Source of the DNA: Paludibacteraceae bacterium
GTDB lineage: Bacteria > Actinomycetota > Coriobacteriia > Coriobacteriales > Atopobiaceae
DNA: 64,000 nucleotides
NCBI GenBank assembly: GCA_963640745.1
Contig: CAVIBB010000001.1
Location: 13,155 to 77,154, forward strand
Reading direction: 5' to 3'
Both the position numbers and the translations under genes were made by a program. Below the pieces are notes generated by a model, which made no database searches, was not told where the DNA came from, and saw only the letters and a list, made by a program, of their open reading frames with translations. Each line of letters opens with the position of its first letter. The stretch's first letter is position 1. This document shows, in pieces, positions 1 to 64,000 of this stretch.

Positions 1-947
1 GGCGTGGCTCCGCGATCCCTAATCGAGTCGACGTAGCGAGCCAAAAACGCCCGGAAGTCCTCGAGCGACGAATAACGCAGGGGGCGGGCGCAGGTGGCGT
101 CATTGGCGCCGAACTGCAGCACGACCACGTCCCCCGGGCGCACCTGGCCCAGGAGCAGGGCGAGCTTGCCCTCAGCAATAAAGGATCGCAGGCTTCGGGC
201 CGCCATCGCTGCGTTGCGGACGATCGGTCCCGCCGCGCCTTCGTAGCGAGTGGCGCCCTCGTAAGGAAACGCCCCATCGTGGCTGGCTGAGCACGGCTCG
301 CATCCCAGGTAGCGGGCAAGAAACTCGGCCCAGCCCGTCTGGGGCCGGACATCCACGGGATAGGTCTGCGCAAGCGAATCGGCCGCGACGAAGACGGTTC
401 TGCGCTCGCCGGGGATCCGTTCGGCAGTCTCGACCTCAAGCGAGAGGATCTCGACGGCAGCGGCACCCCCAGCAATGACGCGGGACGCATCGCTCACGCC
501 CACCCCCGACGGCACATCAAGCGCGGCGACGACGGTCAGGCGAAGGCCGCGCCTGGTGGGGGCAACGTCGAACTCAACCTTATGCGAGCCCTCATCCGGC
601 AGTTTGACCTTGGCAACAGGGGCATCATCCGCATAGACGACGACATCCCGGGACCCGCCCACGGCGGCAAGCCGTAACCGCACCCGGCAGTCGATTGACG
701 CCATCGGCACAAAGAGAAGCGTCCCCTCCAGGCGCTCGAAGGCGCCGACCGTCGCACGGGTTCCGTCGAGCGACGGGCACTCCTCAACGACGCGGCGCGT
801 CCTGAGCACCGTGCCGCCGCGAGGCCCGACCTCACGTTGGCACGGGACGAGCTTCTCGGCACGGTCGGTAAAGCGCCCGTCAAGCCAGGCGCAGTCGCCC
901 TCGTAGCTTCGGGAGAGAACCTCTATGTCTTCCAGGCGCATCTTCAT
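1..947 (-). CDS. SGNH/GDSL esterase, rhamnogalacturonan acetylesterase-like (CE12); runs off the window edge
   Basis: Not in the ORF track; translated by hand from ATG at 947, which overlaps the PL4 stop (TGATG). Reads MKMRLEDIEV...VFVAADSLAQTY...PQTGWAEFL...NAAMAARSLRSFIAEGKL...VVLQFGANDA, matching SGNH blocks I-III typical of RGAE. Confidence 0.8.
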   Translation of the reverse strand, partial: MKMRLEDIEVLSRSYEGDCAWLDGRFTDRAEKLVPCQREVGPRGGTVLRTRRVVEECPSLDGTRATVGAFERLEGTLLFVPMASIDCRVRLRLAAVGGSRDVVVYADDAPVAKVKLPDEGSHKVEFDVAPTRRGLRLTVVAALDVPSGVGVSDASRVIAGGAAAVEILSLEVETAERIPGERRTVFVAADSLAQTYPVDVRPQTGWAEFLARYLGCEPCSASHDGAFPYEGATRYEGAAGPIVRNAAMAARSLRSFIAEGKLALLLGQVRPGDVVVLQFGANDATCARPLRYSSLEDFRAFLARYVDSIRDRGAT

Positions 948-2641
948 CAGCCAAGAACCTCGAGCTTGATCATGTCGTACATAACGTAGCCATCGGTCGT
1001 AAAGACGATTTCATTCGTGTCGCCCAGCAACTCAGCGGGGACCTCGATCTCGAGCTTCTGTGGGGCGCCGCCGGTCACGCTCGAGCGATAGGCCGCGCGG
1101 TCGTTCTCGTAGAGCTCGTTTGCGACCTCAGAGCCGTTGAGCGCGACGCGGAACCGAACGTCCGCCTGCCCCGGGATCATCTGGGCGAGCGTCGTACCCG
1201 CGAGGCACACGGTGAGCAGGTATTTCTTAACCCGTTCGGCCGGCTTCGCAAACCTGATGCGCCAGGCTCCTTCGTAGCGCTGCAGGTAGTACCAGTCCTC
1301 GGGCGCATCGACGCCCACCTCATAGACGAGGTTCTTGGGCACGAGCCCCATCCACACGTAGTTGCGTTGCTGATCGCTGAACTTAAAGGGCACGGTCGTC
1401 CCCGTGCGGGTGCCGATGCTCCACACAAGCGGGCGAACCTGATTCTCGACCCGGAGCACGCCCACATCGAGGCACTGACCGCCGACGAGGTCAAACTCGC
1501 CCAAGTCGTAGTCCTCCGCGTCCGTCGTTTCGTTGAGGCGGGCACGCAGCCAATAATGGCCTGGTTGCATGCCTGCGAGCTCGAATGAGTCGCCGTCGGT
1601 CTGCGCGTAGTAGATGCGCCCCGCCTTCTGGTGAAAGACGTCACCGGGCGCATCAGAGGCGGTCACGGTCCAGCCGCGCGCATCCTCGACGGGGCACGCC
1701 AAGACGATCGAGCCAGCAAGCGACGCGTAAGCGCCGTCATAGAGCCCCGGCTCGTCGAGCCAGGCAACGGGCAGGGCGCCCTTCTCGGCCTCGGCATGCG
1801 CGAGGGCGTCGGACACCACATCGCCGCCGTGGTTGAAGTACATGCACCACGGGCCATAGAGCTTCTTCCAGCCGGCCTCGACCTCGAAGTCGCCCGTCCC
1901 AAAGTGCGCCCCGGTCATGTAGTTGAGGATGATGCTGTCGTAGTGGACAAGAAGCTCCTGCTTAAGGGGGCCGCCGGGGTAGGCGCTCTTATCCATTGGA
2001 ATGAACCAGGCGCCCCACTCATCGTCCGTGCGGCCGCCGGACCACTGGCCCCAGACATCGTTGTCCGCAAAGTAGCCGGCATAGTCGTACTTAGAGTAGA
2101 CGTCGGAATTCGAATAGCGGACCGCCTCGGGGAAGCGGAAGGTCTCGTCCTGGAGCTTCTCGCCGTGCTCCGCCATATACTCCGCGCGCGGCTGCAGGCC
2201 CTGACGCTTGGCGGTGTAGCCAGTGGTAAAGAGGGTCGAGTCGAAGCGGTAGACGGTCCTCAGCTCGTTGACCACGACGCCGGGCACGTCGGCCCAGGCG
2301 ACCACGTAGCCGTAGACCGCCGGCGCATCGCCGGCAACGACGAGGTGATAAGCGAGCTTAAGATCGCTCGCATCGTCGACGTAGGCGACGTGCGCGACCT
2401 CGGGGGTGTTGGAAAGAACCTCAAGGCGCGTGGGGACGAGGTTGCGGGTCTTCTGGTTGACGTGGTAATCGCAGTAGAAGCTGTGGTCGCGGTCGGGGTC
2501 GCCCGCGGCGCCCGAGAGATTGACAAGCAGTTCGCGGCCGTCAACAACGACGGAGGTCGCCTTGCCGTCAGCCCCGAAGCGCACGGAGATCCGGTCGTTG
2601 CCAAGTTCGCATGCCATATTGTCCGTGGTCAGCCAAGCCAT
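947..2641 (-). CDS. Rhamnogalacturonan endolyase, polysaccharide lyase family 4
   Basis: Motifs LQDETF, YSKYDYAGY, GGPLKQEL, HFGTG, WKKLYGPW, DWYYLQ and MYDMIKLE resemble PL4 (RhiE-like) enzymes. Start placed at MAWLTT after a GAGGA RBS. No signal peptide seen. Confidence 0.85.
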   Translation of the reverse strand: MAWLTTDNMACELGNDRISVRFGADGKATSVVVDGRELLVNLSGAAGDPDRDHSFYCDYHVNQKTRNLVPTRLEVLSNTPEVAHVAYVDDASDLKLAYHLVVAGDAPAVYGYVVAWADVPGVVVNELRTVYRFDSTLFTTGYTAKRQGLQPRAEYMAEHGEKLQDETFRFPEAVRYSNSDVYSKYDYAGYFADNDVWGQWSGGRTDDEWGAWFIPMDKSAYPGGPLKQELLVHYDSIILNYMTGAHFGTGDFEVEAGWKKLYGPWCMYFNHGGDVVSDALAHAEAEKGALPVAWLDEPGLYDGAYASLAGSIVLACPVEDARGWTVTASDAPGDVFHQKAGRIYYAQTDGDSFELAGMQPGHYWLRARLNETTDAEDYDLGEFDLVGGQCLDVGVLRVENQVRPLVWSIGTRTGTTVPFKFSDQQRNYVWMGLVPKNLVYEVGVDAPEDWYYLQRYEGAWRIRFAKPAERVKKYLLTVCLAGTTLAQMIPGQADVRFRVALNGSEVANELYENDRAAYRSSVTGGAPQKLEIEVPAELLGDTNEIVFTTDGYVMYDMIKLEVLG

Positions 2642-2750
2642 GATGCACATCCTCGTTTCGCGCTTGTGGTCGGTGTCAATCGATGGGTGCGGGACGGCCA
2701 AGGGAGGGGCCGTCCCGCCAAGGAAAGGGAGTGAGGGGGGTCGGGGAAAT

Positions 2751-4355
2751 TTAGTTCGCGGAGACCTCCGACTTGGAGCCGTCGCCGGACTCGAGCTTCT
2801 TGGAGAAGTTCACGATGCGGTTGTTGCCCCAGCACTTCTCGTAGGGGAAGCCGGTGAGCTCCTCGACGAGCTTCTTGGTCTCCGGGTCGACGTCAGCCTT
2901 GGAGCCGCCGTCGCGGAGACGGGCAATCTCGGCGGCGAGGACGACGCGGTTCTCCTCGTTGAGCTTCACGCGGAAGGTAAAGAAGATGCCGAGGGCGCAG
3001 AAGGCGATGGGTGCGAAGCAGAAGATGTTGGTGAGAAGGTCGATGACCTGCTGAGGCTGGGACTCGGCGCCCGAGACGAAGCCGCCGGCGGCCAGGACCG
3101 AGGTAATGACGATCTTCTCGATGGCCATAAAGATGTTGTCGATGGTCGAGTTGACGGAGGCGTACTGACCCTCGCGGCGCTTTCCGGTCAGAATCTCGTC
3201 GACATCGGGGATGAAGGAGTACGCGAAGTCGGTGGCGTTGACGACGCCGGTGATGCCGAAGTTCAGGGCAACGGCGAGAAGGACCCATGCGGTGATGGTT
3301 GCCGCCTGGCCGATCTGCTCGTGGACGTGGGCGAGGACGAACATGAGCAGGAAGACGACGCTGGCCTCGATGGCACCGACGCGGTAGGACTTGGAGCTGC
3401 CGATCTTGGAGTTCAGCCAGATGAAGAAGGCGACGAGCGCAATACCGATGGCGAACGAGATGCCGCTCTGAAGCGAGACCTGCGAGGACGTAAGGCCGAG
3501 GACGAAGACGAGGAAGTAGGTCAGGATGGCGCCACGGACGTTGCGGAACATGACCTCGGAAAGATACATGCCCAGGTAGGAACGGAACTCCTTGACGGCG
3601 AAGGTCGAAACGTAGTTCCACAGGAGCAGGGCGACGCGCTTGACGGGGCTCACGCCCTCATCCTCGGAGTTGGCGTCGGCCTCCTTGAAGTCGGTGGTCG
3701 GGTCGTAGGGGCGCTCCTGGATGGTCATGATGCCCGCGATGATGATGACGAGCATAAAGACGTCGTAAATAAGCGCGAGGTTAAAGTAGGTGGTCCAGTT
3801 CTTGTCGCCCCAGATGACGAAGAGCGCGGTGTTGATCGTGGCAAGCGCGATGGACGCGATGGCGGTGCTGATCTGGTTGATGCCGACGAGCTGGGCGCGC
3901 TGCGAGGAGTTGTCGCTCATCTCGGAGGGCAGGACGTACTGGACCGTGGAGTAGCCGCCGTTGAAGACCCAGTAAAGCAGGTTAGAAGCCGCGTAGACGG
4001 GCACGGGCAGGCCGGGGACGAACTGCAGGATCATAAAGATGAACTGGCCCGGCGCGGTGAGGAGCAGCGTGGCGCGACGACGGCCGAACTTGCGGCCGAG
4101 CGCGGTGCTGTACATACGGTCGGAAATGTAACCCCAGACAGGCGCCGTGAACGCGGCCACGATCGTGCCGATGGAGACGATCAGGCCTGCGACGCCGATG
4201 TTGATGTCGCAGAACGTCGTAAAGAAGAAAGCCTGCCAGGTAGCCAGCATCGTGTTGGCGATCGACCCCAGGCCGACCGTGCCGTAACCGAGCTTGGCGC
4301 GCAGCGGGAGCTTCTCGTTGAGCTTGGCTTCGGCAGTTGCTTTTGTACTAGCCAT
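2751..4355 (-). CDS. GPH/MFS family sugar (oligogalacturonide-type):cation symporter
   Basis: About 12 TM helices; GYISDR...FGRRR and IPDVDEILTGKRREG motifs. Confidence 0.9.
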   Translation of the reverse strand: MASTKATAEAKLNEKLPLRAKLGYGTVGLGSIANTMLATWQAFFFTTFCDINIGVAGLIVSIGTIVAAFTAPVWGYISDRMYSTALGRKFGRRRATLLLTAPGQFIFMILQFVPGLPVPVYAASNLLYWVFNGGYSTVQYVLPSEMSDNSSQRAQLVGINQISTAIASIALATINTALFVIWGDKNWTTYFNLALIYDVFMLVIIIAGIMTIQERPYDPTTDFKEADANSEDEGVSPVKRVALLLWNYVSTFAVKEFRSYLGMYLSEVMFRNVRGAILTYFLVFVLGLTSSQVSLQSGISFAIGIALVAFFIWLNSKIGSSKSYRVGAIEASVVFLLMFVLAHVHEQIGQAATITAWVLLAVALNFGITGVVNATDFAYSFIPDVDEILTGKRREGQYASVNSTIDNIFMAIEKIVITSVLAAGGFVSGAESQPQQVIDLLTNIFCFAPIAFCALGIFFTFRVKLNEENRVVLAAEIARLRDGGSKADVDPETKKLVEELTGFPYEKCWGNNRIVNFSKKLESGDGSKSEVSAN

Positions 4356-4421
4356 GTTCCACCTCTCCTAGTGATTGGCCGCCTGCGCGCCCTTGAGCGT
4401 AGCGCGTTGTGCGGGCCTTAC

Positions 4422-4533
4422 AAACCGGTTTACTTGCGTCGAGATACATAGTAGGAAGCGTGGCCGCGGCGCCGTTCACAGTTTCGCCAAAAGGCTGATG
4501 GGAGGCGCTGCTGGGAATGAAACCGGTTTCATT
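4422..4533. promoter_or_regulatory. Pair of LacI-family operators
   Basis: AAACCGGTTT at 4422-4431 and perfect 18-bp palindrome AATGAAACCGGTTTCATT at 4516-4533, upstream of transporter 1. Confidence 0.75.
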
Positions 4534-4691
4534 ATTCGTCTTCATTAGGAGCTGAATTTATCGATGCATCTACCTGCGATTTATTTAACTTAAGCAGAAG
4601 CGCATATTTCTCCCGTCACCATCGCCGTTCTCGAATCGAGCTGCGCAACCTACCGCTTACCGCCAAATTCCTACCGTCTGCCTCTTTACGA

Positions 4692-4722
4692 CAAGAAAAG
4701 AGCCGCCCGCAAGGACGGCTCT
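4692..4722 (-). terminator. Intrinsic terminator after transporter 2
   Basis: Minus strand AGAGCCGTCC-TTGC-GGGCGGCTCT followed by TTTCTT. Confidence 0.7.
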
Positions 4723-4771
4723 ATGAAGCGTTTCAATTTCTTTGCAGCGATGCCTTTGGGGCTTTCCTCCC

Positions 4772-6337
4772 CTACTCGGGCTTGTGCGAGTAGTTCATCA
4801 CGCGGTTGTTGCCCCAGCAGTGCTCATAGGAATACCCGGTCAGCTGCTCCACGAGCTCCTTCGTCTCGGGGTCGACGTCGGCCTTGGAGCCACCGTTGCG
4901 CAGTCGCTCGATCTCGGCCAGGAGCATCTGGTGAGTCTCGGGGTTGAGCTTCACGCGGGCGCTGAAGTAGATGCCCATGATCGCGAAGACGATCGGCAGG
5001 AAGCAGAAGATGTAGGTGAGGCCGTCGACGACCAGCTGAGGCTGCTCGGTCGCGCCGACGACAAAGCCCATGGACGACAGCACGCCCGTGATCACGATGG
5101 CCTCGAACGCCTTGAAGACGTTGTCGATGGTCGAGTTGATGGAGGCGTACTGGCCCTCGCGGCGCTTGCCGGTGAGCACCTCGTCCACGTCGGGGATGAA
5201 CGAGTACGCGAAGTCGCAGGCGTTGAACACGCCGGTGAGACCGAAGTTAAGCACGATGGAAAGAACGATCCAGGCGGTGATGGTGGCCTCGCGCCCGATC
5301 TGGTCATGGAGCTGCACCAGACCGAAAATGATCAGGAACGTGACGATGACCTGGACGGCGCTGAGGCGATACGCCTTGTAGGCGCCGATCTTCTGGTTGA
5401 CCCACATAAAGAGAACGACGTAGCCGATGCCGAAAGCGAAGCTCACGCCCTGCGAGACCGAGACGTCGGAGGACTGCAGGCCAAGGACGAACATGAGGAA
5501 GTACGTGAGGATGGCGAACCTGACCGAACGGAACAGAATCTGGGACAGGTACATGCCGAGGTAGTTGCGGAACTCGCGGACACTCCAGGCCGAGAAGTAG
5601 TTCCAGACCACGAGGGCAACACGCTTGAGCGCAGGGACCTTCTCGCCGTCCTTGTCGGAGTCGGCCTTGGTGAAGTCGGTCGTCTCGTCGTACGGGCGCT
5701 CGCGGATGGAGAGCACGGCAACCATGGTCATGAACGCAGTGATCACGGCGTAGATGACGGCCATGTTGGTGTAGGTCGACGCGATGCTGTCGCCCCACTG
5801 CTTGAACAGGTACGCGTTCAGAATCGAGAGCGAGATGGTCGCGACCGCCACGGTGATCTGGTTCAGGCCCGCGAGCTCGGCGCGCTGCTTGCTATCGCTC
5901 GTCATCTCGGACGGAAGCACGTACTGGATCGTCTGGAAGCCCGCGTTGATCGACCAGTACAGGAAGTTGCAGATCGCGTAGACCGCGAGCGGCAGCCCGG
6001 GGATGAACTGCACGATCATGAACGCAAAAAGGCCCGGGATAGTGAGCGCGAGGGTCACGCGACGGCGGCCGAACTTGCGCCCCAGGGACGTGCGGTACAT
6101 GCGGTCCGAGATGTAGCCCCACACAGGAGCCAGGAACGCGGCGAGAATGTCGCCGAGCGAGACGAGGACGCCGGCGACCGCGACGTCGATGCCGGCGAAC
6201 GTCGTGTAGAAAAACATCTGCCAGGTGGAGATCATCGTGAAGCCGATGCTTCCCAATCCGATGGTCCCGTACCCGATCTTGGCGCGCAGCGGGAGCTTAC
6301 CCGTTCCCGCGTCCGCCGTTGCCTGTGCGCTGGCCAT
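4772..6337 (-). CDS. GPH/MFS family sugar symporter, paralog of 2751..4355
   Basis: Collinear with transporter 1 (KLPLRAK.GYGT.GLGSI, FAYSFIPDVDE.LTGKRREGQYAS, CWGNNR). Start at MASAQ after a GAAGGGA RBS. Confidence 0.9.
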   Translation of the reverse strand: MASAQATADAGTGKLPLRAKIGYGTIGLGSIGFTMISTWQMFFYTTFAGIDVAVAGVLVSLGDILAAFLAPVWGYISDRMYRTSLGRKFGRRRVTLALTIPGLFAFMIVQFIPGLPLAVYAICNFLYWSINAGFQTIQYVLPSEMTSDSKQRAELAGLNQITVAVATISLSILNAYLFKQWGDSIASTYTNMAVIYAVITAFMTMVAVLSIRERPYDETTDFTKADSDKDGEKVPALKRVALVVWNYFSAWSVREFRNYLGMYLSQILFRSVRFAILTYFLMFVLGLQSSDVSVSQGVSFAFGIGYVVLFMWVNQKIGAYKAYRLSAVQVIVTFLIIFGLVQLHDQIGREATITAWIVLSIVLNFGLTGVFNACDFAYSFIPDVDEVLTGKRREGQYASINSTIDNVFKAFEAIVITGVLSSMGFVVGATEQPQLVVDGLTYIFCFLPIVFAIMGIYFSARVKLNPETHQMLLAEIERLRNGGSKADVDPETKELVEQLTGYSYEHCWGNNRVMNYSHKPE

Positions 6338-6380
6338 AGTGCTTCCCTTCTCTTTGCATTTCGCCTTCGGTTTCTGGTGC

Positions 6381-6492
6381 AAAACCGGTTGACCTTCACG
6401 GCACGAGGATAAAAACACGGCCGTTGGGAGCCCTCAGCAGATGCGCCCAACGACCGTATAGAGTCGATGTATGAAAATGAAACCGATTCCAT
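6381..6492. promoter_or_regulatory. Pair of LacI-family operators
   Basis: AAAACCGGTTGA at 6381 and ATGAAACCGATTCCAT at 6477-6492, upstream of transporter 2. Confidence 0.6.
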
Positions 6493-6526
6493 CCCCGCGA
6501 ACGGCGCCGGCGGCGCCCCGGACGGC

Positions 6527-7234
6527 TTACTGCTCGGACCCAAACGCAAAGAGTGTTCTGATCACAAGAAAGTCGTCGCCATTCGCTTCCGGGAAGTGAT
6601 CAAAGTGCGAGGCGGGATCGACGGCAAGCCAACGCTCGATCTCCCTCGAGGGGCCCTCCGCACCACTGATGCTTCTCTGCCCGCGGTCGCGCGGACGCTC
6701 GAAGTAGCTGAAGAGCACGTCGTCATGGATGCTGATGAACTGGTAACGGTCGCCGACGAAGGTCGCTTCCTCAACGATCGCCTGGTGGTGGCACACGTAC
6801 CCCATGAGCTTGTCGGGGTACAGCACCGCTATGCGCCCGCATCTCTCGTCGGGCGCCGGGTCGCGGCGGTAATAATCGAGGTCGCGCGGCTCGTCGAACC
6901 AGAACACCGGGTACATGTACGCCCAGTCCAGAGACCCGTGGATCGAGGGAAACGGGTCGGTCAATCCCTCGAGCCAACCCCACGCCTCGGGCGCCCGCCG
7001 TAGCGCAGCGAGATCAGGACGTGCGTCTGTCTCGCCAAGGTCGTCCCAGATGTGCTCCAGGTAGCAGAAGAACTGATCAGCCTGCCGATACATTCCCGCG
7101 GTTAGGAGCTCGCCCGCACGTATGCGTGCGGCGGCATCCGCGGCGGCGCGCTCCACCGCCCCCGCAAGCACAGCCTCCTCGACGTCCTTCTTTAGAACCG
7201 CGCGGTAAGACGCGCGTTCGATTCGCTTCGTCAT
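6527..7234 (-). CDS. Hypothetical protein with probable L-rhamnose-mutarotase-like domains
   Basis: C-half RCGRIAVLYPDKLMGYVCHHQAI...YQFISIHDDVLFSYFE resembles the RhaM pattern. Start overlaps the GH28 stop (ATGA). Confidence 0.5.
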   Translation of the reverse strand: MTKRIERASYRAVLKKDVEEAVLAGAVERAAADAAARIRAGELLTAGMYRQADQFFCYLEHIWDDLGETDARPDLAALRRAPEAWGWLEGLTDPFPSIHGSLDWAYMYPVFWFDEPRDLDYYRRDPAPDERCGRIAVLYPDKLMGYVCHHQAIVEEATFVGDRYQFISIHDDVLFSYFERPRDRGQRSISGAEGPSREIERWLAVDPASHFDHFPEANGDDFLVIRTLFAFGSEQ

Positions 7235-8631
7235 CGCTCCTCCAGGTTCAGGGTCACGTTTTTGCAGTCAACCTTCGTCGCAAGCGCATTACCCGCATAG
7301 GGGCCCTCACGGCGAACCAAGCCTCTTACCGACACATTGCGGGCCGAGCGCACGTAGGCCACCGGAATCTGGTGTTCGTAAACGCCGCGGGCGCTCGGCT
7401 GCTCGTCGAACAGCCCTGGCATCTGCGTCCCCTGCGAGCACTGAGTCAAGCGGAGGTTCTCTATGGACACGTCCTCGATGACAGCGTCCTTCTCTCCGGC
7501 GATAAACACGCAGCTCTCGGATGTCATGTCGATATTGTCGAACGTAATGTTGCGCACAATCCCCGGACGCGATGCAGACGGGTTCACGCGCGGGGTCGCC
7601 GAGATAAAGATCGGCTCGCCCTTGCCCCACCAGCGCGGGGCAAAGTCTCGCTGCGGACAATCGGCGTAGCGCAACGTGTTACCGCTCACGTGATGGATGT
7701 GGATGTCTTCCACGATTCCCCCGTCGCGTACCCAGATGCCAACCCCTCGGCTACAGTCGCGGAACACGCAGTCCGAGAGCATGACGCCCCTGATGCCGCG
7801 GGCAGTCTCGGTACCAATTTTCAGGGCCGAATCGTGAGAGCGGAGCACACAGCCCGAAATGACGACGTTCTCGCAAATGCCGTACTTGGCCGCCATGGGC
7901 GGCGTGTTCTTGACGACGATGGCGTCGTCGCCGGTCTCGACGATGCAGTTCGAGATCACCACATCCTTGCAGGTGTCGGGGTCGATTCCGTCGTTGTTGG
8001 CGCCGCGGACATCGTTGAGCACGCGAACACCGTCAACGATCACGCGACGGCAGCCGGCCATATGTAGAGTCCAGAACGCCGCATCGCGGAAGGTCACGTC
8101 CTTAACGGTCAGGTCCTCGATATCCTCGAAAAACGTCGTGCGCGGGCGCTCCCAAGCCGGCGTTCGGACGTTCTTCGGGCACTCGTGGTAGCCGCCGTCC
8201 GCGTCGTCGTCATAAAAGACCTTGTCACCTTGCCCGTAAATCGTGCCCGGCCCCTCGATGGTCACGTTGTGCGCATGGCGGGCAAAGAGGAAACAGCCGC
8301 CGTCCCAGCCCGCGTTCTCGGTCTCGTCCTCGAACTCGGCGGCAAAGTCGATGCCGTCCGCCGGATCGAGCGACGCCACGAGCCATGCACCGGGACCCAG
8401 GTGAAGCGCTACGTTGCTCTTGAGCACTAGCGAGCCGGAAAGAAATGCGCCGGCGGGGATAACGACGGTGCCGCCGCCCGCCGTCGCAGCGGCATCGATG
8501 GCCGCTTGGATGGCCTGGCGGTTGTTCGTCGGATGCCGCCCGGCCCGACCGACGTCCGCTGAGTCTTCCGCGCCGGGCAGAAGCACGGCGGCGTCGGGAA
8601 CCGCTCCGAAGGTCGTGATGTCATACTCCAT
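7231..8631 (-). CDS. Glycoside hydrolase family 28 (polygalacturonase/rhamnogalacturonase-like)
   Basis: NNDGIDPD, TGDDAIVVK, ALKIGTET and N-terminal AIQAAIDAA..GGGTVVIPAG motifs. Confidence 0.9.
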   Translation of the reverse strand: MEYDITTFGAVPDAAVLLPGAEDSADVGRAGRHPTNNRQAIQAAIDAAATAGGGTVVIPAGAFLSGSLVLKSNVALHLGPGAWLVASLDPADGIDFAAEFEDETENAGWDGGCFLFARHAHNVTIEGPGTIYGQGDKVFYDDDADGGYHECPKNVRTPAWERPRTTFFEDIEDLTVKDVTFRDAAFWTLHMAGCRRVIVDGVRVLNDVRGANNDGIDPDTCKDVVISNCIVETGDDAIVVKNTPPMAAKYGICENVVISGCVLRSHDSALKIGTETARGIRGVMLSDCVFRDCSRGVGIWVRDGGIVEDIHIHHVSGNTLRYADCPQRDFAPRWWGKGEPIFISATPRVNPSASRPGIVRNITFDNIDMTSESCVFIAGEKDAVIEDVSIENLRLTQCSQGTQMPGLFDEQPSARGVYEHQIPVAYVRSARNVSVRGLVRREGPYAGNALATKVDCKNVTLNLEER

Positions 8632-8725
8632 AGGTGCTCGCCTTTCTCTTTAACGTGGTCCCGTCATAGATGGCCGACGATTTGGAAGGCGATGATACTC
8701 ATTTCATGAGGAGTTATCAGAGTTA

Positions 8726-8760
8726 TTGAAACGCTTCAGCAATGCTTTATGAACCGGTTT
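8726..8760. promoter_or_regulatory. LacI-type operator(s) upstream of GH28
   Basis: GAACCGGTTT at 8751-8760 and TTGAAACGCTTCA at 8726-8738. Confidence 0.55.
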
Positions 8761-8911
8761 ACCTGCGAAGCCACGACTTCAGAAACGGCTAGACCGGTCA
8801 ACGTCAATCCGTATACGGACCCAAAACAGCACGTGAGCGGTTTGGAGCGCTCCGAACGCGGCGGAACCACCGGCGCGCCGTCGCGAAGGGTACGGTAGGT
8901 GCGGGGCCGGA

Positions 8912-9421
8912 CGCCCTGGAAGCTCGCCGCGCAGTAACGGGAGACCTCTCCGCGCCCCGAAACCTCACCGCGCAGCAACGACCTTCTCCCCCGCGCCCTG
9001 AAACCTCACCGCGCAGTAACGGGAGACCTCTCCGCGCCCTGAAACCTCACCGCGCAGTAACGGCCTTCTCCCCCGCGCCCTGAAACCTCACCGCGCAGTA
9101 ACGGAGCATTACTGCGCGACGCACTTCCAGGGCGGATGGAGCGCGAGGGTTGCTGCGCGGCGCGTTTCCAGGGCGGATGGAGCGCGAGGGTTGCTGCGCG
9201 GCGCGTTTCCAGGGCGGATGGAGCGCGAGGGTTGCTGCGCGGCGCGTTTCCAGGGCGGATGGAGCGCGAGGGTTGCTGCGCGGCGCGTTTCCAGGGCGGA
9301 TGGAGCGCGAGGGTTGCTGCGCGGCGCGTTTCCAGGGCGGATGGAGCGCGAGGGTTGCTGCGCGACGCGAATCTGGGGCGCTCAACGCAGGCTGGTTACT
9401 GCGCGGCGCAAGTCCGGGGCG
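8912..9421. repeat. 41-bp-period mirror array, family A (5 forward + 8 inverted cores of 27 bp)
   Basis: Cores like CGCCCTGAAACCTCACCGCGCAGTAAC at 8912, 8953, 8994, 9035, 9076; 5-bp gap; inverted cores at 9108, 9149, 9190, 9231, 9272, 9313, 9354, 9395. Confidence 0.95.
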
Positions 9422-9478
9422 CCCGGCCCGCAGCAACCGGCCCGCGACGCCCAAAGCGGCTTGAACGAAGTGAGCTCG

Positions 9479-10567
9479 TTACGCCTCGACCCCGGCGAGG
9501 CGGCAGTACTGGTCCAAATTGCTGCGGAACACAAGCTCAACGGAGCCGCGCTGCACGCCCTGCGCCGGCACCTCGCCGCGCAACAGGTAGTCACCCAGCG
9601 CGCGGGCGCCGCGATACGCGATGCCCACCGGGTCCTTGTAAACGATGTTCGTAAAGATCCCGCGGCGCATGGCGATGGCGTTCTCGGGGAAGAGGTCGCT
9701 CGCGATCACCGTGATCTCCCCCGCGCGGCCGAGCTCCAGCAGTGTGTCGGCCACGACCTCGGAACCGACGGCGAACACGCTGCACACCAGCCCCGGCGCG
9801 TCGTCGCCGGCAAGAAGCACCGCGAGCTTGCTTCGTAGCTCGTCGACCTCGGTGTGCGCGCCGTACAGGTCAAGGACCGCGTAATCGAGGCCGCGCTCAT
9901 CGAAGTAAGCGTGGAACGCGCGCGCGACGTCGGCGTGCGAATCCGTGTGCGCGTCACCTGCGAGCAGCAGGACCTTCTTGGATCCCTGGACGCCGGGAAG
10001 CAGGTTCGCCGCCTGCTCGGCCATGAGACTTCCCGCCTCGGCATACGCGGCTACGGTCGCGCAGAGCCTGCCGGTGTGCGGGCGGTCGCCGTCGACGAGC
10101 ACCAGGGCCACGCCGGTTGCGACAATCTTCGTCAGGATCTCGGTCGTGCCCGTCTCCACCGGCGCATAAGCAATCAAACCATCCGGGCGGTTGCCCGACT
10201 CGCATTCCGCCATAAGTGACGCGAGCGCCTCGCCGTAGCCGCCCATCTCGTAGGAGCGATACTCAAAGGAAAGGCCGTGGTCGCGGGATTCCTGGGCGAA
10301 CTGATCCACGCCGCGCCAAAGGTAGGCAAAGTAGAAGCTGCCCTCCTGAGCCGTGGAAGGCATGAGGACGACGACGCGGATGTCCTTGCGGCGCAGGATC
10401 GAGGCGCTCTCGTTGCGGTGATAACCGAGCTCCTCCGCACAAGCCAGAATCTGAGCGCGGACGGCGTCCGACACTCCGGGCTTATTGGCAATCACCTTGT
10501 GGACGGTGTTCACCGAGACGCCGACCTGCGCGGCGATATCTTTCATGGTTACGCGAGAGCTGCTCAT
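9479..10567 (-). CDS. LacI family transcriptional regulator
   Basis: N-terminal VTMKDIAAQVGVSVNTVHKVI..KPGVS HTH followed by a sugar-binding domain. Confidence 0.92.
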   Translation of the reverse strand: MSSSRVTMKDIAAQVGVSVNTVHKVIANKPGVSDAVRAQILACAEELGYHRNESASILRRKDIRVVVLMPSTAQEGSFYFAYLWRGVDQFAQESRDHGLSFEYRSYEMGGYGEALASLMAECESGNRPDGLIAYAPVETGTTEILTKIVATGVALVLVDGDRPHTGRLCATVAAYAEAGSLMAEQAANLLPGVQGSKKVLLLAGDAHTDSHADVARAFHAYFDERGLDYAVLDLYGAHTEVDELRSKLAVLLAGDDAPGLVCSVFAVGSEVVADTLLELGRAGEITVIASDLFPENAIAMRRGIFTNIVYKDPVGIAYRGARALGDYLLRGEVPAQGVQRGSVELVFRSNLDQYCRLAGVEA

Positions 10568-10667
10568 GGGGTCCTCGTTGTTTGGGGCGGCATCGTGCCG
10601 CGATATGCGAATCGTTCACCATAGTAGCGTGTGGCCGCTTAACGCCGGCCGGCCATACGGTGAGCGG

Positions 10668-11822
10668 TCAGCCTTCTTCGCCTTCGTCGTTTCCGCCGAT
10701 CCCAAGGCTGCCGAGTATTCCCGAGACGGACGGCAGCTCCACCTCAGGCGAGAAGGCCTTTGCCAAACCGGTAACCGCTCTGACCAAATAGCTGCGCTGT
10801 GTCTCGTCCAAGTCCGCAAACTGCGCAAACATGGCCGGAAGCGTCTCGGACAGATTGCCCTTGAGCCCGGCGAGCGTGTCTTGGCCCCCGGCGTACAGCA
10901 CCGAGAAGAGCGCGTTCACGAAGCCGGCCCGCTCCTCGGGGGTCATGGAGCGCACCCACTGGTTGAGGCTTTGGTCAAGATAACCCGCGGTCCTGGAAAG
11001 TCTCTCGGCCATCGCGAAGGCGTTGCCCTCGACGACCCAGCTGAACGGGTCGTGCTGCGTCGCGCCGACGCTCGTCGACCGCACGACGGCGTAGTCCTCC
11101 TGCTGCTCGAACATCATGCCGATAAGAGACGACTCCGGAACCGTCTTGCTTACCTTCGCGCAGCGCTCTGCGAAGTCCGCGGACGCCAGCGTCTCGGCGG
11201 TAAAGCCAGGCCCGTCGTGCGAGAACACGCGCTCGATGCGCTCGTATGTGGCTGGCTTGCAATGAGCGGCCGCATAAACGGCCAGGTTGCCGCCTTTTGA
11301 GTGGCCTCCCAGATAGAGCCGCCCCTTGACGGAACGCGCGACGCGCTCGAGGTACTGCACGGCGCGCAGCTGCGAGGGGACGCCGGTCTCGAAGGCCATG
11401 TTGAAGTCTTCTTTCCAGCCTACGAGCGAGTTGTCCGTGCCGCGGAAGCTCACGTAGGCGTCCCCGTTGGGAAAGCGCAGCGTGCATGCGGCGAACTGCT
11501 TCTCTTGCTCCTCGCTCGTCTCGCTCACGTAGGCGGCTAGGCGCACGCCAATGAGTCGCGGCGAGGCGACCGCGGCGGTAAGAAGCGCAACGAGCCCGTC
11601 CGGATCCCAGAGGCCCACAGTCATGGGGCCGAACCAGTCGGCGCGGTACAGCTCGTGCAGCCCCGCCCCGCGCATCCCGCGGGCGGACTTGGCTTCCTCG
11701 GGCAGACGGTAATACGAGAGGCAGGAAAGCACGAGGCTGTCCACGTCCGAGAGCGGCAGCTCATCGAACCCGCGGAACTCCCGCCCCAGGTAATCGACTA
11801 TGTTCTGCTCTCCTGCACTCAT
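10668..11822 (-). CDS. DUF2974 (Mbeg1-like) alpha/beta hydrolase
   Basis: FRGTDNSLVGWKEDFNM, GHSKGGNLA nucleophile elbow, HDGPGF, HDPFSW. Confidence 0.85.
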   Translation of the reverse strand: MSAGEQNIVDYLGREFRGFDELPLSDVDSLVLSCLSYYRLPEEAKSARGMRGAGLHELYRADWFGPMTVGLWDPDGLVALLTAAVASPRLIGVRLAAYVSETSEEQEKQFAACTLRFPNGDAYVSFRGTDNSLVGWKEDFNMAFETGVPSQLRAVQYLERVARSVKGRLYLGGHSKGGNLAVYAAAHCKPATYERIERVFSHDGPGFTAETLASADFAERCAKVSKTVPESSLIGMMFEQQEDYAVVRSTSVGATQHDPFSWVVEGNAFAMAERLSRTAGYLDQSLNQWVRSMTPEERAGFVNALFSVLYAGGQDTLAGLKGNLSETLPAMFAQFADLDETQRSYLVRAVTGLAKAFSPEVELPSVSGILGSLGIGGNDEGEEG

Positions 11823-12247
11823 AGCTCACCAGAAAAGAGCGCCGCCGCCTGGCCAATCGTCAACTTCCGGCAAGAAGAACCGGCGAAGCCACGCTCGTCT
11901 CGGGTAACGATGCCGTCAGCCGAGACGCCTTCGGCACCCGCCCGCACAAGGCCATCTTCAAAATCAGGCTCATTCGAACCGAGCGAGGCCTTGACCAAGC
12001 CGGCATCGCAGGGAATGAGCTCGAGGGCATTCGAAATCGCCGCAATCGCCTTACGAGCCGCCGGCTCGTCCCGATAATGACGGCATAGGATGTAGTACGC
12101 ATCCTTTAGGCTCGAGGCCAGGGCCATGAGGTTCTTTTCGCCTGTGGCAAGAGCGCGCGCGAACAGCTTGTGCGCATCCTCGTGAGAGGGCCGGCCCGGC
12201 GCCAACGCATCGATAAGCACACAGGTGTCGACCATGACTTTAGGCAT
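11819..12247 (-). CDS. PIN-domain toxin (VapC-like)
   Basis: VMVDTCVLID, DFEDGL, IVTRD motifs; start overlaps the antitoxin stop. Confidence 0.85.
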   Translation of the reverse strand: MPKVMVDTCVLIDALAPGRPSHEDAHKLFARALATGEKNLMALASSLKDAYYILCRHYRDEPAARKAIAAISNALELIPCDAGLVKASLGSNEPDFEDGLVRAGAEGVSADGIVTRDERGFAGSSCRKLTIGQAAALFSGEL

Positions 12248-12521
12248 AACGCTCCCCCAAAAGATCGCGGTCCGCAGACTTCGAGTCGTCAAGCCAGGGC
12301 ACCTCGGGTAGGGTCTCTGTTATCGAGACGGCTCGCTCGAACCACTCGAGGGGCGAGACCTCGGGCGCCTCCTCGTGCCTGGCAATCGAAACGGAATCCC
12401 CGTCGAAGGAAATATCCACACTGTCGCCCGCGCTCACCGAAAGCACTTTGAGGACGGCCGGAGGCAGCGCGACGCACGAACTGTTGCCGTTTCTCGTTAT
12501 CTTTCGCGTCACGGTATGCAT
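12240..12521 (-). CDS. AbrB/MazE/SpoVT-family antitoxin
   Basis: RKITRNGNSSCVALP...GDSVDI swapped-hairpin motif; AAGGAGG RBS. Confidence 0.85.
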   Translation of the reverse strand: MHTVTRKITRNGNSSCVALPPAVLKVLSVSAGDSVDISFDGDSVSIARHEEAPEVSPLEWFERAVSITETLPEVPWLDDSKSADRDLLGERYA

Positions 12522-12533
12522 CATGGCCTCCTT

Positions 12534-12558
12534 ATGTACGTACATTATGTATGTACAG
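12534..12558. promoter_or_regulatory. Probable TA autoregulatory operator
   Basis: Perfect palindrome ATGTACGTACAT at 12534-12545 and near-copy ATGTATGTACAG at 12547-12558, next to a minus-strand TATACT -10-like hexamer at 12557-12562. Confidence 0.55.
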
Positions 12559-12595
12559 TATAACCAAAGTACTGTCGAGCAGACCCCAAGCCCCC

Positions 12596-14809
12596 CTACC
12601 CCTTAGGTTTCCAGCGGCGGCGGGTGGCATGGGCACTACCCTTGCGGGCGCCGGCCTTGAGACGAGCCATGACGTCGTCGGTGCTCGCGCCCTCAAGGCG
12701 GCTCTTTACCTCGACGAGCTGGTCTCGGGCGGCTGCGGCGCGTTCGAAATCCATCTCCTCGGAGGCGCGGGCCATCTCGGCCTGCAAGCCCGCCGCAAGC
12801 TCCTCGAGCTCAGAACGAGACAGCTCGCCCAGGTCCAGGACGTGGCGGTCCTCAGGCGCCCCCTGTTCGTCGGCGCCCTCGCCCGAGGCGGTGTAGAACG
12901 CGCCGTGGCCCAGCTCGTCGCCCCGGCTGCGCTTGCGCTTGCCCACGTTATCGTCCGCCTCGGCGATAAACGCGCTGATGTCGTTGATGGCCTTATGGAC
13001 CGTCTTTGGCACGATGCCGTGCTCGGCGTTGAACGCCTGCTGGATCTCTCGGCGGCGCGCCGTCTCGTCGATGGCGACGCGCATGGAGTCGGTAACCACG
13101 TCCGCGTACATGATGACCTGGCCTTTTGCGTTTCTTGCCGCGCGTCCCATGGTCTGAATGAGCGAGCGGCGGTTACGCAGGAAACCTTCCTTATCCGCGT
13201 CGAGGATAGCCACGAGCGAGACCTCGGGGATGTCGAGACCCTCGCGCAGCAGATTAATACCCACGAGCACGTCGATACGCCCCTCGCGCAGGTCGCGGAT
13301 GATCTCCACGCGCTCCAGCGTCGCGGTGTCCGAGTGCATGTAGTTGACCCGGACCCCCTCGTCGAGCAGATGGTCGGTCAGGTCCTCGGCCATGCGCTTG
13401 GTAAGCGTGGTCACGAGCACGCGCTCCTTGATAGCCACGCGGGTCTTTATCTCCTCGATAAGGTCGTCTATCTGCCCCTCGATGGGGCGCACCTCGACCT
13501 CCGGGTCCAGAAGGCCCGTCGGGCGAATGATCTGCTCCACGCGCCGCTGCGAGACGGACTCCTCGTAGTCGCCCGGCGTCGCGCTCACGTAAATGAACTG
13601 CGGCACGCGCCCCTCGAACTCGTCGAAGCGAAGCGGGCGGTTATCGAGCGCGGAGGGCAGGCGGAACCCGTGCTCGACCAGCGTGACCTTGCGGGAGCGG
13701 TCGCCCTCGTGCATGCCGCGGATCTGCGGGACGGTCACGTGGCTCTCGTCGATGATGCAAACCATGTCCGACGGGAAGTAGTCGATGAGCGTGAAGGGCG
13801 GCTCGCCCGGCTTGCGGCCGTCGAGGTGGCGCGAGTAGTTCTCGATGCCGTTGCAGAAGCCCATGGTGTCGAGCATCTCGAGGTCGTAGGCCGTGCGCTG
13901 AGAGAGGCGCTGGGCCTCCAGGAGCTTATCGGCGGCCTTGAGCTCGGCCACGCGGGCCTCGAGCTCGTCGTTGATGGTCTTAAGCGCGCGGCCTACCTTC
14001 GGACGCTCGGTCACGTAGTGCGACGCCGGCCAGATGGGGATGGCGTCGAACTCGCGCACAATCTCGCCCGTAACGCCGTCCACCTCGGCAATGAGCTCGA
14101 CCTCGTCGCCAAAGAAGCTCACGCGCAGCGGGTTCTCCGCATACGGCGGGAAGACGTCGACGGTGTCCCCGCGCACGCGGAACGTGCCGCGCGCCAAGTC
14201 GTAGTCGTTGCGGTCGTACTGGATATCGATTAAGGACTTGATAAGTTCATCGCGTTCGAGCGGCTCGTCCTTGCTCACATTGGGCGCAAGACCCGCGTAA
14301 TCCTGCGGGCTGCCGATGCCGTAGATGCAGCTCACCGAGGCGACCACGATGACGTCGCGGCGAGAAAGCAGACTCGAGGTGGCCTGGTGGCGCAGCTTCT
14401 CGACCTCCTCGTTAATGGAGGAGTCCTTCTCGATGTACGTATCCGTCTGCGGGACGTAGGCCTCAGGCTGATAGTAGTCGTAGTAAGAGACGAAGTACAC
14501 GACGGCGTTGTTCGGGAAGAACTCGCGCATCTCGGAGGCGACCTGGGCAGCCAGGGTCTTGTTCGGCTCCATGATGAGGGTCGGGCGGTTGAGCGCCTCG
14601 ATGGTCTTTGCCATGGTGAAGGTCTTGCCCGAGCCCGTGACGCCCATGAGCGTCTGGTAGCGCAGGCCCTCCTCGACGCCTTGTGCGAGCTTCTCGATGG
14701 CCTGGGGCTGGTCGCCTGCCGGCTCGAACTCGGAGACGACGCGCAGGGGCTCGCCTGCGCCTTCCCGGCCGAATCGCTTGAGCTCGCCGCCGAACCGCTC
14801 GTCTGCCAT
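12596..14809 (-). CDS. uvrB: Excinuclease ABC subunit B
   Basis: [44 protein letters not shown] and a C-terminal UVR domain. Confidence 0.98.
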
Positions 14810-14835
14810 GCCGACCTCCCTCTATTTGCTAAACT

Positions 14836-14849
14836 AGTACAAGTGTACC
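14836..14849. promoter_or_regulatory. Possible SOS-box-like site (GTAC-N4-GTAC)
   Basis: AGTACAAGTGTACC just upstream of the uvrB RBS; same geometry as the Gram-positive LexA box GAAC-N4-GTTC. Confidence 0.35.
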
Positions 14850-14920
14850 AGTATTTTGCATGGTGATAGCCGACACGCGGCGCTTGGATAAAATAAAGGG
14901 AGAGAACGTCTACTCAAGGG

Positions 14921-17227
14921 GTGGCTTTGGGAGTTTCGCGCTGGCATAGGTTTCGTGAGGCGGTCCGTCGGCTGGTGGCCGGCGCGCAGGGCGCGTCCGC
15001 GGAAGCGCGCGCAGACGGTTGGCTCGAAGCCGACGTAAAGCCCGCAACCGACGCAGCGCCCGAGGCGGGTAACGCCGCTCCGCTCGGCACCACCCTCCGC
15101 GACCCCGAACCCGTCCCCGAGCCAAGCTCGGATGACGCCCCCTCCCCAACCGAGCCCGCCCTTCAAATCGCAGAGTCCCCCGCACCCGAGACCCCCGACC
15201 CTTGGAGCGAAGTCGACGCGCTTATCCTGCGCAGCACCGACGTTATCGCCAGCCTGGCGGACCTCGTGCGCCACGGTGACGCGCCCGCCGAGCTGGCCGA
15301 AGCCGTGACGCGCTGCGGGCTTCTCGGCTGGAAAGAAGCGCCACGCCTCGAGGCAAAGCGCCCGCGTCGCAGCGGCAACTGGTGGCTGTGGTCCGAAAGC
15401 GAGCTCTCAAACGCCGACTACGACCGCCTGGCCGCCGTCGAGCTCGCCTTGAACCTCGCCGACGACATGCACTTCGGCCTCGACGGGCTCGGCGATGACG
15501 CCCCGTTCGAAAAGCGCGCGGAGGCGCTTCTTGCCCGCGCGGTCGACCTCGAGCCGTTGGGCACCCCGGACGAAAACACGCGCTTCTTTGCGCAAGGAGC
15601 CGAGGAAGGCGGCGAATGGGCGACGCGCCTCTCGCTCGCCGACTTCGCGCAGAGCCTGCCTGCCCCACTGCGCGTAGACATCGACCTGCAGGTCAATGTG
15701 GCCGACGGCATCGTCGTGGCCGACGTCGAGGTGCCGCGGCCGGACGCCTTCGCCTGCGTCGCGGGCGACCCCGCGCGGCGTGCAGCGCACGCACGCAGCT
15801 ACGCCATGGCCCTCTCCCTCGCCGTGGGGCGCGGAGCGTTCGGCGCGAGCGGCCGCATCACCCGCGCAGTCGTCAACGGCCACGAGCACGGCACGCACAC
15901 GCCCGTGATGAGCATCGACCTCACCCCCGGTGGCCTCGAGCGCCTCGTCGATGAACTGCGGGTCTCCGAACTCGGCGAGCTTCCGCGCGGGCTCGGAATC
16001 CGCTGGTTCGCCAGCGCCGACGGCCGCCTTGCCCCCGTCGATCCGTTCATGGCCGTGTGGGACGAGGGCGTGGCGCCCCTCTCGCGCTGGTACGGCATCG
16101 AGGAGAACCGTCATCCAGTCAGCGAGCCTCTTGCCAAGGCGACAAAAGCTTCTACCTACTCTGACCTGGGCATTAATGAGAAGGCCGTGCGAATTGACGC
16201 CTGGAACGAGGCTGTCGGCTGGCTCGGCGCGAGCACCAGGCGAGCGGTGGCGGCCTTCGAGGCGAGGCGCCGGCGCGCTGCCGACCTGTCCGTCGCCGAC
16301 GCATGCGAGCGCGTGAGCCGCGCCCTCGTCTCGGGCGACGTCGACGTCTTCGACCGGCAGTCGATGGCGTTGCTCTTCGTCGAGGGCGGCGATCTCACCC
16401 GCACGGTGACCGACGTCGCAAGCCAACTGAACGCTCGACCCGGCCATACGGCCGAGGAGCTGCAGGCGGCGCTGTCGCGCCTCGACGCCGTGCTCGAGCC
16501 CGCGCAACAGACCGCGCGCTACGAGGACGACACCAGGTTCGTCTTCCGCTTCTTCAACTCCGTCGCCGAGCGCGTCCGCTATAACCAGACCGTCAACGAC
16601 AACAGCCGTGAGCTGCGCCTCGTTCCCGACGAGTACTACGCCGCCCATACCCAGGCGGCGATTATCCTCACCGCCTTGGGCCGCCACGAGGAGGCGCTTG
16701 AACACGCCGACGAGCTCGTACGCATAGCCCCGGTGACGCCCGACGCGACCCTCACGCGCGTCCGCGTCCTCGAGGAGCTCTCACGCATCTACGAGGCGGA
16801 GGCCGCACTTAAGGAGGCCATCAACTTCGCGAGCTGCCTTCACGACCTCGCGACCTGCTTCTATCGTCTCGCGTTCATGGAGTGGAAGCTCGGGCGCGGC
16901 CAGCTGAGCGTTGCCTGCTACCAACGCGCGGCCGAACTTCACGGCAGCGTGCGCGAGCGAGCCGTCAAGGAACTTGGCGATGTGCTGACCGCGGGCGAAG
17001 GGCTGCGCCAGCTCTCGCGGGACGAAGCGCGCGAGACGATTCTGGCAGCCGGGCTGCCATACGGCGACGTCGACCAGATTCGGACCATGGCCCGCGACGC
17101 CGCAGTGGCCTGTGCAGACGCGGGGCTGCTCGGCACCGCGAGGCCGCTCGTCGGCGTGCTCCTCGAGGCCGAGCAGGACGACGTCCTCATGAGCGTCTAC
17201 GGCTCGCTCGTCCCTGCGCGGCCGTAA
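14921..17227 (+). CDS. Hypothetical protein with C-terminal TPR repeats
   Basis: Long ORF with typical codon bias; helical repeats such as AIILTALGRHEEALEHADELVRIAP and YRLAFMEWKLGRGQLSVACYQRA. Confidence 0.7.
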   Translation: MALGVSRWHRFREAVRRLVAGAQGASAEARADGWLEADVKPATDAAPEAGNAAPLGTTLRDPEPVPEPSSDDAPSPTEPALQIAESPAPETPDPWSEVDALILRSTDVIASLADLVRHGDAPAELAEAVTRCGLLGWKEAPRLEAKRPRRSGNWWLWSESELSNADYDRLAAVELALNLADDMHFGLDGLGDDAPFEKRAEALLARAVDLEPLGTPDENTRFFAQGAEEGGEWATRLSLADFAQSLPAPLRVDIDLQVNVADGIVVADVEVPRPDAFACVAGDPARRAAHARSYAMALSLAVGRGAFGASGRITRAVVNGHEHGTHTPVMSIDLTPGGLERLVDELRVSELGELPRGLGIRWFASADGRLAPVDPFMAVWDEGVAPLSRWYGIEENRHPVSEPLAKATKASTYSDLGINEKAVRIDAWNEAVGWLGASTRRAVAAFEARRRRAADLSVADACERVSRALVSGDVDVFDRQSMALLFVEGGDLTRTVTDVASQLNARPGHTAEELQAALSRLDAVLEPAQQTARYEDDTRFVFRFFNSVAERVRYNQTVNDNSRELRLVPDEYYAAHTQAAIILTALGRHEEALEHADELVRIAPVTPDATLTRVRVLEELSRIYEAEAALKEAINFASCLHDLATCFYRLAFMEWKLGRGQLSVACYQRAAELHGSVRERAVKELGDVLTAGEGLRQLSRDEARETILAAGLPYGDVDQIRTMARDAAVACADAGLLGTARPLVGVLLEAEQDDVLMSVYGSLVPARP

Positions 17228-17263
17228 GCCGTCCGACGCCGCGCGCGGCGAGGTTACATCAGG

Positions 17264-17869
17264 CTACACGGCCGCTTCGCCCGTCAAACCATCGGGATAG
17301 CTTTTCTGATAGCCCTCGTAGGCGGCCTTGACCCGCTCGAGGTAATACTTCGTCTCTGAATAGCTCACGCTCTCGGGCACCGAGCCGCCCTCGTCGAGCC
17401 AGCGCTGCACGGCGGCGAGGCCTGCGTTGTACGCGCAGACGACCTCGTCCGACGAGCTCAGCTCGTTCTGAAGGATCCCCAGGTAGGCACAGCCGTATTC
17501 GATGTTCACGACGGGGTCGGAAAGAGAAGACGGGTCATAGGCGTCCCCGTCCACGAGTCCGCGCTCCGCGAGCTCGGCGGCCGTCGAGGGCATGACCTGC
17601 ATGAGGCCGACGGCGCCCGCGCTCGACTCGGCCGTCTCGGTCCAGTTCGACTCGCACTTGGCCACGGCTGCCACGAGCAAGGGATCCACCCCGTGGCGAG
17701 CAGCCGACTCCTCGATCTGCTCGGCATACTTGACGGGGTAGAAGGCCTGGGCCACCAGTGTGGTCGGAGAAGCCGCGAGCGTGGCCGAGGCCGCGAAGGC
17801 GATGGCCAAGACGAGCATGGGCAGCACCCGGAACCAGCGCAGGAAGCGCGTGGGTTTCTTACTCGCCAT
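17264..17869 (-). CDS. Lytic transglycosylase (SLT domain)
   Basis: AVAKCESNW, GAVGLMQVMP, AYNAG and ETKYY motifs; N-terminal TM segment. Confidence 0.9.
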   Translation of the reverse strand: MASKKPTRFLRWFRVLPMLVLAIAFAASATLAASPTTLVAQAFYPVKYAEQIEESAARHGVDPLLVAAVAKCESNWTETAESSAGAVGLMQVMPSTAAELAERGLVDGDAYDPSSLSDPVVNIEYGCAYLGILQNELSSSDEVVCAYNAGLAAVQRWLDEGGSVPESVSYSETKYYLERVKAAYEGYQKSYPDGLTGEAAV

Positions 17870-18491
17870 CGCTCTCTCCCTTCCAGCCGTTGGCCTCGCG
17901 AGCGCGCCACCAGGCGTCGATCTGGTCGGCGAGGTCCGAGGGACCCCCGGAGTTGTCGATAACGGCCGTCGCATAGTTGCGCAGATACTCGTCGCTCGGC
18001 TGGTTCGCTGCACGGCGGTCGAAGTCGTCGGCGTCCATGCCACGGCCAATCGCGCGGATACGACGCAGGTCAACGGGACAGTCGACGACCAGGATCTCGT
18101 CCGCCAGGTTGAACATGGACTCCATGCGGTCAAGCAAGGGCACCTCGACGATGCAGACGGACGGCTCGGTCTGCCCGCACGGGCCGCCCTCGAGGACATG
18201 CACGAGCATCTCGCGTATATACGGCAGCTCAATAGCCTCGAGTCGCGCGGCGGACTCGTCGTCGGCGAACGCCCTCGACGCGAGCGAGCGCCGGTCAAGC
18301 GTCCCCGTCTCGGCGTCAATAATGTCAGCGCCAAAAGCCTCGGCCACCTCGTCCACACAAGGGCAGCCCGGCTCAAGGACCGCACGCGAAAGCTGGTCGA
18401 GATCGATGCGCCACGCGCCGCGGCGCTCAAGGGCGCGGGCGACCGACGACTTGCCGGAGGCTATGCCCCCAGCGAGAAAGACAACATACAT
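17859..18491 (-). CDS. coaE: Dephospho-CoA kinase
   Basis: LAGGIASGKS P-loop, LDRRSLASRAF, VEVPLL, IDNSG; usual coaE-slt pairing. Confidence 0.92.
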   Translation of the reverse strand: MYVVFLAGGIASGKSSVARALERRGAWRIDLDQLSRAVLEPGCPCVDEVAEAFGADIIDAETGTLDRRSLASRAFADDESAARLEAIELPYIREMLVHVLEGGPCGQTEPSVCIVEVPLLDRMESMFNLADEILVVDCPVDLRRIRAIGRGMDADDFDRRAANQPSDEYLRNYATAVIDNSGGPSDLADQIDAWWRAREANGWKGESDGE

Positions 18492-18662
18492 AGAGGATTG
18501 CTCCCAAGTGCGATTAAGGTGTGTTCGGGACGCAAAGGCTTGCGGGCAAAGCATCATACCATGCACGATGCGAGCCCCGAACGGCGCCGCGCATCCACCA
18601 CAGACTCGCCCAACCAGGGTCGAGCGGGCATTCGACTCGGTTTTGCCGGCCCCAGCAGGGGC

Positions 18663-18789
18663 ATGCCCGACTTATCCCACTTTAAAATTCAACTCGCCGA
18701 GTAGCCGAGGCCATTTTGGGCACGTTTTCCCAGTTGAGTCGGCTCGGATACTCGCTAAATCCAATTTTAAAGTGGGATAAGTCGGGCAT
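18663..18789. repeat. 127-bp hairpin/MITE-like element, copy 1
   Basis: Perfect 27-bp terminal inverted repeats ATGCCCGACTTATCCCACTTTAAAATT (18663-18689 and 18763-18789); central CCCAGTTGAG. Confidence 0.9.
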
Positions 18790-18908
18790 ACGCTCCTGGA
18801 GCGCCCTTGGGGGACCAAAATCCGTGCCCGGCCGCCCTCGCACAGGCCGCAAAGCCCGCCTCAGCACACAAAAAGAGCCACCGCACTTGCGATGACTCTT
18901 TGAGTTTA

Positions 18909-18983
18909 TGGTGGGCGTTACAAGATTTGAACTTGTGACCTCTTCCGTGTCAGGGAAGCGCTCTCCCCCTGAGCTAAACGCCC
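18909..18983 (-). tRNA. tRNA-Val (anticodon GAC)
   Basis: GGGCGTTTAGCTCAG...CTTCC-CTGACAC-GGAAG...GTTCAAATC...ACGCCCACCA folds as a cloverleaf with encoded CCA. Confidence 0.97.
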
Positions 18984-19015
18984 GAAGCTTGGGGTGCGCG
19001 TTTTGCGCAAGGAGT

Positions 19016-19044
19016 AATATACCTAAGCCCCCACCCCGATGCAA
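19016..19044 (-). promoter_or_regulatory. Sigma70-type promoter of tRNA-Val
   Basis: TTGCAT-N17-TATATT on the minus strand. Confidence 0.7.
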
Positions 19045-19237
19045 GCACTTTTTAGAAAAAAATTTTCCGGGCCCCAAAATCGTCCTCCGAGACGTTTCTC
19101 CCGAGGCCCGCCATCCCAGCCGAAAGGCCTCGCTCCAAACGCCGAAACGCACCGATTGCCAGCCGCCCGCAATCCCACTCTTTCTTGCCCATCGCGGTAC
19201 TATGTCCACGGATAATGACCGCCTCAAAGGAGGAGCA

Positions 19238-20665
19238 ATGGACGAGCAGCAGCTCAAGCAAGACGTCGACGCCTACGTCGACGAGATCTGGGAAGACGCC
19301 GTCGAGGACATCCGCACCCTGGTAAAGATCGAGTCCGTCGAGGACCTTGAGCACGCCGAACCCGGCAAGCCCTGGGGCCCGGCCGCCAACGAGGCCCTCG
19401 TCGCCGCCGAGAAGATCGCCGAGCGCCTGGGCCTTTCCGTCACCGACCTCGACGGCTACATCGGCTACGCGGACCTCGCCGGCGAGCGCGACGCCTACAT
19501 CGCGACCATCGCGCACACCGACATCGTGCCGCTCGGCCTCGGCTGGACCTTCCCGCCCCTCGACGTCACGCGCAAGGACGGCTACCTCATCGGCCGTGGC
19601 GTCCTCGACGACAAGGGGCCCTTTGTCCTCTCGCTCTACGCCGCCCACTTCTTTGCGCGCCAGGTCGAGGCCACCGGCAAGAAGCTCCCCTACACGCTGC
19701 GCTGCATCATCGGCAACAACGAGGAGACCTCGATGGGCGACGTCCCCGTCTACCTCGAGCACTGCCCTGAGCCGGCATTCTGCTTCTCGCCCGACGCCGA
19801 CTTCCCGCTGATTTGCGGCGAGAAGGGCGTCTACCAGGGCGAGTTCCGCAGCAACGAGGCCATCGCAGGCAACGCGCTCCTCGAGCTCGACGGCGGCACC
19901 GTGGCCAACGCCATCCCCGGCCTCGCCACCGCGCTCGTGCGCGCCGACGCCGCGGCGCTTCCCGCTGCCGACCACATCGAGGTCGAGGACGCCGGCGACG
20001 GCCTCGCGCGCGTCTCGGCCCACGGCAAGGGCGGCCACGCGTCGCTGCCCGCCGGCACCGTCAACGCCATCGGGCTGCTCGCACGCTACCTGCTGGCCAA
20101 CGACCTCGTGGACGACGCCAACCGCGCCTTCGTCGAGCTGCAGGTCGCCCTTACCGAGGACACCGACGGCACCCACACCGGCCTCGCCGCACACGACGAG
20201 AAGTTCGGCCCCCTCACCTGCATCGCCGGCACTGTCCGCACGGTGGACGGCCACTTCGTCCAGACCATCGACTCCCGCTACCCCACGAGCACCACGGGCG
20301 ACGCCATCACGGCGCGCATGACCGAGCTCGGGGCCGCGCACGGCTGCGCCTACCGCGCGCTCGAGGACAAGGTCCCCTTCTACATCGACCCCGCCCGCCC
20401 CGAGATCGAGGCGCTTCTTGCCACCTACGGCGAGTACGCCGGCAAGAAGGCTGAGGCGTTCTGCATCGGCGGCGGCACCTACGCGCGCAAGTTCAAGCGC
20501 GCCTGCGCCTTCGGCCCCCACGAGAACAACCCCGACGAGCCGGAGTGGGTCGGCATGGAGCACGGCCCCGACGAGGGCGTTTCCGAGGCTGACCTCAAGC
20601 GCGCGCTCAAGGTCTACATCGTGAGCATCGCACGCCTCATGGAGCTCGAGCTCGAGGAGGACTAA
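19238..20665 (+). CDS. pepV: M20 family metallo-dipeptidase (PepV/Sapep-like)
   Basis: HTDIVP, GRGVLDDKGP, NEETSM, PDADFP, GGGTYAR and HGPDE motifs; AGGAGGAG RBS. Confidence 0.88.
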   Translation: MDEQQLKQDVDAYVDEIWEDAVEDIRTLVKIESVEDLEHAEPGKPWGPAANEALVAAEKIAERLGLSVTDLDGYIGYADLAGERDAYIATIAHTDIVPLGLGWTFPPLDVTRKDGYLIGRGVLDDKGPFVLSLYAAHFFARQVEATGKKLPYTLRCIIGNNEETSMGDVPVYLEHCPEPAFCFSPDADFPLICGEKGVYQGEFRSNEAIAGNALLELDGGTVANAIPGLATALVRADAAALPAADHIEVEDAGDGLARVSAHGKGGHASLPAGTVNAIGLLARYLLANDLVDDANRAFVELQVALTEDTDGTHTGLAAHDEKFGPLTCIAGTVRTVDGHFVQTIDSRYPTSTTGDAITARMTELGAAHGCAYRALEDKVPFYIDPARPEIEALLATYGEYAGKKAEAFCIGGGTYARKFKRACAFGPHENNPDEPEWVGMEHGPDEGVSEADLKRALKVYIVSIARLMELELEED

Positions 20666-20760
20666 CCGGCCGTACCTCACGGCCTCGCGTTGCAGCCTCG
20701 CGTCGCGACCCCGCGTCGCGACCCCGCAGGCGCTCAGCGCCCGGCAAATCACATCAAGAA

Positions 20761-20800
20761 AGGGCCTCTTGCCACCCACGGCAAGAGGCCCTTGTTGCTT
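20761..20800. terminator. Bidirectional terminator between pepV and yfhO
   Basis: AGGGCCTCTTGCC-ACCCAC-GGCAAGAGGCCCT, flanked by A-rich and T-rich tracts. Confidence 0.75.
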
Positions 20801-20811
20801 CCTGGCCTGTC

Positions 20812-23448
20812 TTACACCCCGGCCGCAGCCCCGGCCGAGCGGCCAAGCCCCACGCCTCGCACAGCCCGTCGCCGCGCTACCGAGCCCCAACCAAGAAGCC
20901 CGACCACGCTGACGGCAGAGATTGCGCAGCCCGCATAAAAGCCCGGGCTCACAAAGCGCATCTGAATCGTGTTCGACCCCGACTTGACCGGCACGAGCGT
21001 CAGCGCGTCGCCGAACGCCTGCGCGGTCTGGACCTCCTCGCCGTTGACCGTCACGGTCCAGCCGTCCTCATACGGCACGCTCACCATGACCCAGCCATCC
21101 GAGGCGGCCTCCACCGTCGCGTCGATCCCCTTGCCGCCGAACGACCCGAAGCTCAGCTCATGGGCCGAGAGCTCCGATGTGACCTCCTCAAGCGCATCGA
21201 GGTCGAGGTAATACAGGTCGCAGTCCGCCGAGGCCAGCCCCGAGCACCAATAAGAATTCGAGACCGCCGAAATCGTCACGGTGTGGACACCGCCGGCCTC
21301 GCCCTCGACGGCGCCGAACGGACGGATGGAATACTGGAAACGCCACCCCTCGTCCTCGGTCCTCGAATCATCGACCGTGAGGCTGACGACCTGGCCGCGG
21401 TCGTCCATCGATTCGACGTAGGCGTAACCCAGCGCGCCCGCGGGCACGCTGACCTGCCAGGTCTTCTGGTCTGACGTGTCGGTCACAAGCGTCGCGTCGG
21501 CGCGCTTAAAGAGCTGCACCTCATGGCCGACGAGCGCGCTCGCGAGCGAGTTCTGCCGCTCGAAGGGATTCTCGCCGGTAAGCTCCGCCCCGACCGCCGC
21601 GTCGGCAACGGCATAGCCGAGCGAGAGCGCATAGGGGTTCTCGTACACGCCGGTCCCGTCGACGGTGGGCGCCCCGGCGACCTCAGCCAAGCCGGCGTGC
21701 CCGTACCCACTGGACGTGTACTTGACGCCCAGGAGCGCGTCGGAGGCCAGCACGGACTTCGCGTAGCGCGCATGCATGAGGCCCTTCTTGGTGTAGCCGA
21801 GGGCCCCGAGGAAATCCAGCGCGGACTGGTTGTGCGCCGACGAATACGACGAGATGCCCAGGTAATCGCAGCCCATGGCTTCGTTCAAGGCCGCCTTCCC
21901 CGCGCGGACGTAGGTACGCTCCATGCGCCAGGCGCCCAAATCGTTCTCCTTAAGCCACGCCACCTGAGCCTCCGACTCCTGGTAATACGCGTCGTTGTAG
22001 TCCTGCGGGTAGTCGACGTACATCGTCCTCCACGTCAGCCATGCCCCGGCGGCCAGATCGACGACGGCGAGAAGCGCGATGGCCGCGCCGACGCCCTTCT
22101 TGCCGGCAACGCGCAGAGAGACGGAGTCGAGCCGACCGAGGGGTGAGGAGCCGTCCGAACGGACCGCGCTCCACCAGAACGCCGCCATCCACATCATCGT
22201 CGGCGCGACAAAGATGCACGGGCGCGAGAAGAACCCGGACGGCTGCCTAAAGCCGCACCAGATGGCCTGCAGCGGCTTCAGGATGATCGAGGCCAGCATA
22301 ACGACGACGAGAATCCCCGCCGCCCGCTTGGCCGCCCTGCTCACCCGACGCGACGCGAAGAAGGCCACGAAACACGCAAGGAGCAGCACACCGCAGTAGA
22401 ACTGGGGGATATCAAGTTTCGAGTTGTACAGGGCGGGCACGAGCCCGCGGAGCAGGTTGAGCCGGCCCGTCGTGACGAGGGCACCCCAAAAGGATTTCGA
22501 CGAATCGGCGCTCACTATCTTGGCGAGGATGCCGAGGAAACCGACCCCCTCCGAGCCGCCGGAGCCGAGCATCGCCTTAACGGTGGGCACGAACGTCCAG
22601 GCGGAAAGAAGGAGCGCCACGACCATGGGTCGCGCAAAGCGCAGGGCGAGCCGGGGGACCGAGCAGCGCTTCTTGCCGCAGGCGCGCTCGAGCAGCGCGA
22701 ACAACACGCAGAACAGCACCGTCATGAATGCCGTGTACCAGCACACGATGACGTCAGCGGCCATCAGGAGCGCCAGGGGCAGCCAGCGGCCGCGCTCCGC
22801 CAGCTGCCAAACCGCCCACATAATGAGCGGCAACAGCACAAGCGCGTCAAGCCACATGGGATTGCGCAGGTTGGTCGCCACCCACATCGACCAGGTGTAG
22901 CCCAAGGCAAGCGAGAAGGACGACGCCCGGCCCAGGCCAAACCGACGCCGCAGGTAGAACACCGCCGAAAGCTGCATGAAGCCAAGCCTGAGCGCATCGG
23001 ACACAAAGACGAACAGCGTGACGCGGTCCTCGCCGAACAGCGGCAACATCAGGTTAAGCGGACTTGCCAAATAGTAGCTGTACAGGCCCCAGGCGTTCGC
23101 CCCGAGACCGCAGGACGCGCAGTAGAAGATCGACTCCTCACCACGGAGCACCCGGCAGAACCAGCGGTAAAAGTCCACGTACTGGTATTTGAGGTCCTCG
23201 GTCAGGAAGGACTGCTCGCCGAAGGGGTACACCCCCGAGGCCGCGGCCACCGCGCACAGCATAACGATCGGCACGACAAAGCACAGCAGCCAGAAGCTCG
23301 CCTTGCCCCAGGCGACGCGCCGCTCTTTGCGCGCCTCAGCAAAGGGGCCACATGACAGCGCCCCCTCCTCTTTGCCGTCGGCGTCGACGGTCGCGGAGGA
23401 GGGGGTGACGGTGGGAACGGGTTTGAGGCCCGCGGTATTCTCGTCCAT
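20812..23448 (-). CDS. YfhO family membrane protein (GT-C-like glycosyltransferase)
   Basis: DLKYQYVDFY, YYLASPLN, NPMWLDALVLLP, VPYEDGWTVTVNG; many TM segments. Confidence 0.88.
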   Translation of the reverse strand: MDENTAGLKPVPTVTPSSATVDADGKEEGALSCGPFAEARKERRVAWGKASFWLLCFVVPIVMLCAVAAASGVYPFGEQSFLTEDLKYQYVDFYRWFCRVLRGEESIFYCASCGLGANAWGLYSYYLASPLNLMLPLFGEDRVTLFVFVSDALRLGFMQLSAVFYLRRRFGLGRASSFSLALGYTWSMWVATNLRNPMWLDALVLLPLIMWAVWQLAERGRWLPLALLMAADVIVCWYTAFMTVLFCVLFALLERACGKKRCSVPRLALRFARPMVVALLLSAWTFVPTVKAMLGSGGSEGVGFLGILAKIVSADSSKSFWGALVTTGRLNLLRGLVPALYNSKLDIPQFYCGVLLLACFVAFFASRRVSRAAKRAAGILVVVMLASIILKPLQAIWCGFRQPSGFFSRPCIFVAPTMMWMAAFWWSAVRSDGSSPLGRLDSVSLRVAGKKGVGAAIALLAVVDLAAGAWLTWRTMYVDYPQDYNDAYYQESEAQVAWLKENDLGAWRMERTYVRAGKAALNEAMGCDYLGISSYSSAHNQSALDFLGALGYTKKGLMHARYAKSVLASDALLGVKYTSSGYGHAGLAEVAGAPTVDGTGVYENPYALSLGYAVADAAVGAELTGENPFERQNSLASALVGHEVQLFKRADATLVTDTSDQKTWQVSVPAGALGYAYVESMDDRGQVVSLTVDDSRTEDEGWRFQYSIRPFGAVEGEAGGVHTVTISAVSNSYWCSGLASADCDLYYLDLDALEEVTSELSAHELSFGSFGGKGIDATVEAASDGWVMVSVPYEDGWTVTVNGEEVQTAQAFGDALTLVPVKSGSNTIQMRFVSPGFYAGCAISAVSVVGLLGWGSVARRRAVRGVGLGRSAGAAAGV

Positions 23449-23610
23449 AAAAGCACTTTCGGCCGGGGGAAACTTCTGCTTAATGTGTACCCATGCTACA
23501 CCGAGTGCGCGGCCGCATCGGCAGCGTAACGGCCTGCGGCCCGGCGACGCCGCCCGGAAGCAGAATGAAATCCCCGCCCTTCGCCCCCGCCCGCCTGCGC
23601 TCGCCCCGCA

Positions 23611-23709
23611 GTTGTGAAGACTTCACTTCGTGAAGAAGCCCTCACAACCCCCGATTCGGGCGAAAATTCGCGTTGTGAAGGCTGGATTCAGCTGTGAAGT
23701 CTTCACAAG
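23611..23709. repeat. Imperfect 38-bp inverted repeat element
   Basis: TTGTGAAGACTTCAC...GTGAAGTCTTCACAA outer arms with inner TCACAAC/GTTGTGA pairing and a 23-bp loop. Confidence 0.8.
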
Positions 23710-23806
23710 TGGCGGATGCCCGACCGACCGCGGCGCCTCGCCCGACCGCGGCGCCTCGCCCGCGTCAGGTGCGCTGGCAGGAGGCGAACGCGGGCGAAAC
23801 TCGGCG

Positions 23807-24655
23807 CTACAGCGCGTGCCAGCTCGGCTCCATGTGATCGAAGGTGCAGAACTCCTCAAAGCCAAGATCGCGGAGACGCTCGTGGCACTCGCAGATGTGG
23901 GCGCCCAGGTGCTCCGGCTTGTGCGAGTCGCTGCCCAGGGTGAGCACGCGGCCGCCGAGGTCATGGTACAGGCGCAAAACGTCGGTGCTCGGCTGCAGGT
24001 CGGGCAGGCCGTAGCGGAAGCTCGACGTGTTGAGCTCGATGCCCTTGCCGTCGGCGATCACCTGCTCGAGGATGGCCGCGACCACGTCGCGAGTCTCCCC
24101 AAAGGGAAACTCGCCGGCCGGGTCGTAGCGACGGATCAGGTCGAGGTGACCGAGCACCGAGTAGTCCTTGAACGTCTGGACGACGCGAAGAAGCTCCTCG
24201 TAGTAGGCCATGTTGTACTCCCGCTGTGTACGGTCGCGCTGGAAGTCGCCGGTCCAGAACTCAAGGTCCCCCACCTCGTGAATCGAGCAGATAACAAAGT
24301 CGAGCTTATCTTCCCAGGCCTTGAACAGCGCGTGGTTGCGGTCCACGAGATGGCTCTGGACGCCGAGCTCGAGGCCGGCCTTGATCGTCAGCTTGCCGGC
24401 GAACTCGGCCTGCGCGGCCTCGATGGCCGCGAAGTAACGCGGGTAGTCGACGTTGAGCACCGGCTCGCCGTCCTCGAGGCGCGCGAGCGAGGGGTCGCGG
24501 CGGTACTCGTCAACGTCGGGCTTGACGCCGTAGTCGACGTGGTCGGTAAAGCAGATCTGCTCAAGCCCGAGGGTGACCGCGTCGCTGCACACGGCCAGCA
24601 GCGGATAAACGGAATCGTCGGAAAATTCGCAGTGCACGTGGTAGTCAGCAAGCAT
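23807..24655 (-). CDS. Histidinol-phosphatase, PHP (HisJ) family
   Basis: DYHVHCEFSDDS, FTDH, GHLDL, ELNTS, LGSDSH motifs. Confidence 0.85.
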   Translation of the reverse strand: MLADYHVHCEFSDDSVYPLLAVCSDAVTLGLEQICFTDHVDYGVKPDVDEYRRDPSLARLEDGEPVLNVDYPRYFAAIEAAQAEFAGKLTIKAGLELGVQSHLVDRNHALFKAWEDKLDFVICSIHEVGDLEFWTGDFQRDRTQREYNMAYYEELLRVVQTFKDYSVLGHLDLIRRYDPAGEFPFGETRDVVAAILEQVIADGKGIELNTSSFRYGLPDLQPSTDVLRLYHDLGGRVLTLGSDSHKPEHLGAHICECHERLRDLGFEEFCTFDHMEPSWHAL

Positions 24656-24670
24656 GATTGAACTCCTTAT

Positions 24671-25888
24671 CTATTCAGTGACGCAATCGGTCGCTAGCTC
24701 GGCTGCGTGAGCGAGCCTCACGTTTGCCCGCTCGGAAAGAAGCACCATGACCGTCAGCACGCCGACGAGCAGCACCGGCACGAGCGCGGCCCCGCCGTCC
24801 GAGACCAGCAGCGCGCAGAGCGGCGGCGCGAAGGTCGAGCCCACGTAGGCGCAGGCCATCTGAAGGCTGACCATGGACTGCGACGCCGCCTCGCCGAAGC
24901 GCTCGGGAGTGAGCGCGATGATGCTCGGGTAGATGGGCGCGCACCCCAGGCCGATGAGCGCGAGGGCGCACGAAAGCATGACCTCTCCCTGCCCGACGAC
25001 GAGCAGCGCAAGCCCCGCGACCACGACGACCTGGCCGCCGCGAATCATGTTCCTGCTGCCCACGCGCGGCGCGATGAAGCCCGAGATGAGCCGCCCCACC
25101 GTGATGCCCATATAAAAGAACGAGACCATCGTCGCCGCCTGCGCCTCTGCGATGCCCCGCGCGAGCACCAGATGGCTCGCCGACCAGAGACCGCAGACGT
25201 ACTCGAAGGCGCTATAGCAGCCGAACGAGAAGATGGCCGACTTGGCGCCGGGAATGCGAAGCACCTCGGCGTAGGTGAAGCCGCCCTGGGCCGCGGCCTC
25301 GCCGGCCGGCTCGCCCTCGCCCTCGACCGCCTCGCCGTCTCCCGCGCGCTTCCACAGCGGCAGCGAGAAGACCATAACCGCGGTGATGACGGCCTGGATA
25401 ACGCCCACGGCCAAGTAGCCCGCGTGCCAACCCAGCGGGCCCGTGAGCGCCCAGCCCATGATGACGGGGCTCACGCTCGTGCCGATTCCCCAGCAGCAGT
25501 GCAGCCAGCTCATGTGCCTCTCGCCGTAATGGACGGCCACGTAGCTGTTGAGCGCCGAGTCAATGGAGCCCGCGCCCAGGCCGTACGGAAGCGCGAGCAG
25601 AAGCAGCTGCCACAAGCTCACGCTCGCCGAGAAGCCGAGGATAGCGGCGGCGGTCAGGGCGACGGACCCCGCAACGAGCTTGCCCGTGCCGAGCCGTCGC
25701 ATCAGCGGCGCCGTCGCCAGACTCGAGACGACGGTGCAGGCGGTAATGATCGTCGTAATGGCGCTCTGAGCCGCCACCGGAGCGCCAAGGTCCGTGTACA
25801 TGACGGGCCAAGCCGAGCCGAGCAGCGAGTCCGGCAGCCCGAGCGAGACGAACGCGATGTAGATGACGGGGAGAAGCAGTGAGGCCAT
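24671..25888 (-). CDS. MFS transporter
   Basis: AFVSLGLPDSLLGSAWP, GLGAGSIDSALN; about 12 TM helices. Confidence 0.88.
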   Translation of the reverse strand: MASLLLPVIYIAFVSLGLPDSLLGSAWPVMYTDLGAPVAAQSAITTIITACTVVSSLATAPLMRRLGTGKLVAGSVALTAAAILGFSASVSLWQLLLLALPYGLGAGSIDSALNSYVAVHYGERHMSWLHCCWGIGTSVSPVIMGWALTGPLGWHAGYLAVGVIQAVITAVMVFSLPLWKRAGDGEAVEGEGEPAGEAAAQGGFTYAEVLRIPGAKSAIFSFGCYSAFEYVCGLWSASHLVLARGIAEAQAATMVSFFYMGITVGRLISGFIAPRVGSRNMIRGGQVVVVAGLALLVVGQGEVMLSCALALIGLGCAPIYPSIIALTPERFGEAASQSMVSLQMACAYVGSTFAPPLCALLVSDGGAALVPVLLVGVLTVMVLLSERANVRLAHAAELATDCVTE

Positions 25889-25994
25889 TTGACTTCCTTA
25901 GGCTACGATGCGTAACGTAACTCTGTCATATTACCGACAGCGCCAAACGCATTTTGCCCGATATACGCCAGATACTATAAGGAATCCGCCAACT

Positions 25995-26894
25995 ATGCTT
26001 CATGGTCCCCGCTGCATGCTCAACCTCGACGAGACTAACCAGGAACTCGACGCGACGGGAGACCGCGACTTCGGCTGCCGCGGTTTCGACGAGCTCTACG
26101 GGCACGAGCCCGGCGACGACCTCCCCTGGCACTGGCACGAGGCCTTCGAGGCCATTCTCTGCGTCGAGGGCTCCTTCAAACTCCTCGTGGCGAACAGGTC
26201 CGTCACGCTCACGCCGGGCATGGCCGCGTTCGTCAACGCCTGGCGTCCCCACTCCGCGACCGGCGCCCCGAACGCGCGCATACGATCCGTCGTCTTCGAG
26301 GGCGAGCTCGTGGGCGGCGCCCCGGCCACGGCCATCTCCCGCCGCTACGTCGAGCCGCTTAAGGTGGCCTCCGGCGCAGACCTCCTCGTCTTTAGGCCGA
26401 GCGACGCCGGCGAGAACCGCTTCGCATGGCACCTCGCGCAGGCCGTCGACGCGCTCGAGGCCGAGGAGCCCGGCTACGAGATCGAGGTGCGCGCCCATCT
26501 TTCCCATGCGTTTCTCTCCGCTTGGGTGGTCGCCGGGGCGCCCGCGCCCGTAAGCGCCGAGGACACCGTGAGCGCCGAGCGCTCAGCACTCATGCGCGAC
26601 TACATCGCCGCCCACTACGCCGAGAAGCTCACCGTGGGGCAAATCGCCGCCGCGGCCGGCGTGAGCGAGCGCGAGTGCCTGCGCTGCTTTACCAAGACCT
26701 TCGGGGTGAGCCCTTCTCGCTACCTGCTGATCCATCGGCTCTCTAAAGCTGCGGAGCTGCTTGCCAGCACCGACACGCCCATTGCCGAGGTGGGTCGGGC
26801 CGTGGGAATTCAGAGCCCGAGCAACTTCGCCCAGCTCTTCCGCCGCGATTACCACTGCACCCCGCGAATGTACCGCGTCCGCGCGCGAGGGTAG
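25995..26894 (+). CDS. AraC family regulator with cupin sensor domain
   Basis: PWHWHEAFE cupin motif and C-terminal double HTH (SERECLRCF...SPSNFAQLFRR). Divergent from the MFS gene; start uncertain. Confidence 0.88.
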   Translation: MLHGPRCMLNLDETNQELDATGDRDFGCRGFDELYGHEPGDDLPWHWHEAFEAILCVEGSFKLLVANRSVTLTPGMAAFVNAWRPHSATGAPNARIRSVVFEGELVGGAPATAISRRYVEPLKVASGADLLVFRPSDAGENRFAWHLAQAVDALEAEEPGYEIEVRAHLSHAFLSAWVVAGAPAPVSAEDTVSAERSALMRDYIAAHYAEKLTVGQIAAAAGVSERECLRCFTKTFGVSPSRYLLIHRLSKAAELLASTDTPIAEVGRAVGIQSPSNFAQLFRRDYHCTPRMYRVRARG

Positions 26895-26958
26895 GCCAGC
26901 GGCGGGGGTCATGCCGCGACGCCCAGAACGGGCTCGATCCGAATCAATCCGCCTGCGC

Positions 26959-27172
26959 TGCAAAGTTTTACGCCAAGTGCGACGCAGCACGGTGCTCCGT
27001 GCAAGGTTTTACGCCAAGTGCTGCGTAAAACAGGGCCCAACCGCCCCTCAAAAGGCGAAAACAGCCCCTAAATCCGCCTTGAAGGGCACTCCACGACCGA
27101 AATCACGTCGCACTTGGCGTAAAACCTTGCAGCGCATCGCCCGTTACGTCGCACTTGCGTAAAAACTTTGCA
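26959..27172. repeat. 41-bp-period mirror array, family B (2 + 2 cores of 26 bp)
   Basis: TGCAARGTTTTACGCCAAGTGC at 26959 and 27000; inverted copies at 27106 and 27147; 80-bp centre. Confidence 0.9.
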
Positions 27173-27188
27173 AGCCCGCCTGCCCCAA

Positions 27189-28127
27189 TCAGGCCTCGCC
27201 CCTGTCCGGGCGCTCAGAGACGTCCCCGACCTCGAGCACGGCGTCAAGCGCAGCCGTCTGGCGGCGGATTTTCCACGATATGTAGGCGCACGCGCCCATG
27301 TACACCAGGTCGAGCAGCACCTCGACGCTGCCCGTCCCCAGCTCCTGGCGCGTCACCACCCCTGCGACCACGCGCGCGACGTCGGCGAGGAACACCGCGC
27401 AGCTAATCGCCATAAACGGCGTGACGCGGCGCGGCCGGTTGGACCCCCAGATCCCGAGCATGGCCACACCCACGTTGATGGCTGCGTCGATCCCATAGCT
27501 AATAAGCAGTTGCTCGTAGCCGTCGACGGAAAGCCCCAGGTCGGAGGCCAGGTCAAGGCCGCCTTGTGCGAAGCACCCGATACCGAGCACGAACGCGACG
27601 GCGCCCAAGAGCGCCCCCTTGACGAGGATGACCTCGGAGAGCAGGTGGAGTGTGCGCTGATCGCCGTTGCGCAGGAAGACCTCGCCGCGCACGCCGCGCT
27701 CGTGTTCCTCGGCCACGCGGTCGGCGAGCTGCGAGCACACGATCACGTACGTCACCGTGCTCAGCAAAACGACGGGGTTAAAAAGCAGAAACGTCCCCAT
27801 CCCCCAGCCCCACACGACGGCCACCAGAATGACGAGCCCCACAAAGTAGCAGAGGTTGCGGTACGGCGTCACACGCGAGGAGTCGTCGGCCGCGCGAAGT
27901 CCCAGCCACGCCGTGACCAGCAGCAACGCTGCCGCGCCCATGATAATGCCGCCATAGGAGTACGCGAGCCAGGCCAACTCCTCGGAAAGCCCCAGCCGGT
28001 CGCGGTACCAAAACGCAAGCGCACCGCCCAGCACAACCACGCCGCCGATGATCGCCATGACGATAGAGACGACGCGCAGCGTGGCCTGGGCAGGCGTGCG
28101 CGGTACGGACGGCTGGATATCGTGCAT
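27189..28127 (-). CDS. Hypothetical integral membrane protein with internal duplication
   Basis: About 8 TM segments; the halves share LGLRAADDSSRVTPY and LGIWGSNRPRRVTPF. Confidence 0.7.
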   Translation of the reverse strand: MHDIQPSVPRTPAQATLRVVSIVMAIIGGVVVLGGALAFWYRDRLGLSEELAWLAYSYGGIIMGAAALLLVTAWLGLRAADDSSRVTPYRNLCYFVGLVILVAVVWGWGMGTFLLFNPVVLLSTVTYVIVCSQLADRVAEEHERGVRGEVFLRNGDQRTLHLLSEVILVKGALLGAVAFVLGIGCFAQGGLDLASDLGLSVDGYEQLLISYGIDAAINVGVAMLGIWGSNRPRRVTPFMAISCAVFLADVARVVAGVVTRQELGTGSVEVLLDLVYMGACAYISWKIRRQTAALDAVLEVGDVSERPDRGEA

Positions 28128-28157
28128 GAGGGTTCCTCTCGTTGGGAGACGAGGGGA

Positions 28158-28706
28158 TTATGCCCCAAACGACTCGCGCTCGAAGTCGGTCTTCTCGGCG
28201 AGGAAGCCGGCGTCGGCGAGGGCGGCCTCGATCTCGTCGAGCACCTCCTCAGACTCAGCCGTCACGTGATGGAAGTGATATCCGCTGGTAATGAGCATGA
28301 GCGGGCTCGACTTACCGGAATGAATCTGGTCCATATAGGCACGCACGTCGCGGCGGCTCGCGATGCCGAGCTCGCAAGAAAGGCGCCCGTAGACGCGGTG
28401 GTTGACGAGCACGTCGCGCACGTGTCCGCCGAGGTCGACGACGAGGTTCAGCTCGTCGGGCGTCTGCTCGACGGTGTGATGACACTTGATGAGCCGGCTC
28501 GGCCGCGTGGCCTCGCGCTCGATAACGTAGCCGCGGTTGGTCGAGTTGATGGGCCAGCCCTGGCTGCGCAGCAGCGCGATGTCCTGCACGACGACCTGGC
28601 GAGAAACGCCCGCCGCCTGAGCGAGCGCGGCCCCCGACGTGGGCGCCGAGGCCGAGGTCAGAATGCCGAGGATCTGCTCACGGCGCTTATCGCCCGCAGC
28701 GCTCAC
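28158..28706 (-). CDS. niaR: Niacin-responsive repressor NiaR (HTH + 3H domain)
   Basis: GVSRQVVVQDIALLR, STNRGY, HRVYG, GYHFHHV; GTG start overlaps the nadC stop. Confidence 0.92.
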   Translation of the reverse strand: MSAAGDKRREQILGILTSASAPTSGAALAQAAGVSRQVVVQDIALLRSQGWPINSTNRGYVIEREATRPSRLIKCHHTVEQTPDELNLVVDLGGHVRDVLVNHRVYGRLSCELGIASRRDVRAYMDQIHSGKSSPLMLITSGYHFHHVTAESEEVLDEIEAALADAGFLAEKTDFERESFGA

Positions 28707-29557
28707 TCGAAGACCTCCAGGTGCTTGAGCGAGAGATCCAGAATGCCGGCCGAGTGCGTCAATGCGCCGCAGCTCACGACGTCGACGCCGAGGTCGACGT
28801 AGTTGGCGGCGTTCTCGGCGCTCACGTTGCCGCTCGCCTCGACGGTCGCGCGGCCGCCGATGAGGGCGATAGCCTCGGCCATGACATCGTGGCCCATGTT
28901 GTCGAGCATGATGATGTCGGCGCCGGCCTCGACAGCCTCGCGAACCATGTCGAGCGACTCGCACTCGACCTCGACCTTGGCGGTAAAGGGCGCCGTCGCG
29001 CGCGCGGCCGCGACCGCCGCTGCGACGCCGCCGGCCGCGTCGATGTGGTTGTCCTTGAGCATCACGGCGTCGGAGAGGCCCGCGCGATGCAGCCCACCGC
29101 CGCCCAAACGCACCGCCTCGCGCTCAAAGATGCGCAGGCCAGGGGTGGTCTTTCTCGTGCAGACGAGGCGCGTCTTCGTTCCCTCGAAAAGCCGCGCGAT
29201 GCGGTGGGTGTATGTGGCGATGCCGCTCATGCGCTGGAGGAAGTTCAGCGCCGTGCGTTCCCCTTCCAGCAGCACGCGCACGTCGCCCTCGACCGTGGCG
29301 ATGTGCTGGCCGCGCGCAACCTCGTCGCCGTCGTCGACGAGCGCGTCCACCGTCGTGCCGGCGTCAATCAGCTCGAAGACGCGCGCGAACACGCCGAGGC
29401 CCGCAATCACGCCGTCCTGCTTGGCGATGAGCTGTACGCGCCCGCGACGCGGCTCGGGCATCACGGCCATGGTGCTAAGGTCGCCGGCCGGCATATCCTC
29501 CTCAAGGGCCAGAAGAATGGCGGAGTCCATCTTTGCCTGAAGCATCGGATCGGTCAT
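28703..29557 (-). CDS. nadC: Quinolinate phosphoribosyltransferase
   Basis: ERTALNFLQRMSGIAT, TRKTTPG, LKDNH, IMLDN, EASGN. Confidence 0.96.
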   Translation of the reverse strand: MTDPMLQAKMDSAILLALEEDMPAGDLSTMAVMPEPRRGRVQLIAKQDGVIAGLGVFARVFELIDAGTTVDALVDDGDEVARGQHIATVEGDVRVLLEGERTALNFLQRMSGIATYTHRIARLFEGTKTRLVCTRKTTPGLRIFEREAVRLGGGGLHRAGLSDAVMLKDNHIDAAGGVAAAVAAARATAPFTAKVEVECESLDMVREAVEAGADIIMLDNMGHDVMAEAIALIGGRATVEASGNVSAENAANYVDLGVDVVSCGALTHSAGILDLSLKHLEVFE

Positions 29558-29583
29558 CGTATCCGTCCTTTCTTGCCTGAGCT

Positions 29584-30882
29584 TTAGCAGTCGGCGCCGC
29601 AGAGAAGCGCCACGTCGGTCACGTCTCGAGAGCCCGCCACGAAGCGGCTCCGCGCGCTCGCGGCCACGGCGAGCTGGGCGGCGGTGTCGGCGGCGAAGCG
29701 GTCGCGCATGATCTTGTCGGCGGCGCGCTGGGCAAAGACCAGTCCCTCGAGCAGGCTGTTCGACGCCAGGCGGTTGCGCCCGTGCACCCCGTTGCAGCAT
29801 GTCTCGCCGGCGGCGAAGAGATGCGGCAGCGTGGTCTCGGAGTCGGAGTTCACGTGGATGCCGCCCATAAAGTAGTGTTGGGCGGGCACGACGGGCACCG
29901 GCTCACGGAAGATATCGTATCCCTCCTGGCGGCACTGCTCGCAGATGTGCGTGAAGTGGTTCTCGAGCTCGGAGCGAGCCACGTTCTCGAAGCTCAGCCA
30001 CACGTGCTCGGAGCCGTCGCGGCGCATCTGGGCCAGGATGTTCGCCGAGACCACGTCGCGCGGCTGGAGCTCGTCGCAGAAGCGCTCGCCCGCGGCGTTG
30101 AGCAGGATGGCGCCCTCGCCGCGCGCCGATTCGCTGATGAGGAAGCTGCGGCCCGGCTTGCCCGTCCAGAGCGTGGTGGGGTGGATCTGCACGAAGTCCA
30201 TGTGCTCGAGCAGCACGCCGTGCTCGGCCGCCACGCGGCACCCGTCGCCCGTGAGGCAGGGGTAGTTCGTCGAGTGCTTGTAGAGGCCGCCCACGCCGCC
30301 TGTGGCGAGAACCGTCGCGTCGGCGTTTATCTGCAGCTGCCCGCCCGCGGCGTCCTCGGCCAGGAGGCCGCGGCACACGCGAGTCCCGGCCTCGTCGAAG
30401 CCCTCGAGAATGTCCGTCATGCAAGTATTCTCGAGCACGGTCGCGTTGGGCAGCTCGCGCACGCACGCGAGCAGGTGCGTGGTGATCTCCTCGCCGGTGA
30501 TGTCCTCGTGATAGACGATGCGTGGACGGGAGTGGGCGCCCTCGCGGGTGTAATCGAGCTCGCCCGTGGCCGTGCGCGCAAAGCGAACACCGCGCTTGAC
30601 CAGGTCGTCGATGATGGGCCGACTCGCGCGGATCATCATATCGACGGACTCCAGGCGGTTCTCGTAGTGGCCCGCGCGCAGCGTGTCCTCAAAGAAGGAC
30701 TCGTAGTCGTCGGCATCGTGCAGCACGCAGATCCCGCCCTGCGCGAGCATCGAGTCGCACTCATCCACGGTCGTCTTGGCAAGAAGCACGACGTTGAGGG
30801 CGCGCGGCAGGTTGAGCGCGCAGTAGAGCCCCGCCACGCCGCAGCCGACGATGACGACGTCGCAGTCGATGGTCTTCTTCAT
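29584..30882 (-). CDS. nadB: L-aspartate oxidase (short form)
   Basis: GCGVAG, LAQGGI, EGAHS, QIHPT, HYFMGG, HGRNRLASNSLLEG. Confidence 0.95.
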   Translation of the reverse strand: MKKTIDCDVVIVGCGVAGLYCALNLPRALNVVLLAKTTVDECDSMLAQGGICVLHDADDYESFFEDTLRAGHYENRLESVDMMIRASRPIIDDLVKRGVRFARTATGELDYTREGAHSRPRIVYHEDITGEEITTHLLACVRELPNATVLENTCMTDILEGFDEAGTRVCRGLLAEDAAGGQLQINADATVLATGGVGGLYKHSTNYPCLTGDGCRVAAEHGVLLEHMDFVQIHPTTLWTGKPGRSFLISESARGEGAILLNAAGERFCDELQPRDVVSANILAQMRRDGSEHVWLSFENVARSELENHFTHICEQCRQEGYDIFREPVPVVPAQHYFMGGIHVNSDSETTLPHLFAAGETCCNGVHGRNRLASNSLLEGLVFAQRAADKIMRDRFAADTAAQLAVAASARSRFVAGSRDVTDVALLCGADC

Positions 30883-30894
30883 GGTCGCCGCCCC

Positions 30895-31821
30895 CTACTT
30901 GGCGTACTCGAGCATGAGATCGAGGGCGCGGGTCGAGCCGGAGACGACGCCTTCGTCGGGCAGGCCGACCTCGCCCGAGCCGTCGCGCAGGCACGCAAGG
31001 ACCTTGTCGGCCGTGACGCGTGCCATGTTCGGGCAGATGGGGCAGGTCTTCGGGAACCAGAAGCGCTTGCCGGTGCCCTCGGTCTGGCGCTCGAGCTCAT
31101 GGATCACGCCGTGGACCGTCGCGATGATGAAGTCGCTGGCGTCACTCGCCACCGCCTCGGCGATGATCTGCGAGGTAGAGCCCACGAAGTCGGCCTCCTT
31201 GAGCACCCAGTCGCCGCACTCGGGGTGAGCGAGCACGCGGGCGCCGGGATGCTCGGCGCGGGCGGCCTCGATCTCGGCGAGCTCGATGGCCTCGTGCGTG
31301 GGACAGAACCCGTCGTTCAGGATCACGTTCTTCTCGGGCACCTGCAGCGCGACGTAGTGGCCCAGGTTCATGTCCGGGATAAAGAGGACGTTCTTCTGCG
31401 GCAGCCCGCGCACGATCTTTACCGCGTTCGAAGACGTTACGCACACGTCTGACCAGGCCTTCATTTGCGAGGTCGAGTTCACGTAGCAGGCCACCGCGAG
31501 GTCGTCGCCGTACTTGGCGCGGGCCGCGTCGATCGTCGCCTTCTGGACCATGTGCGCCATCGGGCAGTCCGCCGTCGGCTCGGGCATGAGCACGCGCTTG
31601 CCGGGACTCAGCAGCTTCGCGCTCTCGGCCATAAAGTGAACGCCGCAGAACACGAGCGTCTTGCAGTCGAGGGTCGCGGCCTTCTTTGAGAGAAAGAACG
31701 AGTCGCCGATGTAGTCGGCGAGCTCCTGGGCGTCCGGCGTCACGTAGTAGTGCGCGAGGATCACCGCGTCCTGTTCCTGTTTGAGCCGCTCGACTTCCGC
31801 GCGCATCTCGTCAGATACCAT
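30895..31821 (-). CDS. nadA: Quinolinate synthase
   Basis: ILAHYY, GDS, FCGVHFMAE, CPMA, YVNS, AHPEC, CPNM. Confidence 0.96.
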   Translation of the reverse strand: MVSDEMRAEVERLKQEQDAVILAHYYVTPDAQELADYIGDSFFLSKKAATLDCKTLVFCGVHFMAESAKLLSPGKRVLMPEPTADCPMAHMVQKATIDAARAKYGDDLAVACYVNSTSQMKAWSDVCVTSSNAVKIVRGLPQKNVLFIPDMNLGHYVALQVPEKNVILNDGFCPTHEAIELAEIEAARAEHPGARVLAHPECGDWVLKEADFVGSTSQIIAEAVASDASDFIIATVHGVIHELERQTEGTGKRFWFPKTCPICPNMARVTADKVLACLRDGSGEVGLPDEGVVSGSTRALDLMLEYAK

Positions 31822-31889
31822 GCCATGCCTTCCTGCCACGGTCGGCCCCCACCGACCCACTCGGCCAAAACGCTTGACAGTATGGCACG

Positions 31890-31911
31890 TGACTTTACAG
31901 GTGACAAGACA
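31890..31911. promoter_or_regulatory. NiaR operator
   Basis: TGACTTTACA-GG-TGACAAGACA fits TGT-N4-ACA-N2-TGT-N4-ACA with two mismatches, upstream of nadA. Confidence 0.65.
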
Positions 31912-31980
31912 GTGGCAAAGAACACATTTTCGGCGCCACGCCTGCGAACTCTGACTTTTGCAATCACAGGGCGGGCGAAC

Positions 31981-32529
31981 TCAGCGCGAAAGCGAGTAGG
32001 AAAGCTCGGTAAGCGCCGAGACGACCTCATCAGCGAGAGATTCAACCCCAGACGTCACGCGCCGAGCCGCGTCGCCGACGCCCTGAGCCGAGGAAACGTA
32101 CTCCCCCACGGTCTCGATGACGTCCGACACGGGATTCGACGAATCCCGCTCGGTCGCGGAGCCCGCCTCGTCTTCCGTCGCGGAAATCGCAGCCGCCGCC
32201 GTAGTCGAAGCCGCCGTAGAGGCCTTCGAAACGACACCCGCGACGCTCGTCCACACGAGGCTCACCACAAACGCAACCGCTAAAAGCGCAAGAAGCACGC
32301 CCGCAACCTTAAGGCTCAGGCGGCTCCCCCGATCAAGCACGCGCTCGTAGCGAGTGGTGCGCGAGGCGCCGACCTGTTGCGGAGGCGACGCCACGGGAGC
32401 GGGCGCCGGGCCGGTCGCGGCCGTTCGAACCTGCGGAGATTGAACGGCAGTCCTATCGGCCGCACCGTATGACGCGCCGTATGACGTGCCATCTACCTGG
32501 TCATATCCGTCGTAATTCCCGTAAGCCAT
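31981..32529 (-). CDS. Hypothetical single-TM protein, low complexity
   Basis: Tyr/Gly/Asp-rich N-terminus, one hydrophobic helix, Ala/Ser-rich tail; GGAGG RBS. Confidence 0.55.
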   Translation of the reverse strand: MAYGNYDGYDQVDGTSYGASYGAADRTAVQSPQVRTAATGPAPAPVASPPQQVGASRTTRYERVLDRGSRLSLKVAGVLLALLAVAFVVSLVWTSVAGVVSKASTAASTTAAAAISATEDEAGSATERDSSNPVSDVIETVGEYVSSAQGVGDAARRVTSGVESLADEVVSALTELSYSLSR

Positions 32530-32730
32530 CGCAGTCCTCCGCTCGCCGGCGCCGTTTCGCGCCCGTACAGTCTCCCCCCCATCGCCCTTGCGACCGCCAC
32601 AGCCGGCGCGATCCCACCGTATTCCCATGCCGTGTGTGGGCTTTGTGACGAGTGCGCCGCGCCGCCTCCGCTCGCCGCCGTAGGGAAATAATCTCACACG
32701 GTCAATATCTTCTAGTGTAAGGGGGTTTCA

Positions 32731-33207
32731 GTGGAAGCAGACATCGAGCCGACCGACGAGCAGCGCGCGCTCATGCATGAGCTCTTCGGCCAGCTCTTCC
32801 ACTTCAGCCACAGCATCAAGCCGGACTTCCGCAACGCCACCCGCGGAGAGATGGCGGTGCTCCTCATGCTGCATCTCGCAGAAGGGGCGGGCGACCCGCC
32901 GCTCACCCCAAGCGTCATCGCCGAGCGTGCCCACCTCACGTCCGCCCGCACGGCCAATGTCCTGCGCACCCTTGAGGAGAAGGGCTGGATCGTCCGCGAG
33001 CATGCGACCGACGACCGCCGCCGCGTGACCGTCACGCTCACCGAGGCCGGAGACGCCGAGCGCAAGCGCCGCCGCCGCGACTTCGAAGAGCACGCCGCGG
33101 CCTTTATCGCGCGCCTCGGCGAAGACGACGCGCGCGAGGCAATCCGCATCCTCAAGCGCTGCAACGAAATCGTCGAGGACGAACGAAAGGAGGCGAACGC
33201 CCGATGA
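32731..33207 (+). CDS. MarR family regulator
   Basis: LTPSVIA...LEEKGWIVR...DRRRVTVTLTEAG. Confidence 0.9.
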   Translation: MEADIEPTDEQRALMHELFGQLFHFSHSIKPDFRNATRGEMAVLLMLHLAEGAGDPPLTPSVIAERAHLTSARTANVLRTLEEKGWIVREHATDDRRRVTVTLTEAGDAERKRRRRDFEEHAAAFIARLGEDDAREAIRILKRCNEIVEDERKEANAR

Positions 33208-35441
33208 GGATCCTCAAACTCTTCCGCAATCACATTCCGGCGCTCATCGCCGCCATCGCGCTCACCATCATCAGCTGCAACGCCGACCTCACGCTGCCCA
33301 CCTACATGTCTGAGATCGTCGACGTGGGCATCCAGCAGGGCGGCATCGAGAGCCCCGTGCCTTCGACTATCCGCGCCCAGTCCCTCGAGGACCTTAAGAT
33401 GTTTATGTCCGAGGAGGACGCAGCCGCCGTCGAGGCCGCCTACTCCGCCGCCGATGCCGACGGCATCCGCGCCTACACGGGCACCGAGGCCGACCGCGTC
33501 GACGACAGTGCCCTGGCCAGCGCCATGAGCCTGCCCGAGACGGTCGCCCTCTCCCTTGAGCAGGGCGTCGACGCGAGCTCCACGGGCGCCGGCCTTTCCG
33601 GCACCGTCACGCTCGACCAGATCCGTCAGGCATACGACGCGGGCATCATCACCAAGGACCAGCTGGTCAACGGCGCCGAGTCCATGGCCGACGCCATGGG
33701 CGAGATGGGCGGCTCCATCGTCGAGCAGCGCGCCATAAGCTACGTGAGCGCCGAATACGAGGCGCAGGGCATCAGCCTCACCGACGTCCAAAACACCTAC
33801 CTCGCCAGCATGTCGCTCAAGATGTTCGGGCTTTGCGCCGTGAGCCTCGTGGCCACCGTGCTTTTGGGCGCCGTCGCCTCCCACACCGCGAGCACCATCG
33901 CCCGTGACCTGCGCCGCGAGACCTTCGGCCGCGTCATGCGCTTCTCGCCGGCCGAGGTCGGCAAGTTCAGCCAGGCCTCGCTCATCACCCGCTGCACGAA
34001 CGACATCCAGCAGATCCAGATGGCCGCGACCCTCTTTATCCGCATGGTCCTCATGGCGCCGATCATGGGCATCGTGGCCGTCATGCGCGTCGTCGCCACC
34101 TCGACGGGCCTCGAGTGGACCATCGGCGTGGCCGTCATCGCCGTGTGCGCCGTGGTCGGCGTGCTCATGGGCCTCACCATGCCCAAGTTCAAGAAGATGC
34201 AGCGCTACGTGGATCGCGTAAACCTCGTCGCGCGCGAGATGCTCGACGGCGTCATGCCCATCCGCGCCTTCGGCCGCCAGGACCACGAGCTCGAGCGTTT
34301 CGACGACGCGAGTCGCGACCTCATGGAGACGCAGCTCTTTACCAACCGTGCCATGAGCTTCATGATGCCGCTCATGATGCTCGTCATGAACTGCGTGACC
34401 GTGCTCATCGTCTGGGCCGGCAGCCACGGCGTGAACGACGGCGTCATGCAGGTCGGCAACATGATGGCCTTTATCTCCTACACCATGCAGATCGTCATGG
34501 CGTTCATGATCCTCACCATGGTCTCGGTCATGCTGCCGCGCGCCGAGGTCGCCTGCGAGCGCGTCGACGAGGTTCTCTCCACAAAGAGCTCCATCACCGA
34601 GCCCGCCTCGCCGGCAAGAATCGCCGACGACGCCCCGCGCGGCTCGCTCGAGTTCCGCGACGTCGCCTTCCGCTACCCCGACGGTGACGAGGGCGTGGTC
34701 TCGCACGTGAGCTTCACGGTCGACGCCGGCCAGATGCTCGGCATCATCGGCTCGACCGGCTCGGGCAAGTCCACGCTCGTCCAGCTCATCCCGCGCCTCT
34801 ACGACGTCACGGAGGGCCAGGTCATGCTCGATGGCGTCGACGTGCGCGACCTCTCCCTCTCCGACCTGCGCGGCCGCATCGGCTACATCCCCCAGCAGGG
34901 CATGCTCTTCTCGGGCACGGTCGAGTCCAACCTCAAGTTCGCCGGCGACTCGGTGAGCGACGAGGACATGCGCGAGGCCGCCCGCGTGGCCCAGGCAACC
35001 GAGTTCATCGAGGAGCGCGAGGTCGGCTACGGCTCCCCCATCTCCCAGGGCGGCGGGAACGTCTCGGGCGGCCAGCGCCAGCGCCTCTCCATCGCGCGCG
35101 CACTTGCAAAGAAGCCCGAGGTCGTGGTGTTCGACGACTCCTTCAGCGCGCTCGACTACAAGACCGACGCACGCCTGCGTGACGAGCTCGCGCGCACCCA
35201 GACCGAGGCGGCGCTCGTGGTGGTCGCCCAGCGCATCGCCACGATCATGCACGCCGATCAGATCGTCGTCCTCGACGAGGGCACCGTCGTCGGCCAGGGC
35301 ACGCACGAGGAGCTTCTCCGCAGCTGCCCGGCTTATCTCGAGATCGCCCAGTCGCAGCTCTCCGCGAGCGAGCTCGGGCTCACCGAGGAGGAAATCTCCG
35401 CCGTCATGGACGGCGCAAAGAAGGAAGGAGGCGACCGCTAA
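33204..35441 (+). CDS. ABC exporter, fused permease/ATPase subunit 1
   Basis: TMD with a large extracellular loop, GSTGSGKS, VSGGQRQR, degenerate Walker B (FDDS). Confidence 0.93.
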   Translation: MRILKLFRNHIPALIAAIALTIISCNADLTLPTYMSEIVDVGIQQGGIESPVPSTIRAQSLEDLKMFMSEEDAAAVEAAYSAADADGIRAYTGTEADRVDDSALASAMSLPETVALSLEQGVDASSTGAGLSGTVTLDQIRQAYDAGIITKDQLVNGAESMADAMGEMGGSIVEQRAISYVSAEYEAQGISLTDVQNTYLASMSLKMFGLCAVSLVATVLLGAVASHTASTIARDLRRETFGRVMRFSPAEVGKFSQASLITRCTNDIQQIQMAATLFIRMVLMAPIMGIVAVMRVVATSTGLEWTIGVAVIAVCAVVGVLMGLTMPKFKKMQRYVDRVNLVAREMLDGVMPIRAFGRQDHELERFDDASRDLMETQLFTNRAMSFMMPLMMLVMNCVTVLIVWAGSHGVNDGVMQVGNMMAFISYTMQIVMAFMILTMVSVMLPRAEVACERVDEVLSTKSSITEPASPARIADDAPRGSLEFRDVAFRYPDGDEGVVSHVSFTVDAGQMLGIIGSTGSGKSTLVQLIPRLYDVTEGQVMLDGVDVRDLSLSDLRGRIGYIPQQGMLFSGTVESNLKFAGDSVSDEDMREAARVAQATEFIEEREVGYGSPISQGGGNVSGGQRQRLSIARALAKKPEVVVFDDSFSALDYKTDARLRDELARTQTEAALVVVAQRIATIMHADQIVVLDEGTVVGQGTHEELLRSCPAYLEIAQSQLSASELGLTEEEISAVMDGAKKEGGDR

Positions 35442-37312
35442 TGGCAGACGAGATGAGCAAGACCGTGGCGCCTAAGCGCACGGCCGGCGCGGGCCGCGGG
35501 CCCATGGGCGGGCGCGGCGGCTTCGGCGGGCGCACCACCGAGAAGGCCAAGGACTTCAAGGGCACCATGCTCAAGCTGCTCGGATATGTGGGACGCCACA
35601 AGTTCGCCGTTCTCACGGCCGTGGTGTTCGCCATCGGCTCCGTGGTGTTCAACATCATCGGCCCGAAGGTCCTGGGCCAGGTCACCACCAAGCTCTACGA
35701 GGGGCTCGTGGCCAAGGTCGCGGGCACGGGATCAGTCGACTTCGAGTGGATCGGCCGCACCCTGCTGCTCCTTCTTGGCCTCTACCTGGCTTCTTCCGCG
35801 TGCAACCTGATCCAGGGTTGGCTCATGACGGGCGTCACGCAGAAGATCTGCTACCGCATGCGCAAGGAGATCGCCGAGAAGATCACGCGCGTCCCCATGA
35901 GCTACTTCAACGCCCACTCCAAGGGCGACGTGCTCAGCCGCATCACCAACGACGTCGACACCCTCGGCCAGTCGCTCAACCAGTCCGTGACGCAGCTCAT
36001 CACGAGCGTGACCCAGGTCGTGGGCGTGCTCGTCATGATGCTCTCCATCAGCCTGCCGCTCACCGGCGTCGTCGTGGTCACGCTGCCCGTGGCTGCCGTG
36101 ATCATGGGCGTGATGATGCACTTCTCGCAGCCCTATTTCCGCGAGCAGCAACAGGTCCTCGGCGAGGTCAACGGCATCATCGAGGAGGACTTCGCGGGCC
36201 AGAACGTCATCCAGGTCTTCGACCGCGCCGAGGCCGCCGTGGCCGAGTTCGACGAGAAGAACGACAGGCTGTTCATCTCCGGCTGGCGCTCGCAGTTCCT
36301 CTCCGGCCTGATGATGCCGCTCATGAGCCTCGTGGGCAACGTGGGTTACGTGGCCGTTGTGGTCGTGGGCGCCCAGCTCGCGCTTACCGGCAACGCCACC
36401 CCCGGCGACATCCAGAGCTTCATCCAGTACGTCCGCAACTTTACCCAGCCGGTGCAGCAGCTCGCCAACGTGAGCAACACCATGCAGTCCATGGCGGCCG
36501 CCACCGAGCGCGTCTTCGAATTCCTCGCCGCGCCCGAGGAGGAGCAGTCCGAGGCGGCGCAGGTCCCCGCCGTGCGCGAGGGCCGCGTCGAGTTCGACCA
36601 CGTCCGCTTCGGCTACACGCCCGAGAAGACCATCATCCACGACTTCAGCTGCGTGGCCGAGCCCGGGCAGACCGTGGCCATCGTCGGCCCCACCGGCGCC
36701 GGCAAGACGACCCTCATCAAGCTGCTCCAGCGCTTCTACGACGTCGACGGCGGCAGCCTGCGCGTCGAGGGCGTCGACGTGCGCGACTGGGACCGCGCGG
36801 CGCTGCGCGAGGAGTTCGCCATGGTCCTGCAGGACACCTGGCTCTTCAACGGCACGATTCGCGAGAACATCCGCTACGGCCGCCCCGACGCGACCGACGC
36901 CGAGGTCGAGGCCGCTGCCCGCGCCGCGCGCTGCGACCACTTCATCCACACGCTCGCCGGCGGCTACGACTTCGTCATCAACGAGGAGGGCACGAACCTC
37001 AGCCAGGGGCAACGCCAGCTCGTGACCATCGCGCGCGCCGTCCTCGCCGACAGGCCCGCCCTCATCCTCGACGAGGCCACGAGCAACGTGGATACCCGCA
37101 CCGAAGAGCTCATCCAGCGCGCCATGGACGAGCTGATGCGCGGCCGCACGAGTTTCGTCATCGCACACCGCCTCTCCACGATCCGCAACGCCGACGTCAT
37201 CCTCGTGCTGCGCGACGGCGACATCGTCGAGAAGGGCACCCACGAGGAGCTTCTTGCCCGCGGCGGGTTCTACGCCGAGCTTTACAACAGCCAGTTTGAC
37301 GAGGCTGCATAG
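35441..37312 (+). CDS. ABC exporter, fused permease/ATPase subunit 2
   Basis: GPTGAGKT, LSQGQRQL, ILDEATS, IAHRLSTI. Confidence 0.93.
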   Translation: MADEMSKTVAPKRTAGAGRGPMGGRGGFGGRTTEKAKDFKGTMLKLLGYVGRHKFAVLTAVVFAIGSVVFNIIGPKVLGQVTTKLYEGLVAKVAGTGSVDFEWIGRTLLLLLGLYLASSACNLIQGWLMTGVTQKICYRMRKEIAEKITRVPMSYFNAHSKGDVLSRITNDVDTLGQSLNQSVTQLITSVTQVVGVLVMMLSISLPLTGVVVVTLPVAAVIMGVMMHFSQPYFREQQQVLGEVNGIIEEDFAGQNVIQVFDRAEAAVAEFDEKNDRLFISGWRSQFLSGLMMPLMSLVGNVGYVAVVVVGAQLALTGNATPGDIQSFIQYVRNFTQPVQQLANVSNTMQSMAAATERVFEFLAAPEEEQSEAAQVPAVREGRVEFDHVRFGYTPEKTIIHDFSCVAEPGQTVAIVGPTGAGKTTLIKLLQRFYDVDGGSLRVEGVDVRDWDRAALREEFAMVLQDTWLFNGTIRENIRYGRPDATDAEVEAAARAARCDHFIHTLAGGYDFVINEEGTNLSQGQRQLVTIARAVLADRPALILDEATSNVDTRTEELIQRAMDELMRGRTSFVIAHRLSTIRNADVILVLRDGDIVEKGTHEELLARGGFYAELYNSQFDEAA

Positions 37313-37348
37313 GACCGCGTCGGATAGACGGCACAAGCAAGACAAGCA

Positions 37349-37388
37349 AGGGGCGGGCGCCGCGCAGGCACCCGCCCCTCTTCTTTTC
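37349..37388 (+). terminator. Intrinsic terminator after the ABC operon
   Basis: AGGGGCGGG...CCCGCCCCT followed by CTTCTTTT. Confidence 0.7.
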
Positions 37389-37439
37389 GCTCGACGATGT
37401 GAAGGAGCCGCCTTCTTCGTCACGCCTTTAGTCGCGCCT

Positions 37440-38897
37440 TTAGTCGCGCTCGGCCATCGAAACGTACGAGACGTCGCTCATCACGGAGTTGTACGCGGGG
37501 CGGATGATGCGCCCGGCGCCGTAGAGCTCCTCCATGCGGTGCGCGCACCAGCCGGCCAGGCGCGCCATGGCAAAGAGCGCCGTGTACATGTCGGCCGGGA
37601 TGCCGAGCATGGAGTACACGAAGCCCGTGTACAGGTCGATGTTCGCGCAGATGGGCTTCGTCGTTCCCTTGACGTCGCGCATGATCTGCGGGCCCATCTT
37701 CTCGATGTTCTCGAGCAGCTGGAGCTTCTCATCGCGGCCCTTCTCGTGGGCGAGCTTGCGCGCGTACTTCTTGATGATGACGGCGCGCGGATCCGAGAGC
37801 GTGTAGACCGCGTGGCCCAGGCCGTAGATAAGCCCCGTGCCGTCGAAGGCGCGGCCGTTGACGATGTCGGTAAGATACGCGGCCACCTGGTCCTCGCTCG
37901 ACCAGTCCTCGATGGTGTCGGCCGCGTCCTCGATCATGGCCCCCACCTTGGCGTTCGCGCCGCCGTGCTTGGGGCCTTTGAGCGAGCCGATGGCCGCCGC
38001 GTAGGCCGAGTAAGCATCGGTGCCCGAGGAAGAAAGGACGCGCGTGGTAAAGGTGGAGTTGTTGCCGCCGCCGTGCTCGGCGTGAAGCATGAGCATGACG
38101 TCGAGCAGCATGGCCTCGTCGTGCGTGAAACCCTGGTCGCCGCGCAGGACGTCGAGCAGCGTCTCGGCCATCGAGAAGCCCTCACGCGCGGGCGGCACGC
38201 GCAGCTTCGTGCCCGTCGCGGAGGCCACCGCCGCCTCGTGCGCCACCGCCGCGGTGCGCGGCCAGCGGCCGAGCAGCGAGAGCGCCACGTCGATCTCGTG
38301 CGTCGGCGTGGTGTCGTCCGGCGTCGGGTCGAAGGAGTAGAGAAGCAGCGTGGCGCGCTGCAGTACGTTCATGATGTTCTGGCTGTACGTGGTGCGCGGG
38401 AAGATGTGCAGGAAGCCCTCGGGCAGCTGGCGGCGGGAATCGATGCGCGCCTTGAAGTCGTCGAGCTGGCTCTGGTTGGGCAGCACGCCCGTCATAAGCA
38501 GGTAGGCGGCCTCCTCGTAACCGAAGCGGTCCTCCGCCTGCGCATTGTCGATAAGGTCGGCGATGTGGTAGCCGCGATAGATCAGGTCGCCCTCGTCGGG
38601 CTTCACGCCCTCAGGCGTCTTGTTGTAGCCATGGACGTTCGAGATGGTGGTGAGGCCCACGAGGACGCCCGAGCCGTCCGCGTTGCGCAGGCCGCGCTTG
38701 ACGTCGAGCTTGGTGTAGAGCTCGGCCGGAACGACGTCGATGTCCTCGAAGCCCTCGTAGAGCTTATCCGAGACAGGCGGGCGCCCAAGCGCGACGGACG
38801 GCATGGGGTAAGCGTCGGCCACGTGGGTCATGGCCGAGGTCTCGAGCGCGCTCAGGATGGGACGCACGCCGCTCTTTTTGTTGGGAACGAGAGCCAT
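37440..38897 (-). CDS. gltA: Citrate synthase
   Basis: KRGLRNADGSGV, LHAEHGGGNNST, GPKHGGAN, GLGHAVY..SDPRA, NIDLYTG, RIIRPAY. Confidence 0.92.
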   Translation of the reverse strand: MALVPNKKSGVRPILSALETSAMTHVADAYPMPSVALGRPPVSDKLYEGFEDIDVVPAELYTKLDVKRGLRNADGSGVLVGLTTISNVHGYNKTPEGVKPDEGDLIYRGYHIADLIDNAQAEDRFGYEEAAYLLMTGVLPNQSQLDDFKARIDSRRQLPEGFLHIFPRTTYSQNIMNVLQRATLLLYSFDPTPDDTTPTHEIDVALSLLGRWPRTAAVAHEAAVASATGTKLRVPPAREGFSMAETLLDVLRGDQGFTHDEAMLLDVMLMLHAEHGGGNNSTFTTRVLSSSGTDAYSAYAAAIGSLKGPKHGGANAKVGAMIEDAADTIEDWSSEDQVAAYLTDIVNGRAFDGTGLIYGLGHAVYTLSDPRAVIIKKYARKLAHEKGRDEKLQLLENIEKMGPQIMRDVKGTTKPICANIDLYTGFVYSMLGIPADMYTALFAMARLAGWCAHRMEELYGAGRIIRPAYNSVMSDVSYVSMAERD

Positions 38898-38980
38898 GGG
38901 CGAAAACCTCCTCGAAAAAGGCCTGAGCGCAGAGCGGCGGCACCGTGGCCGCCGCCTCATTCTCTTTGGCCGGGCTTGAC

Positions 38981-39274
38981 CTAAAGGCGATACATGTAGC
39001 GGAAGACTTCCTCGCGCTGCAGGCTGATCTGCACGCCGAGGGACTCGGAAAGCTCGTCGAGCTTGGCCTTGAGCTCCGCGAACTCGGCGGAAGCGCCAAG
39101 GTCGATGAGCATCGTCATAGTAAAGATGCCCTGGAGGATGGTCTGGGAAATGTCGAGGATGTTGGCCTCGCGGTCGGCGAGCGCACCCGTTACGGAGGCG
39201 ACGATGCCCGGGCGGTCGCTGCCCAGGACGGTGATGATGGCGCGGTTGCTGGAAGCGACGTCGTTGGTCGACAT
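38981..39274 (-). CDS. ACT-domain protein (UPF0237-like)
   Basis: AIITVLGSDRPGIVA...NILDISQTI...FTMTML...QREEVFRYMYRL. Confidence 0.88.
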   Translation of the reverse strand: MSTNDVASSNRAIITVLGSDRPGIVASVTGALADREANILDISQTILQGIFTMTMLIDLGASAEFAELKAKLDELSESLGVQISLQREEVFRYMYRL

Positions 39275-39433
39275 GAATCCTCCTCGATTCAAAAAAGACG
39301 ATTGAAGGCCGATTCTATCGAAGAGATACCCGACACGCGTCCTAACAGCGCAGTTAGAGCAAAAACGTAACGCGCGGCAACCTGGCCGTCATTTCCCGCG
39401 CACAAAAGTTACGCAGCTGGAGACGCGTTGGCG

Positions 39434-39934
39434 CTAGTTCTCGCTCGGGTCGATGCCCTTGACGGCCTGGAAGAGGGCCTCGACGTCCTCGACGGTGCAG
39501 TCGAGCGCGCAGGAAAGTTCCTGCGCCGAGCGCTCGCGGGCCTGCTTGAGGATGCGCTCGTAGGCGACCGGGGCTTTCTTGTTGCGGGCCTCGACCTCGG
39601 CGATGCGGTGCTTGAAGGTCTTTACCACGCGAACGGCGTCGTAGCAGGTGCCGTTGCGGATGGTCTGCTTAAAGTGCTGTTCCTCGAGCGAGTTGTTACG
39701 CTCGGTGAAGTCGTCGAGCTCGATGGTGGGGTACTGCTCGATGATGCGGCGAGCTTCGTCTGCTGTGAGGACCGGGCGAAGGCGAGACTCGCTCGCGACG
39801 GGGTAACTGATATGCATGGCGTGGCGCTGCCCCATCGGCAGCAACTTGTAAGCGGCGTCGGGACCTTCGCCCACACCCTCAACTCTACAGACGCCCTGCC
39901 CCGGGTGAACGATATACTCGCCGATTTCGTACAT
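39434..39934 (-). CDS. carD: CarD family transcription factor
   Basis: YEIGEYIVHPGQGVCRVE and LRPV motifs. Confidence 0.8.
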   Translation of the reverse strand: MYEIGEYIVHPGQGVCRVEGVGEGPDAAYKLLPMGQRHAMHISYPVASESRLRPVLTADEARRIIEQYPTIELDDFTERNNSLEEQHFKQTIRNGTCYDAVRVVKTFKHRIAEVEARNKKAPVAYERILKQARERSAQELSCALDCTVEDVEALFQAVKGIDPSEN

Positions 39935-40176
39935 GCTTTCCCCTTTCGCCGATTTGCATTGTAGCACGTAAAGGGGCATTTAGCACCGTATAACGATTCG
40001 GCATTGCATATAAGGTGCCGTATTAGTAGGGTTACAAGTTTCTCAAAACGTCAAACCTTTTTGCCGCGAAGGCGCCAAGCGGGCGATCGCCTTCGCGGCG
40101 GACGGCGGCGAGCGGAACTGCCGCGCCGGGCGCGCCGCGGGTCGCATTGGGGCCGCGCCGGGACCGCGTTTTGGGG

Positions 40177-40305
40177 CATGCCCGAGATATCCCACTTTAA
40201 AATTGGATTGGCCGAGTAGACGGGCCCGTTTTCGGCGCGTTTGCCCAGTTGAGCGAGCGCCGCTACTCAGCAAGTCGAGTTTTAAAGTGGGATATCTCGG
40301 GCATG
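40177..40305. repeat. 127-bp hairpin/MITE-like element, copy 2
   Basis: Perfect 26-bp inverted repeats CATGCCCGAGATATCCCACTTTAAAA; central CCCAGTTGAG; same span as the copy at 18663. Confidence 0.9.
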
Positions 40306-40362
40306 ACGCCCCCGAAGAGCCTCAAGACGCCGAAGAAGGGGGTTTCAGGGCCAGCGTCGCAC

Positions 40363-40406
40363 AAAAAGGTCCGGGGATACACCGCTTGGCGCATCCCCGG
40401 ACTCCT
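40363..40406 (-). terminator. Intrinsic terminator after the cyclophilin gene
   Basis: GTCCGGGGAT...ATCCCCGGAC stem with a minus-strand T tract. Confidence 0.7.
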
Positions 40407-40429
40407 TGAATCCCCGCCTCAACCGCAAT

Positions 40430-41137
40430 CTAGTCGACGACCGCGACCTTGACGATCTTCGGCTGGTCCGCGGCCGCAACGGTGCCGTTCGAATCCTGGA
40501 CCGCCGTGTTCTCAGCGACGGCGTCGACGACCTCCATGCCGGAGGTAACGTTGCCGAAGGCCGCATACTGGCCGTCAAGCGACGTGTTCGTGGCGTGCAT
40601 GATAAAGAACTGCGAGCTCGCCGAGTCGTAGGCGCTCGAGCGCGCCATGCTGATGGTGCCGCGCACGTGGCTGATGGGGTTGCTCACCCCGTTCTGCGTG
40701 AACTCGCCCTTGATGCACTGGTCAGAGCCGCCCGTGCCGTTGCCCTTGGGGTCGCCGCCCTGGATCATGAAGCCCTTGATGACTCGGTGGAAGGTAAGCC
40801 CGTCGTAGAACCCCTCGTTGGCAAGGCGACAGAAGTTCGCGACCGTGATGGGCGCCACGTTGGCGTTGAGCGCGACCTCGATGGTTCCGCAGCCCTCGAC
40901 CTCGATAGTCGCGTGATGGGTTCCGGAGGCGTACGGGTCGCCGTCCTCGGGCGTCCAAAGGCCGTCCGCGGACGATTCGGACGAGGAAGACGACGCGTCG
41001 GATGCAGCAGCGTCAGACGCGGCGGAGCCGGAGCCCTTATCGCCGCCGGAAGAAGAACCGCAGCCGGCGAGCGCGAGCGCAGCCGCCCCCGCCGCCCCGG
41101 CGAGGAACTCGCGCCGAGTCAGGTCATCGATACCCAT
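40430..41137 (-). CDS. Cyclophilin-type peptidyl-prolyl isomerase, predicted Tat lipoprotein
   Basis: FHRVIKGFMIQGGDP, ISMAR, SQFFI, LDGQYAAFG; N-terminal TRREFL and LAGC lipobox. Confidence 0.92.
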   Translation of the reverse strand: MGIDDLTRREFLAGAAGAAALALAGCGSSSGGDKGSGSAASDAAASDASSSSSESSADGLWTPEDGDPYASGTHHATIEVEGCGTIEVALNANVAPITVANFCRLANEGFYDGLTFHRVIKGFMIQGGDPKGNGTGGSDQCIKGEFTQNGVSNPISHVRGTISMARSSAYDSASSQFFIMHATNTSLDGQYAAFGNVTSGMEVVDAVAENTAVQDSNGTVAAADQPKIVKVAVVD

Positions 41138-41146
41138 ACCGGCCCC

Positions 41147-42307
41147 CTACATTCCCGCCGCGGCGATGGCGGCCACGGCCTCGCGGATCTTCTCGGGCGG
41201 CATCACGAGCGCCATGCGGCAGAACCCCTCGCCCGAGGGACCGAAGCTCGCGCCCGGCGTGACGATGACGCCGGCCTTCTCCATAAGCTCGAGCGCGAAG
41301 TCCATGGAATCCATGCGCCCATGCGGCAGGCGGGCCCACACGAACATCGAGCCGTGGGCGTTGGGGCGCTCCCAGCCAAGGGCCTCGAGGCCGTCGCACA
41401 GGGCGTCGCGGCGCTCCTGATACTGCATGCGCTGCTTCTCGACCTCGTCGCGCGGCCCTGTGAGCGCGGCGATGGCCACGTCCTGCTCGGGGTAGAACAT
41501 GCCGAAATCGACCTGGCCGCGGAGCTTCTTTGCGGCGGCGACAATGTCGGGGCGGCCGACGAGGAAGCTGAGGCGCATGCCTGTGACGTTGAAGCTCTTG
41601 GAAAGCGAGAGGAACTCCACGCCGACCTCTGCGGCGCCGGGGTAAGAAAGGAAGCTGCCGCCCGCAGGGCCGTCGAACACGATGTCGGAATACGCGTTGT
41701 CATGGATGACCACGAGGTCGTGCTCGCGCGCGAACTCGATGATGCGCCCGTAGACCTCAGGCGTGCCCACGGAGCCCACGGGGTTGGCGGGCAGCGAGAC
41801 GATCATGGCCTTGGCCGCGTCGGCCACCCCCGGGTCGATTCCGTCGACGTAGGGCAGGAAATCGTGTTCGGCGGTAAGCGGGTAGTACGCGCACGTCGCG
41901 CCGGCGAGCAGCGTCGCGTTCTGGAAAACGGGGTAGCAGGGGTCGGGCACGAGGACCGTGTCGCCGGGGTCGACGAGCGCCTCGATGGCCCAGAGCATGC
42001 CCTCCTGGGTGCCGCGGCAGCTCATGACCTGGTCGCGGCCGATGCCCGCCACGCCGTAACGGTCCTGGTAATAAGCGCTCACCGCGTCGAGCAGCTCGTC
42101 CCTGTCGTGGAGGGAGTACTTCCAGTTCTCGGTGTCGGCGGCGGAAGCGGCGAGCGCCTCCATGAGGTGCGGCATCGGCTTGAAGTCGGGCGTGCCGACC
42201 GAGAGGTCGTAGACGGTGCGGCCGGCGGCCTCGAGGGCGCGGCGCTTCTCGTTCAAGGCGGCGAACACCTCGGCACCAAAGAGGTCGAGACGCTTTGAGA
42301 GTTCCAT
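41147..42307 (-). CDS. Class I/II PLP aminotransferase (LL-diaminopimelate aminotransferase-like)
   Basis: PANPVG, HDNAYSDI, SLSKSFNVTGMR. Confidence 0.8.
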   Translation of the reverse strand: MELSKRLDLFGAEVFAALNEKRRALEAAGRTVYDLSVGTPDFKPMPHLMEALAASAADTENWKYSLHDRDELLDAVSAYYQDRYGVAGIGRDQVMSCRGTQEGMLWAIEALVDPGDTVLVPDPCYPVFQNATLLAGATCAYYPLTAEHDFLPYVDGIDPGVADAAKAMIVSLPANPVGSVGTPEVYGRIIEFAREHDLVVIHDNAYSDIVFDGPAGGSFLSYPGAAEVGVEFLSLSKSFNVTGMRLSFLVGRPDIVAAAKKLRGQVDFGMFYPEQDVAIAALTGPRDEVEKQRMQYQERRDALCDGLEALGWERPNAHGSMFVWARLPHGRMDSMDFALELMEKAGVIVTPGASFGPSGEGFCRMALVMPPEKIREAVAAIAAAGM

Positions 42308-42557
42308 GCCGCTCCAATCGTTGTGGCCTTTGCAGACAGTCTTCTAACTTTACACCCGAGCGACGCGGGCGGCCCGGAGCCGCGGAGAGAACCGCGGGCC
42401 GCTCGGCGAACCGCCCCCGGGCCCAGGGTTTCACCCACTCTTCACCACTTGTTCGCAAGTCCCAAAAAAGTTACGTCAATTTTTGTGCCAGACTATGCCC
42501 GCTGCCTGCGCAGACGCGAGCCGTCTCCAACGGCTTAAGCTTGTCAAGACCCCACTT

Positions 42558-42605
42558 TAACAAGATATTGGGTCAACAAACACTTCTAAACACAACAGGT
42601 TGTGT
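42558..42605. promoter_or_regulatory. Tandem NrdR boxes
   Basis: TAACAAGATATTGGGT at 42558 and ACACAACAGGTTGTGT at 42590, 32 bp apart and upstream of nrdD; box 1 overlaps a TTGTCA-N17-GATATT promoter candidate. Confidence 0.75.
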
Positions 42606-42682
42606 CATAGTTGGTGTCGATAAAAACGAGCGAAAACTCGGCGCGCCCCTGGACGCGCCGCTTTTTTGGAAAAGAGACGGCC

Positions 42683-44905
42683 ATGAAGATCATCAAGCGC
42701 AACGGTTCCGAGGTCAACTTTGACGTTCAGAAGATCGTGAACGCCATCGCGGCCGCGAACCTCGAGGTCCCCGAGGACGAGCGCCTGAGCGATCGCAGCA
42801 TCAAGTTCGCGGCCTACAACGTGGCCGACGAGTGCATGAACTCCGGCCACACCGTAACGGTCGAGGAGGTCCAGGACCTCGTCGAGGACCAGCTCATGGC
42901 CCTCGACCACTTCGAGGTCGCCCGCCACTACATCATTTATCGCTACGTACAGGCCCAGAAACGTCAGAAGAACACCACCGACGACAAGATCTTGTCCCTC
43001 ATCGAGTGCAACAACGAGGAAGTCAAGCAGGAGAACTCCAACAAGAACCCCACCGTCGTCAGCGTGCAGCGTGACTACATGGCCGGTGAGGTCTCCAAGG
43101 ACCTGGCCATGCGTGAGCTTCTTCCCGCCGACGTCGTGGCCGCCCACCAGGAGGGCGTCATCCACTTCCACGACGCCGACTACTTCGCACAGCACATGCA
43201 CAACTGCGACCTCATCAACCTCGACGACATGCTGCAAAACGGCACCGTCATCTCCGGCACGCTCATCGAGCGCCCGCACTCCTTCAGCACGGCGTGCAAC
43301 ATCGCGACGCAGATCATCGCGCAGGTCGCTTCTTGCCAGTACGGCGGGCAGTCGATCTCGCTCACGCACCTCGCGCCGTTCGTCGACGTCTCGCGCAAGA
43401 AGATCCGCCGCCAGGTCTACGCCGAGATGGAGGCCATCGACGCCCACCCCGGCGAGGAGGCCATCAACACCATCGTCGAGAAGCGCCTGCGCGAGGAGGT
43501 CGCCCGCGGCGTTCAGACCATCCAGTACCAGGTCGTGACCCTCATGACCACCAACGGCCAAGCGCCTTTCATCACCGTGTTCATGTACCTCAACGAGGCG
43601 CGAAACGCGCAGGAGAAGGCCGACCTCGCGCTCTGCATCGAGGAGATGCTGCGCCAGCGTCACCAGGGCGTCAAGAACGAGGCCGGCGTGTGGATCACCC
43701 CCGCCTTCCCCAAGCTCATCTACGTACTCGAGGAGGACAACGTCGACGAGTCCGGCGAGTACTACTACCTCACCAAGCTCGCCGCAAAGTGCACGGCCAA
43801 GCGCATGGTGCCCGACTACATCTCCGAGAAGAAGATGCGCGAGTACAAGCTCTCGAAGGGAGAGACCGCCGGCAACGGCGACGTCTTCACCTGCATGGGC
43901 TGCCGCAGCTTCCTGACCCCGGACCGCTCGGGCAACGGCTACAACAACGTGGCGCGCGCAAAGAACTACGAGCCGGGCAAGCCCAAGTACTACGGCCGCT
44001 TTAACCAGGGCGTCGTCACCATCAACCTGCCCGACGTGGCGCTTTCCGCCGGCCGCGACATGAGCAAGTTCTGGGAGATCTTCGAGGAGCGCCTCGAGCT
44101 CTGCCACAAGGCCCTGCGCGCCCGTCACGACCGCCTCTGCGGCACGCTCTCCGACGCCGCGCCGATCCTTTGGCAGTACGGCGCGCTGGCCCGCCTGCCC
44201 AAGGGCGCGCCCATCGACCCGCTGCTCTACGGCGGCTACTCCACCATCAGCCTGGGCTACGCCGGCCTCTACGAGTGCGTCAAGGCCATGACCGGCCACA
44301 GCCACACCGACCGCGAGGCCACGCCGTTCGCGCTCGCCGTCATGCAGAAGATGAACGACAAGTGCGAGGAGTGGAAGGCCGCCGAGGACATCGACTACTC
44401 CCTCTACGGCACGCCGCTCGAGTCCACCACGTATAAGTTCGCCAAGTGCCTGCAGAAGCGCTTCGGCGTGGTGCCCGGCATCACCGACAAGGGCTACATC
44501 ACCAACAGCTACCACGTGCACGTGAGCGAGAAGATCGACGCCTTTACCAAGCTCAAGTTCGAGAGCGAGTTCCAGCGTCTCTCCCCCGGCGGGGCCATTT
44601 CCTACATCGAGGTGCCCAACATGCAGGACAACCTCGAGGCTGTTCTCTCCGTGTTGCGCTACATCTACGACAACATCATGTACGCCGAGCTCAACACCAA
44701 GAGCGATTATTGCCAGGTATGCGGCTACGACGGCGAGATCCAGATCGTGGAGGACGACGGCAAGCTCGTGTGGGAGTGTCCGAGCTGCGGCAACCGCGAC
44801 CAGTCCAAGATGAACGTCGCGCGCCGCACCTGCGGATACATCGGCACGCAGTTCTGGAACCAGGGACGCACCGAGGAGATCCGCGACCGCGTGCTTCACC
44901 TCTAG
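42683..44905 (+). CDS. nrdD: Anaerobic ribonucleoside-triphosphate reductase
   Basis: N-terminal ATP cone, HNC, MGCRSF, YITNSYHV, CxxC...CxxC and the glycyl-radical motif RTCGYI. Confidence 0.97.
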   Translation: MKIIKRNGSEVNFDVQKIVNAIAAANLEVPEDERLSDRSIKFAAYNVADECMNSGHTVTVEEVQDLVEDQLMALDHFEVARHYIIYRYVQAQKRQKNTTDDKILSLIECNNEEVKQENSNKNPTVVSVQRDYMAGEVSKDLAMRELLPADVVAAHQEGVIHFHDADYFAQHMHNCDLINLDDMLQNGTVISGTLIERPHSFSTACNIATQIIAQVASCQYGGQSISLTHLAPFVDVSRKKIRRQVYAEMEAIDAHPGEEAINTIVEKRLREEVARGVQTIQYQVVTLMTTNGQAPFITVFMYLNEARNAQEKADLALCIEEMLRQRHQGVKNEAGVWITPAFPKLIYVLEEDNVDESGEYYYLTKLAAKCTAKRMVPDYISEKKMREYKLSKGETAGNGDVFTCMGCRSFLTPDRSGNGYNNVARAKNYEPGKPKYYGRFNQGVVTINLPDVALSAGRDMSKFWEIFEERLELCHKALRARHDRLCGTLSDAAPILWQYGALARLPKGAPIDPLLYGGYSTISLGYAGLYECVKAMTGHSHTDREATPFALAVMQKMNDKCEEWKAAEDIDYSLYGTPLESTTYKFAKCLQKRFGVVPGITDKGYITNSYHVHVSEKIDAFTKLKFESEFQRLSPGGAISYIEVPNMQDNLEAVLSVLRYIYDNIMYAELNTKSDYCQVCGYDGEIQIVEDDGKLVWECPSCGNRDQSKMNVARRTCGYIGTQFWNQGRTEEIRDRVLHL

Positions 44906-44911
44906 CAAGAA

Positions 44912-44946
44912 GGGCCGCAAGCCTGGTGGTTTGCGGCCTCTCTTTT
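44912..44946 (+). terminator. Intrinsic terminator after nrdD
   Basis: GGCCGCAAGCC...GGTTTGCGGCC followed by TCTCTTTT. Confidence 0.7.
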
Positions 44947-45077
44947 GGGTGGCTATATCAATGTTCGAATGATGCGAAGGAGCTGTTCATTCGCATCGTT
45001 TCGCGTCTCTCCCCTCCCCTGAAAACGTGGCAAAATGTAGGGTTGCACACACGTACACGCGCGTAATGGAGGAACGC

Positions 45078-46748
45078 ATGTCCGAGGCAATCCGCAAGGT
45101 CAACGTCATTGGCCACCTCAACCCCGACACCGACAGCATCTGCTCGGCGATCGCCTACGCCTACCTCAAGAACAAGGTAGAGAACACCACCATCTACGAG
45201 GCCCGTCGCGCCGGCTCCGTCAACCGCGAGACCGCCTTCGCGCTCAAGCACTTCGGCTTCTCCGAGCCCCCGCTGATCACCACCGTGACCCCGCAGATCA
45301 AGGACACCGAGGTCCAGAAGCAGGAGGGCATCGACTCCGAGACGAGCCTCTTCGAGGCCTGGAACGTCATGCGCGAGTCCAAGACCGACACGCTCTCCAT
45401 CACCGACGGCGACGACAACCTGCTCGGCCTTATTGCCACCAAGGACATCGCCAACGCCAACCTCGACATCTTCGACATCGAGGTCCTCGGCAACTCCAAG
45501 ACCAAGTTCGCCAACATCGTGAGCACCCTCAACGGCGAGATGATCCTCGGCGACCCCGAGGCGCGCGTCGAGGCCGGCAGCCTGCGCGTGGGCACCACCC
45601 CCGAGATGATGGAGGACACCGTCAAGGCCGGTGACCTCGTCCTCGTGACCAACCGCTACGAGACCCAGCAGTTCGCCGTGGGCGCCGAGGCCAGCTGCAT
45701 CGTCGTCTGCTGCGGCGCCTCCGTGTCCAACCAGGTCAAGGAGTCGGCCGAGCGTCACGGCTGCACCATCATCGCCACCCCTTACGACACCTACGCCGCC
45801 GCGCGCCTGATCTGCATGTCCATCCCCGTGCGCGCCAAGATGATCTCCGAGAAGTCGACCATCAAGTTCAGCGTGAACACCTCCGTCGACGACGCCAAGA
45901 AGACCATCGCCAGCTCGCGTCACCGCTTCTTCCCCGTCATCGACGAGGACGGCAAGTACGTGGGCCTCGTCAACACCGCGAGCCTCCTCTCCGCAAAGAA
46001 GAAGCACGTCATCCTCGTTGACCACAACGAGAAGAGCCAGGCGGTTGACGGCCTTGAGCAGGCCGAGATCATGGAGATCATCGACCACCACCGCATCGGT
46101 TCCATCGAGACCGAGGCCCCCGCGCTCTTCCGCAACATGCCCGTGGGCTGCACGAGCACCATCATCTACCAGATGTTCCAGGAGAACGGCCTCGAGATCC
46201 CCAAGGACATCGCCGGCCTCATGCTCTCCGCCATCATGTCCGACACCCTCGCGTTCCGCTCCCCCACCTGCACCTCGATGGACGTCAACGCCGGCGAGGC
46301 CCTCGCGAAGATCTGCGGCGAAGACATCCCGACCTACTCCGACGCCATGTTCGAGGCCGGCGCCGACCTCACCGGCCGCTCCGCCGATGAGGTCTTCCAC
46401 CAGGACTTCAAGGTCTTCTCCCGCGGCAACGTCAAGTTCGGCGTGGGCCAGGGCTCCTTCATGACCGACAACTCCCGTAAGGCCGCCGAGAAGCTCGTCG
46501 GTCCCTACCTCGAGGAGGCCGCCAAGAACGAGGAACTCCCGATGGTGTTCTACATGTTCACCGACGTGAAGACCTCCACGACCGAGCTGCTCTACTTCGG
46601 CGAGGGCGCCGAGGACGTCATCAAGCGCGCCTGGGGCGCCGACGTGGTCGACGGCATCGCGGTCCTGCCGGGCGTCGTCTCCCGCAAGAAGCAGATGGTG
46701 CCGCCGCTGATGGCCACCTTCCAGAAGATCCAGGAGGAGCAGGACTAA
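45078..46748 (+). CDS. ppaC: Mn-dependent inorganic pyrophosphatase with CBS/DRTGG insert
   Basis: GHLNPDTDSI, LVDHNE, IIDHH, VSRKKQ plus an internal CBS-DRTGG-CBS region. Confidence 0.92.
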   Translation: MSEAIRKVNVIGHLNPDTDSICSAIAYAYLKNKVENTTIYEARRAGSVNRETAFALKHFGFSEPPLITTVTPQIKDTEVQKQEGIDSETSLFEAWNVMRESKTDTLSITDGDDNLLGLIATKDIANANLDIFDIEVLGNSKTKFANIVSTLNGEMILGDPEARVEAGSLRVGTTPEMMEDTVKAGDLVLVTNRYETQQFAVGAEASCIVVCCGASVSNQVKESAERHGCTIIATPYDTYAAARLICMSIPVRAKMISEKSTIKFSVNTSVDDAKKTIASSRHRFFPVIDEDGKYVGLVNTASLLSAKKKHVILVDHNEKSQAVDGLEQAEIMEIIDHHRIGSIETEAPALFRNMPVGCTSTIIYQMFQENGLEIPKDIAGLMLSAIMSDTLAFRSPTCTSMDVNAGEALAKICGEDIPTYSDAMFEAGADLTGRSADEVFHQDFKVFSRGNVKFGVGQGSFMTDNSRKAAEKLVGPYLEEAAKNEELPMVFYMFTDVKTSTTELLYFGEGAEDVIKRAWGADVVDGIAVLPGVVSRKKQMVPPLMATFQKIQEEQD

Positions 46749-46908
46749 CTCCTGCCCTTCCAAGCTTTTGGGGAACGGGTCTTCTCCGTGCTCAAACAGT
46801 CCTGTTCGCACGGGCGAGACATTAAGTCTCGTCCGGCTCATGCGGAACTGCGCGCGGAGAAGGCCCGTTTCCCTTGTCACGGCCGAATCCCTACAAAGAG
46901 AGAAGCAC

Positions 46909-47748
46909 ATGCACGGATTGCATGCCAGGTTGCCGAAGAACTTCGTGCTCGAAGAGCGGATCGAGAGGTACCGCGACTATATCGAGGCCGACCCGTACTC
47001 ATGGGCGGGCCGCTGGGCCGAGGCATGCGCGCCGACGGGTGCCGAGGCCTTCCGCGAGGTGAGACTCGACCTCGGGTGCGGAAAGGGCTCCTTTACCGTG
47101 GAGGCGGCGCGGCGCGAGCCCGACGTGCTCTTTATCGGCATGGACTCCGAGCCCATCTGCATCGCCTACGCGGCGCAGCGCGGCTTCGAGTCGGGGCTGC
47201 CCAACGTCGTCTTCGTGCCCGGCACGGGCATGCGCATCGGCGAGATGTTCTCCCCTGGTGAGCTGGGCGTTATTTACCTGAACTTCCCCACGCCGTTCCC
47301 TCGAAAGAAAGACTCGAAGGGCCGGCTCGTCAACCTCGAGCGACTTATGGACTACCGTGGCGTCCTACGTGACGGCGGCGAGGTGCGCCTGCGGACCGAC
47401 TCGCAGCCGCTCTTCGACTTCGCGCTCACGCAGGTCCCTCTTGCCGGCTACGAGCTCACGTGGCAAAGCCGCGACGCCCGCGCGGAGCGTCCCGACGACC
47501 CCATGAGCGAGTACGAGGAGCGGCTCGGCTCCCAAGGCGCGCTGGTCAACAGCTATATCGCCGTTCCGGGGCCCGCGCCCGAAAACCCCGTCCAGACCGC
47601 GGAGATGAGCCTCGCCGCCTACATCCCCGACGACCTCTCGAGCTTCGACGGCTACGCGCCCCACGGCATGCAGGGCACCATCGAGAACCTGCGCCGCCGC
47701 GCCCAGAAGAACAACGGCGACTGGAGCCGCGGCATCACGCTTTCGTAA
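46909..47748 (+). CDS. trmB: tRNA (guanine-N7)-methyltransferase
   Basis: LDLGCGKG, YLNFPTPFPRKK, LRTD, SEYE. Confidence 0.9.
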   Translation: MHGLHARLPKNFVLEERIERYRDYIEADPYSWAGRWAEACAPTGAEAFREVRLDLGCGKGSFTVEAARREPDVLFIGMDSEPICIAYAAQRGFESGLPNVVFVPGTGMRIGEMFSPGELGVIYLNFPTPFPRKKDSKGRLVNLERLMDYRGVLRDGGEVRLRTDSQPLFDFALTQVPLAGYELTWQSRDARAERPDDPMSEYEERLGSQGALVNSYIAVPGPAPENPVQTAEMSLAAYIPDDLSSFDGYAPHGMQGTIENLRRRAQKNNGDWSRGITLS

Positions 47749-47760
47749 GCGGGTCGCACG

Positions 47761-48147
47761 CGCCCCAGAAACGCGTCGCACAGCAATCTGGCGCGATCGC
47801 GCGCCCCGAGATTGCGTCGCGCAGCAACCCGACGCGGCCGCGACCCCTGGAAGCACGCCGCGCAGTAACGTTGTCAACGAATTCGCCCCGGAAGTGCGCC
47901 GCCCAGTAAGGTTTGATTACTGGGCGGCGCACTTCCGGGGCGTTCTTCTTGCCGGCGTTACTGGGCAGCGAGGTTCCAGGGCCCGGCAACGGTCACGGTT
48001 ACTGGGCGGCGCACTTCCGGGGCGTTCTTCTTGCCGGCGTTACTGGGCGGCGAGGTTCCAGGGCGCGGCAACGGTTGCGGTTGCTGGACGACGAGGTTCC
48101 AGGGCGCGGCAACAGTTGCGGTTACTGGGCGGCGCGCTTACGGGGCA
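47761..48147. repeat. 41-bp-period mirror array, family A (4 forward + 6 inverted cores)
   Basis: Cores at 47761, 47802, 47843, 47884; 5-bp gap; inverted cores at 47916, 47957, 47998, 48039, 48080, 48121. Confidence 0.95.
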
Positions 48148-48166
48148 CTTTCGGGCCGCGAAGCAC

Positions 48167-49036
48167 TTATTCCGGCAAGAAGCCCTCGAAGATGGCCACG
48201 GCACCCTCGGCCTCGCACTGGGCAAGCTCTTCCTTGCTGCGGACGGTCCACTCAACGAGGTGCGCGCCCAGGACGTCGCACGAGAGCCGGACCGCCGCGT
48301 TGTTGCGGTCGCGGAACCGATACGCAACGAAATCCGGTCGGGCAGCCGCGTTGGAAAGAAGCGCCGTTCCGCCGACGCGCTGGTAGAGGGGCCGCCAGTC
48401 GTCTTCGAGGAAGTTCTGCGCAAGCTGCCCGCGGATAACCTCGGGCCGGTGACGACGCAGCCACATGACGACGCGCGGGTCAAAGCTCTCCGCGCAGAAG
48501 CGCACAAGGTGCTCATCGAGGCATGCCATCGTACGCTCGCAGAGCGCATCCGCGTTGCCTCCGCGGGTCTTGAGCTCGACGATCACGAACGGCGGCAGCT
48601 CCGACTCTCCCGTAGGGTCGCACTCAAACACGGAGAGCGCTTCGTCGAGCGTCGGGATGCGCTCGTCGGTGCCGGCGAGACGGCATTCACGAAGCTCGCC
48701 CAGGGTCATTTCCTCGACGACGCCGCAGCACCCGCACATGCGCCCGAGCTCGGAGTCGTGGATGACCACGAGCTCGCCGTCGGCGGTCAGATGAACGTCG
48801 AGCTCGACGCCGAAACCCCGCTCGCGCGCACGGCGGAAAGCCGCGACCGAGTTCTCGGGAACGCCGTCGCCGTGCAGGCCGCGGTGCGCGTAGCGATAGC
48901 GCGAGATCTCTCGCCACTGCTGGCCAAGCACCGCGCCCCCGTGTCGAGGCGCCAATACGGCGCAGGTAGCAGCACATGCCGCAATAGCAGAACCGGTCGC
49001 GACCGCCGCGACGCCAAGGACTTTGCTAGCTTTCAT
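48167..49036 (-). CDS. Glycerophosphodiester phosphodiesterase
   Basis: AHRG, ENS, ELDVHLTADG, VIHD, VELK, SFDP, WTV; N-terminal membrane anchor. Confidence 0.9.
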   Translation of the reverse strand: MKASKVLGVAAVATGSAIAACAATCAVLAPRHGGAVLGQQWREISRYRYAHRGLHGDGVPENSVAAFRRARERGFGVELDVHLTADGELVVIHDSELGRMCGCCGVVEEMTLGELRECRLAGTDERIPTLDEALSVFECDPTGESELPPFVIVELKTRGGNADALCERTMACLDEHLVRFCAESFDPRVVMWLRRHRPEVIRGQLAQNFLEDDWRPLYQRVGGTALLSNAAARPDFVAYRFRDRNNAAVRLSCDVLGAHLVEWTVRSKEELAQCEAEGAVAIFEGFLPE

Positions 49037-49201
49037 AGCTCCCCCAAGAGATGAGCCGAAGTTTTCGGAACCCGCACGGGCCCAACCGCACGCGAAACAT
49101 ACCCAAACAGTATGCCACTCGCCGTGCGCGCCCCGCCCAGCGACCCGTCGAAGGTAAATGGGTAGTAAGGTAGATGTTCCGAACTTCGAGAAAGGCCCAT
49201 C

Positions 49202-51145
49202 ATGCCTCAAATAAAACCCGGCCACCGACTCTACCTGTACCGCCTTTTTGCGCGCGAGCTCGGCGTTGGCAAGCAAACCGCCCTCGACCGCGCAGCCGAC
49301 GTGCTCACGGCGGACGGGCTCGCCCCCGCCGACCTCGGCTTCGACGATGCCCGCTCGCTCTTCGAGGCACTCGACGAGTGCATCAAACTCACCGTCTTCA
49401 AAAAGAACGCCGTCTTTGTGACGGTTACCGCGAATGAGGCCTATGACCAGGCGCTCGCTCGCGCAAGCAAGTCCGACGGCGAGAAGCCCGCGAACGGCAA
49501 GCCTTGGAAACGCCAGCGCGGCGGCAAGAACATCAAGCCCGTCCGGCCCAAGCACATCGAGCCGCCGAAGCCCGAGCCCGGGCCTGAGCCTGAGTCTGAG
49601 CCCGAGGTTGAAGCGGCACTCGCCGCCACCGAGCCATCGCCCGCCCCGACAGAGAATGCCGTCGAGGTAGAGGTCGTCGTCGACGCTACCGCGGAGGTGC
49701 CCGAACCCGAGACGGCCGACGTCCCCGAACCCGAGGGGAACGAGCCCGAGGCCGTTGCCGCCGAGGCGGCAACGGGCGAAGCAACCGCCGAGCCCGAGGC
49801 CGTGGCCGTGGTAGATACCGTTGCCGCAACCGAGCCCGAGGCCGCAGCCGTGGCCGAGCCCGCCGTCGCCGACGACCCCGTGCCCGTTTCCGACGCCCCT
49901 GTCAACGAGACCCCCCGCGAGGCCCCCGTCAAGGCCGCCGCGCCCTCCATCCACTTGACCATCACCTATGCCCCCGACCCCATCGAGGACCCTGAGCCGG
50001 CAGCCGCGCCCGAGCCGGAGCCCGCTCCGGAGCCCGCGCCGGCCGCGAAACCGGAGCCGCCGCTGGCCCCGGCACCCGCCCCGCGTCCCTCTCGCCCGGC
50101 AAATGACCTGCCTCAGGATTTCTACGCCGACGTCATTGTTACCGACGAGCCGCTTTCTGCCCTTTATCAGGTGCTTCCCGTGGATGTCGACCCCGTCGCA
50201 ACCCTCGAGGAGGATTTCCGCATCGCCCGCTCGACCGGCACGCTCGCCGGCACCCGCAGCGAGGTCAGCTTCCCCCTGCGCTTCCAGCGCAAGAACGGCG
50301 AGCCCGTCATGGCAACCCTCCGCCGCCGCGCCCGCAGCGTCGCCGGCAAGCGCTGGACGCTCGCGAGCATCGAGGCCGACTCCCCTGAAGAGGTCGGGAT
50401 GGGCGCGCTCGAGCACAAAGCTGCGGGCCCCTGGGCCGCATTCGCCAACGAAGACCAGCTCAAGGGCACTATCAGCCCCGAGGCCGAGCTTGCGCAGTTC
50501 GCAGTTCTCGGCTCATGGGACAAACTCCTGAAGCAGCTCTCCGAGCTCGCCGCGCCCGAGGACTGGGGAGAGGACCGCGCTATCCTGCGCGAGTATCTCT
50601 CGATGACGTATCGCCGCATCGCCAGGCAGCACCGGCTCTCCATGGCTGACGACGGCTCAGGCGCCGCCTTCGATACCGGCCTTGTCACGGCCGAGGGCGA
50701 GACGATCGCCGCCGTCCTCGAGCCCCATGACGGCGACATCGCTTGGGAGCTCACGTGCTTCTCGGTAAACGCCCAGGGCCAGCCCGCGACCTACCTGCCC
50801 CACTTCGCCCAGCCGAAGGCGACTGCGGGACGCGCTGCGGAAGCGACGCTCGACGAGCTGCGCCGCTCGGCTTCCGAGGTGACGGGGTCGCTGCGCCGCG
50901 CCCTGCAGCAGGCCATCCGCAACCCCCGTTACGCCACGCTCGCCTACGACGCTGTGAACGACCGCGTGGTCGGGCTTCTTCCCGTCGATGGCAAGGTGTG
51001 CGCGGTCGTTGCCGGCGAGAACGGGGAGGCGCAGGTCGTGGCCACCGTCGACGCGCACGACGCCTACGTCTGCGCCCGCGTGGTTAGCTCCGAGCAGCCT
51101 TCTTGGCTGGTAAACATGGCAAAGGCCGGGCAGGCCGAGGGTTAG
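49202..51145 (+). CDS. Hypothetical multidomain protein with Pro/Glu/Ala linker and possible DUF3825-like C-terminus
   Basis: Globular N-terminus, long PE/A-rich linker, then EDWG...ILREYLSMTYRR...AAFDTGLVT. Confidence 0.55.
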   Translation: MPQIKPGHRLYLYRLFARELGVGKQTALDRAADVLTADGLAPADLGFDDARSLFEALDECIKLTVFKKNAVFVTVTANEAYDQALARASKSDGEKPANGKPWKRQRGGKNIKPVRPKHIEPPKPEPGPEPESEPEVEAALAATEPSPAPTENAVEVEVVVDATAEVPEPETADVPEPEGNEPEAVAAEAATGEATAEPEAVAVVDTVAATEPEAAAVAEPAVADDPVPVSDAPVNETPREAPVKAAAPSIHLTITYAPDPIEDPEPAAAPEPEPAPEPAPAAKPEPPLAPAPAPRPSRPANDLPQDFYADVIVTDEPLSALYQVLPVDVDPVATLEEDFRIARSTGTLAGTRSEVSFPLRFQRKNGEPVMATLRRRARSVAGKRWTLASIEADSPEEVGMGALEHKAAGPWAAFANEDQLKGTISPEAELAQFAVLGSWDKLLKQLSELAAPEDWGEDRAILREYLSMTYRRIARQHRLSMADDGSGAAFDTGLVTAEGETIAAVLEPHDGDIAWELTCFSVNAQGQPATYLPHFAQPKATAGRAAEATLDELRRSASEVTGSLRRALQQAIRNPRYATLAYDAVNDRVVGLLPVDGKVCAVVAGENGEAQVVATVDAHDAYVCARVVSSEQPSWLVNMAKAGQAEG

Positions 51146-51393
51146 AGCCGTAACTGCGCCGGGCTCCAAACGGCTCGTCCACATCAACCCGCACGCAGCC
51201 CCAGCAGGGTGCCTGCGAGCGGGTTTTCTTCATCGTGGCCCAATTGGCGCCTGCCTTTGGTCGCTCGGCGCCTTCTCGCGTGCCCGCGGCATCGTGAGCG
51301 CCGCGCAATGCTCCGGGATGATGCGCGTCGTCAACGGGGTCCTCTTCCCCATAATGGTGTTCAACGCGATCTTTACCAGCGAGAGGAACGCGG

Positions 51394-52323
51394 GTGATTC
51401 TAAACACAGGTTGCCGGACGGATATCCCGGCATACTTCAGCGAGTGGTTTTATCGCCGAGTGAGCGAGGGCTTCGTCATGGCGAGAAACCCGTACCGACC
51501 CGAGCTCGTAACCCGTTACGCACTGGATCCGCGGGTCGTCGACGTCATCGGCTTCTGCACGAAGAACCCGGCGCCGATGCTGCCCCGGCTCGGCGAGCTC
51601 AGCGCCTTCCGGCAATTCTGGTTCGTGACTTGTACGCCCTATGGGCGCGAGATCGAGCCCAACGTGCCGGATAAATCAGAGGTTCTTGAATCAATAAAGA
51701 AACTGTCCGCGCTCGTCGGGCCGCGCGCGGTGGGCTGGCGCTACGACCCCGTGTTTCTTACCGAGCGATACAGCGTCAATTATCATCTGCGGGCCTTCGA
51801 GAAGATGTCCGCGGCGCTCGAGGGGCGCGTGGCCTTCTGCGTCGTGAGCTTCATCGACCTCTACGCAAAGACGCGGCGGAACTTCCCGGAAGCGCGTGAG
51901 GTCACCCTCACTGAACAGCGGTTTCTTGTTAGCGAGTTTGTGCGAATCGGCGCGGCGCACGGCATCGGGATCCGTCTGTGCTGCGAGGACCCATCCCTCG
52001 CGGAATGCGGGGCAGGCATCGGCGGCTGCATGACGCAAGAGGTGCTCGAGCGGGCATTCAGCATAAAGCTCGACGTCCCCGCGTCAAAGCGCTCACCGCG
52101 CGACCAATGCGCGTGCCTGCTCGGCGCGGATATCGGCACTTACAACACCTGCCCGCACGGCTGCGTTTATTGCTACGCGAACTATGACTGGCAGACCGTC
52201 GCGCGCAACCTGAGGCTACACGACCCCGCGTCGCCACTGCTCATCGGGCACGTGCAGCCGAGCGACACCGTCCGCGACGCGCAGCAGGAGAGTTATCTGG
52301 CCCGGCAACTCTCGCTTTTCTAA
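51394..52323 (+). CDS. DUF1848 family protein (radical-SAM-like)
   Basis: RTDIPAYFSEWF, FCTKNP, WRYDP, DIGTYNTCPHGCVYCYA. Confidence 0.9.
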   Translation: MILNTGCRTDIPAYFSEWFYRRVSEGFVMARNPYRPELVTRYALDPRVVDVIGFCTKNPAPMLPRLGELSAFRQFWFVTCTPYGREIEPNVPDKSEVLESIKKLSALVGPRAVGWRYDPVFLTERYSVNYHLRAFEKMSAALEGRVAFCVVSFIDLYAKTRRNFPEAREVTLTEQRFLVSEFVRIGAAHGIGIRLCCEDPSLAECGAGIGGCMTQEVLERAFSIKLDVPASKRSPRDQCACLLGADIGTYNTCPHGCVYCYANYDWQTVARNLRLHDPASPLLIGHVQPSDTVRDAQQESYLARQLSLF

Positions 52324-52347
52324 AGAAGGCGCAAGAAGGCCGCGGCC

Positions 52348-52578
52348 GTTGCGAAAAACAGGGTGACGGCAATGGGACCGGCCGCCGCGTTGCGGTAAAC
52401 GGGGTGATGGCAGAAAAATCGCCGGAAAAGTTGCGAAAACGGGGTGATGGCAGGGGCGCGCCACGGGCACGCTGCCATCACCCCGGATTACGCAACAAAG
52501 AGGCCTCGTTTATTGCCATCACCCCGTTTTGCGCAACGTGGCGGCGGGCCCGACTGCCGCCACCCCGTTTTGCGCAAC
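52348..52578. repeat. 41-bp-period mirror array, family C (3 + 3 cores of 23 bp)
   Basis: GTTGCG..AAACGGGGTGATGGC at 52348, 52389, 52430; inverted at 52474, 52515, 52556; 18-bp linkers. Confidence 0.92.
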
Positions 52579-52615
52579 GCACCGACCCGGCGAGCGGGCA
52601 AGAAGCCACAGCCCC

Positions 52616-53770
52616 CTACCCAGCGGCGATCTCGCGCACCGCCTCGACCGCCGCGTCAATCTCGGCATACGTGGTGAACCACGAGGTCGAGAAGCGAACG
52701 ACGCCCTGCTCAACGGTGCCGAGCGCCTTATGCATAAGCGGGGCGCAGTGGGCACCGGGCCGCGTCGCGATGCCCCAGCCTTGCATGAGCATGTCGGAGA
52801 CCTCGGCGGAGGCCAAGCCCTCGATGTTAAGCGCGACGATGCCCGGACGCACGACGTCGGGCGCGCACTCAGGCCAATCTCCATAGACCGTCACGCCGGG
52901 AAGGTCGCGCACACCCTCGTAAAGCCGCCGCGCCGTCGCCGCCTCGTGCGCCCCCATGGCCGCAACACCACCGTGCTCCTCGATAAACGCAAGGCCGGCG
53001 CTGAGCCCCGCAAGCCCATGCCCGTTCAGGGTCCCCGCCTCGAGGCGCGTGGGCCAGCCTTCCGGCTGCATCGGCTCGAAGCTGTGGACACCCGTGCCGC
53101 CGACGTTCCACGGACGCACGTCAACATCCGGCGCAACGGCCAGGCCACCCGTGCCCTGCGGCCCCATAAGCGCCTTGTGGCCTGTGAAGCACACAACGTC
53201 GAGGCCCTGCGTCGCCATGTTTATGGGAAGAAGCCCCGCAGACTGCGAGGCGTCCACGATGCAGAGCGCGCCCGCGGCATGAGCAACCCGGGCAACCGTG
53301 GCCACGTCGACGGCGTTTCCCGTCACGTTCGAGGCGCCCGTGACCACGACCGCCCTCGTGCCGGGCACGACCAGGCGCTCCAAGTCGCCCATGTCGAGAC
53401 GCCCCAAGGCGTCGCACCCCGCGCGCTCGACCACCACGCCGCGCTCGGCCGCCAGGCGATTCAACGGGCGCAGCACCGAGTTGTGCTCGAGCACCGTGGT
53501 AACAACGCGGTCCCCCTCGCCGACCAGGCCGTTGATCGCGCAGTTGAGCGCCGCCGTCGAGTTGGGCGCGAACGCCACGTGATCGGCCCGTTCGCAGCCC
53601 AGAAGCGCTGCCACGCGCTCGCGGCACTCGTGCGCCACGCGGGCGCCCGCCATCGCGCCCGAGCCGGCGCCACGCCCCGCGTTTCCGAGCGAGCCCATTG
53701 CCGCCGCTACGGCATCGATGACCTGCTGCGGCTTGCGCATCGTTGTCGCCGCGTTGTCCAGGTAGATCAT
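52616..53770 (-). CDS. Cysteine desulfurase/selenocysteine lyase family (class V aminotransferase)
   Basis: YLDNAATT, EHNSV, DASQSAG, FTGHK, EAGT, RPGAHCAP. Confidence 0.9.
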   Translation of the reverse strand: MIYLDNAATTMRKPQQVIDAVAAAMGSLGNAGRGAGSGAMAGARVAHECRERVAALLGCERADHVAFAPNSTAALNCAINGLVGEGDRVVTTVLEHNSVLRPLNRLAAERGVVVERAGCDALGRLDMGDLERLVVPGTRAVVVTGASNVTGNAVDVATVARVAHAAGALCIVDASQSAGLLPINMATQGLDVVCFTGHKALMGPQGTGGLAVAPDVDVRPWNVGGTGVHSFEPMQPEGWPTRLEAGTLNGHGLAGLSAGLAFIEEHGGVAAMGAHEAATARRLYEGVRDLPGVTVYGDWPECAPDVVRPGIVALNIEGLASAEVSDMLMQGWGIATRPGAHCAPLMHKALGTVEQGVVRFSTSWFTTYAEIDAAVEAVREIAAG

Positions 53771-53947
53771 GCCCATCACTCCCCTGCGCAGAAATAGCCG
53801 CTCGTCGGCGACGCGCTTGCCGGGCGCGGCCATCGAGACCGCGGGCCCAGGCCGGCAAGCCCCGGCCATGTCCGCGCGCTTCTTCTTACTTGGTTATAGA
53901 CCATGGCGGCCGCCGGCGCGACGCCGCAAAATAAAACCGCCCAGAGG

Positions 53948-54205
53948 TCAAAGCCCCTCGGCGGTATAAATCGAGGTATAGGCAGCACCGGGGTCCTTCT
54001 CATCGAGACTCACCACGCGCTCGACCTCCTCGGGCCACGGCTCGTCATCGGCCAAGGGCATGACGTCGAAGCGCGCGCAGGTCCCGCAATTGCTCGAAAG
54101 CGAGCGAGGCACGGGCATGAGCTCCACCTCGACGCCGCGGCTCGAGCACAGGCGCCGAAAACGCACGGCGCCGAAGTGCGAGAAGAACGTCGCGAGATAT
54201 GACAT
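53948..54205 (-). CDS. DUF3343 family protein
   Basis: YLATFFSHFGA...LMPVPRSLSSNCGTC. Confidence 0.8.
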   Translation of the reverse strand: MSYLATFFSHFGAVRFRRLCSSRGVEVELMPVPRSLSSNCGTCARFDVMPLADDEPWPEEVERVVSLDEKDPGAAYTSIYTAEGL

Positions 54206-54280
54206 GTTCCTCCCCCGTTCACGTAAAAAAGGCGGCCGCCCCTCCCGCTTCCCCCGCGAGAAAGGACGGCCGCCTCGAAA

Positions 54281-54487
54281 CTACTTAGAGATGGTCAGCG
54301 TGTACTCGCCGTTGTTCTCGGCAACGCTCACGTTGAAGCCCTGGCTCTGCGCGAAACGCGTCACGTTCTCGCGGGCGGCCACGGCGTCGACCAGCACCTC
54401 ATAGCTGTCGCCGCCCGAGGCAAAGGCGTTGCGGGCCATGACGACGGGCTCGGGGCAGGAGAGGCCGCGGGCATCGATGGTTTCCAT
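54281..54487 (-). CDS. TusA/SirA-like sulfur carrier
   Basis: IDARGLSCPEPVV...ENVTRFA. Confidence 0.9.
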   Translation of the reverse strand: METIDARGLSCPEPVVMARNAFASGGDSYEVLVDAVAARENVTRFAQSQGFNVSVAENNGEYTLTISK

Positions 54488-54529
54488 GTTTACTCCGTTC
54501 TGTTCAATCGAGAGATGCGGCGGGTTCGT

Positions 54530-55618
54530 TTAGGCGCGCTTCTTGCCGAAGGTATTCGCGCAGGCGATGGCCACGACGACCACGAGGCAGACGACCACGG
54601 CGACCTGGCCGGCGGGCGTGGCGCCCTTAGCGCTGGAGGCGAGGCCGAAGTTGTGGGCAAAGGCGGCGCCGGCGACGAGGCCGAGGATGGCCACGGCCGA
54701 GTCGGCGTTGCCCTCGCCGGAGAGGATCATCTGGCGCATCGGGCAACCGCCAAGAAGGACGCAGCCGAAGCCCATGAGCAGGGTGCCGAGGAAGTTCCAG
54801 ACGCCGTCGGTGTGGGCGATGGGCTGGTCGGCGAAGCCGAGGTTGAAGTAGGAGCCGCCGGTGGTCGCGGCGAGGACAAGGTTCGTGACGAGCGCGGCGA
54901 CGAGAATGGCGACGAAGCCGAGCAGCAGCCTGTTCTCACGGAAGAGCACGAAGTCGCGGACGCCGCCGACCATGCACAGGCGGGTGTGCTGGGCGATGGC
55001 GCCGACGATGAGGCCGGCCACGAGGCTGATGGCGATGGCGGCGTGCTTGGCGCCGGGGCCGGCGCCCTCGGCGGAGAAGAAGATGAACGCGGGCGCGGCC
55101 ACGACGAGCGCGATCAGGCCGAGCTGCACGATGGGCCAGATGACGCCCTCGGCGGCGGGCAGCCTATAGGTGCGCTGCAGCGAGAAGCCCTTGTTGAGGA
55201 AGAACGTGCCGGCGAGGATGCCGCAGACGAAGCCGACGAGGCCGATCGCAGCGTTGAGGTCGCCGCCTGCGATGCGCAGGATCATGCGGAACGGGCAGCC
55301 CAGGAACATGAGGGCGCCGATCATCACGCAGAAGCCGAGCACGAAGCGGGTCAGCGGGGCGGAGCCGCCGCGGGGAGAGAACTCCTTCTTGCCGATGGCA
55401 AGAAGGAAGCTGCCGAGCACGAGGCCCGTGAGCTCCGGGCGGATGTACTGGACGGCCTCCGCGCGGTGCAGGCCGAGGCCGCCGGCGGTGTCGCGGATAA
55501 AGCAGGCAACGCAGAAGCCCATGTTGGCCGGGTTGCCAAAGAACACGAGCATCGCCGCGATGACGCCGATGACGGCGCCGCCGGCGATGATCGCGACCTT
55601 CTCCTTCTTCAGGTCCAT
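54530..55618 (-). CDS. YedE/YeeE family (putative selenium/sulfur) transporter
   Basis: GNPANMGFCVACFIRDTAG, YIRPE, LGCPFR, RLCMVGG, GGCPMRQ. Confidence 0.9.
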   Translation of the reverse strand: MDLKKEKVAIIAGGAVIGVIAAMLVFFGNPANMGFCVACFIRDTAGGLGLHRAEAVQYIRPELTGLVLGSFLLAIGKKEFSPRGGSAPLTRFVLGFCVMIGALMFLGCPFRMILRIAGGDLNAAIGLVGFVCGILAGTFFLNKGFSLQRTYRLPAAEGVIWPIVQLGLIALVVAAPAFIFFSAEGAGPGAKHAAIAISLVAGLIVGAIAQHTRLCMVGGVRDFVLFRENRLLLGFVAILVAALVTNLVLAATTGGSYFNLGFADQPIAHTDGVWNFLGTLLMGFGCVLLGGCPMRQMILSGEGNADSAVAILGLVAGAAFAHNFGLASSAKGATPAGQVAVVVCLVVVVAIACANTFGKKRA

Positions 55619-55689
55619 ACTAAATGGTGTCCCTTCCCTACTGCCGCGGCGCTTCTTGCCGACGGCAACTTACAATGTGTCTGAAAATT

Positions 55690-55704
55690 CTAACATCTGG
55701 TTAG
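55690..55704. promoter_or_regulatory. Possible LysR-type T-N11-A box
   Basis: CTAAC-ATCTG-GTTAG palindrome in the AT-rich divergent yedE/desulfurase spacer. Confidence 0.4.
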
Positions 55705-55751
55705 GCGTTATTTTTTTCTGAGTACAACCGATTTTGGAAACGGGTCGTTAC

Positions 55752-56936
55752 ATGGCGCAGACAAACCCGCAGGCAGAGCCGCAGAGAACCTATCTCGACA
55801 ACGCGAGCACGTCCTTTCCCAAGCCGCCTTGCGTGCCCGACGCCGTCTACGCCTACATGACCAGGATGGGCACGAACGCGGGCCGCGGGGAATACGCCGG
55901 CGCCTTCGAGACCGACGACCTCGTGCTCGGCGTGCGCGAGAAGCTCTGCGACCTGCTCGGCGGCGAGGACCCCTCGTGCGTCGTCTTTACCCGCAACGTG
56001 ACCGAGGCGCTGAACCTCGTGCTCAAGGGATCGCTGCGCGCCGGAGACCACGTGATCGTCTCGTCGATGGAGCACAACGCCGTCATGCGGCCCCTCACCC
56101 AGCTGGCGGCGCGCGGCGTGGAGTTCAGCCGCGTGCCGTGCGCGCCCGACGGAACGCTGCACCCCGCGGATGTGGCGCCTCTCATGCGCCCGAACACGCG
56201 GATGGTAGTGATGACGCACGCGAGCAACGTCTGCGGGACGGCGCTGCCCCTCGCCGAGATGGGGCGCGTCTGCCGCGAGCACGGCGCGCGCTTCGTAGTT
56301 GACGCGGCGCAGACGGCGGGCGTGCTTCCCGTGAACGCCCGCTCGCTTTGCGCCGACGCGGTTTGCTTCACGGGGCACAAGGGGCTCCTCGGCCCACAGG
56401 GCATCGGCGGCGCCGTGCTCACGCGCGAGTTCGCGCGGACCATCGAGCCGCTGGTCGCGGGCGGTACGGGAAGCGCCTCAAGCAGCGAGGAGATGCCGGG
56501 CTTCTTGCCAGACGCCCTCGAGGCGGGCACCCTCAACCTGCCCGGAATCGCCGGCCTCTCCGCCGCGCTCGACTGGGTTTCCGGGCGGGGGACGCAGACG
56601 ATCTGCGCCCACGAGCAGGCCCTCGCGGCAGCGCTTATCGACGGACTCGGACCCCTCGAAACCTCGGGCGCCGTCCGCATCGTCGGCCTACGCGGGGTCG
56701 AGGGGCGCACAGGGGTCGTCTCGATCCAGACGCCGGGGCACGAGCTCGCCGAGGTCGCCCACACGCTCGACGCGGATCACGGCATCCAGACGCGCGTCGG
56801 CCTGCACTGCGCGCCCTCCGCCCACAAGACGCTCGGCACCTTCCCCACAGGCACCATCCGATTCAGCTTTGGGTGGGCGAACACGAACGCCGACGTCGTG
56901 CGGGCCGTCAACGCGCTGGAGAGGATCCTGCGGTAA
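55752..56936 (+). CDS. Cysteine desulfurase/selenocysteine lyase family protein
   Basis: YLDNASTSFPKP, EHNAV, DAAQTAG, FTGHK, RVGLHCAP. Confidence 0.9.
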   Translation: MAQTNPQAEPQRTYLDNASTSFPKPPCVPDAVYAYMTRMGTNAGRGEYAGAFETDDLVLGVREKLCDLLGGEDPSCVVFTRNVTEALNLVLKGSLRAGDHVIVSSMEHNAVMRPLTQLAARGVEFSRVPCAPDGTLHPADVAPLMRPNTRMVVMTHASNVCGTALPLAEMGRVCREHGARFVVDAAQTAGVLPVNARSLCADAVCFTGHKGLLGPQGIGGAVLTREFARTIEPLVAGGTGSASSSEEMPGFLPDALEAGTLNLPGIAGLSAALDWVSGRGTQTICAHEQALAAALIDGLGPLETSGAVRIVGLRGVEGRTGVVSIQTPGHELAEVAHTLDADHGIQTRVGLHCAPSAHKTLGTFPTGTIRFSFGWANTNADVVRAVNALERILR

Positions 56937-56984
56937 CGCGGCTCCGTGCTAGAGTAGGCGGGCATCTCTCGCCCGCGCGCGATG

Positions 56985-57037
56985 CACAAAGAAGACCGCC
57001 CGGAATTGCTTCCGAGCGGTCTTTCTCTCCATCAATT
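56985..57037. terminator. Bidirectional terminator, repeat copy 1
   Basis: AGACCGCCCGGAA-TTGC-TTCCGAGCGGTCT stem between convergent genes. Confidence 0.75.
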
Positions 57038-57068
57038 CGGGAATCAATCGCGAGGCGATCGCGAGCGC

Positions 57069-58781
57069 TTACTCCGCCTCGTCGGTGAGGGCGAGCAGGT
57101 CCTCCTCGCCAGTGCGGACCTTGACGACCTTCTCCACGCCGTAAACGAAGATCTTGCCGTCGCCGATGTGGCCGGTGTACAGGACGCGCTTGATGACGTC
57201 GACGATCTTCTCGTACGGGATGTTGCCGACGACGATCTCGACCTTGACCTTGGGCAGCAGGCGCGCGTCGACCTCGACGCCGCGGTACTTCTCGCCGGCG
57301 CCCTTCTGGAGACCGTAGCCGGTGACCTGGCTCACGGTCATGCCGGTGATGCCGGCCTTGTTGAGGGCCACCTTGAGCTCGTCGAGCTTGGAGGCCTTGC
57401 AGCACACGCTGATGTTGTGCATGCCGGTGGAGACGGGGGAAGTGACCACGGGGACGGCCGCGTTGACCTTGGCCTCGGAGGCCTTGTCGATGTCGTCCTC
57501 GCCGAGGTCGGTGCCCTCGTTGGGGCCGACGTACTCGAGGTTGGCATAGGTCGGGTCGGAGATGGCGAAGCCGGCGTAGGCGGTAGGCAGGCCGTGCTCG
57601 GCGAAGTCGAGGCCGTCGATCTCAATCTCCTCGGGAACGCGCAGGCCGACGAACTTGTCGATGACCTTAAAGATGATGAACATCGTCACGAGGACCCAGG
57701 CAGCGACGGAGATGAGGCCGAGGGCCTGGACGCCCAGCTTGGCGAAGCCGCCGCCGTAGAAGAGGCCGCCGTCGGTGGCAAAGAGGCCGACGCAGAGGGT
57801 GCCGAAGGCGCCGCAGGCACCGTGGACGGAGACCGCGCCGACGGGGTCGTCGATCTTTGCCACGTTGTCGAAGAACTCGACGGAGAGGATCACGAGGATG
57901 CCGGCGACGGTGCCCGTGATGGCGGCGCCGAAGGGATCCATGGCGTCGCAGCCGGCGGTGATGGCGACGAGGCCGGCAAGCGAGGCGTTGAAGGTAAGCG
58001 AAACGTCGGGCTTGCCGTAGCGGCACCAGGTAAAGATCATGGCCGCGAGCGTGGCCATGGCGGCCGCGAGGTTGGTGTTGAAGACGATGAGGCCGGCGTT
58101 GGTCATGACGTCGTCGCCGGTCATCGAGACGGTGGACGCGCCGTTGAAGCCGAACCAGCAGAACCAGAGGATAAAGACGCCGAGGGCCATGGCGGTCATG
58201 TTGTGGCCGAGGATGGCGCGGGGCTTGCCGTCCTTGCCGTACTTGCCGATGCGCGGGCCCAGAAGCGCGGCGCCGAGGCAGGCGGTCACGCCGCCGACGA
58301 AGTGGACCGCGGTGGAGCCGGCGAAGTCGTGGAAGCCAAGCTCAGAGAGCCAGCCGCCACCCCAGATCCAGTGACCCGAGATGGGGTACACGACGAGCGA
58401 GATCATCGCGGAGTAGAGCACGTAGGCCTTGAAGTTGGTGCGCTCGGCCATGGAGCCCGAGACGATCGTGGCCGCGGTGGCGCAGAAGACCGTCTGGAAG
58501 AGGGCGTAGACCCAGGTGGGCAGGGTGCCGAAGTCGTAGCTGCCCTGGATGAACGGGTCGAAGGAGCCGATGAGGGCGCCCGTGCCGCCGAACATGATGC
58601 CGAAGCCCACGAGCCAGTAACAAGGCGTGCCGATACAGAAGTCCATGAGGTTCTTCATGAGGATGTTGCCCGTGTTCTTCGCACGGGTCAGGCCAGCCTC
58701 GCACAAGGCGAATCCGGCTTGCATGAAATAGACGAGGAACGCTCCCACGAGCGTCCAAGTCACGTCAGCGGAACTGAACAT
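57069..58781 (-). CDS. amt: Ammonium transporter fused to a C-terminal PII (GlnK-like) domain
   Basis: MQAGFALCEAG, DFAGSTAVH, WFGFNGAS, DDPVGAVSVHG; then GMTVSQVTGYGLQKG...YRG...GHIGDGKIF..VRTGE in the same frame. Confidence 0.93.
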   Translation of the reverse strand: MFSSADVTWTLVGAFLVYFMQAGFALCEAGLTRAKNTGNILMKNLMDFCIGTPCYWLVGFGIMFGGTGALIGSFDPFIQGSYDFGTLPTWVYALFQTVFCATAATIVSGSMAERTNFKAYVLYSAMISLVVYPISGHWIWGGGWLSELGFHDFAGSTAVHFVGGVTACLGAALLGPRIGKYGKDGKPRAILGHNMTAMALGVFILWFCWFGFNGASTVSMTGDDVMTNAGLIVFNTNLAAAMATLAAMIFTWCRYGKPDVSLTFNASLAGLVAITAGCDAMDPFGAAITGTVAGILVILSVEFFDNVAKIDDPVGAVSVHGACGAFGTLCVGLFATDGGLFYGGGFAKLGVQALGLISVAAWVLVTMFIIFKVIDKFVGLRVPEEIEIDGLDFAEHGLPTAYAGFAISDPTYANLEYVGPNEGTDLGEDDIDKASEAKVNAAVPVVTSPVSTGMHNISVCCKASKLDELKVALNKAGITGMTVSQVTGYGLQKGAGEKYRGVEVDARLLPKVKVEIVVGNIPYEKIVDVIKRVLYTGHIGDGKIFVYGVEKVVKVRTGEEDLLALTDEAE

Positions 58782-58931
58782 TTCTACCTCCCTGTCTTGC
58801 TTCTTTCCTTGGTGAGAGACGCGCCCGATGGCCTAACACGGTCCTTACGTTTAGCAAACTCGCCGCTAAACTGGGCTACGTGTCGCGCTCACGGAATTCA
58901 ACTTGACAGAAAGAGAAGGTCGCGTGTTGCG

Positions 58932-58949
58932 GTTACGCCGAGTCGTAAC
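58932..58949. promoter_or_regulatory. Palindromic operator candidate in the amt/nhaA spacer
   Basis: GTTACG-N6-CGTAAC, followed by an extra CGTAAC half-site. Confidence 0.35.
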
Positions 58950-59075
58950 GATACGTAACGCGCGCACACCGACTCGAAACAGAACGGAATTTTATGTCGA
59001 TACGAATAAAATCACCGCGCCCCGCCGCCTGAATCCAATACTTGAATAAAGCTTGCCGGATTAATTGGAGCGCGT

Positions 59076-60452
59076 ATGTCTGCTGCCGTTACCACATCAA
59101 ATATCGTAGCTGTTCCCGCCGTGGCGAAGCGCTGTGCCCGCCGCCGGGGCCTCGCCCGCGTCACCGAGAACGGAACCGTCGCCGCCGCCGTCATGGTGCT
59201 TGCCGCCGTGGCCGCGGTCGTCGTCGCGAACACCGACGCCTACTACCCCGTGCGCGAGTTCCTGGAGCAGCCGCTCGGCTTCACGCTCGGTCCCCTGGCC
59301 TGTTCCATTACCGTCGAGGGCTTCGTCAACGACTTCCTCATGGCGATTTTCTTCCTGTCCGTGGGCATCGAGCTCAAGTTCGAGCTCACCGCGGGCGTCC
59401 TCACGAACCCGCGCCAGGCGCTCATGCCCATCCTCGCCGCGTGCGGCGGCGTGGCCGCGCCGGCCGTCATCTACACCCTGCTCAACTGGGGCGGGGCCAC
59501 GAGCGGCTGGGCGGTGCCCATCGCAACCGACATCGCCTTCGCGCTCGGCATCATGTCGCTCGCCGGCGATAAGGTCGCGCCCGCTGCCAAGGTGTTCTTC
59601 TCGACGCTCGCCATCGCCGACGACCTGCTCGGCATCATCGTGATCGCGCTCTTCTACGGGCAGTCGCCGTCGCTGCCGTGGCTCGCGGCATCGGCCGCCT
59701 GCTGCGTGGCCCTGTGGGTGCTCAACCGCCTGCAGGTCTACCACGCGCGCTGGTACGTGCTCGTGGGCCTGGCTCTGTGGGCCTGCATGCTCAACTCCGG
59801 CGTCCACGCGACGCTCGCGGGCGTCATCCTGGCCTTCTTCCTGCCGGTAAAGAGCGACATCAAGCTCGGCGACCTGCAGACCTGGCTCGGCGAGCGCGAG
59901 ACGGAGCTCGACGACGCCTACGACCCCGAGATGCACATCCTCGGGCAGCACGGCTTTACCAAGACCGCCCGCCGCGTGGAGAACATCATGCACCGCGTGA
60001 CGCCGCCGCTGCAGCGCGTGGAGGGCGCCATCTCCGTGCCGGTCAACTTCCTCATCCTGCCGCTGTTCGCCTTCGCCAACGCCCAGCTGCGTCTGGTCGG
60101 CGTCGACCCCGCGAGCATCCTCGGCGACCCCGTGGCACAGGGCGTCTTTCTCGGTCTCGTGCTCGGCAAGCCCCTGGGCATCGTCGCCGTCACGTTCGTG
60201 CTGGTAAAAATCGGGTTCTCCCCCCTGCCCGAGGGATCCAACTGGGGGCAGCTCGTCTGCGTGGGCGTGCTCGGCGGCGTCGGGTTCACCATGTGCATCC
60301 TGATCTCGGGCCTCTCGTTTACCGATAGCGCCGAGCAGCTGGCCGCCAAGTGCGCGATCCTCGCCGCGAGCGTCACGGCGAGCCTCCTCGGCCTGGCCCT
60401 TCTCAACGTCTTCCACGCCCTCGGCAAGAAGCGCGGCGGGCAAGGCGCGTAA
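59076..60452 (+). CDS. nhaA: Na+/H+ antiporter NhaA
   Basis: NDFLMAIFF, GWAVPIATDIAFALG, LAIADD, SGVHATLAG, GKPLGI, GFTM. Confidence 0.94.
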   Translation: MSAAVTTSNIVAVPAVAKRCARRRGLARVTENGTVAAAVMVLAAVAAVVVANTDAYYPVREFLEQPLGFTLGPLACSITVEGFVNDFLMAIFFLSVGIELKFELTAGVLTNPRQALMPILAACGGVAAPAVIYTLLNWGGATSGWAVPIATDIAFALGIMSLAGDKVAPAAKVFFSTLAIADDLLGIIVIALFYGQSPSLPWLAASAACCVALWVLNRLQVYHARWYVLVGLALWACMLNSGVHATLAGVILAFFLPVKSDIKLGDLQTWLGERETELDDAYDPEMHILGQHGFTKTARRVENIMHRVTPPLQRVEGAISVPVNFLILPLFAFANAQLRLVGVDPASILGDPVAQGVFLGLVLGKPLGIVAVTFVLVKIGFSPLPEGSNWGQLVCVGVLGGVGFTMCILISGLSFTDSAEQLAAKCAILAASVTASLLGLALLNVFHALGKKRGGQGA

Positions 60453-60499
60453 ACAGCCCGCCGAGGCCGAACCGGCCCACGCCGCATGCGAGGCGTTTC

Positions 60500-60554
60500 C
60501 ACAAAGCAAGGGCCGCCCGGAATCTCTTCCGAGCGGCCCTTCTTTCCATCAATT
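60500..60554. terminator. Bidirectional terminator, repeat copy 2
   Basis: GGGCCGCCCGGAA-TCTC-TTCCGAGCGGCCC stem. Confidence 0.75.
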
Positions 60555-60618
60555 GAGCAATCGTTAGCAGACGCCTGTCCCGCCGAATCCGGCGGCTCGA
60601 GCTGGCTCCCTGCGGCCC

Positions 60619-61371
60619 TTAGGAGTTCGCGGCCACTTTGAGCTCGAAGTAGGCGCGGTTGCTGGCGTACAGCTGGTCGAGGTTCTCGACCAGCGGCTTC
60701 TCCCAGTCGGGAAGCGCCTGGTAGCCCGCGAAGGCGGCGTCAATGCGATCGCTGCACTCCTGCGTGTACTCGACCACGTCTATGTCGTCGATGGCGAACT
60801 CGACCACGCGATGGGCGTCGGTGATGACCGGCTGGAGATTAACCACAATCTCGTTCTTGTTGTACGTGACGCTCTCGATCTTGAAGGAGCCGTTCGGGAC
60901 CTCCACCGTGGGGGTGATGGACCTCTCCGAGTCGAGCATCTGGTCGCTGTAGTGGACGTCGTTGTAGCCGACGAACTTGTAGCCGACTTTGGCCTTTCCG
61001 CTGCCCATGAACATCAGCGCAGTGCCCGTGCCGACCCTCAGGTTCTTGCTGGAGAGATCGACGGTATGGCTGGCCTCGCCCAGGTCGACGTTCAGCTCCT
61101 CGCCCATGAGAGCCGGGACGAAGTTCGACTTGGTGCCCGAGGCATACAGGGAGTAGTGGGTAAGCGTGTTGCCGTCAAACAAACTGTAGAGCATGATCGT
61201 GCTGCTCGTGTCCTCGGTCTCGGCCTCCTTAATCTGGGCCAGGACCTCCTCGGTTTCCATGGCCTGGGCGGAGGCAGGGGCCACCACAAGCGCGAAGGCG
61301 GCGGTGGCAAAAGCGGCGGTGGCAAAAGCGGCGGCGAGCTTTTTGGGCATGCTGAGGTTCTGCTTCTTCAT
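60619..61371 (-). CDS. Secreted hypothetical protein, paralog 1
   Basis: Signal peptide MKKQNLSMPKK...ASAQA; C-terminal helical module AIDDI...RIDAAFAGYQALPDWEKPLVENLDQLYA. Confidence 0.75.
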   Translation of the reverse strand: MKKQNLSMPKKLAAAFATAAFATAAFALVVAPASAQAMETEEVLAQIKEAETEDTSSTIMLYSLFDGNTLTHYSLYASGTKSNFVPALMGEELNVDLGEASHTVDLSSKNLRVGTGTALMFMGSGKAKVGYKFVGYNDVHYSDQMLDSERSITPTVEVPNGSFKIESVTYNKNEIVVNLQPVITDAHRVVEFAIDDIDVVEYTQECSDRIDAAFAGYQALPDWEKPLVENLDQLYASNRAYFELKVAANS

Positions 61372-61511
61372 GGTGGTTCTCCTTTTGGTTTCTTTCCCCC
61401 GGGCCTTGGACCTAAGGGGTGCTCCTGCTGACAACTGCATGATGCGCCGCCGGGCGTACCAAAAGCGCACCATAGGACACATCGCGGCCGCGCCCAGCGC
61501 GAGAACTAACG

Positions 61512-62255
61512 TTAGAGACCGTAATTCGGGTACATCGCGGCGTAGAGGGTATCGAGATTGCTGACCAGGTCCTTCTCGTACTTGGGGAGCCAGTTGTAGG
61601 CCTCCTTGGCCGCCTCGATACGCGCCTTGCACTCCGGCGTGTCCGTGACCTCGCCGATGGCGTCGATGGCCTTCTCGACCTCCTTGTAGGCCTGGGTGGC
61701 AGTGCGCTTCAGATAGACCGTGACGCTATCCTTGCTGAACACGATGCGACTGAGCTTGGAGGCAACGTATTCACCGTTCGCCTTTAGGCGCGTAGTACCC
61801 TTTGGGTCGAGCCTCCCATTGCTGATGTGGACGTACTCGTCCCCCTCGTAGCCAAGGAAGGCGGTCTGGTTTCCGCAGCCGGAGACATACAGGGCCGGAT
61901 CCGTTCCCACCGTGTAGTAACTGAAGTTAAAGTCGGAAAGATCCGCAACGTACGGGGTGGTCGACACGTCTGCGTGCACGTAATAGGTGCCGAGGTTCCA
62001 GTACCACTCAGAGTCGTAATCATCGCCAATATAGACGTGGTAGCTGATGAGCTCGGTCCCCGACTCGTTGTATATGGCCTCGACCGAGATTTTCTTCTTG
62101 GTGTTATCGTTCAGCGCGGAAATAACGGCGTCCTTGGCACTTGTGGTCTCGGCGTGGGCCACCGAAGGCATGGCCGTCAGGCTGGAGGCGGCGAGCAGGA
62201 CGGCGAAGGACGCGGCAACGAGCTTCTTGGGCAGGCTGAGGTTCTGCTTCTGCAT
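61512..62255 (-). CDS. Secreted hypothetical protein, paralog 2
   Basis: Signal peptide MQKQNLSLPKK...VAHA; C-terminal AIDAIGEV...RIEAAKEAYNWLPKYEKDLVSNLDTLYA. Confidence 0.75.
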   Translation of the reverse strand: MQKQNLSLPKKLVAASFAVLLAASSLTAMPSVAHAETTSAKDAVISALNDNTKKKISVEAIYNESGTELISYHVYIGDDYDSEWYWNLGTYYVHADVSTTPYVADLSDFNFSYYTVGTDPALYVSGCGNQTAFLGYEGDEYVHISNGRLDPKGTTRLKANGEYVASKLSRIVFSKDSVTVYLKRTATQAYKEVEKAIDAIGEVTDTPECKARIEAAKEAYNWLPKYEKDLVSNLDTLYAAMYPNYGL

Positions 62256-62506
62256 GATGGTTCTCCTTCTTTGATTTTTGGCCTCGCGGGCCTTGGTTTT
62301 CGGATCTCCCTGTGCACACCCCGCATAATGCGGTCCCGCTCGCATCAAAAACGCACCACGCGGCGCGGTACGGACACATTCGCTTGCGCGGGTCCGGCGA
62401 TGGGCGTGTATCCAGCGCGTCTCAAGCGGGGAAACACTTGTCGCGTCGCGCTCAGCGCGTGGTAAATTGCAAGAAATTTGGCAAAACGCAGCCCTAGGAG
62501 GCGCAC

Positions 62507-63721
62507 ATGACCAAGATCGCGATGAAGACCCCGCTCGTCGAGATGGACGGCGACGAGATGACCCGCATCATCTGGCAGATCATCAAAGACGAGCTCATCT
62601 CGCCCTACGTCGACCTCAAGACCGAGTACTACGACCTGGGCCTCGAGTACCGCGACAAGACCGACGACCAGGTCACCGTCGACTCCGCCGAGGCCACCAA
62701 GCGCCTGGGCGTGGCCGTCAAGTGCGCCACCATCACCCCGAACGCCGCGCGCGTCGAGGAGTACGGCCTCAAGCAGATGTGGAAGAGCCCCAACGGCACC
62801 ATCCGCGCCATGCTCGACGGCACCGTGTTCCGCGCCCCCATCGTGGTCAAGGGCATCGACCCCGTCGTGACCTCGTGGAAGAAGCCCATCACCATCGCCC
62901 GCCACGCCTACGGCGACGTGTACAAGAACGCCGAGATGCGCATCCCCGGCCCCGGCAAGGTCGAGCTCGTCTACACCGCGGCCGACGGCACCGAGACCCG
63001 CGAGCTCGTGCACGACTTCACCGGCGCGGGCGTGGTCCAGGGCCAGCACAACCTGGACGACTCCATCGAGAGCTTCGCGCGCAGCTGTTTCGAGTACGCG
63101 CTTTCCACCAAGCAGGACCTGTGGTTCGCCACCAAGGACACCATCTCCAAGAAGTACGACCACCGCTTTAAGGACGTCTTCGCCGACCTCTACGAGGCCG
63201 AGTACAAGGGCGCCTTCGAGGCCGCGGGCATCGAGTACTTCTATACGCTGATCGACGACGCCGTGGCCCGCATCATGAAGGCCGAGGGCGGCTTTATCTG
63301 GGCCTGCAAGAACTACGACGGCGACGTGATGAGCGACATGCTCTCCAGTGCCTTCGGCAGCCTGGCCATGATGACGTCCGTGCTGGTGAGCCCCCACGGC
63401 TACTACGAGTACGAGGCCGCCCACGGCACCGTCCAGCGCCACTACTACAAGCACCTCAAGGGCGAGCCGACCTCGACGAACTCCGTGGCAACGATCTTTG
63501 CCTGGACCGGTGCCCTGCGTAAGCGCGGCGAGCTGGACGAGACGCCCGAGCTGGTCAACTTCGCGAACCGCCTGGAGGCCGCGACCCTGCACACCATCGA
63601 GGCGGGCAAGATGACGGGCGACCTGGCGCGCATCACCTCGCTGGAGAACCCCACCACGCTCGGTACCCGCGAGTTCATCCTCGCCATCCGCGAGACCCTC
63701 GACGCCGAGGCTGCTGCGTAA
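62507..63721 (+). CDS. icd: NADP-dependent isocitrate dehydrogenase
   Basis: [39 protein letters not shown]. Confidence 0.97.
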
Positions 63722-63782
63722 GGCCGCGCCCCGTGCCACAAGCGTTGCCATAGCGCGGCAGGCATCTCCCAGACAGCCTCAG

Positions 63783-63817
63783 AGCCCGGCCGAGCTTCGC
63801 TCGGCCGGGCTTTTCTT
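63783..63817 (+). terminator. Intrinsic terminator after icd
   Basis: AGCCCGGCCGAGC-TTC-GCTCGGCCGGGCT followed by TTTCTT. Confidence 0.8.
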
Positions 63818-63861
63818 GCCGAAAACACACTCACGCAGGCGCCGACGAGCCTAAAGTCACA

Positions 63862-63982
63862 TAAGTGCACGTCTTAATTCGATGCGCTCAAGTATCCACG
63901 GCGACTTTCCCGACATTTGCGCAGGTCGGCCGAATATCCTTTTGCCGGATACCCGTCCAAGCCAAATTAAGACGTGCACTTA
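63862..63982. repeat. Long inverted-repeat element
   Basis: Perfect 18-bp arms TAAGTGCACGTCTTAATT / AATTAAGACGTGCACTTA, inner GTATCC/GGATAC pair, central TTTGCGCAGGT. Confidence 0.8.
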
Positions 63983-64000
63983 CGCGTTATTTCGGTTCGC

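Follow-up and report, generated by a model that had tools for sequence, protein, structure and literature searches.

Introduction

To our knowledge, how small dispersed bacterial repeats originate and spread has been worked out mechanistically for just a few of their classes, namely REP elements (RAYT), MITEs (IS transposases) and CRISPR (Cas1-Cas2); STAR, BOX and many others are orphans. A REP/BIME unit is an imperfect palindrome (a stem-loop of 20-40 bp) with an unpaired GTAG or CGTC tag, and the RAYT gene is flanked by the repeats. MITEs have defined ends, terminal inverted repeats and a target-site duplication, and in CRISPR arrays, which lie at one or a few loci with a leader and cas genes, repeats of 24-48 bp alternate with unique spacers that are about as long or longer. 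Vsr-like nucleases are recognized by a PD-(D/E)xK-type fold with conserved acidic and histidine residues.

According to the part of a REP survey drawn on here, in which the word Actinobacteria is absent, REP elements occur in intergenic DNA on the 3´ side of genes, preferentially between convergent ones, differ by species at orthologous sites and are targets of IS elements (PMC3733652). The STAR repeats of Staphylococcus have a 14-bp core and 40-44-bp spacers, and in the portion of that paper used here the word 'inverted' is absent and no linked enzyme gene is described (PMC3532100). I-Bth0305I is presented, in the part of its description used here, as a multidomain, dimeric protein with a footprint of about 60 bp (PMC3239194).

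Here we describe intergenic arrays from a Paludibacteraceae bacterium (GTDB Coriobacteriia; Atopobiaceae). No published description of such arrays was found in the literature searched, and no Rfam family matched them. Like REP, BIME and REPIN elements, the arrays consist of short repeats that number tens to hundreds of copies in intergenic DNA, downstream of unidirectional genes and between convergent ones; there are several families per genome, species-specific variants stand at orthologous sites, inverted copies give long hairpins, and IS elements insert. As with REP and RAYT, a single enzyme gene appears bracketed by repeats of its own, with which it diverges. The array unit, however, is non-palindromic and set in a fixed 41-bp lattice, with arms of direct cores and one flip; the array-linked enzyme joins an AbiEi-like part to a Vsr-like (PD-(D/E)xK) nuclease and does not belong to the Y1 HUH transposases, and the host lineage is high-GC. 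With STAR, as far as the portion of that paper used here describes it, the arrays share direct repeats of a short conserved core, spacers that differ from locus to locus but hardly in length, intergenic siting, and expansion and contraction by local duplication. This likeness is one of layout alone, with no sequence relation; STAR does not have several families at one period, and the mirror flip is extra in the arrays.

Results

The window is a stretch of 64,000 nt (contig CAVIBB010000001.1 of assembly GCA_963640745.1, positions 13,155-77,154, forward strand). The whole assembly, G000 below, comprises 2.39 Mb in 234 contigs and is 93.9% complete. A preliminary description of the window had listed four intergenic mirror elements (8912-9421, 26959-27172, 47761-48147 and 52348-52578) built from three core families. 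All four were found again at these positions and in a 41-bp register, and the three families were confirmed, with E1 and E3 both belonging to family A:

8912..9102: E1 left arm, five family-A cores (the + strand reads the reverse complement of the core), 41-bp register, TRF period 41/82
9103..9107: E1 centre, 5 bp, where the orientation flips
9108..9421: E1 right arm, eight family-A cores
26959..27024: E2 left arm, two family-C cores, 41 bp
27025..27106: E2 centre, 82 bp of locus-specific sequence
27107..27172: E2 right arm, two family-C cores, 41 bp
47761..47910: E3 left arm, four family-A cores, the outer ones degenerate
47911..47915: E3 centre, 5 bp
47916..48147: E3 right arm, six family-A cores in an 82-bp double-unit pattern
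52348..52452: E4 left arm, three family-B cores at spacings of 41 and 40
52453..52472: E4 centre, 20 bp, the '44' geometry of family B
52473..52578: E4 right arm, three family-B cores, 41 bp

Two linkers alternate in the E1 left arm, forming an 82-bp double unit. In the E1 right arm one linker is common to six units, and the orthologous array in the related genome G015 has a single such unit; the repeated units are a recent tandem amplification. The E2 centre is conserved in G015, where conservation is about 94% across the entire 2.3-kb matched region, and the length of family-C centres (82, 92 or 93) is kept from locus to locus. The E3 left arm starts 13 bp past the stop codon of the upstream gene.

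A genome-wide histogram of repeat periods, proposed in the preliminary description as a check, has 41 as its outstanding non-coding period. TRF returned 414 non-overlapping arrays across the assembly, 53 with period 41 and seven with period 82, and every other period of 25 or more has at most 14 arrays. Counts of 11-mer self-distances reach 1319 at a distance of 41, with 21 at 40 and 116 at 42. The census comprises 87 loci, where families A, B and C together contribute about 460 cores, and there is a fourth family, D, in addition; scans recovered 319 A, 110 B and 30 C cores (3, 1 and 0, respectively, with reversed-motif controls).

Core length is 24-27 bp across the families and linkers are 14-17 bp. 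Every locus passes from direct cores through a single flip to inverted cores, with 2-8 cores per arm, and this polarity is fixed, the reverse order occurring in no case within 400 bp. Same-orientation neighbours lie 41 bp apart in 194 of 219 (A), 60 of 67 (B) and 14 of 14 (C) pairs; about 90% of core spacings are exactly 41. At the centre of family-A arrays the start-to-start distance is 32 in 43 of 47 flips. Cores begin with GTTAC (A), GTTGC (B and A', a variant described below) or GTCCC (D), and family C has CGTC just before and running into the core; these are not the GTAG tag. The family-B tag is at the outer end, in contrast to those of A, C and D. Central cores are best preserved and the outermost are decayed, fading into the flanks without a sharp end. 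It is close to certain that this repeat class is real and under constraint.

The rarer spacings differ in steps of about 10 bp, with 51 seen in six cases and 31 in two, which fits helical phasing, although few variant spacings stand behind this argument and, at 10.5 bp per turn, 41 bp falls slightly short of four turns (3.9). In five family-B arrays the innermost core has moved by 10 bp and the outer lattice is unchanged (51+34 = 41+44), all five 51 spacings of this family being paired with a centre of 34 in place of 44. A 33+51 geometry is also present in G015, G005, G010 and G016. Family-A spacings are off by 1-3 bp in only about 5% of cases, despite saturated linkers. Given this constraint and the shared period, the best reading is that the arrays are made or read by a single mechanism, as the preliminary description had proposed. 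Among its three candidates (a REP/BIME-like enzyme with a fixed ruler, a protein binding in phase, and an RNA processed into 41-nt units), in-phase protein binding fits best; RNA processing leaves the 10-bp steps unexplained. The shared period is real and extends to D, to C', to A' in G010 and to several families in G002, but it is not universal: the related family H of G017 has a period of 30 at eight or more loci, the C-like arrays of G009 have a period of 40, and family D has both 40 and 41.

Neither linkers nor centres are conserved from locus to locus, and linker columns carry about zero information. Hamming distances between linkers within a locus are bimodal, with 39 pairs at three or fewer differences and the bulk, random-like, at about 10 of 14. 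Near-identical, locus-specific core variants stand beside unrelated linkers in 2.45% of family-A pairs (0.14% between loci) and 13.3% of family-B pairs (3.2% between loci), a likeness of neighbouring cores that may signal core-only copying. Arrays have grown recently through tandem duplication, the duplicated unit being 41 or 82 bp long. Within a locus, mirror linkers and mirror cores show no more complementarity than those of different loci do, and since pairing is not locus-specific, the core sequence would be what is read.

The siting noted in the window, behind gene 3´ ends and between convergent genes, recurs across the genome. Arrays directly follow stop codons and fill the entire gap between convergent stops. 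With flanks called by a crude GC3-based gene caller, the 60 loci with two called flanks divide into 20 convergent, 34 tandem and 6 divergent, an enrichment of convergent gaps over the background of all intergenic gaps (14% convergent, 15% divergent).

The families had been described as unrelated, and this did not hold for all of them. In comparisons made by eye only, A, A' and D have a sequence block in common and agree in polarity and in the geometry of the centre, and C, C' and a family of G009 intergrade. In G010, A' numbers 42 cores at 14 or more loci, in the same 41/32 geometry as A; it stands in G010 at sites that carry A in G000, G015 and G007, the site orthologous to E3 among them. The change from A to A' involves about eight core positions in 40 or more cores throughout G010. 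These comparisons of sequence show core variants that are species-specific and switch genome-wide. G015 has the largest number of B cores (125).

The window holds no cognate enzyme gene, as had been reported, and a candidate was found elsewhere in the genome. It encodes a Vsr-like nuclease, one of the gene families that had been named for a check of adjacency, and the family adjoins arrays at several loci. The family is multi-copy and combines an AbiEi-like N-terminal domain with a Vsr/I-Bth0305I-like nuclease domain. In the predicted fold of the candidate, G000:C65:2354-3517 (pLDDT 89), residues 178-300 superpose on the I-Bth0305I catalytic domain (3r3p_A; VIA-align Z 11.3, rmsd 2.5 Å, 95 of 97 residues), VIA-align also gives Z 9.6 with 3hrl, and residues 1-173 superpose on AbiEi (Z 7.9). 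D225 is invariant in the family, and H250, D259 and R262 are nearly so. The model thus has the Vsr-like/EDxHD fold, with putative catalytic function. A profile match to 3r3p_A has an E of 0.014, and PF18741 matches 6 of 28 family members weakly; Pfam and NCBIfam give the protein no name at their thresholds, and Foldseek alone returned no match at E <= 0.001. Whereas I-Bth0305I, AbiEi and DUF559 proteins are the nearest described relatives in type, the candidate lies outside introns and inteins and is chromosomal, multi-copy and bracketed by arrays. No report linking this AbiEi/Vsr-like protein type to dispersed repeats was found in the literature searched.

A periodic segment is present in the flanks of 16 of 30 paralogue loci. 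In six genomes, at three independent loci, the gene is bracketed on both sides by mirror arrays:

Locus 1: G000 C65 (G000:C65:2354-3517) and G016 C45
Locus 2, beside a pstS-like gene: G015 C13, G010 C54 and G009a
Locus 3: G017 C1

The base rate of array-bracketed genes in G000 is 4 of 1812. In G009 the flanking core family is confined to the nuclease locus, and in G017 the flanking arrays have a period of 30, the genome-wide period of family H. The nuclease tree was shown to follow the core family, as judged from the protein sequences: the B-flanked pair groups at 0.99, the H-flanked gene joins it at 0.95, the A- and A'-flanked pair groups at 0.92 and the C-adjacent trio at 1.0. Orthology alone could yield part of this agreement, the six bracketed genes representing three independent loci.

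The remaining 14 of the 30 paralogue loci are without a periodic flank, including 8 of 10 in G000. G015 has no close relative of the B-flanked gene, and at that locus it has only a solo B array. The A-rich assemblies G000 and G007 are without the A-clade gene, and the locus there is split across contig ends. The bracketed copies in G009 and G017 have one internal stop each, and the G010 copy is frameshifted. On these comparisons, the chances that the nuclease is the cognate enzyme of the arrays are about even.

Discussion

We judge it about as likely as not that the arrays are the cognate DNA sites of site-specific Vsr-like nucleases, which would copy the cores after binding them in phase with the helix. 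In this model, the N-terminal winged-helix-like domain would recognize the core, and protein units on neighbouring cores would touch on one helix face about four turns apart (three in family H), such that contact between bound units would hold the spacing at 41, or at 31 or 51. The nuclease would nick or cut the DNA, and repair from a different core would then carry over the core but not its linkers, which would account for core homogeneity and for the species-wide switches of core type. The long interrupted hairpins would be a by-product, likely serving as two-way transcript-end structures that replace plain terminator hairpins.

More tentatively, and with somewhat less than even confidence, we suggest a new enzyme-linked repeat class, in which a nuclease encoded between its own arrays acts as a phased oligomer and spreads and homogenizes cores, each lineage setting its family sequence and period. 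By analogy, the nuclease/array pair may be read as a REP-RAYT-like repeat/enzyme system with another enzyme and another grammar, and would be a functional counterpart made of unrelated parts. The arrays stand out for their regularity, with a fixed lattice, a single flip and random linkers, and the candidate linked to them is a concrete, testable protein of a type (AbiEi-like plus DUF559/Vsr-like) that is very common but still has no function assigned. If the nuclease link is true, it would give that protein type a role, explain a repeat period by protein geometry, and provide a natural set of matched nuclease/25-bp-site pairs with species-specific specificities. Even without an enzyme link, the arrays are a marked genome feature that takes over from ordinary terminators, breaks short-read assemblies, flanks an accessory gene island and attracts IS elements.

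It is possible, but in our judgement unlikely, that the arrays are structural only, being two-way transcript-end hairpins or cruciforms grown by slippage from an inherited 41-bp unit, with the nucleases as bystanders. Arrays span the gaps between convergent stops and fold very stably (-262 and -179 kcal/mol, z -11.1 and -11.8), and plain hairpins occupy the equivalent sites in G001 and G010. The latest growth is simple tandem duplication, A, A' and D look akin, as do C, C' and the G009 family, and G015 keeps arrays without the clade-I gene. A hairpin, however, requires complementary arms and no fixed core, and the pairing observed is not locus-specific. Hairpins also tolerate unequal loops, which leaves exact spacing with saturated linkers and 10-bp steps unexplained. 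The switch from A to A' is hard to obtain by local drift, and the bracketing of nuclease genes far exceeds the base rate.

The bracketing itself has another reading, since a 19-kb pectin-utilization island is likewise flanked on both sides by copies of one A array, G002 having no island at that junction; bracketing may thus mark arrays as recombination or insertion sites for any cargo. We consider it improbable that the arrays are such hot spots, made by something else, with the nucleases as selfish homing-type cassettes that duplicate them. The two arrays beside a nuclease gene arose by duplication and have diverged from one another, as have those around the island; an IS3 lies within a B array and an IS256, together with an 8-bp duplication, exactly at the centre of an A array; the nuclease family is multi-copy with many broken copies, and its top structural match is a homing endonuclease. 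Against this, the gene at the pstS locus stays put in G015, G010 and G009 and the flanking arrays diverge along with it. The flanking core family of G009 is found nowhere else in that genome, so there is no array population for a cassette to land in, and in G017 the flanking period equals the genome-wide period of its family.

Compared with cognate sites of a nuclease, ordinary REP/BIME elements mobilized by a RAYT (Y1 HUH) transposase are a very improbable account in spite of the shared siting, species-specific occupancy and IS targeting. PF01797 has no match in the G000 assembly (93.9% complete, 234 contigs), in a search that matched 6 of 14 control genomes; single cores or 41-bp units of A, B and C, folded as DNA (-2.4, -0.8 and -2.7 kcal/mol), do no better than shuffles (z +1.9, +0.3 and -0.7); and each arm is made up of successive direct cores, whereas REPs alternate. 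With no RAYT gene found and cores that are not palindromic, the arrays are not REP/BIME members, and the REP/BIME-like enzyme of the preliminary description is set aside in its strict sense.

CRISPR-like or type-III-antitoxin-like arrays with transcripts cut into 41-nt units can hardly be credited: constant repeats, unrelated fixed-length spacers, degenerate outer (oldest) repeats and signals of core-only duplication are shared, but the linkers are just 14-17 bp, the 87 loci are dispersed, with 2-8 repeats per arm and neither leader nor adjacent toxin gene, the mirror layout is unsuitable, Rfam gave no match, and matches of linkers to the genome are no better than one over-represented word accounts for, so that we do not class the arrays as CRISPR. 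Elsewhere, the same genome carries an ordinary CRISPR array with a period of 65-66.

A dispersed class of 41-bp mirror arrays

The four intergenic arrays that had been described in the window at a 41-bp register are all confirmed, and the register is exact. Each runs as direct cores at 41-bp spacing, one flip at the centre and then inverted cores, with linkers between the cores. Three core families (A, B and C), with motifs in the range of 24-27 bases, make up the four, and two genes of the window are listed with them.

Features of the window
8912-9421: E1, family A, five left and eight right cores, 5-bp centre
10668-11822, minus strand: Mbeg1-like protein gene (PF11187, E 7e-80), adjoining the LacI-type gene after E1
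18912-18983, minus strand: tRNA gene, the sole Rfam match of the window
26959-27172: E2, family C, 2+2 cores, 82-bp centre
47761-48147: E3, family A (the same as E1), 4+6 cores
52348-52578: E4, family B, 3+3 cores, 20-bp centre

At Rfam gathering thresholds the window yields the tRNA alone, and the arrays match no Rfam family. The period scan was extended to the whole source assembly (G000; 2.39 Mb, 65% GC, 234 contigs), in which the window is C1:13155-77154, and gave a sharp peak at 41. Among 414 non-overlapping arrays found by TRF, 53 have period 41 and seven have period 82, and every other period of at least 25 has 14 arrays or fewer. Counts of 11-mer self-distances reach 1319 at 41 vs 21 at 40 and 116 at 42, and the 58 11-mer pairs that still lie at distance 41 once A, B and C are masked indicate further families. 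Core copies number 319 for A, 110 for B, 30 for C and 61 for a family D, against 3, 1, 0 and 2 matches for the respective reversed-motif controls, and A, B and C together form 87 loci.

These loci follow strict rules. Same-orientation neighbours are exactly 41 bp apart in 194 of 219 cases for A, 60 of 67 for B and 14 of 14 for C. All multi-core loci have one flip and constant polarity, with the 'GT' end of the core pointing to the centre in A, C and D and outward in B; the opposite arm order was found in zero cases within 400 bp. Centre geometry is family-specific: the start-to-start distance is 32 in 43 of 47 A centres and in 14 D cases, 44 or 34 in B, and 107, 117 or 118 in C. The cores nearest the centre are the best preserved, and the outermost ones decay into the flanks. 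It is nearly certain that the arrays are a real, constrained and lineage-specific class of dispersed repeat. Contigs often terminate in arrays, with 12 of the 87 loci no more than 100 bp from an end. The short-read assembly probably breaks there, which would make the copy numbers lower bounds.

Inheritance and turnover in relatives

A search for A, B and C in 41 genomes (its own, 18 of the genus and 22 others, the relatives' genomes being read in part) showed that the families are nearly confined to the genus, where they are patchy. In the species collection, the only other carriers of exact A cores are two MAG records.

Core counts in the 41-genome search
Family A: G000 215, G015 166, G007 125, few elsewhere
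Family B: G015 125, G000 71, G001 18, G010 10
Family C: G015 30, G000 20

Comparison of filled and empty orthologous sites, which the preliminary description had proposed, shows that arrays are inherited and remodelled. At the E1 site, G015 shares flanks, centre and linkers with G000 and has only 3+4 units; growth in G000 took the form of a duplicated 82-bp double unit on the left and one six-fold unit on the right. The site is empty in G010 and G001, which have plain hairpins in place of the array. At the E3 site, centre and inner linkers are common to G015 and G000, in G007 the A cores are separated by different linkers, the lattice of G010 is unchanged but holds a variant core (A'), and G002 has a different core at period 30-31, again with a flip. 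Across the genome of G010, A' forms a family of 42 cores at no fewer than 14 loci, in 41 and 32 geometry; neither G000 nor G015 has it. At the E2 site, the C array is preserved in G015, centre included; G010 carries a variant, C', which is present at one other G000 locus, a further variant forms a 1+1 pair in G007, and G001 has a plain hairpin. By-eye alignment suggests that A, A' and D are related, as are C and C'.

Further afield, A, B and C are missing from G002, but several families of low copy number there combine period 41 with a flip. In 440 kb sampled from the complete genome G009, there are C-like 2+2 arrays of period 40, and the 41 signal is absent. Of two genomes from another genus of the family, G024 contains a single 41/39 mirror array (L096:13860-14114) amid many other repeat types, and no array of this type was found in the sample of G021. 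Those other repeats in G024 include a direct array of more than 20 units at period 31 (C6, L104:1590-2200) and arrays of 22, 38 and 53 bp. Together, the orthologous sites and sampled genomes show that the array grammar is lineage-wide, that the 41-bp period dominates one sub-clade, and that cores are replaced species by species.

Spacing, linkers and helical phase

The linkers carry no information in any column. Linker distances within a locus are bimodal, 39 pairs having at most three differences and most pairs being as unlike as random sequence, and linkers of different loci are unrelated, save in a few paralogous arrays. Length shifts of 1-3 bp affect only about 5% of A spacings. Diverged linkers with so few small length changes suggest that the spacing is selected or reset by a ruler. 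Larger departures from 41 are 31 (n=2) and 51 (n=6). All five B spacings of 51 belong to the innermost left pair of an array whose centre is 34 rather than 44, so a single core has shifted by 10 bp with the remaining lattice intact. A 33+51 geometry recurs in G015, G005, G010 and G016. Such steps, one helical turn in size, speak for recognition of duplex DNA and not of RNA; most likely, the spacing is read on the duplex in helical phase.

Locus-specific core variants are common to neighbours whose linkers are unrelated at rates above chance (2.45% vs 0.14% for A; 13.3% vs 3.2% for B), a hint that cores are copied or converted without their linkers. Pairing between mirror-image linkers or cores was considered and rejected, because complementarity within a locus is no higher than between loci; it is the core sequence that is conserved, rather than locus-specific pairing. 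Capture of linkers from elsewhere in the genome was likewise set aside: A linkers have 60 exact 14-mer matches outside arrays vs 15 for shuffles, and the excess comes mostly from GGCAAGAAG-containing linkers and GC-rich words. The word GGCAAGAAG/CTTCTTGCC is the second commonest 9-mer of the genome (654 copies), though merely 5/9 G+C, and is about four-fold denser within arrays (1.19 vs 0.26-0.28 per kb), in both orientations; examples in the window lie at 47940-47955 and 48150-48175. It may serve as a word of the uptake, Chi or KOPS type.

A candidate enzyme

The leading explanation, in our judgement at about even odds, is that the arrays are the cognate sites of a family of AbiEi-like/Vsr-like nucleases. 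In this model, binding of the nucleases to the cores would be cooperative, cut-and-repair would copy the cores, and the folded arrays would act as two-way transcript ends as a side effect. The lead member, G000:C65:2354-3517 (387 aa, counted from its first start codon), has a complete B array on either side, and the two arrays have linkers in common. The family has 4-16 copies per genome in 19 of 19 genus genomes, many with internal stops, and 34 database relatives are unnamed and mostly on 1-3-kb contigs.

The protein has no match at threshold in Pfam or NCBIfam. Its structure was modelled from 28 sequences (pLDDT 89, pTM 0.87). In the model, residues 178-300 superpose on the I-Bth0305I catalytic domain (Z 11.3, rmsd 2.5 A, 95/97 residues; VIA) and on a Neisseria Vsr-like protein (Z 9.6), and residues 1-173 on AbiEi (Z 7.9), suggesting a two-part architecture of these kinds; the superpositions are a second look at the list from Foldseek, which gave no match against the PDB at E <=0.001. 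A profile match to 3r3p_A (E 0.014) and PF18741 in 6 of 28 members are weak and agree with the structure. D225 never varies, and H250, D259 and R262 hardly do.

Vsr-like nucleases were among the gene families that the preliminary description had suggested seeking beside arrays, and they are indeed found there. Among 30 paralogue loci scanned with a period detector, 16 have periodic segments in the flanks and five have them on both sides; similarity added a sixth bracketed gene, with A arrays on both sides (G015 C13). The six genes represent three chromosomal loci.

Array-bracketed nuclease genes
Locus 1: G000 C65 and G016 C45, near an alpha-glucosidase gene; flanks B and a B variant
Locus 2: G015 C13, G010 C54 and G009a, beside a pstS-like gene; flanks A, A' and family G
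Locus 3: G017 C1; family H, period 30, both sides

On its far side, locus 2 has a MarR-like gene in G015 and G010. As a base rate, of the 1812 genes predicted in G000, 4 are flanked on both sides by A, B or C arrays no more than 350 bp away, and 118 are so flanked on at least one side. In G009, family G was found at the nuclease gene only; in G017, the 29 cores of family H are spread over at least 8 loci, every one of which has period 30 and centre 27. A C array lies just 3' of a further paralogue in five genomes. A tree built from 27 fragments places the two B-flanked genes together (support 0.99) and adds the H-flanked gene to them (0.95); it pairs the A-flanked gene with the A'-flanked one (0.92), G009a coming next, and unites the C-adjacent genes in a clade (1.0). 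RAYT genes and their REPs are known to show this pattern of a repeat-bracketed gene whose tree tracks the repeat family. We found no published description of DUF559/MTES_1575/Vsr-like proteins tied to intergenic repeats in a literature search of journals open without subscription.

Several observations speak against the link. G015 tops the B core count in the 41-genome search, yet has no close relative of the B-flanked gene, whose locus there is a solo B array. The A-clade gene is missing from the G000 and G007 assemblies, although in both the flanks of its locus fall on separate contigs (in G000, a contig end and a contig start), so the gene may be unassembled. Nuclease copies are broken in G009, G017 and G010, and arrays are absent from the surroundings of half of the paralogues. 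Plain orthology may account for part of the match between the tree and the core families.

Placement, folding and insertions

The arrays may instead simply be sites where DNA becomes inserted, nuclease genes among it. A 19-kb pectin/rhamnogalacturonan utilisation island (window positions 1-8911 and upstream G000:C1:3074-13154) is flanked on each side by a paralogous copy of the same A array, at G000:C1:2810-3073 and E1. It encodes a LacI-type regulator, two oligogalacturonate lyases, GH88, GH28, a polysaccharide deacetylase, a rhamnose mutarotase and two MFS transporters. In G002, which lacks the island at this junction, the outer flanks adjoin with plain hairpins alone between them. That an island of this kind is also array-bracketed is what suggests mere places of insertion.

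Mobile elements also lie within arrays. At G000:C2:13940-15363, an IS256-family element, its transposase frame broken by a run of N, sits exactly in the 5-bp centre of an A array. Its gene was rejected as the cognate enzyme because the 8-bp target duplication marks a secondary insertion at the centre. At G000:C150:1491-4576, an IS3-family element, itself split by an IS110-family transposase gene, interrupts a B array, with two B cores on one side and a 2+3 array on the other.

By flanking genes, as called by a crude GC3-based gene caller, 20 of 60 loci are convergent (background 14%), 34 tandem and 6 divergent (background 15%), and at many loci the array starts 13-30 bp past a stop codon. Arm size shows no bias with respect to transcription direction (10 larger, 13 equal, 11 smaller). 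When folded, complete arrays give long hairpins with interruptions (-262 and -179 kcal/mol; z -11.1 and -11.8), and lone cores and lone units fold no better than shuffles.

Relation to known repeats

REPs occur as palindromic units in head-head, tail-tail and head-tail dimers and clusters (PMC3733652, in the portion available to us, which makes no mention of Actinobacteria). The arrays resemble REPs in position, species specificity and targeting by IS elements. An REP/BIME enzyme, one of the generators put forward initially, does not hold in the strict sense: the units are non-palindromic, the arms are direct runs, and neither a RAYT gene nor another Y1 transposase was found in G000. STAR elements share the layout of a core with locus-specific spacers and, unlike the arrays, have no inverted arm; their origin is given as unknown in the portion of the source available (PMC3532100). 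The same literature search returned no published description of 41-bp mirror arrays or their grammar.

G000 also holds periodic sequences of other kinds. An ordinary-looking CRISPR array (G000:C15:23211-24820), with self-distance peaks at 65-66 bp, is unrelated to the 41-bp arrays. Tandem arrays of tRNA-like genes occur at G000:C92:4208-4704 (period 84, 5.9 copies) and G000:C36:9353-9658 (period 112, 2.7 copies). At a contig edge, G000:C94:1-290 carries AT-richer 41/31-bp repeats, unlike the other families, which may be plasmid or phage iterons.
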